A model generated the notes under the pieces. The model ran no database searches and was not told where the DNA came from. It was given only the letters and a program-made list of their open reading frames with translations. The translations under genes and the position numbers were made by a program. DNA of 64,000 nucleotides from a virus: the IMG/VR virus record IMGVR_UViG_3300045684_000050, positions 32,001 to 96,000 of that record; one strand, given 5' to 3'. How positions within the stretch are numbered: the stretch's first letter is position 1; the number at the start of each line of letters is the position of its first letter. This document shows positions 1 through 64,000 of the stretch, piece by piece.

Positions 1-171
1 AAGACATACTGATATCTTATTTGCTGTATCCGAAGAAATATAAGATAAAGCATGATCGGCTTGCTTCTTTGTAGTTCCGTAAGAATTAGTATAAGTATGA
101 TCAGGCTGTTCTTGTGGTATTCCATCCCTATAAAGATGTGAAAATAAACGAACAATCGACTTTATTGGCAT
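1..171 (-). CDS. Hypothetical protein, partial (runs off left edge)
   Basis: Manual translation from ATG at 171: MPIKSIVRLFSHLYRDGIPQEQPDHTY..., open to position 1; promoter-like element just upstream. Confidence 0.55.
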   Translation of the reverse strand, partial: MPIKSIVRLFSHLYRDGIPQEQPDHTYTNSYGTTKKQADHALSYISSDTANKISVCL

Positions 172-192
172 GTCTTAATGAATTAGCTATGC

Positions 193-200
193 CAAAGATA
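193..200 (-). promoter_or_regulatory. Bacteroidota sigma70-type -7 element (TATCTTTG)
   Basis: Matches TAnnTTTG in an intergenic gap 22 nt upstream of the ATG at 171; no -33 TTTG seen. Confidence 0.4.
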
Positions 201-220
201 ATATATATAGACTTATATTG

Positions 221-412
221 CTAATTTGTATTCTGCAGGTGACAGATCTCGATCATTCCTTTCGCGTCTATGAACTTTGCGTAAGTATGACGTATATTGT
301 CAATGCTGCAATCATGCTTCTGAGCTACCTTGTGAACGTGCCACTTATCTGATGATTTTATGTCTTTGTTTTCTTTGCTCATTGTCTTAACGTTTAATAT
401 GTTCTTTTCCAA
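221..412 (-). CDS. Small hypothetical protein (true start may be ATG at 382, MSKENKDIK)
   Basis: ORF track; co-oriented with neighbours. Confidence 0.55.
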   Translation of the reverse strand: MEKNILNVKTMSKENKDIKSSDKWHVHKVAQKHDCSIDNIRHTYAKFIDAKGMIEICHLQNTN

Positions 413-498
413 TATTTATGTTTACCCAATTTATCTTGACGATAACAACTTCTTCGATCTAATCTATAACCTACTGTTATTTTATCTCCTAATTTCAT
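394..498 (-). CDS. Unannotated 34-aa basic ORF (MKLGDKITVGYRLDRRSCYRQDKLGKHKYWKRTY)
   Basis: Manual translation; fills the gap between terminator and next gene; A-rich leader. Confidence 0.4.
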   Translation of the reverse strand: MKLGDKITVGYRLDRRSCYRQDKLGKHKYWKRTY

Positions 499-510
499 AT
501 TTTTTCTTTT

Positions 511-541
511 AAAAGGAACCCGAGATTTTACCCCGGATTCC
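511..541 (-). terminator. Putative intrinsic terminator
   Basis: Minus strand GGAATCCG-11 nt loop-CGGGTTCC (8-bp stem with one G-U) followed by TTTT, just downstream of the 566..910 stop. Confidence 0.55.
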
Positions 542-565
542 AAATGGCGAACCACATCACAACTA

Positions 566-910
566 TTACATATCTGAAGGAAGAATCACATTAGCCAGTA
601 ATTTAGCAAAATATGCATCTCCTTGTTCTTCTATTCGAAAATATTCATTATACTCATCCTCAGTTATCTCTTTCCAATCTACACTCCGGATTCGATAATG
701 TAACGTCTCTGGCTTCAAAGCATGAGATCCAGGATCTATCTTTACATAATCAGAAAAATTAAATCTTAGCTTCATGGGATTTCCAGAATAATTGAAAACC
801 TTTCTCTCTTTTATGAAATCTATGTGATGGCCACTAGGAGTTCCATTTACATCATAGCTAGACATCTCAATCTTCCATTCTTGTTCGATATTTAAAATGT
901 AGTAATTCAT
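566..910 (-). CDS. Hypothetical protein
   Basis: 114-aa ORF, tight packing with neighbours. Confidence 0.7.
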   Translation of the reverse strand: MNYYILNIEQEWKIEMSSYDVNGTPSGHHIDFIKERKVFNYSGNPMKLRFNFSDYVKIDPGSHALKPETLHYRIRSVDWKEITEDEYNEYFRIEEQGDAYFAKLLANVILPSDM

Positions 911-917
911 GATATTA

Positions 918-1130
918 TTATTTATAATTTTCTAATCTTTTTTCCATATTCTTCCTATCCGTCCGTAACTTTTTTAAATCTTCTCTCAGATGAAGGATAT
1001 AGTCAGCCTCGTTTGCAGTTATCTTTGACTTCATAGTGAGCTCTTGTATCCTACTATTAAACGTTTCAATCTGAGAATTTATAGCGGCTAATCTCCTTTC
1101 CGAATATCTCTTAAATGTAACGTATCCCAT
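918..1130 (-). CDS. Small coiled-coil hypothetical protein
   Basis: 70-aa ORF, heptad-like charged sequence. Confidence 0.65.
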   Translation of the reverse strand: MGYVTFKRYSERRLAAINSQIETFNSRIQELTMKSKITANEADYILHLREDLKKLRTDRKNMEKRLENYK

Positions 1131-1139
1131 ATCAATATA

Positions 1140-1319
1140 CTATTTAACTTTTACTTGAATATCTTTCACATAACCTTTAGGCAAATCAAATATGCCTTCA
1201 CTATGCCAAATAGCATATTCGTGATTATTTCCTTTGGTGATAGTAATCGTCTCATTTTTATTTATGACGTAATCACCTAATGGTATTTTAACTTTTGCTT
1301 TTGCTTCTGCCATCCACAT
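1140..1319 (-). CDS. Unannotated 59-aa ORF (MWMAEAKAKVKIPLGDYVINKNETITITKGNNHEYAIWHSEGIFDLPKGYVKDIQVKVK)
   Basis: Manual translation; fills the gap exactly, starting 2 nt after the helicase stop. Confidence 0.65.
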   Translation of the reverse strand: MWMAEAKAKVKIPLGDYVINKNETITITKGNNHEYAIWHSEGIFDLPKGYVKDIQVKVK

Positions 1320-1320
1320 A

Positions 1321-2778
1321 TCAAAATGCTACTTTTTGTCTAATGATTTCATTTGCTTTATCTAAAAATTGGGACATCTCATATCCTACCATATTTGCAT
1401 CAAACTTGTTAACACAGTACTGAAGATATTCTGTAGGTATCTCAGTCATCTCAGAGCCTACATGCATCCCAAAATGTACATACCGGTATTCTCCATACTT
1501 CTTATTCAACTCTAACGCTGCTTCCTTCTTACTTTTCTTGTGAAACCTCATCGTAATCATCTCCTTAGTAGTACGTACTCCTCCCATCGGAATATTGCTA
1601 AGTAATACATCTTTGGAAAACACCCCCCAACCATGGCCTGGGAAGTCCTCTATAGTTATATTTTCAAGGTATCCAAATCTCCTAATATTACCACAGAAGT
1701 CTATAGCAAATCCATTCCTCTTATTCATTGAAGGTCTTGTAAGTCTCCCAAGCATCTGATAATATAATGCAAAACTATTCGTTGGCCTACCCATCATTAC
1801 GCAATCTAAATCAGGATGATCAAATCCATAACTGAAGATAGAGTGATTGAAAACTATTTGTATATCACCATGTTTGAAGTTCTCTACTATCTCAGCTCTT
1901 TTCTTAGCAGGTGTGCTTCCACTTATAGCTACAGAATTCTTAAATACTTTTGACATACTATTAGCAGTAGCAACACTATCAACAAATACTAATATGTTCT
2001 TCCTCGATGGCATTAACCTTTTCACATTAGCTATTATTCGTTCATTTACTTTGTTGTCAGCAATAGCTATCTTAATAGATGCATCTGTAAATTCAGATCC
2101 AGTTGAGTTTAATCTCAACGATTGATCATTAAAGTCGTAACCTTCATACTTCATAGCAGCCCAATGATCATGCATTATCTCTTGAATTTGTATGACCCTT
2201 ATTACATGATTAAAGAATCCCGGTTCCATGCGTGTCAAGAAGTTTAACCTTGCACCATCAGCCCCATTAAATAGCCTCACAGGAGTAGCTGTAAATCCTA
2301 TACTAACTTTAGGCTGTAAATCATCCATAAACCTAGTAAACATAGATCCAGGCTCAGGACTATATGATGTGTGGCATTCATCCAATAACACATGCTTTAC
2401 ACCTAAATCCTTAAACATCTTACCCTTATTTTTAATGCTTCCTAGCGTAGCAAATGTTATCCTTGATGCTTTCTTTTTATTTAGAGAGGAACTATAAATA
2501 GATCCTTGACCTCCGAAGCTAAGAAACTTCTCAAAGTTTTGCTTCAATAACTCAACTCTAGGCTGCAAGACTAGTATGGGTTCATCTATTATTTTTGCTG
2601 CACTACCTAATAACAAAGATTTTCCTCCCGCTGTAGGAACCACAATAATGCCTTTGGCATGTTTAGTTCGCTTCTCCTTATTGATAGCAAGATAGTCCTT
2701 TATCTTATCCTCACAGTCTTGCTGATAAGGCCTTAACTTAAACTCTGGTAGTGGGTTAAATAAGTTATGCTTTGTCAT
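1321..2778 (-). CDS. Superfamily 2 DExH helicase (UvsW/RadD-like) with C-terminal DUF3820-like module
   Basis: Walker A PTAGGKS, DECH, TAT, and motif VI QMLGRLTR; C-terminal HFGMHVG..IPTEYLQY resembles FGKYKG..P..YL.W. Confidence 0.92.
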   Translation of the reverse strand: MTKHNLFNPLPEFKLRPYQQDCEDKIKDYLAINKEKRTKHAKGIIVVPTAGGKSLLLGSAAKIIDEPILVLQPRVELLKQNFEKFLSFGGQGSIYSSSLNKKKASRITFATLGSIKNKGKMFKDLGVKHVLLDECHTSYSPEPGSMFTRFMDDLQPKVSIGFTATPVRLFNGADGARLNFLTRMEPGFFNHVIRVIQIQEIMHDHWAAMKYEGYDFNDQSLRLNSTGSEFTDASIKIAIADNKVNERIIANVKRLMPSRKNILVFVDSVATANSMSKVFKNSVAISGSTPAKKRAEIVENFKHGDIQIVFNHSIFSYGFDHPDLDCVMMGRPTNSFALYYQMLGRLTRPSMNKRNGFAIDFCGNIRRFGYLENITIEDFPGHGWGVFSKDVLLSNIPMGGVRTTKEMITMRFHKKSKKEAALELNKKYGEYRYVHFGMHVGSEMTEIPTEYLQYCVNKFDANMVGYEMSQFLDKANEIIRQKVAF

Positions 2779-2792
2779 TGTATTCTTTGATT

Positions 2793-4307
2793 TTAGATAT
2801 TTTTAACACTTACAGATATATGCTCTCCCAATACAGCATAATGTGCTGCCTTCATCGCATCTACTACACATTGAGTTGCTACTTCATCCAGATCTACTGT
2901 CAATATCTCATCATGCCTTAAACACTTAATAGCATTTAAGGGGAAAGTCCGATCCTTCCCTAAATTAATAACCGCTAACTTTAAAATAACTGAAGCTGTC
3001 CGCTGTACATTGAGACCTATTACTTTCCTGGACAAAATCTTATGCTTATCCATCGCTTCCATAATAACACCCCTCTCCTCTGTATCTCTTTCATGCTTAG
3101 GTATCTTCCAGAAATTATTAGCTTTAGATCTTATTCTTTGATAACCGTCTAACAATTCATCTTTCATGTATTGACCAAGATATCTGCATGTCCAATAATA
3201 ACCCTCTTTGATAGCTACATTGATAAGCTCATTTCTATTCTTAGTAAACTCACAAAGATCATCGATATTTTTATATAAATTATATAGAGACAATGGACTT
3301 ACTTTTATTTTAAATGCTAAACCATCGATTCCCATTCCATTCATCATAGATAATACAGTAATCTTCATCTTATCTCGTTTCGCCTTATGCTTCTCATTCA
3401 TCTCCCCGGGTTGATACTTAACCTTAGACACATAACAATACAAAAATTCATAAAAATCACTATATTCTGACTCTCTAAACACATAAAATATTGGGGGCTT
3501 GAAAATATGCATGTAAATCATTATCTCCTGACTTACATAATCAAAAGACATTATGTTACCATCATAATAGTCAGAACTTAAAGCCTGAATATTAGGTGCA
3601 TAAGTATGAACCCTTCCAGTAATCGAACTATAAGGTTTATGATTAATAGGAATATAGTCACCTATATATGGCTGTATCATTATCCTGTCTGATCGCAACA
3701 AAGAGAATAAAACATATTTGTCAATAGCTTCATCCTTAAATGATCTCAAATTATTAAAAGATAAATCTTCCTGGCCGCTATCAATATCGAAGTAGTTATA
3801 CTTCTTCTTATCAAGATACTTTGTTAATGAAGTCTTTGAAGGAAATGGATTTTTTAACTCTACCATTTTCTTCTCCAACTCAACATACTTCTTTTTTATT
3901 AATTCAGTATTTACAGGAAACTCATGAGCATTTATCCTGTTAAGATAAGAGTGAAATAATGACTCCATATTAATTACCGTCTCAAGCTTCATCGATTTTA
4001 TTATCTTAATCTGTTTATAAAAAACTTCATAAATATGTTTTGGATAGTTTTCCGGCTTATATTTAGGACCAATAGTCTTGTGTAAATATTTCTGAAATAA
4101 AGACCTTAATGTATTACTTTTATGGTAAAATATCACTTTCTCTAATGTCTGTATATCAAGTATTCTAGCATTTACAACCAACTGACAATCATAGCCTATA
4201 ACTGACTTTACACCTTCAGGAATAAATAATTTTTCATCTTTATAGCTATTAGTGCCATCATAATAATAGTACTTAGACTCGAAATAATATATTGCTATTG
4301 AAACCAC
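2793..4307 (-). CDS. polA: Divergent family A DNA polymerase
   Basis: TGRVHTYAPNIQAL, motif A FDYVSQE, motif B R..MK...L...NG, QRTASVILK, motif C RHDEI; GTG start. Confidence 0.88.
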   Translation of the reverse strand: MVSIAIYYFESKYYYYDGTNSYKDEKLFIPEGVKSVIGYDCQLVVNARILDIQTLEKVIFYHKSNTLRSLFQKYLHKTIGPKYKPENYPKHIYEVFYKQIKIIKSMKLETVINMESLFHSYLNRINAHEFPVNTELIKKKYVELEKKMVELKNPFPSKTSLTKYLDKKKYNYFDIDSGQEDLSFNNLRSFKDEAIDKYVLFSLLRSDRIMIQPYIGDYIPINHKPYSSITGRVHTYAPNIQALSSDYYDGNIMSFDYVSQEIMIYMHIFKPPIFYVFRESEYSDFYEFLYCYVSKVKYQPGEMNEKHKAKRDKMKITVLSMMNGMGIDGLAFKIKVSPLSLYNLYKNIDDLCEFTKNRNELINVAIKEGYYWTCRYLGQYMKDELLDGYQRIRSKANNFWKIPKHERDTEERGVIMEAMDKHKILSRKVIGLNVQRTASVILKLAVINLGKDRTFPLNAIKCLRHDEILTVDLDEVATQCVVDAMKAAHYAVLGEHISVSVKNI

Positions 4308-4319
4308 GTATATAAAAAG

Positions 4320-4351
4320 TTTGTAATATCAAAATTATTTAACTATTTTTG
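4320..4351 (+). promoter_or_regulatory. Full Bacteroidota sigma70 promoter (-33 TTTG, 20-nt spacer, -7 TATTTTTG)
   Basis: TTTG at 4320-4323 and TAnnTTTG at 4344-4351 with canonical spacing, in an intergenic gap. Confidence 0.65.
4330..4337 (-). promoter_or_regulatory. -7 element (TAATTTTG) upstream of the polymerase gene
   Basis: TAnnTTTG match 23 nt upstream of the start at 4307; no -33 element. Confidence 0.4.
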
Positions 4352-4355
4352 AACC

Positions 4356-4421
4356 AGTTTATAACACAAGGACACTGCCAAATTCCTGGAGGTCTATGAT
4401 TAAGTTCGTAGACCTTTTTTT
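4356..4421 (+). ncRNA. Candidate ~65-nt small RNA on the otherwise gene-free strand
   Basis: Bounded by a plus-strand promoter and a plus-strand U-tailed hairpin; no protein-length ORF. Confidence 0.45.
4391..4421 (+). terminator. Intrinsic terminator oriented on the plus strand
   Basis: GGTCTATGA-TTAAGT-TCGTAGACC (9-bp stem with one G-U) followed by 7 T. Confidence 0.7.
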
Positions 4422-4439
4422 AGATAACTTTTTGTGCTT

Positions 4440-4748
4440 TTATACTGCTCCATCCCTTAGCTGTTTAGATATAACATCATTGATTAATATCCTGGCTTGT
4501 TCTTTTATGTAATTTGGCTTATTCCAACCAGTACTCCCAGTTAACTCACGATACACAAGTCTCTCTATTTCTTTTTTCATTATTGACTCAGTATTTTCAG
4601 TGTTAATGTTTTTTATTCGATCAGACAATGCTTCCATCACAAGCCCTCTAATTTCTTTCCTAGCTATGGACATTATTTGCCCTTTTATCATGTCCTTGAT
4701 ATAGTCCCTTAGCTCTTTATCTTCTTTGATGTTTAATGTTAATTTCAT
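4440..4748 (-). CDS. Hypothetical helical protein
   Basis: 102-aa ORF in the replication cluster. Confidence 0.75.
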   Translation of the reverse strand: MKLTLNIKEDKELRDYIKDMIKGQIMSIARKEIRGLVMEALSDRIKNINTENTESIMKKEIERLVYRELTGSTGWNKPNYIKEQARILINDVISKQLRDGAV

Positions 4749-4762
4749 AATCCTTTTTTTTG

Positions 4763-5686
4763 TTAGATAACTTTTCTTATTGCATCGTTTATGTAGAATT
4801 GGGTGTCAGTCTTTATGATGATATCTGAAGGATCTTTTGCTATGTCACAATGGATAACTTTATCTGTCTTTAGCAACCTGGAGACTACAGTATTATAAAC
4901 CCATCCTGCCGAATCATTATCCCCCCACACTAACCTTATTGGAAATCGTTCTATTAGCTCTGGTGCCATCTTCTCTAATAAGCTGAACATTCCTTCACCT
5001 GAAGTACAGAACGCTTTATACTCATAAGAACAAGCTTCCACACTTACAATATCCTTCATACTTGTAACTGCTATTAGAATATTCCCATTTCTAGGAAGTG
5101 TATCATAGCCTTCTAACTGCCTCATATTTTCATGCCAGAACTTATGAGGTCGATCACCATAAAAATTAAAAGGAGCATAGCCTTTCTTTCCTCCACCTGC
5201 AGGCCAAAAGAAACCAAAATTATCAACACTTGATGTGAAATAGTTTTTAGATAATTTATTAACACTTACTAGTCCTTGGTATTTGTGCCTGTGAAGTAAT
5301 TCCCGAGGAACAAATAAAGACTTAAAATAGTCATAGTGCTCTAACTGTAAAGGCTTCGTTTTAAATGTCAAGGGAATAGAAACATTAGACATTCTCTGCA
5401 TATAACTCCTGGAGTTACTTATCTGTCCATAATTACCGGACTTTATAACTTCCAATGCTTCTTCCCTTGAGCTAACGCCTATCTCCATTTCTGCTACAAA
5501 TCCTATCACATCACTGCCAAAATTTCCTGCATAGCCAAAATCCTTCCAGTATATCCTCTGATTATACATCTTGGTTGAAAAAGAAGGATTATCATCAGAC
5601 CTTCCAGGCAGTGGAGACTTTATTTTCTTACCAATCTGATAATGACTCCCTATATAATGACGATATATAGAAAGCTCGTCAAACAT
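4763..5686 (-). CDS. dnaG: DnaG-like (Toprim) primase, crAss-like type
   Basis: N-terminal SPLPGRSDDNPSF..WKDFG..G.DVI.FV (CHC2-like without Cys), Toprim KDIV and WGDNDSAG, C-terminal KDPSD. Confidence 0.8.
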   Translation of the reverse strand: MFDELSIYRHYIGSHYQIGKKIKSPLPGRSDDNPSFSTKMYNQRIYWKDFGYAGNFGSDVIGFVAEMEIGVSSREEALEVIKSGNYGQISNSRSYMQRMSNVSIPLTFKTKPLQLEHYDYFKSLFVPRELLHRHKYQGLVSVNKLSKNYFTSSVDNFGFFWPAGGGKKGYAPFNFYGDRPHKFWHENMRQLEGYDTLPRNGNILIAVTSMKDIVSVEACSYEYKAFCTSGEGMFSLLEKMAPELIERFPIRLVWGDNDSAGWVYNTVVSRLLKTDKVIHCDIAKDPSDIIIKTDTQFYINDAIRKVI

Positions 5687-6165
5687 TATTTGATTTGAAT
5701 AGTCTTCTTAGGAACAAAGATAGCGTTGAATTTATTCTCAGGATTATCCTTGGCCCACTTCTTAAAGTCTGCTAATTTAATCTTTTCTACTATTTCCTTA
5801 ACTACAAATTCTTTAGGAACTTTATCATAAAAGAAATCAGATCCTTTCCTATATCCAATATTGACTACATCTTTTTTGTATGATTCCATTTCATGGACTC
5901 TAAGATATGTGTCAATATTCATAGAGAACCAATTCAATGAATTCTGAGCAGACTTCTTCATAGCAGTAAGCCTCTTTATCTCTTTGTCTATTGCGTCAAG
6001 TTCATCACTCTTCATCTTGTATACGAAATAGTATCCTCTTATCTTATCTTCTCCGTCTGCAATATTCTTGTCATAAGCTTCTAATAATTCATCAGTTGCT
6101 TCTCCTGACTCTAACAGTTCTACCAATTGTAGAAACTCTTGGTTTATTTCATATAACTTTGCCAT
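5686..6165 (-). CDS. Siphovirus Gp157-like protein
   Basis: MAKLYEI...DKIRGY...IDKEIKRL..MKKS.QN pattern; coiled-coil; ends TIQIK. Confidence 0.75.
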   Translation of the reverse strand: MAKLYEINQEFLQLVELLESGEATDELLEAYDKNIADGEDKIRGYYFVYKMKSDELDAIDKEIKRLTAMKKSAQNSLNWFSMNIDTYLRVHEMESYKKDVVNIGYRKGSDFFYDKVPKEFVVKEIVEKIKLADFKKWAKDNPENKFNAIFVPKKTIQIK

Positions 6166-6236
6166 ATTCTTAATTTAATTTAATTGTCAATTATTCATAC
6201 TTATGGATATCATGTCATAAGTAAAGGCTACCATGA

Positions 6237-7397
6237 CTAAAATGGTAAATCCTCATAATCCTGTAATGGTGGTGCATCTTCAGGGAAATTAGTATTCTCA
6301 ACACCTGGAGATTTAAAAACTAATCTATCAGGTCTCACTCTATCTTGCCCTACTGCAGGGGGTGGCTGCATCTGTGGTGGCGGTGGAGCTTGTTGTACCT
6401 GTGGTGGTGGCTGTGGTGGTTGATATTGCTGTACTGGAGGCCCTTGTGGTGGAGCTATCGGTGGTGCTTTAACAGGAGGTGGAAATCCAAAATCATCAGG
6501 CCTGGTAGCTTGTCCAAACCCAGCTTGTGGAGAATCAGGAGGTTTTTGGTATCCACCAACTTGCCTTGAAGGGTCAGTATTGTACGTCTGATTTATCGGA
6601 GGTGGTGGTGCCGGCTGCTGATACTGTTGCGGTGGTGGTGCCGGCTGCTGATACACATGAGCCGGAGGTTGCGGCTGCTGATACTGTTGCGGTGGTGGTG
6701 CCGGCTGCTGATACTGTTGCGGTGGTGGTGCCGGCTGCTGATACTGTTGCGGTGGTGGTGCCGGCTGCTTACCTGTAGTCTGCGGTGCATATTGCTGCTG
6801 TTGTGCATATTCATCATATTCGTTTGGGCCCTTTATGCTTTTCAAAATACTTAGCTTGTGAGCAACATCCTGAGTAAACCAACTATACAATGTAGCATTC
6901 TGCTCCCTATAATCCCAAGTCATCCCTTCATACCCCCTAACCTGTACAGGCGGTGGTAAATTATCTGAAGAATATGCTGGAGTTAACTTACTACCGTCCT
7001 GGAATAAATTTAACCCTACATTCCTTTTTCCATCATTCCCGGTGATATCATAAGGAACAATAGTCATTTCTTTCATAATATCTACGTTCCTAAAAATCTT
7101 AGCAAACCTTTTGCCATATCCACTATCAAAAGGAAATGCCAATGAAATTTTATCACCATCAGACTCCATCCATAACCGGATCTCCATGGCATTAAACTTC
7201 TCGTTATTCTGAACTTTAATATCAGAAATATGAGCACTAATGCTACTGAATGAATAGTAGTACAATATACTACCATCTTTCTTCTTTCTAGTGTTCAACT
7301 GATATTGTGGCTGCTCTGGTTGCTCATTAAATGATTGTGTCAACTTACCATTGTAAAAAGATAAGTAAGATGACGAAGATGCTTGTGTTACCTTCAT
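6237..7397 (-). CDS. Putative single-stranded DNA-binding protein with long Pro/Gln linker
   Basis: Beta-rich N-terminal domain, disordered P/Q region, acidic C-terminal tip DYEDLPF, located in the replication module. Confidence 0.6.
   Translation of the reverse strand: MKVTQASSSSYLSFYNGKLTQSFNEQPEQPQYQLNTRKKKDGSILYYYSFSSISAHISDIKVQNNEKFNAMEIRLWMESDGDKISLAFPFDSGYGKRFAKIFRNVDIMKEMTIVPYDITGNDGKRNVGLNLFQDGSKLTPAYSSDNLPPPVQVRGYEGMTWDYREQNATLYSWFTQDVAHKLSILKSIKGPNEYDEYAQQQQYAPQTTGKQPAPPPQQYQQPAPPPQQYQQPAPPPQQYQQPQPPAHVYQQPAPPPQQYQQPAPPPPINQTYNTDPSRQVGGYQKPPDSPQAGFGQATRPDDFGFPPPVKAPPIAPPQGPPVQQYQPPQPPPQVQQAPPPPQMQPPPAVGQDRVRPDRLVFKSPGVENTNFPEDAPPLQDYEDLPF
6601..6769. repeat. Coding tandem repeat, 30-bp unit, about 5.6 copies (QQYQQPAPPP)
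   Basis: ggtggtggtgccggctgctgatactgttgc repeated with two variant units. Confidence 0.95.
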
Positions 7398-7422
7398 GAT
7401 ATAATTGTGATTTAAAAATTAA

Positions 7423-7965
7423 TTAATTTCCTTCTTTAGTGACTGGATCTTCCTCTTTAATTTCAGGAGACTCAGAAATTACTGCATTTTCTGACTGAAT
7501 ACTGAATTCTTCATGATACTTCATCTTCATCCAGTTAAACATGCATGCAGCTTGCTTCTTAAATGTATTCTCATTCCAAGCTTTACCTACCATCAAATCC
7601 TTAGAATATGACGCTGATAAAGTAATCATTTTAGTGAATTCCTGAAATATCTGCTGTTGAGCTATATACTCAACAGGAATATCCTGTTGGAAAAAGTCAA
7701 ACTTTGTCTTTGTTTTTTCAGTAGGCAGGCCAGGATTACTTATCTCATCCTTCAGCCTATAAAAATAATTATAACCCTCTCGAAGATTATAAATGTTGTG
7801 AAAGTCAGGATGATAGTGCCTAACACTATCTCCGTTTTCAAATTCTACTTGAACTCCATAAAATGTTATATTGGACCCTGTAGGTGTAAAATCTTGCAAT
7901 CTGACTACTTTAGTCAGCTTTGATGTTCGCCATCCATGATAGCGAACTTTTATGTTATTGTTCAT
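7423..7965 (-). CDS. Hypothetical protein, possibly OB-fold/ssDNA-binding
   Basis: 180-aa ORF; beta-rich N-terminus, helical C-terminus with acidic tail; first gene of the replication cluster. Confidence 0.6.
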   Translation of the reverse strand: MNNNIKVRYHGWRTSKLTKVVRLQDFTPTGSNITFYGVQVEFENGDSVRHYHPDFHNIYNLREGYNYFYRLKDEISNPGLPTEKTKTKFDFFQQDIPVEYIAQQQIFQEFTKMITLSASYSKDLMVGKAWNENTFKKQAACMFNWMKMKYHEEFSIQSENAVISESPEIKEEDPVTKEGN

Positions 7966-8002
7966 GATTAGTTGTGATTTAGTTGTGAATCAATTACAAT
8001 AT

Positions 8003-8010
8003 CAAATATA
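8003..8010 (-). promoter_or_regulatory. -7 element (TATATTTG) at the head of the replication cluster
   Basis: TAnnTTTG in the 85-nt gap between the giant gene and 7965. Confidence 0.5.
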
Positions 8011-8050
8011 ACACTTTATAATTAAAAATAAAATTATTTTTAATATTTCT

Positions 8051-11000
8051 TTATTTTTTCTTTTTGGCGACTCTATTTGCTCTAAGGAAATCAAGATATC
8101 TGGAATCATTTTTCACTTTCCTAGCTAGTCTAAATACTTCTTCTTGCCTTTCTTCAGGATCTTTTATGCGTTCTAATGACTTTATATCTTCAGATACATA
8201 TTCATTGAATATATCTGACCAAATTTTTTGTGCATCTCTCTTGGCAGCAGTCTCTAAATAATAGTCACTTGTATTGACTTTCAGTTGAGCTTGAGATCTA
8301 TATTTATATAATTCATAGCTATCAATATCTTTACCATGGATAATTTTATATGCCGGGTTCTTTTCTGCTTCATTCATGTATTGACCCATCCTATCCGCAA
8401 ATGCATCAGGAAAGAAGTAAGTGTCAAAAGTAGTAGGGATTTCATTACCTAAAATATCGTGTCTGGAATCATCATCTTTCTCAAATAACGGTACATTCCT
8501 TAAAAAAGCATTCATAAAGGTTTCATTAAAATCCTCTCCATATAGATTCTGTCTTGGAGTTCCTGCAAACTCTTTATATTGTGTGAACCCTTGTCTATAA
8601 AAACTAGAGAATGTTTGAGCATTTAGTAATCCACCCATCTTAGATGCCAGCCTATTCTTAGCAAACTCTTTATCATTCTGATACCTTCGCTTCTCGTTAT
8701 CGTTCTCTGCTCTTAATATATTTCCATCAGCTTGTTTGATGGCAGTATAAGAATCTACCATATCAATAGCTGCATCAATACCAATTTCAAACCCTTCACC
8801 ATATATATGCTTTAATGCTCCCATAGCAAAAGTCTGTGCCACAATACCTGGACTTACCTCCTGTCCTGTATCAATCTTATCTCCAATAACACCAATCATT
8901 CCTAATGGTGCAGATAATGGCGTTTCAGTCCAATTCAAATGAAAACCTCCTATAGATATCGTGTTTTCTCTGAAATCATTACCAAGTCTATTTCTATTTG
9001 TTGTGTAATCTCTATAACCTTCAGAAGTAATACTTACCATATCCCACCAGTATTTATTCTTTACTGGCTTTAAATTCCCATCCTCATCTTCTTCCCAATC
9101 AAAAGCCATGGCTATTAAACCCAAAGCCATTCCAGTTCCTACTCCAGCCCTTATTCTAAAAGATTCTCTGTCTGCTTTACTTTTACGATTGTCTTTTATT
9201 AAAAGACCAGCTTCATCATTCTTTCGCCATAAGGATGAAAAAGAAAATCCAGGAACTCGCTTTAAATCCTCTAACGATACATTATTAATTAATACCTTTC
9301 CAGAACTAATATCAAAGGATAATCGGTCAATATTTGTGAATTCAGTAAGACCGGCTTGAATAAGTGCTAATGGAGACCAGTTATAACCTAAATATATACC
9401 ATTCCCTACAGTTCTTACAATAGGAGCAAAAGTTATCCTTAATAGTTGATCCGCTATTGCAGCTACAGTACTACCCTTATTTGCCCCTCGTGTAGTAGCT
9501 GTCAATGCATAAGCAATACCTCCACTAAATAATCCATTTACTTGACTATTTAAAACAGACGTTGTTAATGCTCTATCGTGAGCCTCTTTCCGAACACTTC
9601 TTGCAGCAACATTATCTTTACCTAACTTATCGACACTAGCCTGATAGGCTTTTTCCCTATTTTCTAACACTAAACTTTTTTTAATAGTAGCTAATTCACC
9701 TTTTGATAAATTTGGATCTTCTTTTATTATTGCGTTTATCTTGTCATTCAGATCCTTAGTATATTCACCTCCTACTCCTAATGCCGTTTCCATCTCATTA
9801 AAGAATTCAGCATTACCTCTTTTGAAGTCATAATCATACTTCTTCATTACTTGATCATGTGCCTCAATAAATGTAAGTGGCTCAACAGCAAATGTATTCA
9901 AGAATACATCAATAGCTTGTAATGACCTTACCATTATTCCCGGAAGAAATATAGCAGTACCAAATAAACCATTAAGAATAGATTCAGCTTTACCTAATTT
10001 TGTTTTGCCACTAAATTTTTGTAGATGATTAGAGATAAGTTCTTTTCTTGTTTTAGCATCAGGACCCCTCTGCCCAAAGATAAGATCCATACCATGATTA
10101 AGAATTACATCAATACTACTATACCCTTGATCTGGTATCTCCTCATAACTAACTCCAGGAGCTCCTCGCTTGAATGCATCAAAAAATAATTTAGTAGCAG
10201 TTGCTCTAAATAATTCCTTATTATTCTTTTGATATTTTAAGAAATTACCTATCTGACCTCTTAATGCTAATTGAGGTAAAGCTACAAAAGCAGCTTCTAC
10301 TAGGACTAATATTCCGGATGCGGCAACAGCCTTTAATACTGTATTTTGACCAGAAAGAAGATTTATAAATCTGACACCTGTCAATATCTTCATATACCTT
10401 TGCTGCTTACTCTCTTTAGCTTCTCTCATTATAGTATGCAGCTCCCTAGATGCAGCTTCCCTATTTCTAGGGTTTACATCTTCTTCAATTATCTTTGTAA
10501 GATCTGCAGCCCTTTCAACTTCTTCTTCCGTTAATTCCCGAAGACCAAATTTTTCTGCAAATCTCGCAACAATACCTGCATCTGTCATATCACCTATCCT
10601 AATGATATCTCTCATTCTTTCTTCAATAGTAGCTCGCTGTCTATTACTCCTAACACTTGATTTTAACAATCGATTTACTAACTTAATCCTTTTCTCTCCA
10701 ATAACCTTGTGGTAGGTCCCATTTAATACTTCAGCTAAAGCGGTAGCATCAGCTACAGATAGATCCATATCCCTAATTAACGAATCAGTAAGCATTCTTA
10801 CACTAAGATTGCCTTGTTTTACACTCTTTCTCATTATAGCTCCCATGGCTATATTCGAATAGTTCTGTGGCTTAGTACCATAAGGAATATCAATGCCAGC
10901 AGCTTTCAATTGCTCAGGACTCAACTTAGAGATACCATATGTTATAGCACTCATTATCTTTGACCTACTAGCATTAACAAAATTCTGATCAAGACTTAAT

Positions 11001-14000
11001 GCATCAATCAATGACTTGACCTGGCTAAATTGCTCTCTATATTTCGCTAACCCTTCACTTGTCGTCTGTGCATTAAGATGTGCTTCTATATTTGATAATG
11101 ACTTCTGTAAAACTTGTAATGCATTCTCTCTATTTAAAAATAAATCAGTCAATGCCTTTACACTATCATTTGAAATAATGAAATCTTCTGGCAATGCACT
11201 CTTTAAAAATTTACCTGTATGAAGTTTCTTGAATTCATTCCTTAATGTATTCCTTAAAGTACTATCAATTTTCCCAAGCCTTGTTGTAAACTCAGCAACT
11301 ACTTTATTCGCATATTGATTATCAATATATTTTACAATATCAAGATTATCTTTAAAAAAAGCACCGATATCATCGATATAATCTAACTCTAATAAAAAGT
11401 TCTTTACAGCATCTAACGCTGCATCAGCACTAATTTGTGGATCTTCAAAAATTACACCTATGGTTCCTTTTACTTCTTCCTTATTCTTAATATTAAGTTT
11501 TGAGAAAAATGGATTATTATCAATATTAGTGTCTGTCCTAGAAGTACGTTTTTCTCCAAACAGCTTCAACATTCTGTCAACTAATTCTCTCTGATCCTGA
11601 CTTAAATTGTTAAGTCTCGATGCAGCATTAATTATTTCTTGATTAGATAACAGGTCTTTAGTCTCAGAATCAGCATTTTTTGCAACTTCACCTGATATGA
11701 ATTTAGAGAACTCCGCTAACGTCATACCATCTTTATCCATAGTAACTTTCTCAGCTTCTTTAAAATCAACACCACTCATTCTATTACTAATATTGATAAA
11801 CTCTTTACCCATAGTAGCACTCTCTAAATTCCTGGCCGCATGGCCAATAGCAGGAAAAGCACTGGTGACTTGAGTGATCTCAGCTCTGGTAATATTTATT
11901 TCTTCTTGAATTCCATCAACTTCTACTCCAAATGGAGCAGCAGATAAAGCTAATTGCTTATTTAATAAATGGTCTAATGTAAGAACATATATATCTAAAT
12001 CTCTTAAATCAAAATCTCCTCTCCTAAAGGCTTTTAATTCATTGACAAAATTACTTAAAGAAGCTTGATCATTACCGATACCAACTAACATTGAATCTAC
12101 TGCAGCAAATAATTCCTCAGTAGTCCTCCTATAAGATTGAATATCATTAAGGTCATCTAACTGTGCATCACGCAACTCTGGACCTAACTTAGTGAAAAGT
12201 CTACGCATGGTCCTATTAACTTCTGGATCAGATACAAAGTCAGCAGATCTCTGAATAGACGATTTTGCACTCTCCCGGGTATATGCCTGTCTTACAAATT
12301 CTTCCTTGATCCCTCTTCTATCAAATTCAGGCTTAAATGCTTCATAGAAAACATCGAATGTAGCTTCATCTTTAAAACGATCTACTCTCTCATTCAAATA
12401 GTCTTGTTGCTCCTTTAATAACCCTCGATCCCTAAGAGATCCTTCGAATTGCTTTATGTAAAACTTCCCATTAGCATCCTTTCTAAGTATATCAGCAAAA
12501 AATGATGTATTACCAATCCTAACTACATACCTACCTCCATCAACTTGATATATATGCCTTACGTTTCCAGATGCATATTCTCTCTCTCCTTGGAAATTCT
12601 TAATCCATATAGTTACTTTATCTCCAACCTTAAAATGCCTATTCCTATTGAACCTGGCAAAGAATGGTTGCGTTTGTCTATTAAAAAGATCAGCACCCCC
12701 TCTATAGTCTTCAATCCTAAAAACTTCGCCCTTGCTAAAAGAATCAGCAATACCATTAACAACATTGATTAAGTCATTAATCGTATCTACCTCTATATCA
12801 ACATCTCTGCCTATCAACTCATTAAACCAAGCTTTTATACCATCTATTATCTGTTGAGTTTTAGGTTTTGATATCCTTCCAGAGACTGTAGATAACAATC
12901 CGACTAACTCAGCAAAAAATTCATTGGCCCGGACAATATCTAATGGCCTATTACCTTGAGCCTTTGTATATTGAGATACAAAGGTCTCTACCTTCAATGC
13001 TAAATCTTTCTCGAAAGCATTACCATTGTTCAGTACACTACTAATGATGTTATGTAATTCTACAATTCTATCTGAACTAGATAAAAATGTCTTTACAGCA
13101 ATAGCATGTACAGCTTCGTGTACTACATCCTTTGAAGTTGATACTTCTGAATTTATATATATGGTATCAGTTATAGGATCATAAACTCCTTTGACATTAA
13201 CACCATACTTACTATGTAATCCTATAGTATTCGAAACAACAAATTTCGTCCCAGGACTTACCTTAGACAAAACTATCTTAGCTTTACTTATTGCATCCTG
13301 AATATCTGTTCCTACACTGACAGATACTTCTTCTACATTAACACTATCAAGATCAGTATCACTCATGGAGATGACGGTACCATCAGCAGCCTTCAAAATA
13401 TAATTCCTTACTCCATTGTCATACTCAATACCATCTACAGTAAATATCCCTTCATATCCAATCTCTCTTAATTCATAAACATCACCTACATTTAGCAATG
13501 CATCTGGGTCTTGAACATTTAACTCAGAAACTAGCTTTTTATATTGTGAAGCTAAAGGCACATTATTGCTTACCGCCAATTCCAATACGTCACGCATGAA
13601 CTCATCGACACCTGCAAAACCATCGTTAGGCTTCCTATTCAATACATGCATATAATATGCATTAACAATAGAATCAGGACTCGTTATTCCATAGTTCTTT
13701 TGTATATCTCTCATCTCCTCTCTAGTGAAAGGATATAACTCCATAGCATCAAACTTTCCGCTTTCAGGAAATGCAACAGCATTGGCCAACATCAACGCAC
13801 CCTTTGTTTTATTAAATTCGCTAGGGAATAGATCATAGTAATCCGCTGCCAATCTAGCAACATTCCCATCAACATTCATCGACAAGTAATACTGATAAGG
13901 GTTTGCTACTGCATCTGGAAGATCCATCTGCTCAATAGCGTCCAAGGTATAATTGCTATCAGTGATGTTCTCAACACCTGCTTGGGAATACCTATTTGAT

Positions 14001-17000
14001 AAATCTCCAAAACTGATATCATTGTTTAAGAAGTCAGCAGCATAAGCATCCCATACCTTAGTTATATCTGCCTTTAATAACCCTCCTTCCAAAAGATCAG
14101 AAATATTATCTAGGATTTCATTCTTTTTCGTTGAATTTGGTAATAAATTTCCACTAACCAAAGACACATATGCCCTGTAAACATTTGTATTTGTATTTCT
14201 TATAAAATCTGACGGGTTCTCTACACCTAAACTACTCAATGCCCTTCGCATGGCACCTTTAAAAATATCAGTCAACCTCTTATCTATACCAGACTTTAAT
14301 GTGTTAACAGCAGAGTTATATTGAACCGGGTTAATCCCGTTCTCCATTATCTCTGCATCAATATTTTCATTTATCTCACCTAAAGCAATATCTACAGCTA
14401 CTTGATTGATAGAGTCATTAAGACTATAAAAAATATCATTATCATTACTGAAGCCTTTTTCAATTAAAGTTTTCAATACATTGATATCCGCTGCATCTTT
14501 CGATGGGTCCAAACTATCAACAAATAAATTAGTCTTCCCTGTAAGTATATCTGCCTTACCTAAACTCTGCCCAAACATATCAGCTCCTGAATTGTCTTCA
14601 GCAGATTTATTGAAACTCTTGACATAATCCTTAAAGGCTCTCTCTCCACGAGTAATATAATAGGCAGCTAAAATACTATTTGTAGTATATCCGGATCCAG
14701 AAAATAATGACAACTGATTTACTAACCCAGCAATACCACTTAACCCTTTTGATCCATTAGTATAATCATTTAATAATCGAATAGCTCCATTGATATCATC
14801 AATAATACTAAAACCTTTTAATCCTGAATTAACAAGCAAATCGGCACCTGCATAAGAAATAGCATTGAAGACAGACTTTAATCCATCTTTTCTTGCTAAC
14901 GAAAGCAGATCGTTATCAATGGTAGCAGACATTATCGTTACCTTTAATAGATCCTTTCCTAGATCAGTAAGTCTTGTTGATTTACCTTCTGTAGCAAAAT
15001 ATAAAGGAGCCTCATTGTTATTGATTATCTCTGACTTTAATAATATCTTTTTGAATTCATTGACATTAGAAGTCACAGCATAGTACTCACTAAGCACATC
15101 ATATTCTGACACACTTTGTGCAATTGATGATATTATCTTAGCTGAAAGCTGACTCTTTATTCTTTGTGATTTCTCCTCTATAGATTCACTTTTTATAGCA
15201 CTTGCATTGAATTTATGGAATTGAGCCTTTGTATATGCCGCTTCATCTGTCAACTCTCTAACAAGGACAGGAGTATCAAAAGCTTCCATCGCAGCATCAA
15301 ATTCCTTCTTATTGAATCCTAATCCTTCCGAATAATCAGGTAAGGCAGAAACATACAATCCATCAGTTCCATTAGTAGCTGCTAATTTTCTGGACATGGT
15401 TCTATTGTTACCACTAATAACAATACCATCTCCGGTAACTACAATAGGTTCATCTAATGCTCTCTCATCAAACCTGGATGCAAAAGTAACTACAGCAGCC
15501 TTAGCATCTTCGTTACTCTCATAGTTCCTTGAATTTACGGTGGTGCCATCTTCATTCGTAGGAAACCCTTCTGTCTGGCCGAATGTGTTTTCATCATGTG
15601 ATGCAAATATATTAGATGCATCTACTAATACATATTTAGCATTTAATCTCTCACCACTAGGTAATATTATTGGTCTTGATTTACCTTCTACTTTCCGAGC
15701 ATTAGTATAACTACCAATTACCGCTTCGCTCGCCTGACCTGTAGTTCCATCATCTGGAATATCTTCGCGTCCGTACTCTTCAAAATCTTGATCATCTTGT
15801 AATTCTTCTTCAATTTCAAATTCAGGATAGTTCTCAATGATATATGGAGACTTCTTTAACTCAGTAAATAACCCAGCAACAAATATATCCTTTGAGCTGT
15901 TATTAAAAGCTCTTAACATTCCAGCCTTTAAGTCTACTGAACTGATATTGCTACCATCAACAAACACTTCATTGCCAACTACAGTAACAGGATCATTAGT
16001 ATAATCTACATTGCCTGCCAAGGACATGAAAGGTTCTGCATCAACAGATGACCTTACTATCCTTACTCCTTGAGCTCTTAACCTATTCTCTACCTCTACA
16101 TCTGTACCTTCAGGAACAATAGCTACTCCAAAAGCTCCTACAGATACTGGATGATTTAAATTAGTCTGTGATACACCTTCTGGATAATCCCTCACCTGGG
16201 AAACAAAATTGTCAACTAGCTCTTTTAATTCTGGATCCACCAAAGCACCTTCATCACCAGTCCTAAAGTATTCATTTATTGAATTCAATACAGCATTGGT
16301 AGCATCAGAATTTTGCCTCAAATATAATTGCTTGCCTTGATTTACTATATTCATCATACTACCCTTGGCATCTTCCAATAGTGTGCCTACATATTTAGGA
16401 TTACTGCTCTCTGATTTATTGACAGCTATATCCCTAACACTGGTAAACTGAGAATTGTCATTTTCAAAAACTCCTACACTACCTGCAGCATTCTTCGCAG
16501 CATTGATGAAGTGTTTCGTTATCCTCTCAATAGGATTGCCTGAGAACTCTATGACACCTGTCTCCTCAAAAGGAACAAATACATTCTCTGCATTGATATT
16601 GTTATTTGATAGATTCAATGCATCCTGAGTGCCAACAAGAACTATCTGTCCTGATGAGCCGGCCACATTATCTGTCAATGATATCGAAGTTATAGAATCA
16701 TCACCTGTAATGTCTTTAGCATCTAATTTAGCTATTACACTTAATCCCTGTGGATTCCTGGAAAATAAAGCATTTTGACCTTCAGGTGCCTTTTCTTTTC
16801 CCTGTAATACATTAGCTACTTCAGAAACATAATCTCCATTATTAGAATACACATTTACCTTTATACTTCCTCTTAAAATAAAAGGAATATATGGTTCTAC
16901 CTGAGCATATAATTCAGGATGATTCTTTTTCCAATTCTTTATAGTAGCTGCATCAACTTCTAAGCTTACATCATCTATCTCCTCAGAGATATCGATACTT

Positions 17001-20000
17001 GTAGTATTGAAGATTACAGATTTCTTTTTAGAAAGATTAGTGTTATCTACTCTTTTAGCTTCTACCTCATTCTCTATACGTCTTGACTCGGCTGCACTAA
17101 GGATGGCTCCGTTCCTACCTGTGCTGGGGTTGTACCTGCGATACCTTCCTGCATCAACGTCCCATCGGTAGTTTTTTCCTCCATTGCTGGTGTAGAACTC
17201 GGGTTTGCCACCTGATTCGTTATTTCTGTCTTCAGGTCTTGTGCTTCTTGTCGGAGTTTGCTGTTCTGTGCCCCTTCTTGTGTTGGGCTGTCCGGAACTG
17301 CGGATACCACGGATGGTCCGGGCCTTACCTCCTTCTGTGAATCCAGAGACGACGCCTTGTTCTGCTTTCTGAACTCCATCAACCTGCGGAGAATTGGCAT
17401 CTGCTTCTCTTGTGATAGCTTGTTCAGCCTTTGTAATAAGCTGCTCTGATTGCTCGAGCTGCTCAAGATCGGATTGGATATTAGGATCATTGTTTAATAA
17501 GTCTTTTTGAATTAAAAATGCGATGTCATTAGCTTCCTTTCCTGTAAATTCTACTTCTTCAGTATTGATAGCTGCATCATTACCATATTCACCTGTAAGT
17601 GTACTCTTTTGTAATACTACAGATGTAACATTTCCTTGATCATCATATGTGATAGCATCTACTATGTCCGGAGCAGTATACTTCTCTCCATTAATATTAA
17701 AACTACCATCACTTGTAATATTAATAGCAGTAACAGGAGATACTCCTAGTTCAGATAAACTTACATCTACCTGATCATTAATGTTACCTAATTCCCTAAT
17801 AGTATTGTTCTGTTCAACTTCTAACCTACCACCTTCAGTAAGCCTTAATATCGCAGGCTGTCCGTCAGTAGTAAGGACTTCTACCTCTTTATCACCTTTA
17901 AGATCCTGATTGTCTAAATCGAAAGCATTATAAACACTATCATCTGGGATCCTGGTAAATTTCTTTCTCTTTCTTATTTCTTCATCCTGAAGATTCTCGT
18001 CAACTGGAGGAACAACAGTTCTTGCATTAGTATCTGCTATCTGACCAAAATCATAAATATCCCTAAGTTTATTTACAAATTTCTGAGAAGTAGTATTATT
18101 AAAGTTCTCTATAATAGCTGCTGATTGTTCAGGACTTGCACCTTGGAATAACCTACTATTGGTTATATCATCTTCTGTAAGCTCACCAATTTCAGCTAAG
18201 TATTCTAATTTGCGAATCTCCTTCCCTGCATCATAAGTAACATCTTGAGTAGTAGGATTTCCTTCTCCATCCACATCAATTACTTGCACTTTACCTTCAG
18301 CTGCTTTCTCTTCTTTTATATAATCAGTAAGAACCTTATCTGTATTAGTCATTGGCCTTAGTGGCTCATCTGGGTTGTCAATGACTTCTTCAGGATCCTC
18401 GTCTATCAAGTTCTCTTTTGCAGCTTGAGCCCTTAGATCATTAGCCGTAACTTTTGGTGGTATTGGAGGTGCCTTAATATCTTCCTCTGCCCGGGACTGT
18501 GAAGTATCAACAACATTTTCTTTAACTACCTCGGCATTAGCAAATATAGCATCTACTCTCTTATCAAATAAACCCTTGACATCTTTGCCTCTTACTGTCT
18601 GACTTGTTTCCCTATAAACAATATCTTCTAATTCTGCCTGTTGAGATTTAGTTAAATTGACGTTTGTTTCTTTCTGTTTTTCACTGATATAGTTAAGCCT
18701 ATTCTTGGCCTGAACTACCATCTCAGCTTTTTTTATAGCTTCTTCTTCTGTGATCTGGCCGTCAGCAATCATTTGTCCTAATGTCTCTGAAAACCTCTCA
18801 TAGTTATGAGCAGCCTGGACTACCATCTTCCCATATTCATTCTTTAATGTATTGTAGTTTGATACTGCAGCTATAGGTGCAGTAGCTAATGGTGTAGTTA
18901 CCAATGTTGTAACAAAATCATTAATTGTCACATTACTCTCAGCACCAAACAAACTATTAGCCATGGCTTGACTATACAATACCGATATCTCCTCCGCTTC
19001 CTCTCCTACAATTTCCTTTTTTATACCCTTAAATAAACTTTTATTGAAATTAAATTCTAATGGAGACTTAATAGCATCTTCAGCAGCTCTCTTCCCTGCA
19101 TTTTTAAATGCTGTGCCTCTCGCTGCATTGATAACACCTTTCTCAAATCCACCTATCAATGTACCTCCAGATTCAATACCTGCAGTTATTGATCCATATA
19201 AAGCAGCTTTTCCTGCATCTCCACTCCTTGCTAATTCCTCTTGATAAGCAGTACCATACGTCTGAACAAATAATGTGCCTACCAATCCGGCTCCCCCTGT
19301 AGCAGCACCAGCAGCCAACATAGGAGCCATCTGAACTACAGTATTAAATGTATTGTATGCAGCAGACTTAACTTGACTGGCACCAATACTCAACTCAGGA
19401 GTATAAGACCCTTTGTTTATATTATATTTATCAACAGCAGCCTTTTCTTCATCTGTCATGTTAACAGCAGTCTTCCCATCTGGCCTTATTATCCTAGTAA
19501 ATTCTCCACTATCATCAACCGCTACAACATGACCATCTATGTTGACAGTCTTTTCCCATAAAGGAGCAGAATAATCACTCCTTACCGTCGTTTCTTCTAA
19601 TTTCTTGACCTGCTTTAAAAAGTCTTGATTTGACAACTGATTAAAAAGTCTTTTCTTAGCCGGCCCAAAACCAGGTTCCTTATTCGCTGCTTCCAGCAAC
19701 TCTTTATTAGGATCTCCAGACACTAAACTTGGTAATGATTCCCAAAAATCAAGATATGATTGCTTTAGACTATTCCTTACCGTGCCAACAACACTAGGCT
19801 TTTGACTCGGCATTAAGTTCTGAATTGGATTCAATAAGCTAGGAATATCACTAATATTAAATAAGGATTGATCCTCATCCCTATCTGCCTGAATATCTTG
19901 TTGTGCTGCACCTACAGCTTCATCGACTCGATCTCCTTCCTCTACACCTTTAGTTCCGAAACCAGAAGTTACACTAAATCCCTTTCTTATCTCTTTACTT

Positions 20001-20920
20001 TGTTCGCTAGAATTTCTTAATTGTTCCATGAACCTTTCCATCCCATCACTAAATCCATCAAGATCAGCAATGCCACTATTCGTTACATCTTCATTAGTCT
20101 TAGCTTGTAATATCTTATTTGCTACTTCTCTCTCCTTCCCGTTAAGTTGTTCAGCACTATATTGTAGCTGCATATTCATCATATCAGAATAATCCTCAAG
20201 GTAATTCTTAGACTGAAAATATATCTCTTTGCTATCATTATCAGTAACCAAATTTCTCTTTTGGTTTTCTAACTTCTCCTTTGTCTTATAATAAGCATCG
20301 GCAACACTAATCACAGGAAGATTTGCTCCTCTGACAATGGCAGCATGTTCATCCTGCTTCTTGTTTAAGTTTTCTCTCCTTGACCTTACTCCTTTCTCTA
20401 TATTCTCATCCTGAGAACCTAGAGTTACAAATGGATTCCTACTCTGAGTAGCCAACTCTGTCTTTTTTCTTGCTACTTCATTAGCGATATCAGCTTCTTC
20501 TGAATCCCTCTTTATAGGTGATGCTTCTTCTTCTGACTTTATCTTTCGATGCTGATCTACAAGATTGTCAACATCTGGATCCGCAAATGTGATTCCTTTT
20601 ACCGTATACTTATTAGGTATTTTTACACCTAACTCTCTAGCTATACTCTCTACCATATAGATCGATGGAGTATCACCCTCTTTTTCTTTTAATATTCCTG
20701 CAATAAAAGAACCAGGATCATTAATATTATTCTTATATACCCTGGATACCGCACCTGTAGTTATCTCTTGACCTTGATCTTCAAGATATCCTTTTATATA
20801 TCTGATAAACCCTCTACTTACTTCTGCAGTTAACTTAGGTGATGCTTCTGGAGGAGTATCATTACCTTCTAAATCTTGAACGGTTGTCTGTGCTGCTTCT
20901 TGTAATTCTTCTTCTTCCAT
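8051..20920 (-). CDS. Giant 4289-aa virion cargo / polyvalent protein (ParB-like and zincin metallopeptidase domains)
   Basis: ddrB-like ParB signature (ASHD..F..RNY..EPIVVTGDGIVISGNNRTM), HEAVH zincin motif with downstream EFFAE, hydrophobic C-terminal region; position of crAss-like ejected giant proteins. Confidence 0.8.
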   Translation of the reverse strand: MEEEELQEAAQTTVQDLEGNDTPPEASPKLTAEVSRGFIRYIKGYLEDQGQEITTGAVSRVYKNNINDPGSFIAGILKEKEGDTPSIYMVESIARELGVKIPNKYTVKGITFADPDVDNLVDQHRKIKSEEEASPIKRDSEEADIANEVARKKTELATQSRNPFVTLGSQDENIEKGVRSRRENLNKKQDEHAAIVRGANLPVISVADAYYKTKEKLENQKRNLVTDNDSKEIYFQSKNYLEDYSDMMNMQLQYSAEQLNGKEREVANKILQAKTNEDVTNSGIADLDGFSDGMERFMEQLRNSSEQSKEIRKGFSVTSGFGTKGVEEGDRVDEAVGAAQQDIQADRDEDQSLFNISDIPSLLNPIQNLMPSQKPSVVGTVRNSLKQSYLDFWESLPSLVSGDPNKELLEAANKEPGFGPAKKRLFNQLSNQDFLKQVKKLEETTVRSDYSAPLWEKTVNIDGHVVAVDDSGEFTRIIRPDGKTAVNMTDEEKAAVDKYNINKGSYTPELSIGASQVKSAAYNTFNTVVQMAPMLAAGAATGGAGLVGTLFVQTYGTAYQEELARSGDAGKAALYGSITAGIESGGTLIGGFEKGVINAARGTAFKNAGKRAAEDAIKSPLEFNFNKSLFKGIKKEIVGEEAEEISVLYSQAMANSLFGAESNVTINDFVTTLVTTPLATAPIAAVSNYNTLKNEYGKMVVQAAHNYERFSETLGQMIADGQITEEEAIKKAEMVVQAKNRLNYISEKQKETNVNLTKSQQAELEDIVYRETSQTVRGKDVKGLFDKRVDAIFANAEVVKENVVDTSQSRAEEDIKAPPIPPKVTANDLRAQAAKENLIDEDPEEVIDNPDEPLRPMTNTDKVLTDYIKEEKAAEGKVQVIDVDGEGNPTTQDVTYDAGKEIRKLEYLAEIGELTEDDITNSRLFQGASPEQSAAIIENFNNTTSQKFVNKLRDIYDFGQIADTNARTVVPPVDENLQDEEIRKRKKFTRIPDDSVYNAFDLDNQDLKGDKEVEVLTTDGQPAILRLTEGGRLEVEQNNTIRELGNINDQVDVSLSELGVSPVTAINITSDGSFNINGEKYTAPDIVDAITYDDQGNVTSVVLQKSTLTGEYGNDAAINTEEVEFTGKEANDIAFLIQKDLLNNDPNIQSDLEQLEQSEQLITKAEQAITREADANSPQVDGVQKAEQGVVSGFTEGGKARTIRGIRSSGQPNTRRGTEQQTPTRSTRPEDRNNESGGKPEFYTSNGGKNYRWDVDAGRYRRYNPSTGRNGAILSAAESRRIENEVEAKRVDNTNLSKKKSVIFNTTSIDISEEIDDVSLEVDAATIKNWKKNHPELYAQVEPYIPFILRGSIKVNVYSNNGDYVSEVANVLQGKEKAPEGQNALFSRNPQGLSVIAKLDAKDITGDDSITSISLTDNVAGSSGQIVLVGTQDALNLSNNNINAENVFVPFEETGVIEFSGNPIERITKHFINAAKNAAGSVGVFENDNSQFTSVRDIAVNKSESSNPKYVGTLLEDAKGSMMNIVNQGKQLYLRQNSDATNAVLNSINEYFRTGDEGALVDPELKELVDNFVSQVRDYPEGVSQTNLNHPVSVGAFGVAIVPEGTDVEVENRLRAQGVRIVRSSVDAEPFMSLAGNVDYTNDPVTVVGNEVFVDGSNISSVDLKAGMLRAFNNSSKDIFVAGLFTELKKSPYIIENYPEFEIEEELQDDQDFEEYGREDIPDDGTTGQASEAVIGSYTNARKVEGKSRPIILPSGERLNAKYVLVDASNIFASHDENTFGQTEGFPTNEDGTTVNSRNYESNEDAKAAVVTFASRFDERALDEPIVVTGDGIVISGNNRTMSRKLAATNGTDGLYVSALPDYSEGLGFNKKEFDAAMEAFDTPVLVRELTDEAAYTKAQFHKFNASAIKSESIEEKSQRIKSQLSAKIISSIAQSVSEYDVLSEYYAVTSNVNEFKKILLKSEIINNNEAPLYFATEGKSTRLTDLGKDLLKVTIMSATIDNDLLSLARKDGLKSVFNAISYAGADLLVNSGLKGFSIIDDINGAIRLLNDYTNGSKGLSGIAGLVNQLSLFSGSGYTTNSILAAYYITRGERAFKDYVKSFNKSAEDNSGADMFGQSLGKADILTGKTNLFVDSLDPSKDAADINVLKTLIEKGFSNDNDIFYSLNDSINQVAVDIALGEINENIDAEIMENGINPVQYNSAVNTLKSGIDKRLTDIFKGAMRRALSSLGVENPSDFIRNTNTNVYRAYVSLVSGNLLPNSTKKNEILDNISDLLEGGLLKADITKVWDAYAADFLNNDISFGDLSNRYSQAGVENITDSNYTLDAIEQMDLPDAVANPYQYYLSMNVDGNVARLAADYYDLFPSEFNKTKGALMLANAVAFPESGKFDAMELYPFTREEMRDIQKNYGITSPDSIVNAYYMHVLNRKPNDGFAGVDEFMRDVLELAVSNNVPLASQYKKLVSELNVQDPDALLNVGDVYELREIGYEGIFTVDGIEYDNGVRNYILKAADGTVISMSDTDLDSVNVEEVSVSVGTDIQDAISKAKIVLSKVSPGTKFVVSNTIGLHSKYGVNVKGVYDPITDTIYINSEVSTSKDVVHEAVHAIAVKTFLSSSDRIVELHNIISSVLNNGNAFEKDLALKVETFVSQYTKAQGNRPLDIVRANEFFAELVGLLSTVSGRISKPKTQQIIDGIKAWFNELIGRDVDIEVDTINDLINVVNGIADSFSKGEVFRIEDYRGGADLFNRQTQPFFARFNRNRHFKVGDKVTIWIKNFQGEREYASGNVRHIYQVDGGRYVVRIGNTSFFADILRKDANGKFYIKQFEGSLRDRGLLKEQQDYLNERVDRFKDEATFDVFYEAFKPEFDRRGIKEEFVRQAYTRESAKSSIQRSADFVSDPEVNRTMRRLFTKLGPELRDAQLDDLNDIQSYRRTTEELFAAVDSMLVGIGNDQASLSNFVNELKAFRRGDFDLRDLDIYVLTLDHLLNKQLALSAAPFGVEVDGIQEEINITRAEITQVTSAFPAIGHAARNLESATMGKEFINISNRMSGVDFKEAEKVTMDKDGMTLAEFSKFISGEVAKNADSETKDLLSNQEIINAASRLNNLSQDQRELVDRMLKLFGEKRTSRTDTNIDNNPFFSKLNIKNKEEVKGTIGVIFEDPQISADAALDAVKNFLLELDYIDDIGAFFKDNLDIVKYIDNQYANKVVAEFTTRLGKIDSTLRNTLRNEFKKLHTGKFLKSALPEDFIISNDSVKALTDLFLNRENALQVLQKSLSNIEAHLNAQTTSEGLAKYREQFSQVKSLIDALSLDQNFVNASRSKIMSAITYGISKLSPEQLKAAGIDIPYGTKPQNYSNIAMGAIMRKSVKQGNLSVRMLTDSLIRDMDLSVADATALAEVLNGTYHKVIGEKRIKLVNRLLKSSVRSNRQRATIEERMRDIIRIGDMTDAGIVARFAEKFGLRELTEEEVERAADLTKIIEEDVNPRNREAASRELHTIMREAKESKQQRYMKILTGVRFINLLSGQNTVLKAVAASGILVLVEAAFVALPQLALRGQIGNFLKYQKNNKELFRATATKLFFDAFKRGAPGVSYEEIPDQGYSSIDVILNHGMDLIFGQRGPDAKTRKELISNHLQKFSGKTKLGKAESILNGLFGTAIFLPGIMVRSLQAIDVFLNTFAVEPLTFIEAHDQVMKKYDYDFKRGNAEFFNEMETALGVGGEYTKDLNDKINAIIKEDPNLSKGELATIKKSLVLENREKAYQASVDKLGKDNVAARSVRKEAHDRALTTSVLNSQVNGLFSGGIAYALTATTRGANKGSTVAAIADQLLRITFAPIVRTVGNGIYLGYNWSPLALIQAGLTEFTNIDRLSFDISSGKVLINNVSLEDLKRVPGFSFSSLWRKNDEAGLLIKDNRKSKADRESFRIRAGVGTGMALGLIAMAFDWEEDEDGNLKPVKNKYWWDMVSITSEGYRDYTTNRNRLGNDFRENTISIGGFHLNWTETPLSAPLGMIGVIGDKIDTGQEVSPGIVAQTFAMGALKHIYGEGFEIGIDAAIDMVDSYTAIKQADGNILRAENDNEKRRYQNDKEFAKNRLASKMGGLLNAQTFSSFYRQGFTQYKEFAGTPRQNLYGEDFNETFMNAFLRNVPLFEKDDDSRHDILGNEIPTTFDTYFFPDAFADRMGQYMNEAEKNPAYKIIHGKDIDSYELYKYRSQAQLKVNTSDYYLETAAKRDAQKIWSDIFNEYVSEDIKSLERIKDPEERQEEVFRLARKVKNDSRYLDFLRANRVAKKKK

Positions 20921-20923
20921 TAT

Positions 20924-23581
20924 TTATTGGATTCCAGTTTTTTTATTAATACTATCGAAAAAATCTATATCTGATACAGGATCAGACGCTAACACAGGAC
21001 CAACATTAGATGTTGTATTACCACTAACTAATTGATCATAATAAACCAAAGCATTCTCAATCAATGGATTAGTTTTTTTAGGGAGCCCATCACTTTTTCT
21101 AGCACTACCATGCCATTTCTTTTTACTCAATCCTTTATTTAAATCAAATCCATCTAAAAATGTAGTCTCATCTCCGACACCTGACTTTGGTAACTTTTTA
21201 CCAGGTGCCTTAACAGTAGTTTCATATTGACCTAGAACCCTTTGCATCACATCTTCTTTTGTAATACCGTTCTCTATCATTTTAACTGCAAGCAATTTAG
21301 CACCTGCATCTAATTGTGCATCAGTCCACGTTTCATATGTACCTCTTTTAGGATCTATCTGTAAAGCCTCAAACTCTATTCCAAGGAAATTTGCATTGAT
21401 ATCATTACTACCTTTATATTTAGCTAAATGTTTTCCTTTTCCACCTCCATGATGTGCAACTAAATCATCATTAACTAACTGTATTATATTTCCAGACTTT
21501 GTAACTAAGTAATGGGCAGAAGTGCTGCTGTCTTTTGTAAATGTATCTAATGCACTGGCACTACTTGATCCGGTCTCATGAATCATTATACCATATTTCT
21601 TAGTGCTTAAATCTGGATTAATAACTTTACCTCCAGAACTTCTTCCTAAATTAGTTTTAGGAACACTATCAGCATAACTATTTATTGTTATAAAGTCACT
21701 AGGAATACTAACATCTTTCGTAGAATTATATAACTCTAAAATGCGATTCCTTTCATTAAAAAACCTCTGCTCTACATGTGGATGCTTTCTAATTACACTG
21801 TTATATGCCTTTACTTTTTGATTAGCAAAATCTACAGCAAATTCTCCACTGTTAGTATACGTCTTTTTAGGTAAACCTTCTAAAGCTTTTTTAAATGATA
21901 CAGGACCCTGATTGTAAGAACCAAACAGAATATCACCAATTACAGGAGACATAACAGATCCTAAATTAACCCCTAAATCATTCAAAACAGTCTCAACTTT
22001 TGGGACTACTTTATTTACAACAAAATCATCTTGTAATCTAGCAAATCCTCCAAAATTTGCATCCGTTGAATCATTGAACCACTTATCTATATCATCGTCA
22101 TGTCCTGATATAGGTCTTCCGTATCCATTCTCTTCAGCATAATTAATAAATTCGTCTAACTTGCCACTCTCCCTATTAAATTGATATAACCCCCAGGAGT
22201 CCTCTTGCTCACCTGTATCCGGATTTATTATTTGACTTCTCATCGCTGGGTTTAAAACAGATCCACTTTCTGCACCTATTGTAATTGGAAATGTTAAATC
22301 ATCAATAGTGAAAGTATTACCACTTCTATTCTCAATAACTTCACCTGTACCAGTACTTGATGTTGCTAATTGGTTATTTGCTTTTTTTTTATTATTACTA
22401 TTGCTAAAGGTAGTAGCTCCTAATTCTTCCTCAATAACCTGATCTATTGCATCTCCATTGGCTCCTGCACCAGCCTTCTTAAATGGAATAAATATTCTGG
22501 TCGTCTTGTCAGGATCAGAACCATATTCTAATTCTATCCCTCCATCTACATCTCTAATTTTCTTGAAATTAGCCTTCGCATAACCAAATACATCATTTTG
22601 GAAATTAGTGAAATCTACATTAGGATATAACCTAGAAAATGCATCTGTCTGAACCAATGCCCTTTTCTCTCCTTCTGTTAAGTTCTCTCCACTTCTACCT
22701 CTACTGTTATTCCTACTGGCTAAATCAGCTTCAGCTTGAGTAGTAGTAACTCTCCTAGATGCATAATTATCAATAACTTCATTCAGGTAATTATTAATTA
22801 CCGTTTTATCATTAGGATCTCCATACTCAGAATTAGTAGCTATCAACGCTTTTAAATTGTTGTTGAATGCAGGACTATTTCTTAATTGATCAGTAAACCG
22901 AGATACAATGCCTTTTACTTGTTCACTATTTAGATTGACTCCAGTAGTCTCATCAACAAAAACATATCCATTTGGCCCCTGCCTAATATCTAGTCCTAAT
23001 TGCTCAACAAAACTATTCAATCTGTCTCCTACTACCTGATCTACATCCATGCTCTGGAATGGAGCCGTAGATAATGATAGATCTCCTCTTTCCTTCTTGG
23101 TAGTATTGTAATAATTTAAAAGCTCTCCCCTAGCTAATGTAGCCAATCCACTATTTACACCCTGCAAATCAGATATATGAGTCTTTAATTCATCAGCCTT
23201 TTGTTGATCATTAATTACATCAATAAAATCTGCATCTTTTAACATGCCTTGGACACCTTTTTGGATAAAAGAAACCTTTGCAGGATTACTCAAATCCTCA
23301 ATACCTAATGATATGTCATCCTCATGGACACCATATTTTTTCTTCAAATCATTAATTACTGATCTCTGATGATCATTGTCAAGTCTTAATCCCAATACAG
23401 TATCAAAACTTTCAGCAACAGTAGAGAAACCTTCCTCTATCTGATTTAATGTTAACTCTCTGGAATTGGAAATACGATCACTGAAATTTAATAACTGATC
23501 TACCGGTATTACCGTATTCGATTGTCCAGGTACATATTGTCTTTGTCCTGCACCAAAACTTTTAAAGACGTCGTAGGGCAT
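20924..23581 (-). CDS. Virion cargo protein with lysozyme-like domain and C-terminal N-acetylmuramoyl-L-alanine amidase (Amidase_2)
   Basis: IMIHETG...SAHYLV...G.IIQLV.DD.VAHHGG...N.N.LGIEFE; central AESG...SWGLYQF. Confidence 0.8.
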   Translation of the reverse strand: MPYDVFKSFGAGQRQYVPGQSNTVIPVDQLLNFSDRISNSRELTLNQIEEGFSTVAESFDTVLGLRLDNDHQRSVINDLKKKYGVHEDDISLGIEDLSNPAKVSFIQKGVQGMLKDADFIDVINDQQKADELKTHISDLQGVNSGLATLARGELLNYYNTTKKERGDLSLSTAPFQSMDVDQVVGDRLNSFVEQLGLDIRQGPNGYVFVDETTGVNLNSEQVKGIVSRFTDQLRNSPAFNNNLKALIATNSEYGDPNDKTVINNYLNEVIDNYASRRVTTTQAEADLASRNNSRGRSGENLTEGEKRALVQTDAFSRLYPNVDFTNFQNDVFGYAKANFKKIRDVDGGIELEYGSDPDKTTRIFIPFKKAGAGANGDAIDQVIEEELGATTFSNSNNKKKANNQLATSSTGTGEVIENRSGNTFTIDDLTFPITIGAESGSVLNPAMRSQIINPDTGEQEDSWGLYQFNRESGKLDEFINYAEENGYGRPISGHDDDIDKWFNDSTDANFGGFARLQDDFVVNKVVPKVETVLNDLGVNLGSVMSPVIGDILFGSYNQGPVSFKKALEGLPKKTYTNSGEFAVDFANQKVKAYNSVIRKHPHVEQRFFNERNRILELYNSTKDVSIPSDFITINSYADSVPKTNLGRSSGGKVINPDLSTKKYGIMIHETGSSSASALDTFTKDSSTSAHYLVTKSGNIIQLVNDDLVAHHGGGKGKHLAKYKGSNDINANFLGIEFEALQIDPKRGTYETWTDAQLDAGAKLLAVKMIENGITKEDVMQRVLGQYETTVKAPGKKLPKSGVGDETTFLDGFDLNKGLSKKKWHGSARKSDGLPKKTNPLIENALVYYDQLVSGNTTSNVGPVLASDPVSDIDFFDSINKKTGIQ

Positions 23582-23583
23582 CG

Positions 23584-25491
23584 TTATCTTTTTAGGTTGT
23601 TTAACTTGTCTGTATATTGCTGTGCAGCATCTTTGAATTGCTTTAACCTTCTTAAAGCTAAATCTCTGTCAGCAGCAGTTTGAGCATTAATAACATCAAG
23701 TGTTAATCGCTGAGAAGATATATTGGAAAGATTTTGACCTACTTCTGAATCTATCTGCCTAGATACTAAATCTTCATTTAATAATCTCTGATTCTTACTA
23801 TTTATATAATTTCCTAAAATCTGAGATCCTTGAGCTATTTTCTGATTTACTTCTTTTCTGCTTTGTTCGTCAGCAGCAGCTAATTGGCCTTGATTGAAAT
23901 CATTGACATTAGCTAGCTCATTATATTTTGCCTGCTCTTGTTGTCTATTGAAAATCGCTAGATTTTCCCTGGTGCCTGCAGACCTATTTAACAATCTAGA
24001 AAATAAAATAGGAGCTACTGATGCAGCTACACCTTCAGCCCCCTGAAAACTCTTTACTATATTTTCTCCTTGGCCTAATATAGCATCAGATTGAGCACTT
24101 ATTTGCTGAGGAGTAAAACCCCTAAATCTTTCTTCAATAAATTCAGGTCTTCTAAGTCTTACCTTTGGAGTTGTACTCTGAGCACCTAAAGCTACAGTGC
24201 TACCTACCAATGATATCAAATCATTAGATCCTAGCATGCTAAATATATCTCTATTTTGTTGTTGCCTTTGCTCTCCATTAACAACCACAGCCTGAGCATC
24301 TTGATCTAAGATATCATTTGATCTCTCAAGCAAATTATCTAATCCACTGCCTGACAAACCTAGTGAATCTAATATATCATTTATATTCCCGGATCCAGCA
24401 CTGGCAGCAGCTGTAGAATTCCCTTCTCTTTGAATTAGAGGTGCCATCTGAGTTATAGTATCTGCTCCTTGATCAGAAGTAAAAGAACCATTAGATTGAC
24501 TTGTCAATTCATTAAGTAAATTTGGATCACCTAATACTTGCAATAAATTATTCCTGATAAATAAATCATTTAATGGCAATCCACCTAACAAATATTGACC
24601 TATTGGGGTTATATCCTGATAATCTAATTCTATATCACCTTTAGCCTGTTCATTCGAAGCTAATAATGCTTGAATAGGAAGTCTCCTGCCCCTAATGTTC
24701 TCTTTGTTTGTAACATCATCAAGATAACTAAGACCTCTTTTTTGGTCCTTTACCTTAAATTTCCTTCTTATTGTCTTTCCTGCATCAGCAATAGTCTCGT
24801 CACTCTCATTAACATAATCACTTAGCTCTATAGGCTCAGCCTTATAATTGCCTTTCCCTTCTTCATATACAGGAGTAGAATAACCTATAGTTCTATCACG
24901 ATTCTTTTGTGAAAGTTTAAGTTTATTGGAAAGTATATAATCGCCTGCAGATGCAAAATCAGTAACCTTGTTTTTTGACATATCACTATGCATTTCATCT
25001 GAATGCACATCAACTAAACTACCATCCTCCCTGACCATTATTTCATTGTATTCAGCCTGAATAGGAGCAATAATGCCAGATAATTCATCGCCAGGAGCAA
25101 GATTCTCTACATCAATATATCCTCCCTTTCCAAATAATCCAGATCCATCACCTATAGATCTTGAATACAACCTATTTCTTGTCTCGATCCTGTCTCTCTC
25201 CATGTTATTATTCTCCTGTAACCCTCCAGTGATACCACCTAATATGGAGCCTAACAATCCCCCACCTAATCCACCAAGCAATCCAAACTGACCTAAACCT
25301 AATCCACCAAACTGCAAAGCACCTCCAACAGCACCAGCTTCAGAAGTAGCATTGTCGCCTACATTTGTATTTAAAATTGCTTGCCCGGTAATCTGACCAA
25401 TAGATGAAGTACTATTCCTTAACCCATCTAAAAACTTTCGCAATCTTTTTCGTTCAAGATCCTGAACATTTCCAACGATATCCTTTGGCAT
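23584..25491 (-). CDS. crAss-like cargo/ejection protein (C1-like)
   Basis: Gly-rich hydrophobic N-terminal hairpin, FGKGG, AEYNEI...H.D......DYILSNKLK segment, helical C-terminus; synteny. Confidence 0.55.
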   Translation of the reverse strand: MPKDIVGNVQDLERKRLRKFLDGLRNSTSSIGQITGQAILNTNVGDNATSEAGAVGGALQFGGLGLGQFGLLGGLGGGLLGSILGGITGGLQENNNMERDRIETRNRLYSRSIGDGSGLFGKGGYIDVENLAPGDELSGIIAPIQAEYNEIMVREDGSLVDVHSDEMHSDMSKNKVTDFASAGDYILSNKLKLSQKNRDRTIGYSTPVYEEGKGNYKAEPIELSDYVNESDETIADAGKTIRRKFKVKDQKRGLSYLDDVTNKENIRGRRLPIQALLASNEQAKGDIELDYQDITPIGQYLLGGLPLNDLFIRNNLLQVLGDPNLLNELTSQSNGSFTSDQGADTITQMAPLIQREGNSTAAASAGSGNINDILDSLGLSGSGLDNLLERSNDILDQDAQAVVVNGEQRQQQNRDIFSMLGSNDLISLVGSTVALGAQSTTPKVRLRRPEFIEERFRGFTPQQISAQSDAILGQGENIVKSFQGAEGVAASVAPILFSRLLNRSAGTRENLAIFNRQQEQAKYNELANVNDFNQGQLAAADEQSRKEVNQKIAQGSQILGNYINSKNQRLLNEDLVSRQIDSEVGQNLSNISSQRLTLDVINAQTAADRDLALRRLKQFKDAAQQYTDKLNNLKR

Positions 25492-25574
25492 ATAATAAAT
25501 TATTTTATAAAATAATTAAAATATTAAAACCTAAAGGTAGTCATTTTTAACCAAAAGTGAAAGGGTAACTTTTG

Positions 25575-26591
25575 TTATGATAGGCCAGTAAAAAGATGAT
25601 CGTCATAGATTTTCAGCCAATCCGGATAATTATGAGCACTACTCGATAGGAAGTTGTTATTTACATGGCCTCGTCTCATGAATGTTCCTAAAGCCATAGT
25701 TAGTTCATCGTAAGGTACATGGTATAAATCTCTCTCTGCAATGTTATGGGCATCGACCCATTCTTCCTTGTGTACTACAAATAAATTTCTATAGGTATTA
25801 TCCTTGAATATCCTATACATATGAGTATACATCTCTTTCAAAGCATAAGCAGTAACAGCACTAATAAAACTCTCTATTTGAGGAATCATTACAGTTCCAT
25901 CTTTATCCTTAGATTTACCTAGATAACTCAACAGAACTAATCCTTCTTTAAAATTAGTTTTAATTTTACCATTATAGATTTCGTATTCATAATCAGTACC
26001 TAAAGAATCATATAATCTAAGATTAAGACATTCATTAATATGAGAATCCTTCATATTGAAAAAAGGTGCCCTATTTGGTCTCATAAGGAAAAACCTCCGA
26101 TCATAAGGACTACACTTCTCTTTCTTTTCATTCTCCGAATATCCCCGGACATGTCTTGTTAACCAGTACTCTGTTCCTGAAGCTAACTCGTGCTGAAGAT
26201 GTTTAGACGCTAATACTACAGGATGATCACAATCATCTTTATCACATTTATCACAATTCTTAAATACTGTATATGTACAACCTTCAGTAGCTTTCTTCAT
26301 CCAACCCTGGATCTCTTTTCTCCAATGCATATGCCTTAACTTTTGATCAGTAGACCCACAAACCATAACAACACTATTGAATCCATCCGGAAGCTTTCCT
26401 TCCTTATTGTCAATATGAACAACAGTCACCATATGTTCCATCCATGACTTAGGCACCATTCGACTTACATAACCATCACAGACAGACTTTAAGAACATCT
26501 TTAAATTAGATACATACATCCTGTCATCTTCAGGAATTCGCATCATAATCTCAGCCAATATGCTGTCTAATGTAATTAACTTGTAGTCCAT
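25575..26591 (-). CDS. Tail ring/tubular protein (crAss-like)
   Basis: ITLDSILAEI start, YEIYNGKIKTNFKEG.V.LSY..., position after the IHF-like gene. Confidence 0.6.
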   Translation of the reverse strand: MDYKLITLDSILAEIMMRIPEDDRMYVSNLKMFLKSVCDGYVSRMVPKSWMEHMVTVVHIDNKEGKLPDGFNSVVMVCGSTDQKLRHMHWRKEIQGWMKKATEGCTYTVFKNCDKCDKDDCDHPVVLASKHLQHELASGTEYWLTRHVRGYSENEKKEKCSPYDRRFFLMRPNRAPFFNMKDSHINECLNLRLYDSLGTDYEYEIYNGKIKTNFKEGLVLLSYLGKSKDKDGTVMIPQIESFISAVTAYALKEMYTHMYRIFKDNTYRNLFVVHKEEWVDAHNIAERDLYHVPYDELTMALGTFMRRGHVNNNFLSSSAHNYPDWLKIYDDHLFTGLS

Positions 26592-26593
26592 GG

Positions 26594-27184
26594 CTAACTT
26601 TCTTCTAGTGCTTCAAAATCTTTAATGTATTTGTTCTTTATTTTTTCCTCTATGATATTTATCAACTTACGGTACCCTTTAGCTTCCTTATAACCCCTTG
26701 AAAAAGAAGAATGATAATTAGTATTATACATCCTATTAAATCCAGACTTTCTATGCTCTAAGAACATATTATATGTCCTGAAAAAAGAATCTAATGCTAG
26801 AACTGTTTTATTAACAAATACACCTTTCTTTTCGTCAAACATTTTTCCTCTAGCCCTTTTAAACCTTCGCTTTAATTTGCGAACAACAAACTTACCCCAT
26901 CCTGCAGGTAGATCTAAAAACTTATAAGACTCAGCCATCTCCTCCCAAAAATAAAACCCAATTCGCATTAATATCTTCTTATATAATCGAAATGATTTTA
27001 TCGCATTATTCCCATCCATATAACCTATATACCAGTAATAAAAACTTTTTAAAGGAACCCACCTTACAGCATATTTATCAATGGTGCCTTTGGATATTGC
27101 TTCCACCACCATTTTCTCAAACTTAATATGCGTCTCTAAGTCCGTCGTATTTTTATTATATTGATATAGTAAATCTAATGGCAT
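26594..27184 (-). CDS. crAss-like IHF/HU-related protein
   Basis: YKKIL......E.......LDLPAGWGKFVVRK basic motif; between two ring genes as in crAss-like phages. Confidence 0.55.
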   Translation of the reverse strand: MPLDLLYQYNKNTTDLETHIKFEKMVVEAISKGTIDKYAVRWVPLKSFYYWYIGYMDGNNAIKSFRLYKKILMRIGFYFWEEMAESYKFLDLPAGWGKFVVRKLKRRFKRARGKMFDEKKGVFVNKTVLALDSFFRTYNMFLEHRKSGFNRMYNTNYHSSFSRGYKEAKGYRKLINIIEEKIKNKYIKDFEALEES

Positions 27185-27904
27185 CTATAAAGGATTTACC
27201 GTCTGTGAAGCATCTTTGTCATCTGACTTGACATCAGTAGCTAATGTTATATTCAATAAGCCAGCAAGTAACTGTATACATCTCTGGACAACCGACTCTT
27301 GATACTTAGGATCTAAGAAAAACTCTTGGTCTAAGAACTTACATATTGTCTTTTCATCACAAGTCTCATACTTAACTAAATCTAATGGATTCGTAAATGG
27401 GCCTTCTACACTTAATGTCTTTGGCTTCGCTCCTTCTCCATGCAACACATATAAACTTTTCTTACCGGCACGATCTTTTATACTGTAAATATTGCCAGAT
27501 GAAATAAATGACTTTCTCGATCCAGAAAACATAGATAAGTCTCCCCAATTGATAAAATCAAAATTGGTGCCATCAGGTAAAGTGATTTGCTTCAATTGAT
27601 CTCCTAAAAATTCCGGAAGATGCTTTTCAGACTTCATCCAGGTACATCCTACAGGAGGCAGACATGGACACTCATTTAAATCAACTTCACACATATGAAC
27701 ACAATCAAGAAAATATTGATCGATAGTTTCTCTAATTCCGGCCTTTAATTTAGTCTCTTGTTGATTAAAAATAACAGCATTCTTGACCATCATAAAAAAA
27801 CGATACACTAACATATTTGGAAGTGAAATTGCTCGCTGGGGATGCAAACTCTTATCCTCTAGTGGTAAGCGAATATCATCAATATATGATTGTATAGTCC
27901 TCAT
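27185..27904 (-). CDS. Tail ring/tubular protein (crAss-like)
   Basis: 239 aa, ..VEGPFTNP..., C-terminal D.K.DD; synteny. Confidence 0.55.
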   Translation of the reverse strand: MRTIQSYIDDIRLPLEDKSLHPQRAISLPNMLVYRFFMMVKNAVIFNQQETKLKAGIRETIDQYFLDCVHMCEVDLNECPCLPPVGCTWMKSEKHLPEFLGDQLKQITLPDGTNFDFINWGDLSMFSGSRKSFISSGNIYSIKDRAGKKSLYVLHGEGAKPKTLSVEGPFTNPLDLVKYETCDEKTICKFLDQEFFLDPKYQESVVQRCIQLLAGLLNITLATDVKSDDKDASQTVNPL

Positions 27905-27968
27905 TTATCTTTTACGTTTACCCTTCTTCTTTGGATTTTTATTCTTGTTTTTTCCCATGCCATAATTT

Positions 27969-28478
27969 CTATATTTTAGTAGCCAATAAATATCCAGCGG
28001 CCCCCGGAACTAAATACTTTAGCTTCAAAGGACCAAACCCAAAACTAATAATATTTTCAAAAACAGATTTCCTTTTTAATTGCTTGACTTCTAACTCTAA
28101 CTTTTCAATCAAGACATTAGACTCATTTATACTCTTTATGCTCATGTTATACATGGTAGCATATCTCTGAATTTGCATATCCTTCTCTTCAATCTGCATT
28201 CTTAGATTGTCCTTGATATTCACCAAAGACCCTACTACTAAGCTATCTGACTCTATCTGTTTGCCTAATGAAGCAATATACTTATAATTCTGCTCTATCT
28301 CATTCTTGAGCAATGGATTCTCCTCCCATGCTTTATAAAGACTATGCACAACCCAATCATCCAATACAAAAGTCTTGGTCTTAGCTTGGTATAGTTTTAT
28401 TCCTACCTGTGAACTAATACTACTGGATAGTATCAGACTTGTAGAAAGTATTAATAAGATGTATCTCAAGCTCTGCAT
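27969..28478 (-). CDS. Signal-peptide coiled-coil protein, spanin-like partner
   Basis: Hydrophobic N-terminus, long coiled coil, hydrophobic C-terminus; overlaps the upstream gene by 59 nt. Confidence 0.55.
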   Translation of the reverse strand: MQSLRYILLILSTSLILSSSISSQVGIKLYQAKTKTFVLDDWVVHSLYKAWEENPLLKNEIEQNYKYIASLGKQIESDSLVVGSLVNIKDNLRMQIEEKDMQIQRYATMYNMSIKSINESNVLIEKLELEVKQLKRKSVFENIISFGFGPLKLKYLVPGAAGYLLATKI

Positions 28479-28845
28479 TATTATAGATTTTCTTTGACAT
28501 TAATTCTTCTCTAGCTGCTTTCATTTGATCTAGTGCTTTCGCTCTGGTCTTATTTGACCAAGCTAACTTCTTATTCCTGTCTATGTGCTCATCCAAATTT
28601 CTACTCAATACCTCATTCAAAATCTCCAAATCTGCAATCTCATTAGAGGTTACATTTATGCTATCTTGATATATTTCCAACACTTGATTAATTGAATCTA
28701 TGTATTGCTTATGCTTATCGATAGCTAACTCATTGTCACTTGTACGCGTAAAAAACCACCAATTCAATATAAAGCTACATATAAATAAGACACTAAGCAA
28801 TATTGTCTTATTGTATGATATAAATGCTAGTATTTTTTTAGCCAT
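28420..28845 (-). CDS. Single-pass membrane coiled-coil protein, i-spanin-like
   Basis: N-terminal TM (ILLSVLFICSFILNWWFF) then coiled coil, directly after the endolysin. Confidence 0.6.
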   Translation of the reverse strand: MAKKILAFISYNKTILLSVLFICSFILNWWFFTRTSDNELAIDKHKQYIDSINQVLEIYQDSINVTSNEIADLEILNEVLSRNLDEHIDRNKKLAWSNKTRAKALDQMKAAREELMSKKIYNNAELEIHLINTFYKSDTIQ

Positions 28846-28847
28846 GG

Positions 28848-29387
28848 TTATTCTCCTATAAAATTAGTAATCGCATAAACAGTGCTCTTTGCCCTGATAC
28901 TTCTAAATATCCCATCATTACCATTGTCACCCATATCACTCGTATTGGCCTCCACCGTATATAGATAGTTGCCGTGACTTTTGAGATAAAGACCTACGTG
29001 ACCTATTCTACCTTTACTTTCTCTCCAATAAGTTACTGCGTCTCCTGGCTTCGCATCCGTAATCTTACCTCTTTTATTTTTCACGTAAACAGCTTCTGAC
29101 TTCTTAAACCACGAAGGGCTCCAAGCACTATTAGGATTATTAAGAATACCACACTCTCGATATATGTAAGATGTAAATAGAGCACAATAGGGGGTGCCTT
29201 TGCTAAATCCCATTGAACGCTGAAGTTTCTCTATAAAATCCCCATCATTATTATTCGTTTTCTCTCTTATACCAATATAGGTTTCTGCACATTCAATAAC
29301 ACATGATCTATCACTTGACTCATTTGCATAAACAGGTCCACATAATATAATAGACAATGCAATAAGAAACTTTGGCAATATTTTCAT
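28848..29387 (-). CDS. CHAP-domain endolysin with N-terminal signal sequence
   Basis: TPYCALFTSY (catalytic Cys), GHVGLY (His), TVEANT; hydrophobic N-terminus. Confidence 0.85.
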   Translation of the reverse strand: MKILPKFLIALSIILCGPVYANESSDRSCVIECAETYIGIREKTNNNDGDFIEKLQRSMGFSKGTPYCALFTSYIYRECGILNNPNSAWSPSWFKKSEAVYVKNKRGKITDAKPGDAVTYWRESKGRIGHVGLYLKSHGNYLYTVEANTSDMGDNGNDGIFRSIRAKSTVYAITNFIGE

Positions 29388-29426
29388 CCTCCTTGGCTTT
29401 TAATTCACGGAATTCTTTAACATTAC

Positions 29427-29434
29427 AAAGATAA
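29427..29434 (-). promoter_or_regulatory. -7 element (TATCTTTG) upstream of the endolysin
   Basis: TAnnTTTG in the 55-nt gap; no -33 element. Confidence 0.4.
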
Positions 29435-29442
29435 TCTTTTTT

Positions 29443-29871
29443 CTATAATCCGGTTGGAGGTGAATTTAGAATCGCAAAAATTATTGAGAATAAAAAAACA
29501 ACAGAAATAGTCGCTCTTTGCCATCCTTCAAGCTCAGCAAACTGTCCATTAAATATCCCCTCAATGCCTTTATGGATAGAATTGAAACCTATAAATATGA
29601 ATACCCTGGCAAGCAAATATATCGTAAGAAACGACACCATCTTAGTTATCAATATTGAGATAACAGGTAATTGCAAATTATAAATTTCAACAGTTCCTGG
29701 ATCTGATCCGACATTTTCTAAATAATCCTTAAACCAATATAATCCTATAAATATTGTAAGTATTATGAACGTTGCAGGCAGCTCCTTTAGCTGTTTTAAT
29801 GTAGTCCATAAACTCCATTTCTCTTTCACTAATTTTTTCATTGAATCTATTTTTAATTTGTATTGTGCCAT
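29443..29871 (-). CDS. Putative holin (about 3 TM segments)
   Basis: Three hydrophobic stretches; adjacent to the endolysin. Confidence 0.55.
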   Translation of the reverse strand: MAQYKLKIDSMKKLVKEKWSLWTTLKQLKELPATFIILTIFIGLYWFKDYLENVGSDPGTVEIYNLQLPVISILITKMVSFLTIYLLARVFIFIGFNSIHKGIEGIFNGQFAELEGWQRATISVVFLFSIIFAILNSPPTGL

Positions 29872-29969
29872 TTCCTGTGATTTTAGTTAATATTTGATAC
29901 ACTCAAGTATTTCTAAAACCGGAATTTAATATTGTTTTTAAATCCTATTTATGTTTAAGCTCATATCGC

Positions 29970-30137
29970 TTATATTATATTTGCATCTTGCGTTAGTCTA
30001 CCAAGAATATTGTTTACATTTACCAACGATCCTATACTGTTTGCGTTAGTGGCATCAATATCTGTCCCTTTTCTAAAACCCTTAAACTCCCCGTTGTAGA
30101 ACTTGATTCTAAGAAGATACTGTATCTTATGACTCAT
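29970..30137 (-). CDS. Unannotated 55-aa mini-paralog of the MSHKI beta-helix proteins
   Basis: MSHKIQYLLRIKFYNGEFKGFRKGTDIDATNANSIGSLVNVNNILGRLTQDANII; both ends match 38674..40080 and 31730..33148. Confidence 0.65.
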   Translation of the reverse strand: MSHKIQYLLRIKFYNGEFKGFRKGTDIDATNANSIGSLVNVNNILGRLTQDANII

Positions 30138-30146
30138 ATTACTTCA

Positions 30147-31676
30147 TTATTTAAAATTAGCATCCCTTAATATTGTTCCTCCAACAGGATTAACATTTGG
30201 ATCTGCATTACCGATTAATACATTAGTTGCCACATTATTTATAATAACATCATTAGCTTCATCAATATCATCATTAGCAATTGCAGCTACTGTACCATCA
30301 TTTATAAGTTTAGCATTTTGAACTGTTAAACCTAAATCTTGATTACCAGGAGTATCTTGCAATCTAATTACACTTTGAGCGGCTTCTTTAGTATAAAAAT
30401 TACCAGATACTATAGTAGATTGATTAGTAATAAGTTGAGTTGTCCATACAACAGGTCCAGTTTCAGCAACACCATGATTAACATTAATCATAGATTTATG
30501 ATTACCTGCGGAACCATATGCTGTGACAGCAGCAACTGGACAATTATTAGTTGTATAAGCATTATTTACATTAATAGAATTAACACAATTCCTAGAAATA
30601 AACCCACCATTATCTATTAATGCAGTAAATATTCCAGCAGAAATAGTGCCGCGTAAAGTATTGATATTTATATTAATAGCACTATTACCTCCACTAGCTG
30701 TTCCATTTTGTTGATATATAAATCCTAAATTACTTAATTTATTAGCACTTACAGCATCTGCATTATTAACCTCCGTTGTATCATCTAATACAAAATCTGT
30801 AAAATTACCTAATTCTATACCTGGATGTTGAACATCAAATGTTCCTATATTAACATTTATACTAGAATTATTAAAGTATCTACCATAAGAGTTAAATCCT
30901 GCAACTACTGAATTACCAGAACTATATCCGTAAAAATTACCAACATTAGCAGTAACTTTAAGATTTTCACAACTTCTAAGATTTGCTATACCTCTTAAAT
31001 CTTTTGCTACATTAGCACCTCTCTCGTCTACAAAATAGTTTCCTATCTCAATAGCTATATTTCCTGATTGTACCACATTAGTACCACTATCACCAACATA
31101 AAAAAAAGCTAATCCCCATGTTTCTAATGAACTTTCAATAGCATTTACTTGATTAACTTTAATAATAGCATTTACATTTTCTGCTGCCCTAAAAAGAAAA
31201 CCTAGAGGACCAAATGTTATAGTATCTGCATTAAATACTACATCGACCATATCTGTTATATCACCATCTTGTTTTTCAAAAAGAGAACTATTTGCTGCAA
31301 TAAATTTACCGTGTCCTAATATTTTAGTAGATAAATTTCCAGCAACTCTTTTAGAAAATAAATATGGTGATACAGTAACAGCATCATTAACAGAAGTTAA
31401 TCCTGTGTTTTGTTCCCAATACCAGTTTACATTATCTTTTAACAAAAAATCAGTACCCGCACCAGTATGAATGATATCAGGAGATGCCTCTGCAAGACCT
31501 ACTGTCCAAGTACCATCTAATACATGAATTATATCACCAGTTTCTGCTGCTAACCAAGCAGTATGTGGATCTTTCCATGATCTAGATGTATAACCTTTTA
31601 ATGCAGATTGATTATTCCCAGTACTCTTACTAACATATAGTATTCTAGAATTATCTTTTTCAATTAAATATGTCAT
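30147..31676 (-). CDS. Right-handed beta-helix (pectin-lyase-like) tailspike/fibre protein
   Basis: LYVSK..GN......SWKDP..A...A..GD.IHV..GTW N-terminus, Asn/Ile-rich ladder. Confidence 0.65.
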   Translation of the reverse strand: MTYLIEKDNSRILYVSKSTGNNQSALKGYTSRSWKDPHTAWLAAETGDIIHVLDGTWTVGLAEASPDIIHTGAGTDFLLKDNVNWYWEQNTGLTSVNDAVTVSPYLFSKRVAGNLSTKILGHGKFIAANSSLFEKQDGDITDMVDVVFNADTITFGPLGFLFRAAENVNAIIKVNQVNAIESSLETWGLAFFYVGDSGTNVVQSGNIAIEIGNYFVDERGANVAKDLRGIANLRSCENLKVTANVGNFYGYSSGNSVVAGFNSYGRYFNNSSINVNIGTFDVQHPGIELGNFTDFVLDDTTEVNNADAVSANKLSNLGFIYQQNGTASGGNSAINININTLRGTISAGIFTALIDNGGFISRNCVNSINVNNAYTTNNCPVAAVTAYGSAGNHKSMINVNHGVAETGPVVWTTQLITNQSTIVSGNFYTKEAAQSVIRLQDTPGNQDLGLTVQNAKLINDGTVAAIANDDIDEANDVIINNVATNVLIGNADPNVNPVGGTILRDANFK

Positions 31677-31729
31677 TTTTATAATACTTTACTTATAATA
31701 GATTCCAAATATTAAATCATGTGCTGCCA

Positions 31730-33148
31730 TTATATAATATTTGTGTTCCGAGTAATAGTGTCAATGGTCTCTGTTATGTTTACATCTAATACTAAGGAGT
31801 TAGCATAACAATTTATAAAATTAATATTTATAGGAGCACCAGCATTACTAACTACAGGAGCAACATTCATATCATTTATGAAAGTACAATTCTCAAATTG
31901 AATTGTACTATGATCAACAGAATTTCCATTAATTGCAACCACTGGTTGGCCAATTCCTTGTGATTCAAATCTACAGTCTTTAAATATGAGCTTACCTGTA
32001 CCATCTCCGAATTGAAGTTGATTGATTAAAACACAAGGACTTGCTGCTGAAGTAGTATAGTTTCCTGAAATAATAACTCTACTGCTTTCAGAAATATGTG
32101 GATCATATACTCCTATTGCAGGTTGACCTGTAGTAAATCCATTTTCACAATGAAATTTAGCCATACTACCAAGTCTAAAGTCACTACCTTGAAGAGATAA
32201 AATTTGCCTATTTGAATAAACTGCTCCATAATTGATATCCCATATACAAGCCTCGTTTAATGCTCCACCCGGTCCAGCAAAAGCAAACATTCCTCCAATT
32301 AATCCAGCATCATTTGAAACAGATGAATAAGGTTGCAATAAATTACCAGAATTAGAAAAATCTCGTATACTTCCAACTCTTACAACATAATTACCTCTTG
32401 TAACTCCAACATCTGTTTGAAAATATACAGGTGTCAATCTCATGTATGAGCCTGGATTGCATCTTATGTGACCTATTTCTATGAAATCGAGAGTATCTGA
32501 AGGACCTCCTGAAGGTTGCATTCTACATCCTCTTGAAACAACAGGATTTTGATCCATTTCAAGATAATCAATTTTAATATATCTTTCATATGTGTTAGCT
32601 CCATTAGGAGAAGTTCTTGAAGAATATCCTGTCCTTCCTGTACCTTGAATAAGCTCCCTTATTTTTATGTCAGACCTATTAGCATGACTATAAACACCAT
32701 CAACTCCGTCAGTAATAGTAATTCTATCAGATTCAAGATTAAATTGACCATTATATTGACCTACACCTAATACTCGCCCACTTGAACTATTTGAAGAAAA
32801 TTCACCATGTCCCAGAATAGATACATCATATCCAGATAGATCAGTCTCAACGATTTCATCACCAAATCCAAAAGCGATGACATTTGTAATCATGTCATTT
32901 TTTATAAACTTAACACCTGCTTCTAGGTAGTAGAATATTCTTATACCGTCACGACCAAAAGACGGATTTATTCCTGCAAAATCATAAACACCTTGTCTAA
33001 CATGAATAGTATCTCCATCATTTACAAGAGGTATTACCGTCTGTATGTTTTGATACGGACGCTCTGCATCACCCATTCTACCTGACATATCGTTACCATC
33101 AAGAGATACGAACCAAGTTCTATTATGTTTATGTATTTTATGACTCAT
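31730..33148 (-). CDS. Beta-helix tailspike/fibre paralog
   Basis: WFVSLDGND.SG..GD..RPYQNIQ......DGDTIHVRQGVY; C-terminal IFKDCRFES..FENCTFIN. Confidence 0.7.
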   Translation of the reverse strand: MSHKIHKHNRTWFVSLDGNDMSGRMGDAERPYQNIQTVIPLVNDGDTIHVRQGVYDFAGINPSFGRDGIRIFYYLEAGVKFIKNDMITNVIAFGFGDEIVETDLSGYDVSILGHGEFSSNSSSGRVLGVGQYNGQFNLESDRITITDGVDGVYSHANRSDIKIRELIQGTGRTGYSSRTSPNGANTYERYIKIDYLEMDQNPVVSRGCRMQPSGGPSDTLDFIEIGHIRCNPGSYMRLTPVYFQTDVGVTRGNYVVRVGSIRDFSNSGNLLQPYSSVSNDAGLIGGMFAFAGPGGALNEACIWDINYGAVYSNRQILSLQGSDFRLGSMAKFHCENGFTTGQPAIGVYDPHISESSRVIISGNYTTSAASPCVLINQLQFGDGTGKLIFKDCRFESQGIGQPVVAINGNSVDHSTIQFENCTFINDMNVAPVVSNAGAPININFINCYANSLVLDVNITETIDTITRNTNII

Positions 33149-33221
33149 TTTATATATATAGCGTTTGTCTATCTATTGTCTGACCAACTTCTATTACATT
33201 AGGGTCTGTTATTAATTCTTT

Positions 33222-33488
33222 TTATATCATTATGCCGTTAATAGCTGCTGAAACATCTTGATTAGATGCGTTAGCTTCTATTGTTAATACTAACTCATCA
33301 TATACTCCAGCAATTGTTCTCCCTAGCCTTAATGCTCGTGATATGTTACCTACTGTTTGAGCTGATCTTGACGCTCCTACGCCACTAGCTACTACATATC
33401 CTCTGTTAGCCGCACTTGCTACATTGACATCTAACTTACCGTATGTGGTAGAGCCTGAACCTGATTTAATATATGAGCTATTAATCAT
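33222..33488 (-). CDS. Small structural protein or gene remnant
   Basis: 88-aa ORF; ALRLGRTIAGVYDELVLTI resembles the C-terminus of longer phage tail proteins. Confidence 0.5.
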   Translation of the reverse strand: MINSSYIKSGSGSTTYGKLDVNVASAANRGYVVASGVGASRSAQTVGNISRALRLGRTIAGVYDELVLTIEANASNQDVSAAINGIMI

Positions 33489-33654
33489 TTAAATTTAACT
33501 TTATTTCCACCTCGATACTTTCCACTTTATCTTGGATGCCTTTGGTGATTATGAATGTTTTAAGTATTTCCTGCCCTAATTCTGTTTTAGATGCTATATC
33601 CAACAACCTATCTGCTATTTCTTTAGGTAAATTTACTTCTTTAATTTTAGTCAT
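33481..33654 (-). CDS. Unannotated 57-aa ORF, possible fibre chaperone (MTKIKEVNLPKEIADRLLDIASKTELGQEILKTFIITKGIQDKVESIEVEIKLNLND)
   Basis: Manual translation; directly follows the fibre gene; stop overlaps the next ATG. Confidence 0.6.
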   Translation of the reverse strand: MTKIKEVNLPKEIADRLLDIASKTELGQEILKTFIITKGIQDKVESIEVEIKLNLND

Positions 33655-33665
33655 TGTTTATTTTT

Positions 33666-35603
33666 TTAATACATTGCATTCCAGCTACTACCATCGTAAC
33701 CTTCATGTTTACTTGTTGTTGCATTCCATCTAATATCGCCAGCAGTAGCCGAAGAAAATGCTACTTGATTTGTTAATCTTAGTATATCTGTTTTAGTGTT
33801 CCCACTAACTTCTAATGTTTCAGAAGGAGCTGAATTATTAATTCCTACTCTTTTTGTATTTCCTGTTAAAAACAAAACATCAGCTTCAGTACCATGAGTT
33901 GTTCTATATGAAAAAGCTAAATTAGCTAGATTTCCTGTAGTTGTAATAGCTCTAATACCCATTCCTCTAGAACCATCTCCAAAATTCATTACAGGTGTCA
34001 TACCTGCTCCTGCTGTAATTGGGATATTAAATTTATATCCAGAACTTCCTATTGATCCTCCAAAACTAGTACTAGTTGCTTTAAATGTTAAATAACCTGT
34101 ACCACTTCCTCCTGAAGTATAACAATCTATTGTACTTGAGTTAGTTGTAGTGTTATACATTCTAAGACTATTAGTACCATAGGTAATCCTTAATCCATCT
34201 GCATCTGTTACTCCTGATTGCTCAACTTGTAATTTTGATGATGGTATTATAGTTCCTATTCCGACGTTGCCTGTGTTTTTAATTGTTAACCTATCATTAC
34301 TTAAAAATACATCACCGTCTGCTTCTGCTTCAAATGAAAATTCACCAGCAAGATAATTATACAAACTAAATTGACCACCTTCGCCTGTTTGACCCAAATA
34401 AAAGTCGTCCTGCCCTGTCGATTTTTCCCAAATTATTAACGAGTTACCACTACCTCCTGGACTTTTTAAAACCAAATCAGTATTTGCCGCATCGTTTAAT
34501 CTTAACGATCCTGTTACATCTAACTTATAAATTGGAGAACTTGTTCCTATTCCGACGTTACCATCATCGTCAATAATCATTCTGTCTAAAGGAGTGTTAT
34601 TAAGTTTGGATGTTTGGAATAATAACCTACTTCCTGCTAATGCATTTACATCGTTGTATATTGTTGCAGGATAATAATTTCCGTCTGTTCCTTTTGCTCC
34701 TAAAATTAAAGAACTGTTCGATCCATCTTGATAAGAATGATTATTAATTCTTATTGAATTTGTACCTGATATATTAGCCTTTGATATATCTAAAAGAAAC
34801 TCAGGAGAACTTGTTCCTATTCCGACGTTACCATCATCTCTTACGTTAAAAATAACGGCATCAGCAGAGTCTTGTACCCTAAATGAATGAGTGGCTGATG
34901 TAGCACCTACTCCTTTTACATGTAAAGTCGTTGAGGGTGATGTAATATTAACCCCATAAAAGTTTGAGTTTACATTAAACCTGCTTTTTAAACTAAAGTT
35001 ATTTGCAAGCCATATATCCCCTCCTGTTATAGTATTTAAATATAAATCTTGAGTGCTTGAAATGTATCCGTAAGAATCATCTTGATTCATAGATAAATAC
35101 TTAGTTCCATCATTATTATATGTTCTTAAATATCTACCATCAAAAGCACTTATTCCTCCAGTAGTTATTTCTCCGTAAACTTGAGCAGTAGCCGATGGTT
35201 GACCATCATAAACTTTTAAACCCCCCGAAGACGTTGCTGTTTCATCTCTATTAATATTAAGAGGGAAATTTCCATACGCATTTATTGAAGATGCCCCTGT
35301 ATTACTCAAAAACATAGGATGATATGTTAAATCATCATTATAGGCTATAAATGAATTCTCCCTATTCCATCCTAACAACGATCTTCTTGTATCATCAAAA
35401 TTCAACCATTCCATATACGCACGGTAAGTCGAAGTATTACCTGCTTTGAACGTTATTAGATCATAAGAATCAGTATCAGTATCATTTATAATAGAAATAC
35501 TAGATTGTTGTATACTAACTGTCCCTGTACCTTCAATAATACCATCCCCAGAAGACAACCTTTCCCAGAAACCCTTCTTATATGTAGTTTCTATATTAAT
35601 CAT
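33666..35603 (-). CDS. Tail fibre protein
   Basis: Repeated (D/T)GNVGIGT.SP and RVGINN..P knob-spacer motifs typical of Bacteroidota phage fibres. Confidence 0.75.
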   Translation of the reverse strand: MINIETTYKKGFWERLSSGDGIIEGTGTVSIQQSSISIINDTDTDSYDLITFKAGNTSTYRAYMEWLNFDDTRRSLLGWNRENSFIAYNDDLTYHPMFLSNTGASSINAYGNFPLNINRDETATSSGGLKVYDGQPSATAQVYGEITTGGISAFDGRYLRTYNNDGTKYLSMNQDDSYGYISSTQDLYLNTITGGDIWLANNFSLKSRFNVNSNFYGVNITSPSTTLHVKGVGATSATHSFRVQDSADAVIFNVRDDGNVGIGTSSPEFLLDISKANISGTNSIRINNHSYQDGSNSSLILGAKGTDGNYYPATIYNDVNALAGSRLLFQTSKLNNTPLDRMIIDDDGNVGIGTSSPIYKLDVTGSLRLNDAANTDLVLKSPGGSGNSLIIWEKSTGQDDFYLGQTGEGGQFSLYNYLAGEFSFEAEADGDVFLSNDRLTIKNTGNVGIGTIIPSSKLQVEQSGVTDADGLRITYGTNSLRMYNTTTNSSTIDCYTSGGSGTGYLTFKATSTSFGGSIGSSGYKFNIPITAGAGMTPVMNFGDGSRGMGIRAITTTGNLANLAFSYRTTHGTEADVLFLTGNTKRVGINNSAPSETLEVSGNTKTDILRLTNQVAFSSATAGDIRWNATTSKHEGYDGSSWNAMY

Positions 35604-38074
35604 TAAAATCTTGTTTCAGATGAGTAATTAATTACTACATCACTAGCCGTTGCTTCTGTTGCTGTAACAGTTATGCTTTTTATTGCCGCTCTATTAAGAG
35701 GTATGACATCAGAGTACGAACCTCCGTATATTATGTGTCGATATGTTTCGTTATCATATAAAACTATATCTATTAACACTTTTACATTTTCCCGAACTTG
35801 AATATTAATTTTTCTTACATGAACTGTTGATGTAAATCCAGTAGCCACAATACTAGTTGTACCTCCTGTAGATATAGTACCTTCTACACTTCCACTACCT
35901 GTTTCTGCAAGATATTGATGCTTAGGTGATGGAATAACATTATCATCATTCCCATATTCACTTTCCGACCCTATTACTGTATAAGGTTCTCCATTTTCGT
36001 TAATATCACTGTATGTTACGGTCCCCCCGTAATTAAAAAATTGTCTATAAAAGGTAGTTTCAGTTTCTTGATATTCAATAGTTAAGTTTCTATTAGCAGT
36101 TACTCCCATATCACTATCTGTCCAAAAACTCCACTCTTTTATATTATCAGCATAAACATAAAATGAGGTTAATGCGTCTGCGGTGTTAGTATACCATCCA
36201 TTTGAAATAGTTACATTTGTAGTTCCTCTAAGGGTACTTGTAATAGCATTTATATTTTTAGAAAAGAATCCAATTCTGGTAATGGTTAGACCTCCTGGAT
36301 CAGGTAAACCTATTTTAATCCATCCAGTGAAAGGTCGATTTAGATGTATTAAATGATTTTGAAGTGAGTTTGTAATAACAACCTCTGCCCCAGTCAAAGA
36401 CCCCCCTTGTCCATAAATAGAATTACTTGGACTAAACCTGCCAGTATGTAATATGTGAGTTATATCCTGAGATAAATTAGATGTATGAGTATTCGTAATA
36501 TCTTGCCCAAATCCAGGAAATGCTGGATAGAGTTCAGAGTATGTTCCAGGTGTAAATATAGTAGGTGTTTCAAGATGACTATCTTTCATCTTAACTACTG
36601 TATAAGGTCTAACCCCTATTACTTCTTCACTATAAGGTAATGAGGTGTCTGCATTATCCCAGGCAGTTACATTGCCCAACACTGTATATGGTGTACCATC
36701 AAATTTAAGATCAGATGTAGTTATAGTACCACCATCATTATTATACTCACGAATAAATCTAGTCTTTGTTTCTTGTAAAGAAACACTAAATGTTCTTGCT
36801 GTTGGGCTTCCACTTTTTAAATCTGTAAAAAATGTAAAATAATGACAATCCTCCACATCATATGTTACTGTAGCAACTAGTGTATTATTTGTTTGAGAAT
36901 ACCACCCATCACCTTCATCAGTTGCATTAGTAAGTGTAGAAGGTATATTTAAATTCTCCGATACCTGTCCAATAAGATTTCCTACAGTAGAGCTATTATC
37001 TTCTATCGTTAATAATACCCTACCAGTAAATGCCCTGTTGAAATCAACCCTCCACTTAGAAACTCCTGTTAAAAACTGGGTTATTTTAGAACCCGAAGGG
37101 AATGGATTATTACCTGAAGGTGAACTGGTTTTTTGTATAATATCCCCCCCAACCGTGGATGTGTGAGTGTTAAATAATAGAGTGTCAAGATTTAATACCC
37201 CATCTTCCCTATTTAATGTAACAGGTGTTTCGGGATAATAATCCTCCATAACCAACGACTGGGAACTTCTGTTAATATCCCCATCGCTAAAACCAACAAT
37301 ACTTTCTATACCTTGTACAGTATAAGGTGTTCCATCCGCTAAGTAATCTACACTGCTAATTACACCATTTGTATTTATAAACTCTCTTATGAAGGTTACT
37401 TCTGTTTCTAAAAACTCAACAGTAAATAAAGTATCTGCAGTAGAATCATTAATAAACTCTACATCAAAAAAGAATGTTCTTACATCTTTTCCGTAAAAAG
37501 CGAGTAATCCATCAAGGAATTGAAGTGTATGGGTATAAGTTAAATCCCCATTATTGGTCATGCTGGATATAGTGTACAGGAATTCCTCTGAAGCATTACT
37601 TATAGTCCCTCCACTAGTAAATACCCCGTCTCTTCCCCCTAATCTTACTCTAATTTGCCCAGTAAATGGTCTATTTAAAGTTACTTTAATTGTATTAGGA
37701 CCTGCATTATTTACAGCAATATATCTATTTACATCTAAAACGAATCCCCCATGATCTGCCACAGCTGGGTTAACATCCAGAGCTATATCTGAATTCACAA
37801 CTTCCAAATAGGATACTAAGTCTGGTAATCCAAAAGCAGCAGTGTGTACTTGTCTAACAATAGGACTATTAGTTCCTGTAGCTGTATTTATTATGCTGGT
37901 GGCAGGGCCTACTTGAAAAGTAGCACTATCAAATGTTTCATCGAAACTATCCCGCATTATAACAGATTGCGGCTTATCACTAAGTAACTTTTCAATGTTA
38001 CATAAGTGTGCCTGAATCTTACTAGACAAGAATAATTGCTGTTGTATTTGTCCACTTTTCGCTGATCCAGCCAT
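35603..38074 (-). CDS. Structural protein with three internal ~210-240-aa repeats
   Basis: Three copies ending ET...F.R.F.N..G.....D....G.PYTV.G. Confidence 0.65.
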   Translation of the reverse strand: MAGSAKSGQIQQQLFLSSKIQAHLCNIEKLLSDKPQSVIMRDSFDETFDSATFQVGPATSIINTATGTNSPIVRQVHTAAFGLPDLVSYLEVVNSDIALDVNPAVADHGGFVLDVNRYIAVNNAGPNTIKVTLNRPFTGQIRVRLGGRDGVFTSGGTISNASEEFLYTISSMTNNGDLTYTHTLQFLDGLLAFYGKDVRTFFFDVEFINDSTADTLFTVEFLETEVTFIREFINTNGVISSVDYLADGTPYTVQGIESIVGFSDGDINRSSQSLVMEDYYPETPVTLNREDGVLNLDTLLFNTHTSTVGGDIIQKTSSPSGNNPFPSGSKITQFLTGVSKWRVDFNRAFTGRVLLTIEDNSSTVGNLIGQVSENLNIPSTLTNATDEGDGWYSQTNNTLVATVTYDVEDCHYFTFFTDLKSGSPTARTFSVSLQETKTRFIREYNNDGGTITTSDLKFDGTPYTVLGNVTAWDNADTSLPYSEEVIGVRPYTVVKMKDSHLETPTIFTPGTYSELYPAFPGFGQDITNTHTSNLSQDITHILHTGRFSPSNSIYGQGGSLTGAEVVITNSLQNHLIHLNRPFTGWIKIGLPDPGGLTITRIGFFSKNINAITSTLRGTTNVTISNGWYTNTADALTSFYVYADNIKEWSFWTDSDMGVTANRNLTIEYQETETTFYRQFFNYGGTVTYSDINENGEPYTVIGSESEYGNDDNVIPSPKHQYLAETGSGSVEGTISTGGTTSIVATGFTSTVHVRKINIQVRENVKVLIDIVLYDNETYRHIIYGGSYSDVIPLNRAAIKSITVTATEATASDVVINYSSETRF

Positions 38075-38084
38075 TTGCTTTTGT

Positions 38085-38672
38085 TTATGCTATGTAATTA
38101 ATTAAAAACAAGGAAATCAATAATGCCAATATCTTACTTCCGATATATAACCAATTATTCCCTCTAAAAAACTTATCAGTAATTGCTGTATTACCAATAT
38201 AAAATATATCTCGGCCCCATAATACATTTAGTGTTGCATCAAAAAACACCCAAAATATAAATGGGAATAAAAGTAAAAACCAAATATTAATGAAAGAGGA
38301 TAGCACTATAACTATCCCTCTTTGAACTATTCTCGAAGTATGATCTTCAATATAATCTTTATCCTTAATATGCTCTACATCTATGTAGGCACTAATCACC
38401 GTATAAGACAAAAAAAGAATAATAGGTATATAAACAGTCGTAGATCCAAAAATATGTAACAGGATGTAAGCTAATGCTCCACCTAATACAGTATAAATAA
38501 GATCGATAAAATCAAACCCTTTAGATTTTATCTGATCATATACTTCTTTCCCAAACCCAGACAGGATAGCTAAAGACAATCCTATCATAGGGTGAGCAAA
38601 GAATGATACAACTAAACAGATAATAAAACCGGCTATAGCATGTAGTATATAATCTTTTCTAAAATAATCCAT
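38085..38672 (-). CDS. Multi-pass membrane protein
   Basis: About 6 hydrophobic segments; H.IAG...GKEVYD..GFD..DL..T.LGG small-membrane-protein pattern. Confidence 0.65.
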   Translation of the reverse strand: MDYFRKDYILHAIAGFIICLVVSFFAHPMIGLSLAILSGFGKEVYDQIKSKGFDFIDLIYTVLGGALAYILLHIFGSTTVYIPIILFLSYTVISAYIDVEHIKDKDYIEDHTSRIVQRGIVIVLSSFINIWFLLLFPFIFWVFFDATLNVLWGRDIFYIGNTAITDKFFRGNNWLYIGSKILALLISLFLINYIA

Positions 38673-38673
38673 A

Positions 38674-40080
38674 TTATATCACATTTGTGTCCATAGTTAA
38701 TCCTGATAAAACATCTACTATATTCACTAAGGCCCCTATAGAATTTGTATAGCAATTAATCATTCTAACATTAATCGGTGTAACATTATTAGTCGCAATA
38801 CATGGAGTTATTCCATCATTAATGAAAATACAATCTTGAAAGATAATTTCTTCATGATTAAACGACGCACCAATGCTAATAACTTCTATCCCGTTTTGTG
38901 TACTTTCAAATCTACAATTCTTAAATATAAACCTTCCCGTACCATCTCCAAACTGATTTTGATTTAACATAACACAAGGATGTAGTGTTGAATGACTTTT
39001 ATAATTACCTTCAATAACTACTTTTGAATTATTTAAACACTCAAAATCAAAAAAGCCTATACAATAATAATTTTCAGATATTGCACTTTTAATATTAATA
39101 TGAACAAGTGAATCATCTGAAATTATGAAACCTTGCATACTAAGTGTTGGATTAGGCGTTCTAATATAATTAGCTATAACTGTGCTATGAAATCTAAAAT
39201 TTGGATCACTGGCTCCTCCAGCATAACCTATTTCAGGTTCTGCTTCCCCAGCAGCAGTAGAAGTCCCTGTATATCTAGGAACTACAGCAACAGACTCTCT
39301 TTCAGATATTATACTATCTATAGTGAAAAAAGCACTACCATCAAATCCTCCTAAATCTGACTGAAGACTTATACCTCCTCTTCCTGAAGACTCTATAAAT
39401 ATAGATCCAATATTATATTTACCATACATACCATCATAGGCAAATTGTCCAGGTTGCCATCTAATTATTCCATGCCTAGTAACATTGCTACTTTTAATAT
39501 GTTTGACAATAAAAGTAGAATATACATCTGAGTATTCTGTAGCTCCCGTTAAAGAAAAAACAATACCTTCTCCTGAATTTATTACAGTATTAACTTTCAC
39601 TATAGAATCTTTAGACACTCCCTGAAAACCCCAACCTCCTAAAAGTGTTAAGGTATCTATTTCTATTCGAACACTATCTGTCCCATAAAAAGGAATAGCA
39701 ATATCAACGCCTGCAACATCATAAGTAATATTTGAATATCCTAATAAATTAAAAGTAGTGTTTGGTGTAGCATAAGTATCATATTTACCACTTCCAAATG
39801 GGACCGTAACACCATCTGCTAATAAATTAACGTATGGATCACAATAAACATTAATCTTTCCACCATCAATAGCAAGTTGATCTTGTAATACCGTGCCATT
39901 TGTTGCTGTTAATTCATAACTACCATTTAAAATATAAATAGTATCACCATCTATAGCAGCATCTCTACACACATCTAATGTTTTCCAAGGACGTTCTCGA
40001 TCACCTTTCCTAGCAGAAATATCATTGCCTTCTACACTTAAATATAGTACATTACCATCTCTATGTATTTTATGACTCAT
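38674..40080 (-). CDS. Beta-helix tailspike/fibre paralog
   Basis: MSHKIH..LYLSVEGND....GD..RPWKTL.....A.DGDTIYILNGSY; C-terminus similar to 31730..33148. Confidence 0.7.
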   Translation of the reverse strand: MSHKIHRDGNVLYLSVEGNDISARKGDRERPWKTLDVCRDAAIDGDTIYILNGSYELTATNGTVLQDQLAIDGGKINVYCDPYVNLLADGVTVPFGSGKYDTYATPNTTFNLLGYSNITYDVAGVDIAIPFYGTDSVRIEIDTLTLLGGWGFQGVSKDSIVKVNTVINSGEGIVFSLTGATEYSDVYSTFIVKHIKSSNVTRHGIIRWQPGQFAYDGMYGKYNIGSIFIESSGRGGISLQSDLGGFDGSAFFTIDSIISERESVAVVPRYTGTSTAAGEAEPEIGYAGGASDPNFRFHSTVIANYIRTPNPTLSMQGFIISDDSLVHINIKSAISENYYCIGFFDFECLNNSKVVIEGNYKSHSTLHPCVMLNQNQFGDGTGRFIFKNCRFESTQNGIEVISIGASFNHEEIIFQDCIFINDGITPCIATNNVTPINVRMINCYTNSIGALVNIVDVLSGLTMDTNVI

Positions 40081-40086
40081 ATTATT

Positions 40087-41295
40087 TTATTTCAAATATA
40101 TATTACTACCATCTGAGATGAAAGTAATGTTTTCTCCAAGAGTAGCAAAAGTATAAACATTACCCACAGCTATATCGTCAAATATCACACCTGAAGTAGC
40201 AGTAAGTGTTACAGTATTTGCATTTGTTGGTTCTACACCAACAACCTTCATATCAAACACTACAGAGCACCCTGCCATAGTTAACATTATCGTAGGATCA
40301 ACAGTAATATTTATTGGGCCACCTGTATTATTAACGAAAATCATACCATCTGTTACAACAAATGAATCATCTGCAGTAACTGTTCTAAATCTAGTGGTTG
40401 TTCCACAAGTTTTTAAATCAGTAAACTCTGGTATCCAACTTGCACCTCCCCATCTATAATAGACCCTCCCATTATTAAAACTTATAATATAAGTATCGCC
40501 TGTAACTAACCCACTAGTAAGAGGAACTTCAGTGCCTGTATAATTTTCATTCCTTTCCAAAATTGTTGTGACAACATTAGTAACAACAGTACTATCATTT
40601 AATGTCCAACGTTGATCGTTATTCTCTGTATGAGTTACTGATAATTCATAATCAGAACCATTAAGATTTACGTCTACACTATTATCTGGAGAAGAAACAG
40701 TTTTAATCTTTGCTCCTATTGGAATATCAAATGTAGATAGGATAGTTGTTCCAACTACATCAATAATATTGAATCTCAAATCTCCATTTGGTAATACTTC
40801 TACAAAATCTAATCTTGTATTAGTATCATATGTACCTACAAGAGTATCTATATTCCAGGTAGTGTCTCCATTTGCATCAATAACAGCCGTTATATCGATA
40901 GACCCTTGTGGAGAAACAATACTATATGAAGGTAAACATTCTCTTATATCACAACAGGTTATATAGTCCAAAGGAATACATATCTCGTTATTTAATGTAT
41001 TGCTATCACAATCCGCATTAATTAGCTTTATAGTAGCTTCAGATCCATCAGGGCATTCTTCACTTACCAAAAACGTAACAACAAGACATGGAGTCGTATC
41101 AGTATTGGCATAAGTGCCTATGGTCCATATACCACTACTTTTATCAAATGTACCTTTTGTAGGGACTCCATCTGAAATAGTAATACCATCTGGCACTTCA
41201 ATCTCATACTGAACACCAGTAACAGTACCTGTTGTTAACTTGGGGATACAAATTGTTTTCGTAATTGTATCATTAATTTTAGCTATTTTACTCAT
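40087..41295 (-). CDS. Fibre-like protein with N-terminal DUF11-like domain
   Basis: VPDGITIS..VPTKGTFD..SGIWTIGT; C-terminal ..ITFISDGSNIYLK fibre-tip pattern. Confidence 0.55.
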   Translation of the reverse strand: MSKIAKINDTITKTICIPKLTTGTVTGVQYEIEVPDGITISDGVPTKGTFDKSSGIWTIGTYANTDTTPCLVVTFLVSEECPDGSEATIKLINADCDSNTLNNEICIPLDYITCCDIRECLPSYSIVSPQGSIDITAVIDANGDTTWNIDTLVGTYDTNTRLDFVEVLPNGDLRFNIIDVVGTTILSTFDIPIGAKIKTVSSPDNSVDVNLNGSDYELSVTHTENNDQRWTLNDSTVVTNVVTTILERNENYTGTEVPLTSGLVTGDTYIISFNNGRVYYRWGGASWIPEFTDLKTCGTTTRFRTVTADDSFVVTDGMIFVNNTGGPINITVDPTIMLTMAGCSVVFDMKVVGVEPTNANTVTLTATSGVIFDDIAVGNVYTFATLGENITFISDGSNIYLK

Positions 41296-41301
41296 GGTCT
41301 A

Positions 41302-42288
41302 CTAATTTGTATTTCCTTCAAGAGCAGCTATCCTACTCTCATAATTTTTTAATAATGTATTTATACTACTTAATGATTCTGGTATAGTTCCAGTAACAAC
41401 ATCATTACATCCTGAATCCGGAACTGATACTTTATTCAATATGCTTAAATCTTGAATCGCTTTATCTGCAACTGTAGCCGTACTTCCCAGACAATTAGTT
41501 ATTCCCCTTGAAGTTATACTGCCATTATTAATCGTATATCCTTTCAATGTAGCGATATAATTATCAACTAAAGATATTTTGTTAAATAGATGATCAGTAA
41601 TATCCGACAATGACATATTCGACGATATACTCTTTTCAGAGAAATCTTTAACTTCAAATACTTCACTTCCGGAATATGTTGAAGCCGTATTCATATGAAC
41701 ATTAGAGTCTAACACTACATTTCCATTTGGTGTCAGTAAAGTGACTTCTGATTGTACAGTAGCGGGAAACCTATCAAAATCTATATTGATGGTTCCTGAT
41801 TCAGCACTCGTAGACTGAACTAATGTAGTTCCATTCTTTAGTGCTCCATAAGACCTCGATCTTACAGAAAGAATCTGATATCCCTCCGGCAAGCTATTCT
41901 TAAGATTACTCAAATCGTAAGTAAACGCTGTACCTCTATTTGTGGTAACAGATGAATAATCAAAACTTAATCCTGAAAGAGCACTCGCATCTATTCCGGA
42001 AATAGAACCTATGTTTTTCAAAGATCCAGAATACTTTAAATCTGAACTCGATAGATCACAAATTTTAGAAATAATAGAACTCAATGCTGAATGAACGTCA
42101 GTTTCATAATCACAGTTATCACATTCCCCAGTAAAAGCACAATCTAATGCAATCTTCTTTTCAGTAAAGCCAAGGATGTATGCTATAAGTTTAGAAATGA
42201 CTTCTGACAGCATCATACCTTTGGTAATGCCCATTGATTCCACATCCGGGCCGGTATATTTTACTTGACTATCAGGAAATATTTTCAT
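41302..42288 (-). CDS. Structural protein
   Basis: VKYTGP.V..MGI.KG..L..VI.KL repeat-like motif; C-terminal coiled coil. Confidence 0.55.
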   Translation of the reverse strand: MKIFPDSQVKYTGPDVESMGITKGMMLSEVISKLIAYILGFTEKKIALDCAFTGECDNCDYETDVHSALSSIISKICDLSSSDLKYSGSLKNIGSISGIDASALSGLSFDYSSVTTNRGTAFTYDLSNLKNSLPEGYQILSVRSRSYGALKNGTTLVQSTSAESGTINIDFDRFPATVQSEVTLLTPNGNVVLDSNVHMNTASTYSGSEVFEVKDFSEKSISSNMSLSDITDHLFNKISLVDNYIATLKGYTINNGSITSRGITNCLGSTATVADKAIQDLSILNKVSVPDSGCNDVVTGTIPESLSSINTLLKNYESRIAALEGNTN

Positions 42289-42308
42289 CTCTTTTTTAAT
42301 TTATTTTA

Positions 42309-45300
42309 TTAGCAACAAGTACATGCAATGTCATCTACACATCCATAATTTGTTCCGTCACATGATCCCCAGCAATTACCAGGAAAGCTACATGATCCTG
42401 CAGTTGTAGCACAAGTACCAGTACATATTGTAGATACAGGATCAACACAAGTAGCAGCACAATTCGATGTAGCACATGTAGACCCATCACCTAGATAAGT
42501 TTGGAATGGTCCCGGACATGCAGCTGCAGTAATTCCATCTGTACAAGTGTTGCCACTACAACAAGCACCTGTAACTACAGAACATATATTATTACAAGTA
42601 GGATCATTAACGAACAATCCAGATCCATTATCTAAAACACAAGTATTTCCTGAACATGAATAATATTGTACACAGTTTCCAGCACCATCACAAACAAAGT
42701 TTGCTGGACATATATCTGTACATACTCCATTTGAACATTCTTCACAGTCATTAGCACTACAATTCGCATCTACGTCAACACAAGTTCCACTTGAACAATC
42801 TTGACATCCTGTACATGCTGGTTCACAACAATTTCCAGCTTCACAACCTGCAGGTAAAGTTAAACAACCATCAGGACGACCATCATTGTAAGCACAACAA
42901 CAAGCACAAAAATCTCCATTAGAAAGACATGATTTTCTGCAATCGGCAGCTCCATCAGCAGCACATTGAATACAAGAACAACCTCCATCACATGTTGTTG
43001 TAATACGAGCATTTTGACATGCAGATAATGTAGTATAACTTCCACTATTACCTGAAGCTTGAGAACAAGAACCTTGTGAACATTCATATGTTACACAGTT
43101 AAGTAAATCACAAACCATGGTTCCGTCAAGACATGTTTCTACAGCAGCATTACATGCATCTAATGTTGCAAACGTGCCTCCATTACCTGTCACACTACTA
43201 CACGTTCCATTACTACAGTTATAGGTTGTACATGATCCTGAGTTACATTCTGTACTTCCGTCTAGACAAGTAACTACTGATAGATTACAATCCTCTAATG
43301 TTGAAAAAGTTCCTCCAACACCTATAACATTAACACAATTTCCATTGCTACAATTATATGTCGTACATTCAGCAGCCGTACATTCTGTAGTGCCGTCTGG
43401 ACATCCAGTCCTTGATGCTGCACAAATAGTACTTGTTGCGAATGTTCCACTTATTCCTTGAACACCAAAACAACCTCCATTAACACAATTATATGTCGTA
43501 CATCCATTAGCACTACAAGCATCAGTACCATCAGGACAATTGAAGTATGATGCCTCACAAGCATCGAATGTAGCAAAGTTTCCACCATCTCCTGCAACAG
43601 CAATACATGCATTCATGGAACAATTATAAGTCGTACAGTCATTAGCATTACAAACATCAGTACCATCTTGACATGTATAGATGCTTGCATCACATAATTC
43701 TAACGTAGTAAATGCTCCACCTAATCCTGCTACAGAAATACAGTTTCCATTACTACAATTATATGTCGTACATGCGTTTGTATTACATTCATCACTTCCA
43801 TCTGGACAATTAATAATAGCAGCATTACATAATTCTAACGTAGTAAATGCTCCACCTAATCCTGCTACAGAAATACAGTTTCCATTACTACAATTATATG
43901 TCGTACATTCATTAGCACTACATACCTCTGTACCATCTGGACAATTAATAACAGCTGCATTACAATCTCCCATGTTTCCATAAGTTCCTCCGGTTCCATT
44001 AACTGGAACACAAGATCCACTTATACAATTATAAGTAGTACATTCAGCAGCTGTACATTCTAAACCTCCACCAGGACATCCAACCCTTGAATTCTCACAT
44101 TGAGAGAATGTATTAAATGCTCCACCTACTCCTCCTACAGGACTACAAATACCATTACTACAATTATATGTAGTACATTCTCCTGGACTACATTTTGTAG
44201 TTCCATCAGGACAGTTAGTTACTGCTGCATTACAATCTCCTATAGTATCATAAACTCCTCCTAATCCTCCAACAGGACTACAAATACCATTAACACAATT
44301 ATAAGTCGTACATTCTCCTGGACTACATTTTGTAGTTCCATCAGGACAGTTAGTTACTGCTGCATTACAATCTCCTATAGTATCATAAACTCCTCCAACT
44401 CCTCCAACAGCACTACACACTCCATTAACACAATTATAAGTCGTACATTGACTGTCTACACATTTAGTAGATCCATCAGGACATGTAAATAAATTCGCAT
44501 TACATTGATCCAATGTATTAAAAGTTCCACCTACACCACTAATCATCACACAATTACCATTACTGCAATTATAAGTAATACATTGATTTGATGCACATTG
44601 GTTAGATCCATCAGGACAAGGATATAATGAAGCATTACATAATGCTAACGTAGTAAAAGTTCCACCTACACCACTAATCATCACACAATTACCATTACTG
44701 CAATTATAAGTAATACATTGACTGTCTACACATTTATTAGATCCATCAGGACAATTAAATATAGATGCTTGACAAGCGGGTAATGTTCCAAAAGCTCCTC
44801 CTATTCCATTTACAGGCAAACAATTACCATTACTGCAATTATAAGTAATGCACTCGTTTGACGTACATTTCAAAGATCCGTCAGGACACCCTACTCTTGA
44901 ATTAATACATTGAGCAAATGTTCCAAAAGCTCCTCCTATTCCAGGCACTGTTTGGCAATTACCATTATTACAATTATATGTTGTACATTCATTCGACGTA
45001 CATTCTGTAGTTCCATCAGGGCAAGTAAATATTGAAGCATTACATTGAGCCGATGTATTAAAAGTTCCTCCAACACCTATAACACTAACACAATTTCCAT
45101 TGCTACAATTATATGTTGTACAACCATTGGAAGTACATTTAATAGATCCATCAGGACAAGGAAATAAATTCGCGTTACATTGACCTAGTGTAGCATACAT
45201 GCCTTGAGCTCCAGCTCCTTGAATAATACAACTTCCATTTATACAATTATATCCATAATTACAACTACCATCATCTACAGTAGCAGCAGGATTATAATTA

Positions 45301-48300
45301 TAGGCTATTGGATCAGTACATCCAGTTACCTGACAATTACCTCCACACGTAGGATCATTTGGGAATGTTCCTGAAGGATTATTAAGTAGACAACTTGTTC
45401 CATTACATGCATAATACTTAATACAACTACCATCATCTTGGGTAGCAGCTGGATTATAATTTGCAGCAGTAGGATCCGTACATCCTAAAACTAAACAAGA
45501 GTTATTACATGTAGGATCATTCGCGAATGTTCCAGAAGTATTATCAAGCCCACAGTTAACACCACTACACGAATAGAATGTAACACAACTACCATCATCT
45601 TGGGTAGCAGCTGGATTATAATTTGCAGCAGTAGGATCCGTACATCCTAATATTTCACAAGTATTATTACAGGTTGGGTCATTTACGAATGTTCCAGAAG
45701 CATTATTTAATATACAATTAGTTCCACTACATGAATAATATTGTACACAGTTTCCTGCACCATCACAAACAAAGTTTGGAGGACAAATACTTACACACAC
45801 GCCATTTGTACATTCCTCGCAATCATTAGCATCACAATTCGGATTATGATCTATACATATATCTGCTTGGCAATTTTCACAACCATTACATCGTGCATTA
45901 TCATCTTGACATACTCCATTATTACAACTTCCACAATTCTCACATGGACCTCCTTCATTTATATTGTTTATTTGATCAGCACCATTATCACAAATACATT
46001 CTTGACACCCAGCATTAAATGGAGTACTACATACCCATCCATCGCATACATCAACACATCCTGTTTGACATCCTGACAATGTTGCATACATACCTCCATT
46101 TCCTGAAACGGAATCACACGTATACCCTGGGCCTCCTGAACAATTATATGTAGTGCAATCATTTACGTCACAAGCACTGGTTCCATCAGCACAAGTGTTT
46201 AATGCAGCACAACATGTATTTCCATAATCATCAGCATTAGGAACACAACATGAATTTCCATAACTATCAAGTATTGTATTGTCTTCACATGCCCCATCAA
46301 GACAAGTATCGCATCCAGATGTCCCACAAGAACCTCCATTATTTATATTATTAATTTGATCAACACCATTATTACAAACACATTCTTGACAATCTGCATT
46401 AAATGAGGTACTACATACCCATCCGTTACATAAATCACAATTAACACCATCACAAGACAACGAACCATCTAAACAAACAACAGGAGAACAACAATCACTT
46501 CCATAATCATCTGTTTGCAATCCTGGGTCAGTACAGTTCCCATATCCATCACATACACCACAAACCCCACAAGCAGTATTCATTGGTTCATGAGTATAAA
46601 CTGGCACTGAAACACCACTACTTCCATCACAGGTACAACTTATAGTACATGCATCTAAAGCATGTTGTGGTTGCCTAGAAATAATAACATCTGGATTTAT
46701 AGATAGACAAGTATTTGATGTATTAGAATTTATATAAAATATAGTCGGGTTAATCATGTAATCAGGATGAACTTCAAAGTTCAACCCATTAACTTTTCCC
46801 GGAAGAATATCTGTAATATTTAAACTAAAAACAGCTTCATAATTTGCAACTGTTCTTTCTAACTTAAGCTCAATATCATTATAATAAATAGATAATAAAT
46901 CAAGTTTGTTTTTTATGAAATTACCTATTTGAGCTAATGAACCAATAACCCTATTATTATGCAACACTATAAATATTGGTGAAGGAGGAGGATATATGAT
47001 TCCATTAATAACTATATTTTTAAATGATATAGCAATGTTTGTTGTATTTTGACTAAAAATAATTGTATTAGAAGCACATACGACTCCTGCAGGTGGTGGA
47101 TCAATAACTACTGGTTGAAAACAAGGATTATATTGATTGCAAGGGTCACAACTAGCTATATCGCAAGCTAATCCTATGCCATTTTCACAAATTATAGGAT
47201 CACAACATTCATTTCCCAAACGATCTAATTGTAAATCCGGATCAATACATGTTCCCATCCCATTACACTCTCCACAATCCCCACATGGATCGCCAGGTTG
47301 TGCATAAGTATATACTGCAACAGGATCTCCTGAGCTGTCATCACAATCACAAGATAAAACACATTCAGTAGCAACAAATCCTGTACATACATTTACATTA
47401 TTACAGCTTGGACAATCATTTAAATCACATGCTTGTGTTCCATCACCGCAATTAAGTACAGTACAACATGTACTGCCATAATCATCAGGCACTTCTCCAG
47501 GATCATTACAATTACCAGATCCATCACAAGTTCCACAATCCCCACATGTGTCTCCATTTTCTCCATAAATATATACAGCAATAGGATCTCCTGAGCTATG
47601 ATCACAAGTACATCCTATAATACAAGGTGATGGAAGAAAACCAGAACATGGATCTTCATTAAAACAATTAGGACATAATGCAGAATTACATTGAAGTGTT
47701 CCATTATTACAAACATAAATATCACAACATGTATTTCCATAATCATCCATTACTAATTCGCCTGGACAACACTCTTGGCCATAGCCATCATCCACTTCCC
47801 CTGGTACACAATCTCCAGCTTGACAATATCCGCAACTTCCTGTAGAACAAATAAAACCTTCTCTTATATTTGTTATTAATGCTGTAGCAATGCCATTTTG
47901 ATTCTGACAATTACACTCTTGACATTCATTATTATAAATAGCAGTATTACAAGGATTATTTAAGGCACATGGACTCTTGCATTGATTAATGCAATCTGTT
48001 ATAGTATCATAATCTCCTCCCATTCCGGAAACAGCATAACACTGATATAATGGACTACCTGTACATTTATAAGTAGTTTCACAATAATGAACTTTTACGC
48101 TTTCTACGAACTGATAATCACACTCACCTGATTTAACATCAAAAGTCAACGTGAAGTCATCAGTAACTACATCGTCCCATGGAACAACAAGTTCTACATT
48201 TGTATTTTCATTACCATTTACGATGATAGGATTAACGAAACCAGTTATAGTCCCAGACCAAGCTTTTTCTGTAGGGAAATGCACACCATAATATATTTTT

Positions 48301-48734
48301 ACATCATCTCCATGACATACAGATGAAGATGATACATAAACATATCCGGTACAACCTGCACCTGGTGGCGGCATAGTATCTATTATCTCACATTTTGTTA
48401 TAATATCTAAATCCGCACAATCGACATCATTATCCAGATAATCATTTGGAGTAGCACTTATGATCTCAGCTTTAATTGCCTTCTTAGGACAATCTATTAA
48501 AGCTACAAGAGTAAGCTCTACACACTTAACCTCTCCGGGCAATAGATACAAACACTTCAAAGTGTTCGTATTATTATCATAAGAACAGTTTATCTCAGGA
48601 TTGGAGCCAACCAATTCCCATCCAACCGGTAATGTTACTTTTGCAACAATATCGTCAACTCTTCCTCCGATAGGCGAAGTGTTATTCAGACAGACTGTAG
48701 TCTTTACTATGCTATTTTTTGATACTAAGCTCAA
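42309..48734 (-). CDS. Giant Cys-rich repeat protein (2141 aa), putative virion fibre
   Basis: DUF11-like N-terminus, Cys-rich modules, a Cys-poor ~130-aa insert, GCTDP repeats, 17 CTTYNC modules; no signal peptide. Confidence 0.8.
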   Translation of the reverse strand: MSLVSKNSIVKTTVCLNNTSPIGGRVDDIVAKVTLPVGWELVGSNPEINCSYDNNTNTLKCLYLLPGEVKCVELTLVALIDCPKKAIKAEIISATPNDYLDNDVDCADLDIITKCEIIDTMPPPGAGCTGYVYVSSSSVCHGDDVKIYYGVHFPTEKAWSGTITGFVNPIIVNGNENTNVELVVPWDDVVTDDFTLTFDVKSGECDYQFVESVKVHYCETTYKCTGSPLYQCYAVSGMGGDYDTITDCINQCKSPCALNNPCNTAIYNNECQECNCQNQNGIATALITNIREGFICSTGSCGYCQAGDCVPGEVDDGYGQECCPGELVMDDYGNTCCDIYVCNNGTLQCNSALCPNCFNEDPCSGFLPSPCIIGCTCDHSSGDPIAVYIYGENGDTCGDCGTCDGSGNCNDPGEVPDDYGSTCCTVLNCGDGTQACDLNDCPSCNNVNVCTGFVATECVLSCDCDDSSGDPVAVYTYAQPGDPCGDCGECNGMGTCIDPDLQLDRLGNECCDPIICENGIGLACDIASCDPCNQYNPCFQPVVIDPPPAGVVCASNTIIFSQNTTNIAISFKNIVINGIIYPPPSPIFIVLHNNRVIGSLAQIGNFIKNKLDLLSIYYNDIELKLERTVANYEAVFSLNITDILPGKVNGLNFEVHPDYMINPTIFYINSNTSNTCLSINPDVIISRQPQHALDACTISCTCDGSSGVSVPVYTHEPMNTACGVCGVCDGYGNCTDPGLQTDDYGSDCCSPVVCLDGSLSCDGVNCDLCNGWVCSTSFNADCQECVCNNGVDQINNINNGGSCGTSGCDTCLDGACEDNTILDSYGNSCCVPNADDYGNTCCAALNTCADGTSACDVNDCTTYNCSGGPGYTCDSVSGNGGMYATLSGCQTGCVDVCDGWVCSTPFNAGCQECICDNGADQINNINEGGPCENCGSCNNGVCQDDNARCNGCENCQADICIDHNPNCDANDCEECTNGVCVSICPPNFVCDGAGNCVQYYSCSGTNCILNNASGTFVNDPTCNNTCEILGCTDPTAANYNPAATQDDGSCVTFYSCSGVNCGLDNTSGTFANDPTCNNSCLVLGCTDPTAANYNPAATQDDGSCIKYYACNGTSCLLNNPSGTFPNDPTCGGNCQVTGCTDPIAYNYNPAATVDDGSCNYGYNCINGSCIIQGAGAQGMYATLGQCNANLFPCPDGSIKCTSNGCTTYNCSNGNCVSVIGVGGTFNTSAQCNASIFTCPDGTTECTSNECTTYNCNNGNCQTVPGIGGAFGTFAQCINSRVGCPDGSLKCTSNECITYNCSNGNCLPVNGIGGAFGTLPACQASIFNCPDGSNKCVDSQCITYNCSNGNCVMISGVGGTFTTLALCNASLYPCPDGSNQCASNQCITYNCSNGNCVMISGVGGTFNTLDQCNANLFTCPDGSTKCVDSQCTTYNCVNGVCSAVGGVGGVYDTIGDCNAAVTNCPDGTTKCSPGECTTYNCVNGICSPVGGLGGVYDTIGDCNAAVTNCPDGTTKCSPGECTTYNCSNGICSPVGGVGGAFNTFSQCENSRVGCPGGGLECTAAECTTYNCISGSCVPVNGTGGTYGNMGDCNAAVINCPDGTEVCSANECTTYNCSNGNCISVAGLGGAFTTLELCNAAIINCPDGSDECNTNACTTYNCSNGNCISVAGLGGAFTTLELCDASIYTCQDGTDVCNANDCTTYNCSMNACIAVAGDGGNFATFDACEASYFNCPDGTDACSANGCTTYNCVNGGCFGVQGISGTFATSTICAASRTGCPDGTTECTAAECTTYNCSNGNCVNVIGVGGTFSTLEDCNLSVVTCLDGSTECNSGSCTTYNCSNGTCSSVTGNGGTFATLDACNAAVETCLDGTMVCDLLNCVTYECSQGSCSQASGNSGSYTTLSACQNARITTTCDGGCSCIQCAADGAADCRKSCLSNGDFCACCCAYNDGRPDGCLTLPAGCEAGNCCEPACTGCQDCSSGTCVDVDANCSANDCEECSNGVCTDICPANFVCDGAGNCVQYYSCSGNTCVLDNGSGLFVNDPTCNNICSVVTGACCSGNTCTDGITAAACPGPFQTYLGDGSTCATSNCAATCVDPVSTICTGTCATTAGSCSFPGNCWGSCDGTNYGCVDDIACTCC
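42990..45263 (-). repeat. 17 tandem 45-aa (135-bp) six-cysteine modules
   Basis: CTTYNCxNGxCxxVxGxGGxFxTxxxCxAxxxxCPDGxxxCxxxx; DNA period 135 (44161 vs 44296). Confidence 0.92.
45270..45745 (-). repeat. Three ~54-aa modules containing GCTDPxAxNYNPAATxDDGSC
   Basis: Near-identical DNA at 45440 and 45602 (162-nt offset). Confidence 0.88.
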
Positions 48735-48738
48735 AGTT

Positions 48739-49554
48739 CTATTGTATTATGATCCCTGGGTCTCCTCCTCCGATACCTGGATCTATTTCTATTCCTAAAT
48801 CAGCACAAGTTTTTATACAATCACCCGTACATTTATCACATTCATGGCAACTATCACAACATACGTTTCCACATAAATCTGCAATTTTTAATATTATATC
48901 TATGCATTCCTGTGCAGTGTCTCTTACTATCTTAGCTTGGAAAGATACACTTTCTCCTACAGCTACACAATCTCCAATATTGCCGGTAATAGTTCCTCCT
49001 GTTGCGACAAGATTCGTTACACATGGATTTACATTAATAAACTCAATCGTAGTGTATATCCAATTCGTAATATCAATCGATATAGCTGAGCTACAAGGAA
49101 CCTCTAACATTTGAGGTATTCCATATACGCAATCTCCTGTAAGAGGATCACAAGTTCCTAAACAAGTAAGGCATTGATCAGCCATACATACATTAATACG
49201 GCCAGTTATGCTTCTCATTCCACCAACTTCTTTTATCTTGTACAAGATAGAGTAAGTCTTTCTGTGCTCATAGACTTTTCTTGTCTGAGCTACTACATCG
49301 CCATTAGTTGCAATAGTGACAGAAGAAAACCCTGAATTATCAAAAGAGAATAAGCTAAACTCATAAGTACTTCCATCGCTAGGAAGGTTGATATTAGCTA
49401 TCCCATTTATATTGAAAGACATTGCTTCTCCTGGGGCCGGACCTTGATCACATGCCCACTCTATAGTAGGTGCTACTAGACAGTTAATACAATTCGTTGT
49501 AGGAATTGTTACTGTTGGAGTACCACAATTATTACAATTTGGATAATAATTCAT
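48739..49554 (-). CDS. Cys-rich structural protein with Ig/cadherin-like core
   Basis: 271 aa; CxxC pairs at both ends, beta-rich middle. Confidence 0.6.
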   Translation of the reverse strand: MNYYPNCNNCGTPTVTIPTTNCINCLVAPTIEWACDQGPAPGEAMSFNINGIANINLPSDGSTYEFSLFSFDNSGFSSVTIATNGDVVAQTRKVYEHRKTYSILYKIKEVGGMRSITGRINVCMADQCLTCLGTCDPLTGDCVYGIPQMLEVPCSSAISIDITNWIYTTIEFINVNPCVTNLVATGGTITGNIGDCVAVGESVSFQAKIVRDTAQECIDIILKIADLCGNVCCDSCHECDKCTGDCIKTCADLGIEIDPGIGGGDPGIIIQ

Positions 49555-49573
49555 TTTCTAAATTTTCTTTTTA

Positions 49574-52500
49574 TTAATTACAGCCGCAATCTTCATTTGC
49601 ACCAAAGGTGTTAAATTCACTTGATGATGCAGGTACACTATATCCTGGAACCATAAGATTATTTACCCATCTTTCACCTTGGTAAATAGATGTTAATGGA
49701 GAATTTATATCAACAAACAACTCAGAAGAATTTTCAAAATTATTCAAACAGCAAGTAAATGGACCCCAATTCACAGCACCTCCATAATCAATTCTAATTC
49801 TTACAGTATTCCCATCATCACTTACAACACTCAGCCCTCCATTAGGAATATAATAACTAGCTGACGTTAAACGTAAAACAGCAACTGGGCAAGTAAATTG
49901 AGCGAATGTTGAAGCTAAGTCTCCTTGAGTATAATTAGTAACAGTTATATCATAAACATCTACAGTTCCAGAAGAAGAAACCATCGTTTGCTGAATAGGA
50001 GTAGCATTTACCCACATATTAGCTTCAGCATAACAATTAGCAGCTAAATCACACTCTATATCTTTTTTATGATAAGTCACTATGTCTTGTGACATTGTTC
50101 CACATTCCGTATCTGTAACTGTTACACTAAATATTCCAGACTCCCCATCAGCTAATAACGGTAATGGATCTATAGACGCTCCAGAATATGTAGTAGAAGT
50201 ACCTCCTATATTTACAGACCAACTATAACTATAGTTTCCACTTCCTCCAGATGCACTTGCAACTAATGGAGTATCACAACTATAAGGATATGATGCACCT
50301 AAATCAATATTCGTGCTATTGGCATCTACAGTTAATGAGGGATAAAAAGCACAACAATCATCTGCATCTCCAACTATATAACTATATGTTCCTGTACATC
50401 CATTATCATCCGTGATGGTTCCACTATATGTGCCTTCTACTAATCCAGTAAATATCACATTTGGTCCGGTCTGATTATTAGCAGATAAATCTCCTGTTAT
50501 ATCATAAGGACCACTTCCTCCACTAATTATCATATTCACTACCCCATCTGCAGAATTAAATGAATTACAGGTTTCAGCAGTAGCTGTACCACCAGAAGTA
50601 ATCGTTACTCCTGCACATACATCAGGACATGGCAATATAGTAAATGTATCAGTAGTCGTACAAAGTATTCCTCCACTACCATCATCACATATATGTTCTA
50701 ATGTTATGGTCCTTGTTATAGGTGAAGTAGAACAATTCAAATAGATTGCCCAACTTGGGAATTGAAGAGTTTGTATATAAATAGCTCCTGGCAATGGGTG
50801 TAATGGTCCAGATACCGCAGCATCATAAACCTGAACTCTAGTCCCAATATTACCTTCTAAGTATGCATATAATTTACCTCCACATGCTCCTTCATTAAAT
50901 GGAGCAAAGAACATTTCAGTTAAATTGATAGCTACAACAAAACCAGATACATCTTGAGTAACTTCAGACTGATTACCTCCTCCTTGTGCCAACGTACATT
51001 GACATGCTGATCCTTCATTAAATACAGCAGTATCAGTACACGTAACTGGCCCAACACCATTAGATGTAGCCGTAACCGTATATGTTAACGTCTCACCATT
51101 CATTAGGCAAGCATTAATAGGATTCGTAAACGTTACTAATCCTGTAGTAGGATTATAGTTATGTGCATAATTGGTTCCATTTACATTTACAGTATTTACA
51201 CTAATACCTGAACCTCCTGTCACTGTTATAGAACTAAAAGTATAACAACATTGTCCAGTAATAGTACTTGTTTCAGAATCAAAATCAATATCTGAATCTG
51301 TTATTTGGAAAATAGTACAATTAATCACATTGACAAACACTTGCCTTGTTTCACTACATCCAATTACATTGTCATAAATCGTTACAGTATATGTTGTGTC
51401 GCTTAATGGACTTACTGTTTGTGAATTACCAGTAGCTCCATTTGACCAACTGTAAGTATAGCTTCCGCTTCCACCTGTTACATTAAGTAATGCTAACGTA
51501 AGATTTTGTCCAATTGTATGATCAACTGTTTCTCCTTCAGCAATCGGAACTCCATTTGCTTCCAAAGTATAATTTATATCACATCCACAATTAGTAACAA
51601 TAATAATAGCGGAAGCAGTACAACTACCATCTATATAAAGAGCATTGATTTGAGTTACAGCTCCAGCTCCATACAATGGAACTACAATCTGATTACCATT
51701 TACAACAGTAAGTGGATTGTTATTTTGGTCAGTAGCAGATGTTATGTAATTAAAAGTATATGTCTTCTGAGTAAGATCTTGACTACAATCTTGATTTATA
51801 GCAACAATATTTTGACCTTGAGTCACATTCAACATTATTTGCTGGCCACCCACACCAGTACATGTTCCTGATGCTGATATACTATCTACAGTATAAATAG
51901 TACTTGTATTAGGATTAACACTGATTAGATTCACTCCTGGAACAGTCGTTAATGTATAACTACTACCGTCATCTCCTGATATAACTACAATAGATCCTAC
52001 GGCATTAGTAGAAATCTGCAAATTAGTAGACGACCCTACACATATTGTTGAATCCTCAAGAGAGAAGTCAGTAATCATAGGAGCACTCACCACATCAATA
52101 GTTACAACTTCATTAATATCTATAACACAACTGCCTGAAGTCAATGACACAAAAGTATAAGTTACTGAACTATTAATAGGTCCAAATGTAGCAACACCAT
52201 TGTTTGGTACTGTTGTAGTTAAAATTGTACCTCCATTTATCCTATATCTTAATACGGCTCCTGCTCCTGATGCACTTGTAGTAAATGTTATATTCGTTGT
52301 TTCATTATCACATAATGTCTTATCCTCAGAAAGAGTATATGTTATATTCGGAGTAGATGTAACAGAAACAGTTTTAGTACTTGATTCACATCCTGATGCA
52401 TCTACAGCTTTAATGCTATATGTTCCTGCATCATAATTTGATAAACTAAATGTATTTGTTGTTACAGTTGAAGAATTTCCATCCGGATAAGTAATAGTAT

Positions 52501-55312
52501 AACTTATAGGCGTTACGCCTCCATTTGGAGTAAAGTCAAAACTTAAGTCGCCGCCACAAGAATTTGTATTGTTAGCAACAGTAAAATCAAATGTATCACA
52601 ACAGTTATTATTAGCCTGAATAGTTGTTTTACATCCATCACTATAAAGTACGTCTATTGAATATACAGTTCCTTTTGTCAAGAACATTTTTAATGTAGAT
52701 CCTTGATCAATATAATTTGCAGCTGGGGTAGCACTCAATCCGGTAATAATAAATGAACCTACTTGCTTAGAAAATATAAGACCATATTCTGATCCAGAAG
52801 TAGAACAATCTACTGTAGTCTCTGGAATTCTATCATCAGCATCTTCTAGTGCATATTCTAAAGAACATTCTACAGAAGAACCATAGATTACATCTAATTT
52901 TATAGTTTTAATCGCTGCTCCACCAAGGTTATATTTACCAAACATAGAAGTAGTGGTGCCATCGATAACCATACCCGCTGTTTTGTTATGTACAAATCGC
53001 TGAACGAATGTTCCATTAAGGTATAAATTATACTTAGCTTGAACATCAGAAGGTATATCATAACCCCATTTTGTAATGTCTTGATTTACATCACAGGGAA
53101 CAAATGGATTCTTTAATAATATCTCTGTATTACAATTTTTTGCTTCATAAAATAATTTTTCTGGATGACAAAAACCAACTTTTCCAAGGTCTAAAGCATC
53201 CGTACATCCACAATCAGGACGTACTAAATAATATCTATTACCCCAAAGCTCTCCATTTGGATCGCTTAATGGATATGCTGTTGAACTAGGTATCTCACCA
53301 GGCCCATACAATATATCTTCATAAGTACCATTACCTGGAAGTGTAACATAAACTTTTCTAAACACTTCTGATTCGTCATATGAACCATCTATAGACTTAT
53401 ACCATTTCCATAATGGAGGCCTTGTATCCTCAGATGTCAATTGACCTATTGCTGGCGAATAATCTCCTGCAGCAACTAAATCCATGGCAGTATTATTGCT
53501 AAATGTCCATTTACCTACGGATATATCTCCATTATAACCACATGTATTTGGCATTGCCATAACACCTGTCTTAGTAACGGTAATCTCTATCCTATTAACA
53601 ACCTTAGTTTCAGTTCCAGAACCAATAGCAGGAAGAACAAGAGCATCAAATGTATGAGAGTCTTTGTCAGATAATGATCCCCCTAGTTTTGCTAATTTTT
53701 CTCCTATTGTTCCTACCCAAACCAATCTACCTTGAGAATCAGTCTTATATACATCATAAAATACGGTAGCAACTAATTCAACAAATCCTGAAGTAGGCTT
53801 TTCATTTTCAGCAATATCTGGATGGCCTATATTTCCAAGTTTCGGAAGTGTTGAATAAGTATTTTCGTTAGAACTACCTTTTCGTAATTCAGCATTATAA
53901 ATAAATGTATATGTCCCAGTGTTAGCATTTTTGCTGGCTAAAGATATACCTGAGTTTATTGTTACAACCGGACATGCACAGTTCTCTGTCTTCTGAGTAA
54001 CTTTTATATCACAATTGGTTTTTGTGAATGTCATTTCATCTGTACCTACTGCTGCTCCACATCCGGGGATACCTGCTGCCTGAGAAGTAGTGAAATTAGA
54101 GCAATGGACACATTTACCTTTAAAACATCCATAACCTAGTCCACATTCACATCCTGTAGTACAATCATCCCCATCCGGAACATCGGTACATATACTTCCT
54201 ATACAATCACAACCTAATTTTTGATCACAAGTAGTATCACAGACTGAAGATCCACAAGGTTCACATTTTTTAGTAGTAGCATTACATCCACAACCTTTTC
54301 CGCAATCAGTACCATTATTACATGAACCGGTACAAGTATTTACTTCACATGAGTTTGTAGATTTATTGCAATAGCAACCTTCTCCACAACCTGTAGCACA
54401 ACTACCTGTACAAGACTTACAATAACAAGTATCTGCATTTAACCTTACACAAGCTTTTGTTCCTCCACACGATTCAGGATCATTGCAATCACAAATATCT
54501 TCACACTTTCCATCCACACAAACTTGTCCAGAAGGACATTGGATAGGAGAACATTTACCTGTTATGTGATTGCAACTTTGACAAGGATCTTTACAATCGT
54601 CATCAGAAGTACATTCAGGTGCCGGCAAGCAATCGCCAGTTTCTGGATCTCTTATATATCCAGGCTTACACTTACACTCACCTAGTACGCATTCTTCATT
54701 AGGATCACAATTAGTATCAACTAAACATTCTACACATTCATCTGTCTTTGGATCACATACACCAACTGGACAAACAATAGGAACGATACCTTTAATTGTA
54801 CATATAGTACATGGAGGCCATGAATCAGGATCATTTATATCACAATCAACACACTCTCCATTTTCGTTTTTATGAGGTTTGTCTGGAGGACACTTACACT
54901 TTCCATTAACACATACTTGACCATCTGTACAAGGATGTTCGTCATCACACTCTACACATGTCTCAGTCTTTGGATCACAAAATTCTCCAGGTAAACATTT
55001 ACTTATACATCCTAAAACAGGATCGCATATTTCACAAGGCCCACATGAAGGATTGTCAGGATCACAAGGACAAATTTTTATCCTCTGATCATCACATTCA
55101 TTACAGTCTCCCTTACAGCGTACTACACCATAAAAGCACTTTTCATCACAACCTTCTGGAATCTGAACTTCGATATGACCTGTAGTATAGATACATACGA
55201 TATCAGCACATTTAGGCTGATCCCATATAATTTCTAAATCTGAGGTTTTACAAGCAGAAAGCCCGGCTTGATTGGCCAGGTCTCGAATTTTAAGAGTGTA
55301 TGTTGTACTCAT
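49574..55312 (-). CDS. Giant Cys-rich adhesin-like protein (1912 aa) with EGF-like and SprB/Ig-like repeats
   Basis: N-terminal CxxDxxCxxGxxCxxGxC repeats; GGSGxYxYSW and GTYxxTxTDxxGC repeats. Confidence 0.78.
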   Translation of the reverse strand: MSTTYTLKIRDLANQAGLSACKTSDLEIIWDQPKCADIVCIYTTGHIEVQIPEGCDEKCFYGVVRCKGDCNECDDQRIKICPCDPDNPSCGPCEICDPVLGCISKCLPGEFCDPKTETCVECDDEHPCTDGQVCVNGKCKCPPDKPHKNENGECVDCDINDPDSWPPCTICTIKGIVPIVCPVGVCDPKTDECVECLVDTNCDPNEECVLGECKCKPGYIRDPETGDCLPAPECTSDDDCKDPCQSCNHITGKCSPIQCPSGQVCVDGKCEDICDCNDPESCGGTKACVRLNADTCYCKSCTGSCATGCGEGCYCNKSTNSCEVNTCTGSCNNGTDCGKGCGCNATTKKCEPCGSSVCDTTCDQKLGCDCIGSICTDVPDGDDCTTGCECGLGYGCFKGKCVHCSNFTTSQAAGIPGCGAAVGTDEMTFTKTNCDIKVTQKTENCACPVVTINSGISLASKNANTGTYTFIYNAELRKGSSNENTYSTLPKLGNIGHPDIAENEKPTSGFVELVATVFYDVYKTDSQGRLVWVGTIGEKLAKLGGSLSDKDSHTFDALVLPAIGSGTETKVVNRIEITVTKTGVMAMPNTCGYNGDISVGKWTFSNNTAMDLVAAGDYSPAIGQLTSEDTRPPLWKWYKSIDGSYDESEVFRKVYVTLPGNGTYEDILYGPGEIPSSTAYPLSDPNGELWGNRYYLVRPDCGCTDALDLGKVGFCHPEKLFYEAKNCNTEILLKNPFVPCDVNQDITKWGYDIPSDVQAKYNLYLNGTFVQRFVHNKTAGMVIDGTTTSMFGKYNLGGAAIKTIKLDVIYGSSVECSLEYALEDADDRIPETTVDCSTSGSEYGLIFSKQVGSFIITGLSATPAANYIDQGSTLKMFLTKGTVYSIDVLYSDGCKTTIQANNNCCDTFDFTVANNTNSCGGDLSFDFTPNGGVTPISYTITYPDGNSSTVTTNTFSLSNYDAGTYSIKAVDASGCESSTKTVSVTSTPNITYTLSEDKTLCDNETTNITFTTSASGAGAVLRYRINGGTILTTTVPNNGVATFGPINSSVTYTFVSLTSGSCVIDINEVVTIDVVSAPMITDFSLEDSTICVGSSTNLQISTNAVGSIVVISGDDGSSYTLTTVPGVNLISVNPNTSTIYTVDSISASGTCTGVGGQQIMLNVTQGQNIVAINQDCSQDLTQKTYTFNYITSATDQNNNPLTVVNGNQIVVPLYGAGAVTQINALYIDGSCTASAIIIVTNCGCDINYTLEANGVPIAEGETVDHTIGQNLTLALLNVTGGSGSYTYSWSNGATGNSQTVSPLSDTTYTVTIYDNVIGCSETRQVFVNVINCTIFQITDSDIDFDSETSTITGQCCYTFSSITVTGGSGISVNTVNVNGTNYAHNYNPTTGLVTFTNPINACLMNGETLTYTVTATSNGVGPVTCTDTAVFNEGSACQCTLAQGGGNQSEVTQDVSGFVVAINLTEMFFAPFNEGACGGKLYAYLEGNIGTRVQVYDAAVSGPLHPLPGAIYIQTLQFPSWAIYLNCSTSPITRTITLEHICDDGSGGILCTTTDTFTILPCPDVCAGVTITSGGTATAETCNSFNSADGVVNMIISGGSGPYDITGDLSANNQTGPNVIFTGLVEGTYSGTITDDNGCTGTYSYIVGDADDCCAFYPSLTVDANSTNIDLGASYPYSCDTPLVASASGGSGNYSYSWSVNIGGTSTTYSGASIDPLPLLADGESGIFSVTVTDTECGTMSQDIVTYHKKDIECDLAANCYAEANMWVNATPIQQTMVSSSGTVDVYDITVTNYTQGDLASTFAQFTCPVAVLRLTSASYYIPNGGLSVVSDDGNTVRIRIDYGGAVNWGPFTCCLNNFENSSELFVDINSPLTSIYQGERWVNNLMVPGYSVPASSSEFNTFGANEDCGCN

Positions 55313-55358
55313 TTGTCTTTTTGTTCAATAGAATAAATGAACTCAAAGACACTGCCTA

Positions 55359-56189
55359 TTATAAATAACAGGAATTTACAGACTTCATTATACTGTACAA
55401 TTCCTTACAATTATTAGTCAAAGGTAACTGTTTTTTCTGATATATACACAAAATACAGTTCTGATTTTTCTTATCCAAACCAAATGTTATACCGCAAGAT
55501 AATGACTTCTTTATGATGTCATAAGAAAGTCCGCATTCTACTAACTTTACATATATTTCAAATGAAATAGGAGTGCATTTTTTGTCTAGCTTAACAATTT
55601 CGTATTGATATTTACATTCTTTTATATTAGCTTTTACACTATATTCTACAAAACATTCTGCAATATCCTGAACTACTTCATAAACTACCATACATTCTGT
55701 TTCAGGCTTCATTGCTATCTCATAAATAAATTTACACTCATCTCGCTTTATTGAATCAATATAAACTTCTATCTTATTACATACTTGATAAAGAGCTTTT
55801 TCCCATGTTTCATAAGCGATACATCCAGGATTTTTTAATAACCACTGATCTTGTTTACTTCGGTCCACTTCTTGCTTTGACACTGCATCTTGCTTCCCGA
55901 TAAGTTTAACAATATTTTCTCTTAGCCTAGAAAAATATTCTAAGCAAATACACTTTCCATTATATAATATTTGATTCTTCATATCCACAAGGATACTTTT
56001 GAACCTTCTTAATTTACGAATATTGTCAAAATTTGCTTTTGGATATCCATAACTATAAAATGATGCAAAATCACCACTAACCCCTATTATATACGCATCC
56101 ATATCTGCCAATAAAAAATTGATGTCATCTATTGATGGTATCAAGCATTCATCTGGACAATGATCACATGTTAGCACTTTCCTACGCAC
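55359..56189 (-). CDS. Cys-rich structural protein (tail hub-like position)
   Basis: 276-aa ORF, CDHCPDEC start; synteny. Confidence 0.55.
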   Translation of the reverse strand: MRRKVLTCDHCPDECLIPSIDDINFLLADMDAYIIGVSGDFASFYSYGYPKANFDNIRKLRRFKSILVDMKNQILYNGKCICLEYFSRLRENIVKLIGKQDAVSKQEVDRSKQDQWLLKNPGCIAYETWEKALYQVCNKIEVYIDSIKRDECKFIYEIAMKPETECMVVYEVVQDIAECFVEYSVKANIKECKYQYEIVKLDKKCTPISFEIYVKLVECGLSYDIIKKSLSCGITFGLDKKNQNCILCIYQKKQLPLTNNCKELYSIMKSVNSCYL

Positions 56190-56659
56190 CCTTTTATTGT
56201 TTCCTCTATATTATTATAAATAGATTGGGCCTCATCTTTCATTTGATACCCGGCGACAGTTTCTAATACCTCAAATTTATCTTGAAGGCAAAGAAATAAA
56301 TCAGGATCATCAATATTCCTAAGAAGTAAATTATCTATGTCACATTTTAAGTTGCCAAAATACCCAACATGTGTTGTTATATTTACTCCACAGCTTTCTG
56401 TATTAACACAATAAATACCATCAAGTAATGGACATATATTTAATTGACTTGCATCAAATACTAATGATGATCCTACAGGAATAGAAATAGAAAAAGTCTC
56501 CTTTGCAGGAGACTCGACGTTTAAATCAACATATAAAACTAAACCGTCTAATTTTTGATTAATACCCCATTGAATATCAGACAGATCTGTTATCTTGAAT
56601 ACCGTATCGGTAATCTTCTCTATCTTAATATTTAATTTCTTTATACAAAAACATGACAT
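56171..56659 (-). CDS. Structural protein (tail hub-like position)
   Basis: 162-aa ORF; L.DGIY.V pattern; Cys at both ends. Confidence 0.55.
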   Translation of the reverse strand: MSCFCIKKLNIKIEKITDTVFKITDLSDIQWGINQKLDGLVLYVDLNVESPAKETFSISIPVGSSLVFDASQLNICPLLDGIYCVNTESCGVNITTHVGYFGNLKCDIDNLLLRNIDDPDLFLCLQDKFEVLETVAGYQMKDEAQSIYNNIEETIKGCVGKC

Positions 56660-56662
56660 CAG

Positions 56663-56935
56663 TTAGGCATTTCGCAATTTATAAGCAGCAATAGCTTCTT
56701 CTTTTGTGCCGAATACTAAAGCTCCATTATCATTCCAGATATAATCTTTTCCATTTCCAGAAACATCTTGTAACTTCATAGTACCTGTACAGCAATCATA
56801 TCCAAAACAACCGCAATCCCAAAGATATGCGAACACATCATTCACAGAAGTAATCCAAGAGCCATCAGCTCTCTGAATTATTCCAGTCTTAATGCTAACA
56901 TCATTGGCCAACTTAAAATTTTTATTACTTGCCAT
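56663..56935 (-). CDS. Small Cys-containing hypothetical protein
   Basis: 90 aa with a CGCFGYDCC cluster. Confidence 0.65.
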   Translation of the reverse strand: MASNKNFKLANDVSIKTGIIQRADGSWITSVNDVFAYLWDCGCFGYDCCTGTMKLQDVSGNGKDYIWNDNGALVFGTKEEAIAAYKLRNA

Positions 56936-56952
56936 TTTTAATTATAATTTGA

Positions 56953-56980
56953 AGTGAGGTAGCTTTTAGACTACCTCACT
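56953..56980. terminator. Perfect 10-bp stem hairpin after the auxiliary capsid-like gene
   Basis: AGTGAGGTAG-CTTTTAGA-CTACCTCACT; weak U-tracts on both sides. Confidence 0.6.
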
Positions 56981-56990
56981 ATATTTTTAA

Positions 56991-58568
56991 TTATGCACCA
57001 CAAGGAGTACCCAGCATATTACAATTACTTAGTGCGTCTAATTGAGCATAAATACTTTGCATAGCAGCAGCAGTAGTAGAATCCCCATTAGGAATAAGTA
57101 ATCTTGCATGAGCAACATTGGTATGATCCCACTTATTCATCGTCCATCCAGATCCAGATCGTCTGAATCTTATATTATTGGCACAATAAGTTTGCTCACA
57201 GACAACATTATTCTTAGCATCAATTATTTGATGATATTTCATTGGTGTTCCATGCATACCGTATCTATGGCCTCCATAATACCAATTACTTCCGTCACCA
57301 CCTCTATAGTTATGCCTTAATGCAGCATTTACATATTGGTATCCGGTGCCCTCTGCTCTTCCTCCTTTTGTCTTCTCTACAGCAAAGAAATTATCTTTAA
57401 CCCAATCATCACCAAGGAAAGTAATTCTTTCAATAGTCTTTCTTGTGTTAATATAGTTTTGCTCATCGCCAGGTAATCCACAGCTACATGGCAACATCAA
57501 TGTGTCAACATGAAGTCTGATAAGACATTGTGGAGTAAAAGTAGGAGCTACTTCACCACAGTTAAGACAATTCTTTTTAAGTTCGATATCAGTAAATGGA
57601 TCTTCTTCTTCAAGAACTACAGCTCCATTTATATCCACAAGATCTACAGTAGCAGCACAACTGATAATTGTTATTTTCCAGCAACAGCAATTTCCTTCTC
57701 CTGAATCAATCCACACTCTAAGTCTTTTGTCTTTTCCTTGTTCCCACAGATAATCTTCAAGATTTTTCAAAGTCTGAAGATCAGTCAGATCATCCATGTT
57801 ATTGAATGGAGTAAGATCAATAACTAATTCAGTCTCTGTTGTTGCATCCAAAGTAAGACTTTCTAGACCAGTCAGAGCAGCACATGTATCACATCCATTA
57901 TCAACCGGTGCTAAACATGCATGATATACTTTTGTTCCTGCAGGTATAACAGCAGCAGAAATAGGCATATATAATGTTTCTGTATTATCAAGGTTCCCAA
58001 TACCCGGCACATATATTTTCCCAGATTTCTCATTGATGTCCTGCTCTATTTTGCATGCCATTTCAAAACAATCTGTAGTTGGTAAACATTCGTCACATCC
58101 TACATTTAATCCGGTAGAACCTTTGAAATAATATTCAATTTCTCCTTCACCACCATAAAGAACTTTGGTATATGCATCTCTGTAGTGAACAGCAAAAGCA
58201 TAACTGGCATTTGGTTGAGGACAACCGAATGCTATATCCCAAACTGGTCCAGCCCCACATGAAGGCTCAGTAAAATCAATGTCTACTTCATCTTTGCAAA
58301 GATCAAACTCAGCACCTCCAATAGTGACAAGCCTATCTGCTAAAGATCCAGGAGATCCATTTCCTACGCCTACAGAAATCTTAAATTTCTTTTTTGTAGG
58401 AATATCAGCCGGTGCAAATGATTCATTAAGGATTGGGTCCCAAAGAACGGGTTGTCCTACTCGTGGCCCCCATGTCTTAGACTTCAATCTGACAGGTTGA
58501 CCGGCTGGATATAATGCCTGGTCCCCACCTGTTGCTATTACTTGATTATAGGTTGTTAACGACAACAT
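56991..58568 (-). CDS. Auxiliary capsid/cement-like structural protein, Cys-rich
   Basis: 525 aa three genes downstream of the MCP; EGTGYQ...Y pattern; synteny with crAss-like structural genes. Confidence 0.55.
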   Translation of the reverse strand: MLSLTTYNQVIATGGDQALYPAGQPVRLKSKTWGPRVGQPVLWDPILNESFAPADIPTKKKFKISVGVGNGSPGSLADRLVTIGGAEFDLCKDEVDIDFTEPSCGAGPVWDIAFGCPQPNASYAFAVHYRDAYTKVLYGGEGEIEYYFKGSTGLNVGCDECLPTTDCFEMACKIEQDINEKSGKIYVPGIGNLDNTETLYMPISAAVIPAGTKVYHACLAPVDNGCDTCAALTGLESLTLDATTETELVIDLTPFNNMDDLTDLQTLKNLEDYLWEQGKDKRLRVWIDSGEGNCCCWKITIISCAATVDLVDINGAVVLEEEDPFTDIELKKNCLNCGEVAPTFTPQCLIRLHVDTLMLPCSCGLPGDEQNYINTRKTIERITFLGDDWVKDNFFAVEKTKGGRAEGTGYQYVNAALRHNYRGGDGSNWYYGGHRYGMHGTPMKYHQIIDAKNNVVCEQTYCANNIRFRRSGSGWTMNKWDHTNVAHARLLIPNGDSTTAAAMQSIYAQLDALSNCNMLGTPCGA

Positions 58569-59265
58569 CTGTTAGTATTTTATTTAAACTAAAAATTTTA
58601 TTTATCTCTAAGTTAAAGTCAGATACATCATCTCTTGCTTTAAGAACTGCTCCCTGAATGATTGGCGTTTCAGCACCGGTACCAAGTATAAGGTCTCTAT
58701 CAAAAGTAATCTTACTGCCATCGGCATATACATAAGAATTACTTTCCGTTAATGATGCAGCATGAATCTCAGGAATATTCTCAACATAATTGGCTTCTGC
58801 TTTCACAATAAAGTAATCTCCATTATGATAAATCCTTATCCCTTCACTATCTATATCGTCAAATGCTTGTCTAAACTTAAAGCTTCCTATCCATGTATCT
58901 GATACAGATGCTGAAAAGGTAGATTTATGTTTTAGAGGAGAACTTGGAAACCTATCGATACAATCATCTTTTTTAGCTGTAATAAGCAAACCTCCTAAGA
59001 TGTTCATATTTTTAGGAACCTCAAATAGATCATGATCTTTATTCCTTTTGATTCTATCTAACTTTACTAAACTTTTTTTCAAGGGCCGGAACCATCTTTC
59101 TAATAACTGATTCGTCTCATAATATGGACCTAACCTGGAATTAAACTGACTTATCGACCAATTAAGTATAGCCACCTTTCGGCTAACTTTTAAATCTTTG
59201 TATTTTTTATCATTTACATGATGCAATGCATCTGTAAACTTATAAATCAACTCTACAGCTTTCAC
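58546..59265 (-). CDS. crAss-like ring/neck structural protein
   Basis: M...EL.YKF...L..V......DL....K..ILN pattern; synteny. Confidence 0.55.
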   Translation of the reverse strand: MKAVELIYKFTDALHHVNDKKYKDLKVSRKVAILNWSISQFNSRLGPYYETNQLLERWFRPLKKSLVKLDRIKRNKDHDLFEVPKNMNILGGLLITAKKDDCIDRFPSSPLKHKSTFSASVSDTWIGSFKFRQAFDDIDSEGIRIYHNGDYFIVKAEANYVENIPEIHAASLTESNSYVYADGSKITFDRDLILGTGAETPIIQGAVLKARDDVSDFNLEINKIFSLNKILTDVVVNNL

Positions 59266-60185
59266 TTCTTAGCATTCAAGACCTCAGTAGCTTTTACATC
59301 TATTTCGGTCAATAACTCTAAATATTCTTCTCTATTTAAGGTAAGCTCTATCTCTTTATATGACTTACCTAGAGCATGATTCTTAAAGTAATAAACACCT
59401 TTTTCTTTATGGAATACCATAGCTTTCCTAGCTCTTAATATAATACTAAGTACTGATGTCTGCTTGATATCTACATTTCTCATTCTGTCCATAAAGTCCA
59501 TGGCTGTTTCTCCAGTAAATGTTGATTTACCAGGATTGTTTCCAAGCACTTTAATGATAATCTTGTCTAACTGCTTATCACTTGCATTTGTTGGATACTT
59601 TTCGAACATAGCATCAAGAACAAACTTTTTTCTATCTGCATCCATGTTCATCAGATATCTAGTGATATCATAAATAGTATCTAACTCATTATCTCTGAAC
59701 ACTTCTTCGCCCACATCTTCTTTTGGTATCACCTTGAACATTACATTTTTTAATGTAGGTGGCCTCTTTTGATGTGTAGGGAAGTAAAATCTTTCATCAG
59801 AATAAGCTACACTAAGCCAAAAAGCATCAATAGGATTATTAGTGTCAAAATCAACACCTCTAAACTTAACAGGGAATCTCAGCTCATTTTTACAAAAAAA
59901 TGGATCAGTAGCTATTTCTGGATTTGCATTATTTATTGGCATTCCTTCTCTATCAAAAAATCCAAATGTAGGAACAACAGAGCTAAGGTTTACATTAAAC
60001 TTCTCAAGATCTACACCAAAAGATCCTTTTCTAGTATTATATATAGGCTTAAGACCAAGTTCAGCATCAGGGACATATGGTTTATCATAAGTCCCTGCTG
60101 TAACTTCTCTTCCATTCACATCTTTTTTTACCGGGACAGAACCGAAATAATCACTTTTTCCTATATATTTTGCCGTGTACTTCAT
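59262..60185 (-). CDS. Conserved crAss-like protein downstream of the MCP
   Basis: 307-aa ORF; D..NP.DA..L pattern; synteny. Confidence 0.55.
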   Translation of the reverse strand: MKYTAKYIGKSDYFGSVPVKKDVNGREVTAGTYDKPYVPDAELGLKPIYNTRKGSFGVDLEKFNVNLSSVVPTFGFFDREGMPINNANPEIATDPFFCKNELRFPVKFRGVDFDTNNPIDAFWLSVAYSDERFYFPTHQKRPPTLKNVMFKVIPKEDVGEEVFRDNELDTIYDITRYLMNMDADRKKFVLDAMFEKYPTNASDKQLDKIIIKVLGNNPGKSTFTGETAMDFMDRMRNVDIKQTSVLSIILRARKAMVFHKEKGVYYFKNHALGKSYKEIELTLNREEYLELLTEIDVKATEVLNAKK

Positions 60186-60223
60186 AAAATTTTATAGTTT
60201 ATAACATATTAAAAATCACCAAA

Positions 60224-61792
60224 TTAGTACTGATCAGGATAGAAAATTCCAATATTATCAAAGTTAGGAATAAAAATACCCTTCATTTGCTCATTGATAA
60301 CCTTATAGGTATTACCTATATCTCCTCCTGAATTATATCGACCAGCTCCTACTTTACCAATCGGACCATTAGGAGTCCAGGAACCTACCAAGTAAGTCCT
60401 TTGTTCCATCATCTGATTAGTATAAAAGTAAACTGAGCTATTTCTTTCTGTTCCATCCATATTGTTGATGTTACCATACATCACCATAATCCACCAAGCA
60501 GATGTTGGGAATCCTCTAAGCTGTTTATTTCCAGAGAGAATACCTGAATTCAACATAGAACTTATATGAAACTTAACTTTACCTACCGGATCCAGGTATA
60601 TAGACCTATACTGTTTTTTGTTTATAGCTACACCTTTCCTCCTTGAATCAAATCCATCTTCATCACTATATTCATAGTGAGCTTCTACAACACCGCTTTG
60701 ATCCAGCCTTCGCAGTTCTGGAGCTATAAGATGTCGAAATCCAGGAGTACCTGTAATCACATCAATAGTAGTATTTTTATTTGCTTCGAATCCGGACACA
60801 TCTAGCTTCCTTGTAATCATATCAAGGATCCATTCAAGATTAAAATCATTTACAGAATAATGCTCACCACCACTTCCTCTAAAGAAATCCATAAGTGTAG
60901 GTCCCATTTGATAAGGATTGTGAGTCATTTGAGACATATGGCTGTTATGTCCTCTGGCAGGGGCAGAACCGGCAACAATATAGTTATCCATTTGCCTGTC
61001 AGCCTCAAAATTAAAATTCATCTCAATGTCAGACCAAGCAATTTGATTAGGCATTCCAGGAGGACAGGCACCTTCTGCAGAACTAACAAAGTAGTTACCT
61101 GCTTGCCATGCTTTATCAGAAACATTCATTTCCCAACCCATTCTTGTCATATCGAATTTGTAGACAGCAAATGCTTTACCGGCTGACATTTCAATAGTAC
61201 CTCTGCTGTAAGCTGCTTCTTCAAGAGGAGCACCATTAGGGATCAGCTCTGCCGCATCAAGATATGATACTGGAATAAAATCATCAACTGTTCCATTGAA
61301 CAGCTTCCATGAATATTTATATCCATCTACTCCATCAGGCATAGCTTCTGAAGTAGGCATAATTATGATCTCAGGATAATCCCTAAGAGCATATATGTTT
61401 TTTCTGGAAAGATTTCCAGAGTCTACTGTCATTTCCCACTCTGATCTATTGATACCAACTTCTTCAACAACATCATCAACATGTACTTTAATTACTTCTA
61501 AAAAGAATTCCTGTTCCGGAAGTTCAATTTCAAATTCAATGAAATCTTTTGTCGTGGTATCATTCACCATTCTTTTCTTAAAGACTTCCATTATATCAGC
61601 ACCTTCACCTATAAAGAAATTTTTTCTTCTTCCTAGTTGATTGGCAACAATTTTTAACCGTTCAGAATCTATCAAATTAGGATAAATTTCGTACAAGGCT
61701 TTAGCATCAATTAAAGACCCGATTCCATGTTTCCCAACATTTATTTCTTTAGTCTTATACGACGCCAGTGAATTATTAGATCGTAAATTCAT
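60224..61792 (-). CDS. Major capsid protein (crAss-like)
   Basis: 522 aa; GPTL.DF..G, DVITGTPGF, G.VKF.....L pattern; follows portal and scaffold-like gene. Confidence 0.7.
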   Translation of the reverse strand: MNLRSNNSLASYKTKEINVGKHGIGSLIDAKALYEIYPNLIDSERLKIVANQLGRRKNFFIGEGADIMEVFKKRMVNDTTTKDFIEFEIELPEQEFFLEVIKVHVDDVVEEVGINRSEWEMTVDSGNLSRKNIYALRDYPEIIIMPTSEAMPDGVDGYKYSWKLFNGTVDDFIPVSYLDAAELIPNGAPLEEAAYSRGTIEMSAGKAFAVYKFDMTRMGWEMNVSDKAWQAGNYFVSSAEGACPPGMPNQIAWSDIEMNFNFEADRQMDNYIVAGSAPARGHNSHMSQMTHNPYQMGPTLMDFFRGSGGEHYSVNDFNLEWILDMITRKLDVSGFEANKNTTIDVITGTPGFRHLIAPELRRLDQSGVVEAHYEYSDEDGFDSRRKGVAINKKQYRSIYLDPVGKVKFHISSMLNSGILSGNKQLRGFPTSAWWIMVMYGNINNMDGTERNSSVYFYTNQMMEQRTYLVGSWTPNGPIGKVGAGRYNSGGDIGNTYKVINEQMKGIFIPNFDNIGIFYPDQY

Positions 61793-61822
61793 TTTTATGT
61801 TTTTAAATTAAAAGCTTTTTAT

Positions 61823-63019
61823 TTAAAATTCTATCTTAAATTCTGCATCAGGCTTTTCACCAACTTTATTTTCTACAGTTGTAGCTTCAAAATTGGATAA
61901 AGGTTTTAAATCTTTATTCAGTTTATTAATGAACGATCCTCTTCTTTTATTTAATTGCCTTTCTGTCTCTGTCTCTTTTTTGATAATATCTTCACCAAAA
62001 TAAAAACTCATAGCTTGTTTAAGCTCATCTTCTACACTCCTTTCCATCAGTTTCTTTTGATATTTAGAAACTTTTTGAGTACGTCCATCCGGAAATGTTA
62101 CTGTCTCTGTCTTCTTAGTCATAGCTTCTCTAAACTCCAGGACTTTATCATATGGATATTTATTTCCTCCGACAATACCAGTTCTCAATAAGCTTTCAAC
62201 TTGACTTCTACGTTCTTGGTTAAACTTAATTGCCTTTTTTTTGCGTTCTTCGATTGTTGTTTCAACATTCGTAACAACACCTGTAGCATATAGATCAACC
62301 CACTCTTTTCTCTCTTTAATTAGATCCTCGACGTCTTCAGACTTTAAATCATTTTCAATGGCTCTTTTAGCATCTCTATCAGGCATTTTATTTAACTTAT
62401 AATACACCTGGAATAAATCTGTAGTGTCTTGAGTCGTTTCTTTTGTGAATTCAAAATCAGTAAATCTTTTTAATGCCAGAGCTTCAGTATATGACTTCCT
62501 GTCTATTCCATATTCTATTCCGGTAGCCAGATAGGCATTTTGCTCTGTAAGTCCAAGATCTGCAATAACTTCTTCTTTCAATTGATTCCTCAAGTCACCA
62601 TCTTCAGACAATCGCTTGTCAATAATCTTTTGCTCAAGTGATTGGTAAAAAGTATTAAGATCAGTAATTTCCTCCTTTTCAAATTTATGACCTGAAATTA
62701 TCGATAAATCTTCTGCAATAGCAGAAAGAACAACTTCCTCAGTAAAACCTTCATCAGGTGTTTTAACATCTGTTTCTTGATTTTCTTCAATAGAAGCATC
62801 AACTTGTTGAGAATCAACCTGATCTTCAGTAGTTTTTACTTTAGGATCTGGTGGCGTCTCAATTTCTTGATTATCAGTAGTTTCGGGTAGTTTATTTTCC
62901 TGTGTCGATTCTTTAATACGTCCAGGTTCAACACTAGGTATGGAGGTTTTTTCTTCACTAACAGGAATTGTTAAATCGAATAATTCTCCTGGACTGCCAA
63001 ATTTACTTGTAGCAAACAT
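61823..63019 (-). CDS. Acidic scaffold-like protein
   Basis: Glu/Asp-rich disordered N-terminus, helical C-terminus; between portal and MCP. Confidence 0.6.
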   Translation of the reverse strand: MFATSKFGSPGELFDLTIPVSEEKTSIPSVEPGRIKESTQENKLPETTDNQEIETPPDPKVKTTEDQVDSQQVDASIEENQETDVKTPDEGFTEEVVLSAIAEDLSIISGHKFEKEEITDLNTFYQSLEQKIIDKRLSEDGDLRNQLKEEVIADLGLTEQNAYLATGIEYGIDRKSYTEALALKRFTDFEFTKETTQDTTDLFQVYYKLNKMPDRDAKRAIENDLKSEDVEDLIKERKEWVDLYATGVVTNVETTIEERKKKAIKFNQERRSQVESLLRTGIVGGNKYPYDKVLEFREAMTKKTETVTFPDGRTQKVSKYQKKLMERSVEDELKQAMSFYFGEDIIKKETETERQLNKRRGSFINKLNKDLKPLSNFEATTVENKVGEKPDAEFKIEF

Positions 63020-63038
63020 AAAGCTTTTTTTTAATTAT

Positions 63039-63048
63039 TGCAAAATTA
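63039..63048 (-). promoter_or_regulatory. -7 element TAATTTTGCA upstream of the scaffold/capsid genes
   Basis: Extended TAnnTTTGCA in the 48-nt gap. Confidence 0.5.
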
Positions 63049-63067
63049 GTTTCATTTTTTGATTCTA

Positions 63068-64000
63068 TTATCCCTTTGATTTTTGCTCTTTGATGTCTAA
63101 TTCTCTTTCTTTTAACTTCATTTCATCCTCGTGAATTTTCTCTTTTAGCTTCCTATCATCGGCATGTCTTTCTATATGATCAGCTACTCCATCTTCATTA
63201 ATATCATTTGCATTTGCTAATGTCAAGCTATGAAGGAGTGCACTTTCTTTTCTGACTTCAACTTCTTTATCTTTTCTATCGTTTTGTCCTTTTTCTTTTA
63301 TAAGAATTTCTTCGCGTCTTGATTGCTCTGCAGCCTGTTGTAATGCCTCAGCCCTGGCCAATTGTTGCTCCTGTCGCTTTTGGACCTGCATCTCAGATCT
63401 TTTTGCAACAGTTATAGCTTCATCCATGGTCTCTGCATTTATAGACTCAGCTAAATCAACAAGGTTCCCATTTGTGGCCGCATAATTTAATAAATACTGT
63501 TTGTATAAAGATAGATTTTGCGTATCCTTAAATCCATCCTTACATTCATAATATATTGGAGATCCTATTATTTCATCAAAATTTAATTCATAATGAGCTA
63601 GTTCATCATCAGAAAGATACGATTCTTTTACTTCATAATTATCTTGATAAGCAAAAAATGCAGATTTCATTAAGCCATTATATAAATCCTCTCTAAGTTG
63701 AGATCTCATACTTATAATCCGGTACTGTTGCCTTTCTACATTATTTATCTGGTTATTAAGATTTGCAGTATTAGTGTATTGGCCAGGACTATCAACTTTT
63801 GCTTTATTAGTACCCATGCTTCCTTGCATCTTAGATTCTATATATTCAAGAACCTGTATCATCTCCATTTTACTACGTCTATCTCCTAGCTCTAATGCTC
63901 TGACTCCACCATCACTTCCAGGATCTTTACCTAATGATGATTTTCTTCCAATAAGAACTTTAAACTTATGAAGTGTAGATAGTGTCTCAAATGGATTTAC
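63068..64000 (-). CDS. Portal protein, C-terminal part (open to window edge)
   Basis: The frame of the 266-aa ORF stays open to 64000 (VNPFETLSTLHKFKVLIGRK...); long helical Q/E/K-rich tail with DINEDGVAD; position upstream of scaffold and MCP. Confidence 0.7.
   Translation of the reverse strand, partial: VNPFETLSTLHKFKVLIGRKSSLGKDPGSDGGVRALELGDRRSKMEMIQVLEYIESKMQGSMGTNKAKVDSPGQYTNTANLNNQINNVERQQYRIISMRSQLREDLYNGLMKSAFFAYQDNYEVKESYLSDDELAHYELNFDEIIGSPIYYECKDGFKDTQNLSLYKQYLLNYAATNGNLVDLAESINAETMDEAITVAKRSEMQVQKRQEQQLARAEALQQAAEQSRREEILIKEKGQNDRKDKEVEVRKESALLHSLTLANANDINEDGVADHIERHADDRKLKEKIHEDEMKLKERELDIKEQKSKG

Follow-up and report, generated by a model that had tools for sequence, protein, structure and literature searches.

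The DNA considered here is a stretch of 64,000 nucleotides, hereafter 'the window', which corresponds to bases 32001-96000 of a 116,794-bp phage genome of 34% GC. Positions given below are those of the window unless they are described as genome positions. Genes of this phage are found on the plus strand from approximately 103.5 kb, across the contig ends, to 11 kb, and on the minus strand from approximately 11.4 to 103.5 kb, interrupted only at 16.6-18.3 kb, where a small island of plus-strand genes is found. A preliminary description of this DNA held that all credible genes of the window are minus-strand genes, and indeed, leaving aside ORFs nested within longer ones of the minus strand, every ORF of at least 90 aa is found on that strand. 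The genome possesses a 4289-aa gene, its leaders are A-rich and without Shine-Dalgarno motifs, and boxes of the form TAnnTTTG are present, features which fit with this being a crAss-like phage of marine Bacteroidota. The missing Shine-Dalgarno motifs, that is, are as would be expected given a Bacteroidota host.

Elsewhere in the genome, the block of small plus-strand genes displays a common upstream motif around AATTATAGTTATCTTTA (genome 228-263, 3202-3227, 6919-6926, and 114360-114367), the -7 box of which ends in A rather than in G and often is located within a small inverted repeat. To judge by those sequences, this motif looks like a distinct, possibly early, class of promoter. At both contig ends (genome 1-186 and 116552-116794) there are, in addition, tandem repeats of a 32-bp unit that starts with ATATATTCATAGATGACTGAATATG, which may be terminal repeats or instead may be a repeat array that has been split by an assembly break.

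The gap under study, 4308-4439, is 132 nt in length and is found between a minus-strand ORF of 102 aa and the gene for a PolA-like DNA polymerase, with a primase-like gene preceding that ORF (Table 1). The GC content of the stretch in which the gap is found, 27%, is the lowest of the first 12 kb. Naming the flanking genes primase and polA, as was done in the preliminary description, turns out to be roughly right, both as based on their PHROG matches and as certain homologues of the polymerase carry Pfam DNA_pol_A; the 102-aa ORF has no family match, with PHROG searched. Remote homologues of the polymerase (28-32% identity) align with it from residue 4, and its first in-frame ATG is found only at residue 106, i.e., inside of the homologous part, so that the GTG at 4307 likely is where the polymerase starts. 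As the polymerase ORF is in the same frame as the ORF of 102 aa, the two were considered as a candidate for a split or recoded gene. Four stops are located between them, however, three TAA and one TGA, and four stops of two kinds imply neither readthrough nor an alternative code. Recoding is ruled out, that is, and the gap is truly non-coding.

Table 1. Features in and around the gap between the 102-aa ORF and the polymerase gene (window positions).
Feature	Positions	Strand	Remarks
PolA-like DNA polymerase gene	2793..4307	minus	504 aa, GTG start; phrog_17 match 1e-9
-33 element TTTG	4320..4323	plus	read directly; 20-nt spacer to the -7 box
24-bp near-palindrome, 10/12 positions	4329..4352	both	two back-to-back -7 boxes, 6 bp apart
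-7 box TAATTTTG, predicted polymerase-gene promoter	4330..4337	minus	22 nt before GTG start 4307
-7 element TATTTTTG	4344..4351	plus	matches Bacteroidota consensus TAnnTTTG
Predicted non-coding RNA, ~66 nt	4356..4421	plus	start predicted ~5 nt past the -7 box, end predicted within the T run
Mostly unpaired 5' part, possible pairing region	4356..4387	plus	unpaired probability mostly 0.8-1.0
Terminator stem-loop	4388..4417	plus	12 bp including 3 G-U, 6-nt loop
U tract of terminator, 7 T	4415..4421	plus	begins with the final base of the stem
102-aa ORF	4440..4748	minus	last gene before the gap; stop at 4440-4442
Primase-like gene	4763..5686	minus	307 aa; phrog_12622 match 1.9e-13

On the plus strand, i.e., facing against the surrounding genes, this gap holds what resembles a complete host-type promoter. 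With B. fragilis the promoter consensus consists of a TTTG (-33) some 19-21 nt upstream of a -7 element. The consensus of that -7 element in Bacteroidota is TAnnTTTG (PMC7366714). The preliminary description identified just such a Bacteroidota sigma70 consensus, i.e., a plus-strand -33 TTTG, 20 nt, and then a -7 box, and all three parts are present, with the -7 box, TATTTTTG, fitting TAnnTTTG and with the -33 TTTG found at the 20-nt spacing. It is the sole full -33/-7 match in any intergenic gap of the window. The promoter motif by itself is present at a level which is that of chance, however, with four full matches in the window vs. 2.47 expected and with 25 of 100 shuffles reaching four, and approximately half of those four are located where a promoter would be unexpected. 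In an intergenic-like sequence as long as this gap (132 nt), a full -33/-7 match to one given strand has a probability of p = 0.003, and the -7 box alone p = 0.11, p-values which are somewhat optimistic as the site was picked after the whole of the window had been read.

Many genes of this phage are preceded by TAnnTTTG or TATCTTTR boxes in the sense orientation, and it would appear from these boxes that the phage relies upon promoters of the host type. The -33 TTTG is missing from most of these promoters, and TATTTTTG is not of the phage's commonest -7 type, which is TATCTTTR or TATATTTG. Among intergenic -7 boxes within the minus block, 10 are sense vs. six that are antisense, so that a -7 box alone predicts little. 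We infer that the chance of the plus-strand promoter being active is somewhat better than even. Four further antisense-facing TAnnTTTG boxes are seen in intergenic gaps, on the plus strand, at genome positions 19226, 20781, 21628, and 22815. A full -33/-7 match is also found on the minus strand at 55419-55452, in the 3' end of a 276-aa gene and approximately 106 nt before the start of a 1912-aa gene, and a leader transcribed from there would hold a non-significant 13-bp match to the candidate RNA considered below (55339-55357).

Following the end of the plus-strand -7 box (4351) by 36 nt, and in the same orientation, is a hairpin with a T run. This had been described as a 9-bp hairpin having a 7-T tail on the plus side, which is what is present, though the 9-bp core (4390-4398 with 4407-4415, including one G-U) extends to a stem of 12 bp (4388-4399 with 4406-4417). 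As plus-strand RNA the hairpin folds at -16.2 kcal/mol (z = -4.3 vs. shuffles), and as minus-strand RNA at -9.7 kcal/mol, that is, the plus strand is favored by 6.5 kcal/mol. The minus-strand fold is the weaker because three G-U pairs turn into C-A mismatches, and the 14 nt past the stem on the minus strand, CCAGGAATTTGGCA, contain no U tract. A stable, GC-containing stem-loop which leads directly into a U tract on the strand that is transcribed is what characterizes an intrinsic terminator, and this hairpin is a predicted plus-strand terminator in that sense.

Stems of at least 9 bp which are joined to a T run number 10 in the genome vs. 0.53 +/- 0.67 in randomized genomes matched to it in dinucleotide content, such that a hairpin of this strength very likely has been selected. 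The other strong terminators that were placed are each found behind a gene of their own strand, with that at 4388-4421 the only one without a gene ahead of it, and it is also the only strong plus-strand terminator inside of the minus block of approximately 19-103 kb. The other terminators that were compared fold better on the sense strand, by 2-5 kcal/mol, owing to their G-U pairs, and it can be argued from the strand asymmetry of the present hairpin that any RNA made here has the sequence of the plus strand. We are thus quite confident that this terminator has been selected for function on the plus strand. A strong terminator which has been so selected implies plus-strand transcription that reaches it, for which the only plausible nearby source is the promoter at 4320-4351. 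As no plus-strand gene is found ahead of the terminator, the sole candidate for the unit being terminated is the predicted 66-nt RNA. It may be suggested as well that, since a hairpin with seven T's is costlier to keep than an unwanted promoter is to lose, the phage has a use for either the promoter or what is made from it.

Just one more strong hairpin is found in the minus block, at 56953-56980. It has a 10-bp stem, folds at -15 to -17 kcal/mol whichever strand is considered, and lacks a clear sense-strand U tract. This hairpin is located 10 nt past the stop of a 525-aa gene, itself without a PHROG match, and it may be an mRNA stabilizer or attenuator.

Transcription from promoter to terminator would result in an RNA of approximately 66 nt, which as a whole folds at -18.2 kcal/mol (z = -3.3). 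What the preliminary description saw as about 35 nt of single-stranded-looking sequence is found to be approximately 32 nt (4356-4387), with an unpaired probability of at least 0.8 at most positions and one weak 4-bp helix. No ORF is present inside of 4356-4421. The only plus-strand ORF nearby is hydrophobic and 38 aa long (4396-4512), begins in the stem, and crosses the T tract. It is judged to be spurious, as it is antisense to a Lys/Glu-rich ORF and such an ORF is itself a source of Phe/Leu-rich frames. Features of type I toxin-antitoxin systems, in which an antisense RNA opposes the translatable mRNA of a small hydrophobic peptide, were looked for also, with this same ORF the only peptide candidate. 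A search of Rfam provided no match within the window at the gathering score and, given an E-value limit of 10, the best match for the plus-strand unit had E = 6.9.

A plus-strand RNA of approximately 65 nt, as was originally proposed, thus stands as a reasonable prediction in terms of its non-random anatomy and strand asymmetry, but the seed-type trans role that was proposed with it is unsupported, as is considered further below. The combination of a promoter, an ORF-less stretch, and a terminator is unlikely, so far as can be told from sequence, to be accidental, and a terminator together with an ORF-less unit are the sequence-level characteristics of high-confidence intergenic sRNAs (PMC7366714). 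The predicted end of the RNA is found 18 nt short of the stop of the 102-aa ORF (4440-4442). The RNA would overlap with neither a coding region nor the polymerase start site, and what it would cover is only untranslated readthrough RNA. Its being antisense to readthrough from the primase operon into polA, as had been claimed, follows from this geometry, but any such claim should be limited to that untranslated junction.

A second ORF-less unit consisting of a promoter-like box and then a terminator is found at genome 12024-12117, on the minus strand and between two minus-strand genes. Its -7 box, TATCTTTG (12117-12110), is followed after approximately 50 nt by a 12-bp hairpin and T run (12057-12024), the unit folds at -20 kcal/mol (z = -3.2), and it has no Rfam match. 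This unit could be a sense-strand sRNA or instead a leader attenuator of the next gene.

The gap possesses as well a -7 box on the minus strand, TAATTTTG, that was missed by the preliminary description. The 22-nt distance from this box to the start codon resembles what is seen with four other genes (genome 16427, 18671, 32193, and 95041), the -7 boxes of which precede their start codons by 20-21 nt, and the polymerase gene therefore probably has a promoter of its own. With such a promoter the polymerase gene would have no need of readthrough, and the plus-strand unit would be that promoter's divergent partner. The two -7 boxes, back to back, make up a near-palindrome that is unique in the genome; as it occurs only once, its being a repeated operator is ruled out. 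Transcript starts would be located at approximately 4324 (leftward) and 4356 (rightward), and with these approximately 32 bp apart the footprints of the two polymerases would overlap. Read along the minus strand, the gap consists of a stop, a hairpin, a promoter, and a start, and read along the plus strand it consists of a promoter, 32 nt, and a terminator. The gap can be viewed, that is, as holding a putative back-to-back promoter pair. A further inverted repeat, 4209-4223 with 4382-4396 (13/15 positions), is ascribed to chance, with an equal score found in 5 of 60 random windows.

No close relative of this phage is present in any of the collections searched. Blastn and tblastn against phages provided nothing for the region or for the polymerase, and with the phage's helicase the identity found there was at most 41%. 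Viral contigs contained no match to the polymerase, helicase, or primase proteins, nor to the DNA of the hairpin, and a word-indexed search of 5.8 billion proteins returned the query itself only. Exhaustive searching with HMMER resulted in 18 relatives of the polymerase at 23-32% identity, the alignment of which is too divergent to seed a search for the locus. The genomic contexts of three remote polymerase homologues were examined, and none has a comparable upstream layout: with one there is no gap, with one there is overlap with an integrase gene, and with the third, a crAss-like contig, there is a gap of 135 nt with a sense-facing structure. In the latter gap (3866-4000 of that metagenome contig) there is a sense-facing, long-loop stem plus T run, a layout differing from that of the window, and on the same contig the polymerase homologue is preceded by a giant gene that matches Pfam crAss_MUZ weakly. 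Scanning metagenomes for the pattern of the stem gave seven hits, all of them unrelated hairpins on contigs of 48-63% GC.

As the best explanation of this locus we suggest, tentatively and as falling a little short of an even chance, that the plus-strand unit specifies a short, self-terminated, divergent non-coding RNA of approximately 66 nt which acts locally, at the junction. The minus-strand promoter (-7 box 4337-4330) would drive the polymerase gene leftward. The host-type, full-consensus promoter at 4320-4351 would start a rightward transcript near 4356, and the intrinsic terminator (4388-4421) would end that transcript after approximately 66 nt, i.e., before it could run head-on into the primase operon. 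There are two ways in which it might act there. With promoter competition, RNA polymerase bound in one direction would exclude that bound in the other, and the plus-strand promoter would serve to tune or instead to time initiation at the polymerase gene. With antisense pairing, the RNA would be perfectly complementary to any primase-operon transcript that continues into the polymerase gene, and pairing could mark the junction for double-strand-specific cleavage, such as is seen with lambda OOP on cII. A regulatory role of any sort, either for the RNA or for the act of transcribing it, is possible but, in our view, somewhat doubtful. A stronger version of this argument is one that we consider to be unlikely. 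This is that the locus is a two-way switch built upon the 24-bp near-palindrome, with host RNA polymerase making either polymerase mRNA or the 66-nt antisense, self-terminated RNA and thereby controlling the hand-over from primase to polymerase.

From a different perspective, the RNA may be simply waste. The polymerase promoter, that is, being near-symmetrical and AT-rich, might fire in both directions, with the terminator present only to prevent collision with the primase operon. Pseudo-symmetrical promoters of bacteria commonly fire in divergent directions (PMC12825309, PMC10268837), the two -7 boxes in this case form a near-palindrome, and no significant target for the RNA was found. To be rid of an unwanted promoter, however, a single base change would be enough, at less cost than the keeping of a 12-bp hairpin plus T7, and it is the plus-strand promoter which is the fuller consensus of the two, having a -33 TTTG. 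We thus give to the waste explanation a low though not trivial probability. The preliminary description viewed the RNA instead as a trans-acting sRNA, the unpaired 5' part of which would pair imperfectly with host or phage mRNAs and thereby alter their translation or stability. Its layout of promoter, unpaired stretch, and terminator is that of Bacteroides intergenic sRNAs, and comparison of the 5' part with the phage's own translation-start regions identified a 13-bp pairing (nine Watson-Crick plus four more, one G-U) with the leader of the 1912-aa gene, at approximately 55339-55357. The -25.1 kcal/mol of that best pairing is nonetheless no more than what shuffled seeds can produce (-20.7 +/- 2.4, with -31.4 the best shuffle), so that a trans role goes unsupported. 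The two exact 12-mers found are also the number expected by chance, and nothing conserved points to a seed; the trans-acting explanation seems to us to be rather improbable.

The hairpin could belong, alternatively, to the minus strand, as a 3' stabilizer, processing site, or weak terminator of primase-operon mRNA, with the plus-strand promoter then due to chance. Stop (4440), hairpin, -7 box (4337-4330), and start (4307) do indeed follow the usual order of a terminator and then a promoter, and the hairpin at 56953-56980 likewise follows a gene without having a clear U tract. This is difficult to reconcile, however, with three G-U pairs becoming C-A mismatches such that the fold falls to -9.7 kcal/mol, with the 14 nt of CCAGGAATTTGGCA past the stem being without a U tract, with other compared terminators folding better on their sense strands, or with the p = 0.003 of the full promoter match, and it is viewed here as quite unlikely. 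Similarly held to be of little probability is that the unit is a relic, whether of a lost plus-strand gene or of a swap of the polymerase module, or that it acts as DNA, i.e., as an origin or primer-RNA site between primase and polymerase. Polymerase modules are exchanged among crAss-like phages, the gap falls where GC content is at its lowest within the first 12 kb (27%), and lambda's OOP RNA was once held to be a primer, with the OOP promoter affecting replication. Cumulative GC skew, however, is without an inflection at the locus, which also is without iterons or repeats, and these results tell against a replication origin there. A canonical terminator releases its RNA and so is a poor fit to an R-loop primer, and what would be a relic has a hairpin and T run which are intact, including their plus-strand G-U signature.

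The local, divergent RNA that we favor can be compared with a number of known systems. Described bidirectional promoters have a symmetrical -10 hexamer and starts which are approximately 18 bp apart, unlike the two asymmetric, back-to-back -7 boxes and starts of approximately 32 bp apart that are predicted here. What is shared with bacterial bidirectional promoters is opposed core elements in one polymerase footprint, binding to which is mutually exclusive (PMC12825309, PMC10268837). Lambda OOP RNA is 77 nt long, is transcribed from promoter pO, is antisense to the 3' end of cII, and causes decay of cII mRNA that is dependent on RNase III. Like OOP, the candidate RNA would be short and self-terminated, would have its own promoter, and would be directed against surrounding genes in a replication region of a phage. 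Unlike OOP, which overlaps the 3' end of a coding sequence, the candidate RNA would cover only an untranslated junction. The two in addition have no sequence relation and differ in promoter type and host phylum, and the candidate RNA is a prediction. With phage P22, the intercistronic region of arc and ant gives rise to a small antisense RNA, sar, which shares with the candidate RNA a promoter which is found within an intercistronic gap of an operon and which opposes that operon, with the product in the present case also expected to pair with readthrough mRNA. The ant ribosome-binding site is covered by sar, however, and the candidate RNA would begin 49 nt ahead of the start codon of the polymerase, thus leaving the start uncovered. 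Without overlap of a coding region or start site, the candidate RNA is not of the OOP/sar class in a strict sense.

High-confidence sRNAs of Bacteroides have their own start site, read coverage, a 3' intrinsic terminator, and no ORF, and 76% of Bacteroides intergenic sRNA candidates carry the type of promoter that is seen here (PMC7366714). The candidate RNA resembles these intergenic sRNAs, and also DonS-type divergent antisense RNAs, in its promoter consensus, intrinsic terminator, low GC, unfolded 5' region, and divergent position beside the promoter of a gene (PMC7366714). It differs in being phage-borne and predicted, the Bacteroides RNAs being chromosomal and validated by dRNA-seq and Northern blots, and at approximately 66 nt it is shorter than DonS, which is 78-128 nt (PMC7366714). 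In the crAss-like phage phi14:2 it is host polymerase that transcribes middle and late genes, and intergenic non-coding RNAs are abundant. The intergenic RNAs of phi14:2 g004-g006 resemble the candidate RNA in that they, too, are non-coding and come from a crAss-like marine phage, one of Flavobacteriia, but those RNAs are long, are early, are found in the early region, and no homology of them to the candidate was found. Of the five strong terminator loci of phi14:2, which is cultured, four are sense-facing and one reads on both strands, i.e., none of the five faces only against the gene block.

No small regulatory RNA was found in the literature to have been reported for crAss-like phages, the regulation of which is poorly known. 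The unit described here nevertheless is of a known kind, a well-formed prediction within an orphan genome, and as such should come as no surprise to the specialist. Were the two-way switch to be true, then it would be the first case described in Crassvirales of a regulatory small RNA and also of a bidirectional -7-box promoter. If confirmed, the locus would provide a model for how promoters of the Bacteroidota type, with their asymmetric -7 box, behave in a back-to-back arrangement, and a model as well for how antisense transcription is handled by a strictly lytic phage having approximately 90 kb of one-way transcription.

Follow-up and report, generated by a model that had tools for sequence, protein, structure and literature searches.

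A crAss-like phage lineage without a recognisable virion RNA polymerase carries a giant ParB- and zincin-like protein in the polymerase slot

The analysis supports a crAss-like phage lineage without a recognisable crAss-type virion RNA polymerase (vRNAP), either in the giant protein that occupies the usual vRNAP position or elsewhere in the complete genome. The window examined is a 64,000-nucleotide stretch of the IMG/VR record IMGVR_UViG_3300045684_000050 (positions 32,001 to 96,000), and the giant gene, P0001, is located on its minus strand at 8051–20920. We consider it probable (roughly 0.72) that it encodes a polyvalent-type polyprotein carried as virion (ejection) cargo and not an RNA polymerase.

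The complete genome under study (G000) comprises 116,794 bp (~117 kb), with direct terminal repeats and a CheckV value of 100%. Its crAss-type genes include a Ring_1 protein above cut-off, a portal (phrog_6547) and a TerL (phrog_6681). The crAss-type order of tail ring, muzzle, portal and TerL is the usual one, save for a displaced muzzle-like gene of 1803 aa, whose weak match to the crAss muzzle family falls slightly below cut-off. In the cargo block, on the minus strand, the giant is preceded by crAss tail ring protein 1 (25575–26591; CrAss_Ring_1, Pfam E 2.2e-12, above cut-off), a tail ring protein 2-like gene (27185–27904; 25.1 bits, slightly under the 27-bit Pfam cut-off), a 635-aa gene without family match (23584–25491) and an 885-aa gene with an Amidase_2 domain at aa 664–782 (20924–23581). 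The 635-aa gene has a 982-aa homolog in the syntenic 132-kb relative (G001). This layout parallels Flavobacterium phage Fpv2 gp31 (628 aa), gp32 (732 aa) and the RNAP-bearing gp33 (4401 aa), as well as phi14:2 g067–g065. The initial annotation placed the giant in the crAss vRNAP slot, and the tail ring genes and two cargo genes that precede it, as in Fpv2 and phi14:2, bear this out. Both the phi14:2 gp67-gp66-gp65 block and the fused vRNAP forms, such as Fpv2 gp33, p-crAssphage gp44 (4070 aa) and cr55_1 (4551 aa), sit in the same slot after the tail rings and two genes of 600–900 aa, and the giant is as large as the fused forms. The vRNAP block and the giant also share a zincin HExxH motif, and both are likely virion cargo.

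The giant reading frame is genuine, with a stop-free translation of 4289 aa and zero cysteine. A full HMMER scan with its last 1200 residues recovered its family, and with the G001 giant there are six such giants, P0001, P0008–P0011 and that of G001. All are collinear, cysteine-free and 3866–5751 aa long, and the five relatives show 25–30% identity. They share a layout of N-module, variable insert, ddrB-ParB domain, zincin HExxH motif and a helical C-module of ~1330 aa, and differ mainly by the insert before ParB. The earlier description of the protein as polyvalent in kind is upheld by the combination of ddrB-ParB and zincin motif, the lack of cysteine and the variation of the relatives before ParB.

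Along the minus strand, the N-module (aa 28–1166, 17423–20839) is kept in P0008, P0009 and P0011, partly in P0010, and partly in a ParB-bearing protein of 2459 aa, P0004 (aa 428–796 and 884–1134). It contains Gly/Ala-rich hydrophobic helices at aa ~520–690 (18851–19363), with a TM-like window at 534, and aa 1–420, 700–1000 and 1130–1260 of the giant are largely charged and of low complexity. The variable insert (aa ~1167–1598, 16127–17422) is followed by the ddrB-ParB domain (aa 1755–1890, 15251–15658; PF18763, E 4.1e-8, above cut-off), which is the sole Pfam or PHROGs match of the giant. PF18763 also matches P0008 (1.4e-12) and P0009, and the similarity of this region to other polyvalent giants extends to ~aa 2126. 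A small five-strand beta domain, Tudor/SH3-like in the model, lies at aa ~2481–2531 (13328–13480). Next comes a zincin-like domain without Pfam match (aa ~2560–2720, 12761–13243), with HEAVH at aa 2601–2605 (13106–13120). Its residues H2601, E2602, H2605 and E2637 are invariant across five giants, and the sixth, from G001, also has one HExxH. The almost wholly alpha-helical C-module occupies aa ~2950–4289 (8054–12073). The giant shows no recognisable packaging domain, of MuF type or otherwise, and a PDB sequence search with the whole protein gave zero matches at E ≤ 10.

To search for a vRNAP, a reference set of 11 crAss-type cores was used, the core being defined as gp66 aa ~700–1760. The loop [ST]GxD[FY]D[IV]D occurs in 11/11 references, in agreement with the earlier statement that crAss-like vRNAPs carry a DFDID-type motif. 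It is absent from the six frames of the complete 116,794-bp genome and from the giant and its five relatives, and a D-hydrophobic-D-x-D pattern was likewise not found in a six-frame scan of the whole genome. The earlier observation that the three cargo genes lack a DFDID/DFDGD loop extends genome-wide. The nearest acidic strings in the giant are ADPDVDN (aa 114), ADRDEDQ (346) and SDTDLDS (2521), none of which is kept in the relatives. Of the two other cargo proteins, the one of 885 aa contains a single such string, DDDID at ~aa 495, likewise unconserved, and the one of 635 aa contains no such string. Across the six-giant family no DxDxD is conserved, and the only cluster with three all-acidic columns is ExxEE (aa 640–644), a conserved motif inside the Gly/Ala-rich helix region. 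A “DFDFD” in the G001 giant (aa 3325) was rejected as a polymerase loop, as it belongs to an acidic stretch ~100 residues past the zincin motif and corresponds to DVDIE, DINDID and so on in other members.

Profile searches gave the same picture. An HMM of the 11 cores, run with hmmsearch --max over six frames, returned as its top match an unrelated 136-aa frame (E 0.12) and did not list the giant, whereas leave-one-out controls ranged from 1e-48 to 1e-146. The core profile had zero matches in G000, in G001 and in five related phages of 68–78 kb (G002–G006), with controls at 7.6e-297 for phi14:2, 1.1e-140 for Fpv2, E = 0 (1064.9 bits) for crAss001 and 6.3e-238 for p-crAssphage. The initial annotation had allowed for an RNAP gene elsewhere in the genome, and this search detected none. 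With hhalign, the six-giant family matched the polymerase core at a probability of ≤ 0.5%. Comparison of the giant with gp65, gp66, gp67 and their homologs by BLASTP, phmmer, HMM and hhalign showed no homology to phi14:2 gp65/66/67, crAss001 gp47/49/50, p-crAssphage gp44/45 or Fpv2 gp31–34. Pfam RNA_pol_Rpb1_2 and Rpb2_6 are absent from the genome, with positive controls detected, and tblastn with phi14:2 gp66, also a positive control, found matches in 147 phage records. Pfam and PHROGs are blind here, and their silence is uninformative for an RNAP, because the proven phi14:2 gp66 itself gets no match. The case against a polymerase rests on the home-made core profile, which a polymerase of a different lineage could escape.

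Structural models were obtained with AF2 for aa 1640–2839 and 3090–4289, covering 2400 of the 4289 residues at mean pLDDT 61–64, while aa 1–1639 and 2840–3089 were covered by sequence and profile methods. The central model is mostly helical, with ParB-like, helical and zincin-like portions and a small barrel. Foldseek returned nothing for it at E ≤ 0.001; weak fold matches included ParB-N and, for the zincin-like domain, anthrax lethal factor and collagenase G (E 0.1–0.4), and the small beta domain aligned with 8swj_C over 51 columns (rmsd 3.1). The model of aa 3090–4289, built from a 34-sequence alignment, has a mean pLDDT of 64, mostly 70–90 in the last 450 residues, and consists of ~47 helices with short strands only. 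For the C-module model, Foldseek (pdb) and VIA-align (wide) produced only generic helical-repeat matches (E ≥ 0.03, Z ≤ 6.7). Segment-wise folding for double-psi beta-barrels had been proposed earlier as a check, and neither these nor paired six-strand barrels occur in the two models, a result to be read with their modest pLDDT.

A two-barrel polymerase that has diverged past recognition, whether within aa 1–1639 of the giant or in another large ORF such as the 635-, 885- or 1803-aa genes, appears quite unlikely. crAss vRNAPs evolve fast (PMC7886860), gp66 escapes the family databases, and 44% of the giant lies outside the folded segments. However, the polymerase core is well conserved, with leave-one-out values of E ≤ 1e-48 even for Fpv2, and the six-member giant family has no conserved DxDxD. 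The region aa 1167–1598 cannot hold an essential enzyme because it is variable and missing in P0008, and once variable and low-complexity parts are removed, no conserved stretch of at least 600 aa is left in aa 1–1639. The 1803-aa gene, for its part, has the weak muzzle family match.

We regard as very improbable a polymerase of another type, either T7/N4-like or with a new fold, for which the C-module would be a candidate, that would make early transcription phage-driven. Its size and conservation speak for the C-module, as do its invariant polar residues (R3665, D3671, N3675, E3680, H3994, E3999, D4014 and D4155), and the putative early genes lack a canonical host -7 box. Against this, tblastn with each half of the giant, run on a collection of 50,697 phage records that should include N4-like phages, gave ParB matches only, and no ORF of at least 400 aa combines T7-type motifs B and C. 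The predicted C-module is helical throughout, and its model shows neither a palm-like fold nor a barrel. Language-model comparison places the module among viral hypothetical proteins, and the nearest Pfam-bearing cluster carries the polyvalent-protein domain LPD38, which serves as a lead only. A search with PF00940 (T7-type) also found nothing, but its control matched nowhere either, and it carries no weight. Loss of a polymerase gene through incomplete or chimeric assembly is hardly credible: the record is metagenome-derived, but it has direct terminal repeats and a CheckV value of 100%, the core is missing as well from G001, an independent relative that shares the gene order, and three further giant-family members lie on contigs of 108–113 kb.

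Under the cargo polyprotein reading, we infer the packaging, ejection and all domain activities of the giant as follows. The protein would be packed in the head and would traverse the tail unfolded, a passage that the absence of cysteine fits. Its hydrophobic N- and C-modules, together with the neighbouring 885-aa wall hydrolase, may help to open or line the route across the envelope. Incoming DNA or host defences could then be the targets of the ParB-like and zincin domains, as proposed for P1 Dar proteins, and transcription of the first genes would fall to host RNA polymerase, as no polymerase would be brought along.

Polyvalent proteins, which occur in phages and conjugative elements, were reportedly treated by Iyer et al. 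in 2017. In P1, the Dar/Ddr proteins are head proteins, and Dar is proposed to act on incoming DNA or host defences. Polyvalent proteins and P1 Dar/Ddr link ddrB-ParB and a zincin peptidase in a single huge chain, as the giant does with its ddrB-ParB and putative zincin domains, and both the giant and polyvalent proteins show variable domain content on a shared scaffold. Two further points of likeness are helicase families in the precomputed Pfam lists of ParB-region relatives and a weak match of a stand-alone C-module protein to a DarB-like PHROG. The giant differs in its location in a crAss cargo block and in its fusion to a 1330-aa helical module outside Pfam. In contrast to the vRNAP block, it has neither a DxDxD loop nor similarity to gp65, gp66 or gp67; what it has in their place is ParB and a helical C-module that is unrelated. 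A functional likeness may be drawn to the T7 gp14/gp15/gp16 ejectosome and to crAss001 cargo proteins C1 and C2 (PMC10172136, Bayfield et al. 2023; review PMC10136315), which, as proposed for the giant, are largely helical and bear hydrophobic helices, travel in the head, leave it unfolded and have a wall hydrolase beside them. The likeness is functional only, with no sequence or fold match.

Sites of the host-type form TAnnTTTG, all on the minus strand, were found 20–39 nt before the starts of four genes: at 4330–4337 (23 nt before a 504-aa gene), 8003–8010 (38 nt before the 180-aa gene directly downstream of the giant), 29426–29433 (TTATCTTTG, 39 nt before a 179-aa NlpC/P60 gene) and 63041–63048 (22 nt before a 398-aa head-module gene). 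The initial annotation had noted such elements upstream of replication, lysis and capsid modules. The sites are indeed there, but the pattern is statistically weak: the whole genome has 156 of them, no more than shuffled sequence has on average (155 ± 12), and the 25 intergenic sites, against ~12 estimated from base composition, show no bias in orientation (13 productive vs 12 non-productive). The canonical TAnnTTTG is missing before the putative early genes on the plus strand, of which only about five are preceded by the TAnnTTTA variant. The promoter evidence is also non-discriminating, because phi14:2 has a vRNAP yet transcribes its middle and late genes with host RNAP (preprint 10.1101/2020.03.07.982082). 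The reliance on host RNAP put forward earlier is putative, and early transcription by the host enzyme would follow from the missing polymerase.

With respect to lineage, the TerL of G000 best matches that of phi14:2 (27% identity, E 3e-48); the TerL of Fpv2 is farther away, and phi17:2 is not matched at E ≤ 1e-5. A DnaG-type primase (Pfam DNAG_N) is absent from G000, with controls detected, Pfam likewise gave no PolA, and the replication genes that could be recognised are few. G000 is a crAss-like phage that lacks two Crassvirales hallmarks, the giant vRNAP and, by Pfam, the DnaG-type primase. The earlier proposal of a lineage that lacks or has replaced its vRNAP stands as to the lack, with no core in the genome, while “replaced” holds in position only, without homology. 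It is less novel than was assumed: a group of crAss-like phages named Epsilon, to which Cellulophaga phage phi17:2 belongs, was already reported to lack the transcription gene block (Yutin et al. 2021, PMC7886860). G000 resembles Epsilon in this lack and in the replication-gene results given above. What is new here is a separate lineage with a different giant. Its genomes measure 117–132 kb against ~150 kb in Epsilon, its TerL finds phi14:2 and not phi17:2, and phi17:2 has no match to the C-terminal 1200 residues of the giant. This second polymerase-less lineage, apart from Epsilon, has kept the cargo-block layout with the slot filled by a ParB-zincin polyvalent protein, which suggests that the slot is a general position for an injected giant with exchangeable content. 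It also provides a natural comparison for what the polymerase is needed for, and marks out a large, widespread helical module without family assignment.

This C-module is common to ~35 proteins of 600–2900 aa and forms a stand-alone gene in at least 42 IMG/VR loci of smaller phages whose portal and terminase are of crAss type. One complete phage of 68 kb, whose portal and TerL PHROGs are identical to those of the 117-kb phage, encodes it as a separate 1380-aa gene, and the adjacent upstream ORF (of those of at least 150 aa) is a 201-aa amidase gene. Word-indexed homolog searches over the whole length of the giant returned ParB-region relatives or nothing. Locus searches with P0001, P0008 and P0009 in viral contigs and with P0008 in metagenome contigs gave no matches, and a locus search with alignment A2 returned G001 only, once in each set. 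Weak collinear BLAST pieces had hinted at a gp65-like C-terminal half, a candidate rejected as the C-module profile misses gp65, gp49, gp45 and Fpv2 gp34. The LPD38 lead was also dropped, Pfam finding no LPD38 in P0008, P0009 or P0034. Only tentatively, as an unlikely idea, might the C-module be an undescribed ejected protein family standing in for the virion polymerase in RNAP-less crAss relatives, through capture of host RNAP at the entering DNA end or as a trans-envelope channel for DNA and ParB/zincin effectors.

The virus genome (116,794 bp) is a single IMG/VR record, of which the window covers bases 32001-96000. It has direct terminal repeats and is rated 100% complete by CheckV, and nearly all genes in the window are carried on the minus strand. 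Its portal and large terminase (TerL) belong to phrog_6547 and phrog_6681, respectively, and among 50,697 phage records the best match of TerL was Cellulophaga phage phi14:2 (27% identity, 94% coverage, E 3e-48). Translation of positions 8051-20920 (-) gave 4289 codons without a stop. Upstream of this giant gene, in the direction of transcription, we observed two ring-protein genes, one matching CrAss_Ring_1 (Pfam E 2.2e-12) and the other Ring_2-like, together with a gene of 635 aa that matched no family and one of 885 aa that carries an Amidase_2 domain (window 20924-23581). The initial annotation had placed the giant in the position of the crAss-like virion RNA polymerase (vRNAP), correctly, since the cargo block parallels those of Flavobacterium phage Fpv2, with gp31 (628 aa), gp32 (732 aa), and gp33 (4401 aa, polymerase inside), and of phi14:2 (g067-g066-g065). 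Residues 461-557 of the 885-aa protein showed a weak, sub-threshold match to a VgrG3-like C-terminal domain (E 0.024), which may be a second wall-directed domain. Additionally, an 1803-aa gene (genome 26760-32171 (-), ending at window position 171; L002:8760-14171) weakly matched the crAss muzzle family (PF25731, 24.5 bits, under the cut-off; phrog_15100, 3.3e-15). It is distant from the tail genes, placed after the replication genes, with a TTATCTTTG box 22 nt ahead of its start (window 193-200).

Family libraries are uninformative on a hidden polymerase, as the proven polymerase phi14:2 gp66 itself has neither a Pfam nor a PHROG match. A tblastn search with gp66 matched 147 phage records, and the reference set comprised gp66 and ten diverse fetched cores, several of them inside fused giants of 4070-4774 aa; fused gp67/66/65 polyproteins have already been described (preprint 10.1101/2020.03.07.982082). 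The loop [ST]GxD[FY]D[IV]D was kept in all 11 cores. Every stop-to-stop frame of at least 40 aa in the six frames of the genome was searched, without filtering, with an HMM built from these cores; the best E was 0.12 (a 136-aa frame), and the giant was unlisted. Leave-one-out controls ranged from 1e-48 (Fpv2) to 1e-146. A profile search with the core alignment likewise found no match in the genome, and its controls were phi14:2 (7.6e-297), Fpv2 (1.1e-140), p-crAssphage (6.3e-238), and crAss001 (E = 0, 1064.9 bits). Pfam families of both cellular-polymerase barrels were absent from the genome, with positive controls, and hhalign of eight overlapping family-alignment windows against the core alignment returned probabilities of 0.1-0.5%. 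BLASTP and phmmer with the giant and the 635-, 885-, and 1803-aa proteins found nothing significant against gp65/66/67, crAss001 gp47/49/50, p-crAssphage gp44/45, or Fpv2 gp31-34. The earlier failure to recognise a polymerase in the giant is upheld by the core HMM, the profile search, and hhalign, and the six-frame search extends it to the rest of the genome. The giant very probably lacks a crAss-type two-barrel polymerase, and the phage as a whole likely supplies no polymerase, whatever its type. The full mechanism, in which the giant would be an ejected polyvalent cargo protein of a phage without a polymerase, is given a probability of about 0.72.

Two segments of the giant were modelled with AlphaFold. 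The model of residues 3090-4289 (34-sequence alignment; mean pLDDT 64, the last 450 residues mostly 70-90) consists of about 47 helices and otherwise short hairpins, and Foldseek and VIA-align returned only helical-repeat or helical-hairpin folds (E >= 0.03; Z <= 6.7). In the model of residues 1640-2839 (nine sequences; mean pLDDT 61, 70-90 over approximately 1730-2160 and 2270-2720), two alpha/beta parts, one ParB-like and one zincin-like, occur along with long stretches of helix and a mini-barrel of five strands; weak matches to anthrax lethal factor, collagenase G, ParB N-domains, and a Tudor domain agree with this predicted reading. Paired six-strand barrels were absent from both models (mean pLDDT 61 and 64), which cover residues 1640-2839 and 3090-4289. 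In the rest of the giant (1-1639 and 2840-3089), the only conserved, non-repetitive parts are ~420-700 and ~1000-1130, neither of them large enough to hold a two-barrel core (some 700-900 residues in gp66).

The giant begins with an N-module (residues 28-1166) comprising a charged start, Gly/Ala-rich hydrophobic helices (520-690), an acidic linker, and a small beta-rich part; residues 428-1134 are also present in another ParB-bearing protein (P0004). A variable insert (~1167-1598), absent from the relative P0008, precedes a ddrB-ParB domain (1755-1890, E 4.1e-8), and homology to other polyvalent giants extends to residue ~2126. Modelled helical (~2130-2480) and small-barrel (2481-2531) parts are followed by HEAVH (2601-2605), with E2637 invariant in a five-giant alignment, and by a C-module (2950-4289).

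Word-indexed searches retrieved relatives of the ParB region only. When the last 1200 residues were used in a full HMMER scan against 1.84 billion representatives, four collinear giants were identified, P0008 (3866 aa), P0009 (4043), P0010 (5249), and P0011 (5751), which are 25-30% identical across most of their length; three lie on contigs of 108-113 kb. A fifth relative, of 5027 aa, is encoded by G001 (131,999 bp, CheckV 100%). This genome is syntenic with the one studied here (TerL 36% identical, portal 29%), shares ring proteins, fibres, and helicase, and has no match to the core profile. The displaced muzzle-like gene also occurs there (1814 aa, 36% identical). All six giants have one conserved HExxH and a ParB domain; their alignment contains no conserved DxDxD, and ExxEE (640-644) is the sole cluster of three columns acidic in all six. 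Cysteine is absent from the 4289 residues of the giant and from its five relatives (3866-5751 aa; P0008-P0011 and L020:927-16010), whereas neighbouring fibre genes of these phages are Cys-rich, such as a 1776-aa protein of G001 with 123 Cys.

Local jackhmmer found the C-module to be common to about 35 collinear proteins of 600-2900 aa, and none of six scanned had a Pfam family. A search with an alignment of stand-alone forms retrieved 42 IMG/VR loci (L028-L069) on contigs of ~5-78 kb, mostly 20-78 kb. In one of these, G002 (68,109 bp, terminal repeats, CheckV 100%), whose portal and TerL PHROGs are identical to those of our phage, a 201-aa amidase gene is followed by a 1380-aa C-module gene with a weak match to a DarB-like PHROG. 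The polymerase core was found in none of five such phages (G002-G006) by profile search. As the C-module stands alone in these phages, the giant looks like a ParB-zincin polyvalent protein fused to a cargo protein common in a broad range of RNAP-less crAss-related phages. The L028 phage (C-module gene 10001-14143) also encodes in this block a 1627-aa acetyltransferase-domain protein and a 201-aa amidase, with crAss-type portal and TerL PHROGs and no vRNAP core.

RNAP-less crAss-like phages are already known: the Epsilon group, including Cellulophaga phage phi17:2, has no transcription block, no DNA polymerase, and minimal replication genes (Yutin et al. 2021, PMC7886860), and we confirmed that phi17:2 does not match the core profile. 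The replication genes recognised here (sliding clamp, SNF2/ResIII helicase, Gp157-like protein) resemble that minimal set, and Pfam detected neither DnaG primase nor family A DNA polymerase in the whole genome. However, the phage is not close to phi17:2, to which both its TerL and its C-module lack a match; it represents a second RNAP-less branch, separate from Epsilon, with a distinctive giant.

We infer reliance on the host RNA polymerase. Across the whole genome, Pfam detected no gene with sigma-70 region 2. The TAnnTTTG sites previously noted upstream of modules do lie, among seven such sites, 20-39 nt ahead of start codons, and in intergenic DNA the motif is about twice as frequent as estimated from base composition, but its genome-wide frequency is that of chance (156 observed vs 155 +/- 12 in shuffles) and no overall orientation bias was seen. 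[quoted passage not shown] Outside the window, TAGTTATCTTTAT, a TAnnTTTA variant, lies 27-50 nt upstream of five starts of putative early plus-strand genes. Near-identical blocks containing it precede small plus-strand genes (genome 200-306, 3170-3274, 3790-3824, 6900-6955, and 114340-114397), and a CAATAACAA leader stands right before the ATG in 8 of 20 gaps (shuffle mean 4.3, maximum 7); we regard the two as candidate signals for early promoters and for translation start. A tandem repeat with a unit of ~32 nt (TTCATAGATGACTGAATATGTAACCAGATATA) occupies the right genome end (116442-116794), in or near the terminal repeat.

What the first reader, a model, noticed from the sequence alone, without database searches (positions are those of the whole stretch)
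40087..56935. ~17 kb block of cysteine-rich giant structural genes: a candidate disulfide- or metal-stapled virion appendage system
Seen: eight consecutive genes between the capsid and fibre modules, including 2141-aa and 1912-aa proteins in whose repeats about one residue in seven is Cys (CC, CxC and CxxC patterns). None has a signal peptide and no thiol oxidase or thioredoxin is visible in the window. Known: bacterial cytoplasm is reducing, phage fibres are usually Cys-poor, and such repeat density is typical of secreted or eukaryotic extracellular proteins. Inference: long fibres that either bind many metal ions during assembly or are oxidatively locked after lysis. This is the best candidate here for an undescribed system.
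Basis: partly seen in the sequence, partly recalled or inferred. Interest (0 to 1): 0.85.

Follow-up and report, generated by a model that had tools for sequence, protein, structure and literature searches.

The report
Cysteine-packed outer proteins of crAss-like phage
An uncultured crAss-like phage, like at least nine relatives, packs conserved cysteines into its outer capsid protein and giant fibre-like proteins, most likely as disulfide bonds made without any export signal or phage-encoded oxidase: an extreme form of a known trick.

Summary
Seven adjacent minus-strand genes (42309-58568) make up 15.6% of the phage's protein residues but hold 63% of its cysteines (8.95% against 0.96%).

The run extends one gene further, to 58568.

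That extra gene folds like the crAss001 auxiliary capsid protein gp36 (Z 12.7), so the cysteine load starts on the capsid surface.

The 1912-aa protein belongs to an unnamed family with at least 139 clusters at E<1e-30. In a 61-sequence alignment, 41 of 42 invariant columns are Cys. Three Cys pairs are lost only together and are replaced by salt-bridge or hydrophobic pairs, which is the signature of disulfide partners.

The 2141-aa protein has 19 repeat units of exactly six Cys. It shares modules with T9SS-secreted Bacteroidota proteins.

No signal peptides were found. The complete 116.8-kb genome has no Erv, Trx, DsbA, Grx, VKOR or DsbB.

Nine related contigs keep the same layout. No deposited phage has these genes.

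Disulfide-stapled virions are already known from crAss001 and Pam3, so this is a new variant of a known kind, not a new system. This scan noted the same pattern on three other genomes. Whether the giants sit on the head or the tail is unresolved.

The parts
56991..58568 (-). X525: Cys-rich (23 Cys, 4.4%) structural homologue of the crAss001 auxiliary capsid protein gp36 (AUX), enlarged by about 190 residues.
   Evidence: AF2 model has pLDDT 72 and pTM 0.69. Foldseek best hit is 7qof_a, E 1.8e-7, prob 1.00. VIA Z 12.7, rmsd 4.5 A, 299 of 333 residues aligned, next row Z 9.6. C158, C161 and C294 are invariant in 9 relatives. No sequence-level similarity to gp36.
56663..56935 (-). 90-aa protein with a four-Cys cluster (CGC...CC). 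Relatives have a 73-97-aa counterpart at the same position.
56171..56659 (-). Y162: conserved small Cys-rich protein (9 Cys, 5.6%).
   Evidence: Homologues at the same position in L002, L004, L007 and L009. C3, C90 and C162 are invariant. No Pfam, PHROG or NCBIfam match.
55359..56189 (-). Z276: conserved protein with about ten tandem 13-14-residue repeats, each starting with one Cys (18 Cys, 6.5%). The N-terminal CxxCxxxC is conserved, which supports the GTG start.
   Evidence: No PDB sequence match. No similarity to crAss001 THA gp38.
49574..55312 (-). B: 1912-aa giant protein (125 Cys). It is the founding member here of a large unnamed family.
   Evidence: 399 cluster representatives at E<1e-3 and 139 at E<1e-30. 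41 of 42 invariant columns are Cys. Homologues lie on contigs of about 99-136 kb.
55148..55312 (-). B residues 1-55: small N-terminal domain, a candidate virion-attachment end.
   Evidence: AF2 secondary structure. Family members are collinear from residue 1. The attachment role is inferred.
54053..55147 (-). B residues 56-420: stalk of short beta-hairpin Cys modules, about 19% Cys. Two modules match PROSITE EGF_2.
   Evidence: pLDDT 80-92. EGF_2 matches at residues 213 and 388. Paired Cys co-loss at C59/C81, C168/C186 and C259/C270. No Pfam match.
52613..54052 (-). B residues 421-900: array of beta-sandwich (FN3, Ig or CBM-like) domains, Cys-poor.
   Evidence: AF2. VIA Z below 8, generic beta-sandwich matches only.
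49574..52612 (-). B residues 901-1912: Ig-like repeats of the SprB/GhpA type, shared with Bacteroidota T9SS adhesins, plus a variable C-terminal end.
   Evidence: Family profile against Aureispira grappling-hook protein GhpA (9flp), E 8e-122 in 14 or more stretches. BLAST matches to PF13573/PF18962 proteins. The window protein's own Pfam SprB score is only 17.5 bits, below the cut-off.
48739..49554 (-). V271: conserved Cys-rich protein (22 Cys, 8.1%) with an N-terminal CxxC-x11-CxxC motif and a Cys-dense C-terminus.
   Evidence: No significant PDB match.
42309..48734 (-). A: 2141-aa protein (277 Cys, 12.9%). It is a variable member: absent from L002 and L004, with a homologue (P0028, 12.6% Cys) in L009.
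45261..45740 (-). A residues 999-1158: three repeats spaced 54 aa apart, each with 6 Cys and ending in a GCTDP...NYNP...DDGSC motif. They are 40-49% identical to modules in T9SS-CTD (PF18962) proteins of Flavobacteriales and others.
43005..45164 (-). A residues 1191-1910: 16 tandem 45-aa repeats with fixed spacing C-x6-C-x4-C-x4-C-x4-C-x15-C, 6 Cys each. One more solitary copy lies at residue 846. The DNA repeats are 135 bp and 70-90% alike.
   Evidence: No Pfam match.
41302..42288 (-). Its homologue follows the B homologue directly in L006.
40087..41295 (-).
   Evidence: Pfam PF01345, 34.3 bits against a cut-off of 24.6. CLIPPER genes occupy the same region in L002, L010, L011 and L013.
60224..61792 (-). 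Context: major capsid protein, 1 Cys (0.2%).
   Evidence: BLAST E 1e-124 to 3e-28 to relatives' genes that carry Pfam Crass_capsid.
25575..27904 (-). Context: tail ring proteins R1 (25575-26591, 2.4% Cys) and R2 (27185-27904, 3.3% Cys).
   Evidence: Pfam CrAss_Ring_1 at 47.4 bits, above the cut-off. CrAss_Ring_2 at 25.1 bits, just below the cut-off of 27. Cys%.
8051..25491 (-). Context: three proteins at the cargo/muzzle position (4289, 885 and 635 aa) with no cysteine at all.
   Evidence: Amidase_2 domain in the 885-aa protein.

Best explanation
The Cys-rich genes encode the outward-facing layer of a crAss-like virion.

Shown:
- The first gene has the fold of the crassvirus auxiliary capsid protein, which coats the outside of the shell.
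- The giant proteins have the build of fibrillar adhesins: a small N-terminal domain, a stalk of tiny hairpin modules, beta-sandwich and Ig-like arrays, and a variable end.
- Their modules are shared with proteins that Bacteroidota secrete through the type IX secretion system.
- The cysteines are the most conserved residues, and some are lost only in pairs.
- The shell protein and the proteins at the cargo position are almost free of cysteine.
- The proteins have no signal peptide, and the complete genome has no recognisable thiol oxidoreductase.

Inferred:
- Most of these cysteines form disulfide bonds. Bonds within modules stiffen the stalks and make them protease-resistant. Some bonds between subunits staple the small partner proteins and the fibres to each other and to the auxiliary-protein lattice.
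- Because the proteins are made in the cytoplasm, the bonds form without a dedicated phage enzyme. Either they form late in infection, or, more likely, by air oxidation after lysis in oxic water.
- Proteins that must unfold and pass through the tail avoid cysteine, so that they cannot be cross-linked.

Open: whether the two giants project from the head or from the tail.
For: Cys load:
- 8.95% in the run against 0.96% elsewhere; 63% of all Cys in 15.6% of residues.

Conservation:
- 41 of 42 invariant columns in the 61-sequence B alignment are Cys.
- 84 of 112 aligned Cys are invariant among 9 sequences, against 2.2% of other columns.

Paired loss:
- C59/C81 are lost together in 9 of 9 sequences, C168/C186 in 7 of 8, and C259/C270 in 5 of 5.
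- They are replaced by K-D, K-E, R-Y or L-I pairs.
- The sequences that lost them are as diverged from each other as the family at large.

Repeats and folds:
- Every one of 17 45-aa units and 3 units spaced 54 aa apart has exactly 6 Cys.
- The modules occur in proteins with the T9SS sorting domain, which are extracellular.
- The Ig part matches the secreted GhpA fibre, E 8e-122.
- AF2 gives pLDDT 80-92 for the stalk.
- X525 matches gp36 AUX at Z 12.7.

Synteny:
- The same gene order and the same Cys-rich/Cys-poor pattern are seen in nine related contigs.

No export or oxidase:
- No signal peptides.
- No oxidoreductase genes.

Precedents:
- Disulfides stabilise the crAss001 tail hub, rings and gp57 (PMC10172136).
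- Pam3 fibres are attached by disulfides and are released by DTT (PMC9942802).
- In crAss001 the hub protein THA is 5.1% Cys and the cargo proteins are 0-0.2%.
Against: - No virion data exist for this phage or any relative, so presence in the particle and the oxidation state are both inferred.
- I could not read model coordinates, so predicted S-S distances are unchecked.
- The total Cys count in the B stalk is even in only 39 of 61 sequences. Some cysteines are therefore unpaired within the chain or serve another role.
- Several CxxC...CxxC motifs look like Cys4 metal sites: X525 C158/C161 with C226/C229, and V271 C7/C10 with C22/C25.
- EGF-like modules normally need an oxidising compartment to fold. 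How they assemble onto particles in a reducing cytoplasm is unexplained.
- The oxygen status of the source samples is unknown.
Confidence: 0.6

Rival explanations
1. Metal stapling: most of the cysteines coordinate Zn or Fe ions, which would let the modules fold in the reducing cytoplasm.
For: - CxxC-x(n)-CxxC motifs that are invariant or nearly so: V271 C7, C10, C22, C25; X525 C158, C161, C226, C229.
- The X525 CxxC loops have low pLDDT, as unliganded sites can.
- Metal sites would solve the cytoplasmic folding problem.
- Metal ions in phage fibres are known from T4. This is from my own knowledge and was not checked here.
Against: - Cysteines are lost in pairs, not in fours, and are replaced by salt-bridge or hydrophobic pairs.
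- Repeat units have 6 Cys, not 4 or 8, with spacings unlike zinc knuckles.
- His is scarce: 9 in A and 14 in B.
- Homologous modules sit in T9SS-secreted proteins.
- Two modules fit the EGF_2 pattern.
Confidence: 0.12
2. Location variant A: the small partners and the giants B and A are head fibres or a capsid coat that dock on the Cys-rich auxiliary protein. The Cys-poor tailspike-like paralogues downstream are the real tail fibres.
For: - The Cys-rich genes follow AUX directly in all relatives, including L002, where R1 and the muzzle gene lie upstream of the capsid genes.
- In crAss001 the MCP-AUX hexon pocket holds the head fibres, and the authors expect uncharacterised analogues in other groups.
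- AUX here gained about 190 residues and 22 more Cys than gp36.
- The B profile also touches Hoc and decoration proteins, though only through Ig folds.
- Three Cys-poor paralogues with a shared N-terminus look like the tailspike set.
Against: - 60-120 copies of a 1900-2100-aa protein would be very costly.
- The crAss001 head fibres are only 97 and 122 aa.
- In L006 the B homologue lies three genes from R2, R1 and the muzzle gene.
- There is no direct evidence.
Confidence: 0.4
3. Location variant B: B and A are tail fibres, and Y and Z are hub or adaptor proteins. This would be an enlarged version of the disulfide-linked crAss001 tail-hub collar.
For: - Y and Z sit where crAss001 has THA and THB, between AUX and R2.
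- THA is 5.1% Cys.
- R1 and R2 here have raised Cys, 2.4% and 3.3%.
- About 36 copies would suit giant proteins.
- Earlier follow-ups on other genomes read it this way.
Against: - Z shows no similarity to THA.
- No PDB sequence hits for Z or V; Y was not searched.
- This reading does not explain the Cys-rich AUX, which is a capsid protein.
Confidence: 0.4
4. Not virion parts: the giants are adhesin-like accessory genes captured from the host and act outside the particle.
For: Modules are shared with host-type T9SS adhesins.
Against: - No signal peptide or T9SS C-terminal domain.
- B is fixed in position inside the structural module in nine relatives, with a conserved N-terminal 1100-1400 residues.
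Confidence: 0.05

Closest known systems
Bacteroides phage crAss001 virion (Bayfield et al. 2023, PMC10172136; PDB 7QOF-7QOL)
   Same: - Same gene backbone: scaffold-like gene, MCP, two genes, AUX, then R2, R1 and cargo.
- The AUX fold is shared (Z 12.7).
- Disulfides stabilise exposed virion parts.
- The hub protein THA is 5.1% Cys and the cargo proteins are Cys-free.
   Different: - crAss001 AUX has 1 Cys and its fibres about 1% Cys. Here AUX has 23 Cys and the giants 6.5-12.9%.
- The five small and giant partners (90 aa, Y, Z, B, V) have no detectable counterpart in crAss001 or in any deposited phage.
- The fibre genes lie between AUX and R2, not between portal and MCP.
Cyanophage Pam3 baseplate and fibres (PMC9942802)
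   Same: Fibres are covalently attached by disulfides from cysteine-rich regions. DTT releases the fibres, and redox-dependent assembly has been proposed.
   Different: Pam3 is a myophage with a handful of interface cysteines. It has no Cys-rich repeat modules, and there is no homology.
T9SS-secreted fibrillar adhesins of Bacteroidota (SprB-repeat proteins; Aureispira grappling hook GhpA, PDB 9FLP)
   Same: The Ig-like repeats (E 8e-122 for the family profile) and the six-Cys repeat modules (40-49% identity) are shared. The overall stalk-and-array build is also shared.
   Different: The bacterial proteins have Sec signals and a T9SS C-terminal domain and are oxidised outside the cytoplasm. The phage proteins have neither.
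Eukaryotic-type EGF-like modules
   Same: Short two-strand hairpins rich in Cys, and the CxC...G-aromatic signature in two modules.
   Different: No Pfam EGF match. Connectivity is unknown, and most modules do not fit the pattern.
Cytoplasmic disulfide pathways of large DNA viruses (Erv/ALR-type sulfhydryl oxidases; from my own knowledge)
   Same: Disulfide-rich virion proteins made in a reducing cytoplasm.
   Different: No Erv/ALR, thioredoxin-fold or other oxidase gene was found in the complete genome.

Membership tests
crAss-like phage (Crassvirales-type structural module) | Multiple paralogous tail ring proteins | tested here: met
   Pfam CrAss_Ring_1 at 47.4 bits (cut-off 27) for 25575-26591. 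CrAss_Ring_2 at 25.1 bits, just under the cut-off, for 27185-27904.
crAss-like phage (Crassvirales-type structural module) | crAss-type major capsid protein | tested here: inconclusive
   No direct Pfam or BLAST match to gp32. The protein is clearly homologous (E 1e-28 to 1e-124) to relatives' genes that carry Pfam Crass_capsid.
crAss-like phage (Crassvirales-type structural module) | Auxiliary capsid protein with PH plus FD domains, said to be unique to most crassviruses | tested here: met
   X525 model against 7qof_a: Z 12.7, 299 of 333 residues aligned. Foldseek E 1.8e-7.
crAss001 gp36 AUX family (for X525) | Detectable sequence homology | tested here: not met
   hhalign probability 0.15. 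No PDB hit with the profile. The link is by fold and gene position only.
crAss001 tail hub proteins THA/THB (for Y162 and Z276) | Sequence or profile similarity to gp38 or gp39 | tested here: not met
   Z profile against gp38: hhalign probability 0.3. No PDB hit. Folds were not predicted, so the question stays open at the structural level.
EGF-like domain | Six Cys with the CxC-x2-[GP]-aromatic signature | tested here: inconclusive
   PROSITE EGF_2 matches at B residues 213 and 388 only. No Pfam EGF family at E<=1.
EGF-like domain | 1-3, 2-4, 5-6 disulfide connectivity | not testable with these tools
Three co-lost pairs are known, but not the full map.
SprB-repeat / GhpA-type Ig array | Profile match to the repeat | tested here: met
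   B-family profile against GhpA 9flp, E 8e-122. BLAST to PF13573 proteins. The window protein alone scores 17.5 bits on Pfam SprB, below the cut-off of 28.
T9SS cargo | Sec signal peptide and C-terminal sorting domain (PF18962) | tested here: not met
   Neither is present in A or B.
CLIPPER/DUF11 isopeptide domain (402-aa protein) | Pfam PF01345 above the gathering score | tested here: met
   34.3 bits against 24.6.
CLIPPER/DUF11 isopeptide domain (402-aa protein) | Lys, Asn/Asp and catalytic acid triad | not tested
   Candidate residues were seen by eye only. The family is heterogeneous in this respect (10.1101/2025.04.25.650565).
Virus-encoded cytoplasmic disulfide-formation system | Erv/ALR oxidase or a thioredoxin-fold partner in the genome | tested here: not met
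   No match at E<=1 for PF04777, PF00085, PF01323, PF00462, PF07884, PF02600 or PF13462 in a genome rated 100% complete.

The most novel reading that the evidence does not exclude
Redox-gated maturation. The hairpin stalks cannot fold in the reducing cytoplasm, so particles are released with floppy, inactive appendages. They acquire rigid fibres, a cross-linked outer capsid coat and full infectivity only after uncatalysed oxidation in oxic water. External oxygen would then act as the final assembly factor for a whole clade of environmental crAss-like phages.
Probability: 0.25. Interest if true: 0.75.

Novelty: new variant of a known kind. Interest (0 to 1): 0.55.

Why it matters
Most crAss-like phages are known only as sequences. 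This work gives a structural role to one conserved unknown gene (AUX). It also defines a large unnamed protein family (at least 139 clusters at E<1e-30) that marks an environmental branch of these phages.

The scale is unusual: hundreds of conserved cysteines per protein, made without export or a dedicated oxidase. This poses a clear, testable question about how disulfide-rich extracellular-type modules are folded by a cytoplasmic assembly line, and whether oxygen limits where such phages can infect.

The reuse of host T9SS adhesin modules also points to marine or aquatic Bacteroidota as hosts and to adhesin-like receptor binding.

The six-Cys 45-aa repeat and the repeat spaced 54 aa apart are absent from Pfam and may deserve family definitions.

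Tried and rejected
Searches that found nothing useful:
- Pfam, PHROGs and NCBIfam on all block proteins and on excised modules. The only hit was DUF11 on the 402-aa protein.
- tblastn of B, X525 and the MCP against 50,697 deposited phages: no match.
- Pattern scans of IMG/VR with B, X525 and the 776-aa gene upstream of the portal-position gene (read as the large terminase by position only): nothing.
- One scan of representative genomes with A residues 990-1440: nothing.
- ESM Atlas for the B N-terminus and for Z276: no usable hit.
- Word-index search with the X525 alignment: returned only the query.
- Full-text search for the DDGSC motif: irrelevant hits.
- Search for 'crAss-like' plus 'cysteine-rich': one irrelevant paper.

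Structure and profile comparisons:
- Whole-model Foldseek and VIA on the 900-residue B model gave only generic beta-sandwich arrays, TM below 0.2 and Z below 8. The stalk fold is therefore not assigned.
- PDB profile searches with X525, Z276 and V271: nothing significant.
- hhalign of Z against THA and of X525 against gp36: negative.
- BLASTP of the MCP and the 239-aa protein against crAss001 gp32 and gp34: negative.

Tests that were inconclusive:
- Cys-count parity in the B stalk: 39 of 61 even. This is too weak, and the boundaries are imprecise.
- A CLIPPER-like N-terminus in A: not supported (E 0.1; no Pfam hit).

Rejected ideas:
- An alternative genetic code: all ORFs are intact under table 11.
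- Chance composition: base composition predicts 3.6% Cys.
- A phage-encoded oxidase: none found.

Full report
**What the window is**

The window is bases 32001-96000 of a 116,794-bp virus record with direct terminal repeats, rated 100% complete. From 8 kb to 64 kb every credible gene is on the minus strand.

Two Pfam hits identify crAss-type tail ring proteins. CrAss_Ring_1 scores 47.4 bits at 25575-26591. CrAss_Ring_2 scores 25.1 bits, just under the cut-off, at 27185-27904.

The 522-aa gene at 60224-61792 is homologous (E 1e-28 to 1e-124) to genes on related contigs that carry Pfam Crass_capsid.

The gene order parallels crAss001 gp31-gp36, then gp40, gp43 and the cargo genes. In this window it runs:
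- a scaffold-like 398-aa gene
- the MCP
- 307-aa and 239-aa genes
- the 525-aa gene
- the appendage genes
- R2 and R1
- 635-, 885- and 4289-aa proteins at the muzzle and cargo positions

At sequence level the phage is very far from anything deposited. B, X525 and the MCP find nothing in 50,697 GenBank phage records.

**Checking the observation**

The eight ORFs at 40087-56935 are as described.

| Protein | Cys | Cys % |
|---|---|---|
| A (2141 aa) | 277 | 12.9 |
| B (1912 aa) | 125 | 6.5 |
| V271 | 22 | 8.1 |
| Z276 | 18 | 6.5 |
| Y162 | 9 | 5.6 |
| 90 aa | 4 | 4.4 |

(Counts.)

The 328-aa and 402-aa genes at the low-coordinate end have only about 2% Cys.

The seven Cys-rich ORFs are 15.6% of the proteome's residues and hold 63% of its cysteines: 8.95% against 0.96%. 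Base composition would predict 3.6%.

By contrast, the three large proteins at 8051-25491 (4289, 885 and 635 aa) have no cysteine at all, and the MCP has one.

No N-terminus looks like a signal peptide.

The whole genome has no match at E<=1 to Erv/ALR, thioredoxin, DsbA, glutaredoxin, VKOR, DsbB or Thioredoxin_4, while the control genomes do.

**Anatomy of A**

A has 16 tandem 45-aa units plus one solitary unit. All share the spacing C-x6-C-x4-C-x4-C-x4-C-x15-C. It also has three units spaced 54 aa apart. Every unit has exactly six Cys.

At DNA level these are 135-bp and 162-bp tandem repeats, 70-90% alike, which points to recent expansion.

Residues about 1000-1440 are 30-49% identical to modules in some fifty proteins. 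Most of those carry the T9SS C-terminal sorting domain, and several are named as Flavobacteriales.

None of A's modules is in Pfam.

A has no counterpart in relatives L002 and L004. A homologue with 12.6% Cys sits in L009. A is therefore a variable member of the module.

**Anatomy of B**

An exhaustive HMMER search with residues 1-1190 found 399 cluster representatives at E<1e-3 and 139 at E<1e-30. Most are 1400-2300 aa and collinear from residue 1. Their median Cys is 18.8% in the first 420 residues. Members sit on contigs of about 99-136 kb. None has a name.

In a 61-sequence alignment, 41 of the 42 invariant columns are Cys.

AF2 on residues 1-900 gave mean pLDDT 88. The model shows:
- a small N-terminal domain
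- a stalk of short two-strand hairpins (residues 56-420)
- an array of beta-sandwich domains

Two stalk modules fit PROSITE EGF_2. No Pfam EGF family matches, so 'EGF-like' is a resemblance only.

The family profile matches the Ig-like array of the secreted Aureispira grappling-hook fibre GhpA at E 8e-122. It matches Hoc, decoration and tail proteins weakly, through the Ig fold.

**Disulfide or metal**

The best sequence evidence comes from rare losses of Cys in the B stalk.
- C59 and C81 are replaced together in 9 of 9 cases.
- C168 and C186 are replaced together in 7 of 8.
- C259 and C270 are replaced together in 5 of 5.

The replacements are K-D, K-E, R-Y, E-R or L-I pairs. The sequences concerned are as diverged from each other as the family at large.

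Loss in twos, with salt-bridge or hydrophobic compensation, is what disulfide partners do. It is not what four-ligand metal sites do.

Three further points agree with disulfides: six Cys per repeat unit, scarce His, and homology to T9SS-secreted proteins.

Against a clean picture:
- The total Cys count in the stalk is even in only 39 of 61 sequences.
- V271 (C7, C10, C22, C25) and X525 (C158, C161, C226, C229) carry zinc-knuckle-like motifs.

I could not inspect model coordinates.

**The first gene of the run**

With nine relatives as alignment, X525 folded at pLDDT 72 and pTM 0.69.

Its best Foldseek hit is chain a of 7QOF, the 333-residue crAss001 auxiliary capsid protein gp36 (E 1.8e-7, prob 1.00). 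Next comes a 266-267-residue chain of the unique portal vertex (7QOH/7QOI), which may be gp57 but was not identified.

VIA gives Z 12.7 with 299 of 333 residues aligned across both domains. This stands clear of the next rows, which match only the FliD-like domain. That agrees with the paper's own description of gp36.

There is no sequence-level similarity.

gp36 has 1 Cys. X525 has 23, and three of them are invariant in nine relatives. So the cysteine load begins on the outer capsid layer.

**Relatives**

Nine contigs (L002, L004, L006, L007, L009-L013) keep the following order:
- MCP
- a gene of about 310 aa
- a gene of about 235 aa
- X
- a small gene of 73-97 aa
- Y
- Z
- B
- V

In each, the capsid genes have 0-0.9% Cys and the genes from X to V have 2.5-9.6%.

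Downstream genes vary. They include CLIPPER-domain proteins in several relatives.

In L006, three genes after B, come Ring_2, Ring_1 and the muzzle gene. In L002, Ring_1 and the muzzle gene lie upstream of the capsid genes, yet the Cys-rich set stays next to AUX.

**Head or tail**

In crAss001 the pocket formed by MCP and AUX holds the head fibres. The authors expect uncharacterised analogues in other groups.

Arguments for a capsid-surface location:
- The linkage to AUX in every relative.
- Three Cys-poor paralogues with a shared N-terminus further downstream (38674-40080, 31730-33148, 30147-31676). These look like the tailspike set.

Arguments for a tail location:
- Y and Z sit where crAss001 has the tail-hub proteins THA and THB.
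- THA is 5.1% Cys, and R1 and R2 here have raised Cys.
- Giant proteins suit a low copy number.
- However, Z shows no similarity to THA.

I leave this open, at roughly even odds.

**Comparison with what is known**

Disulfides between tail-hub proteins, rings and the gp57 dimer are documented in crAss001.

In cyanophage Pam3 the fibres are attached by disulfides and fall off with DTT.

Cys-free cargo proteins are also seen in crAss001.

What is new here:
- The scale, and the building blocks: hundreds of conserved Cys in extracellular-type modules.
- The extension of the Cys load to the auxiliary capsid protein.
- A conserved set of five partner genes with no described homologue.

This scan reached similar readings on three other genomes (e1-5354824, e1-5842759, e1-3408792). 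Those are unchecked notes, not independent evidence.

**Verdict**

Disulfide locking is favoured over metal binding. This is not a separate new system but an extreme, clade-wide variant of disulfide stabilisation of exposed crassvirus virion parts.

The interesting open point is how such proteins fold and assemble without export or an oxidase.

Noticed in passing
window 8051-25491 (-): Three consecutive large proteins (4289, 885 and 635 aa) at the crAss cargo/muzzle position contain no cysteine at all. The 885-aa protein carries an Amidase_2 peptidoglycan hydrolase domain (E 4e-18).
   Followed up: partly
window 55359-56189 (-), residues 123-274: Z276 has about ten tandem 13-14-residue repeats, each beginning with a single Cys followed by an alternating hydrophobic pattern. 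The repeats are conserved in six relatives. It may be a cysteine ladder in a beta-solenoid or fibre shaft. The fold was not predicted.
   Followed up: partly
window 40087-41295 (-); also L002, L009, L010, L011, L013: CLIPPER/DUF11 domains, a family shown to carry intramolecular isopeptide bonds, recur in the appendage genes of these phages. The 2025 survey of this family found no isopeptide bond in viral proteins of BFVD. The catalytic triad was not checked here.
   Followed up: partly
window 38674-40080, 31730-33148, 30147-31676 (-): Three Cys-poor paralogues (468, 472 and 509 aa) share their N-termini. The 468- and 472-aa proteins align end to end at 29% identity (E 1e-47). The 468-aa N-terminus weakly resembles pectate lyase PelN (E 1e-4). 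They are likely a tailspike set with a common anchor.
   Followed up: partly
window 38085-38672 (-): A 195-aa protein with a strongly hydrophobic segment near residue 13 (12-residue Kyte-Doolittle mean 2.87) sits in the middle of the fibre genes. It may be a membrane protein.
   Followed up: no
window 43005-45740: The 135-bp and 162-bp DNA tandem repeats inside gene A are up to 90% identical. This suggests recent duplication and possible length variation of the protein between strains.
   Followed up: partly
L010:17242-18018 and L008:1755-2549: Two related phage contigs carry a sulfotransferase gene (PF00685/PF13469) among their appendage genes. L008 also has a peptidase M43 gene and a YadA_head protein.
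   Followed up: no
L013:4013-4243; L011:17719-19038 and 24140-24673: Homing-endonuclease-type genes (GIY-YIG, NUMOD-like, HNH) are inserted in or near the structural modules of relatives. crAss001 likewise has endonucleases gp37 and gp41.
   Followed up: no
window 28848-29387 (-): A 179-aa protein has a weak NlpC/P60 match (E 8e-4, below the cut-off), upstream of the ring-protein genes.
   Followed up: no
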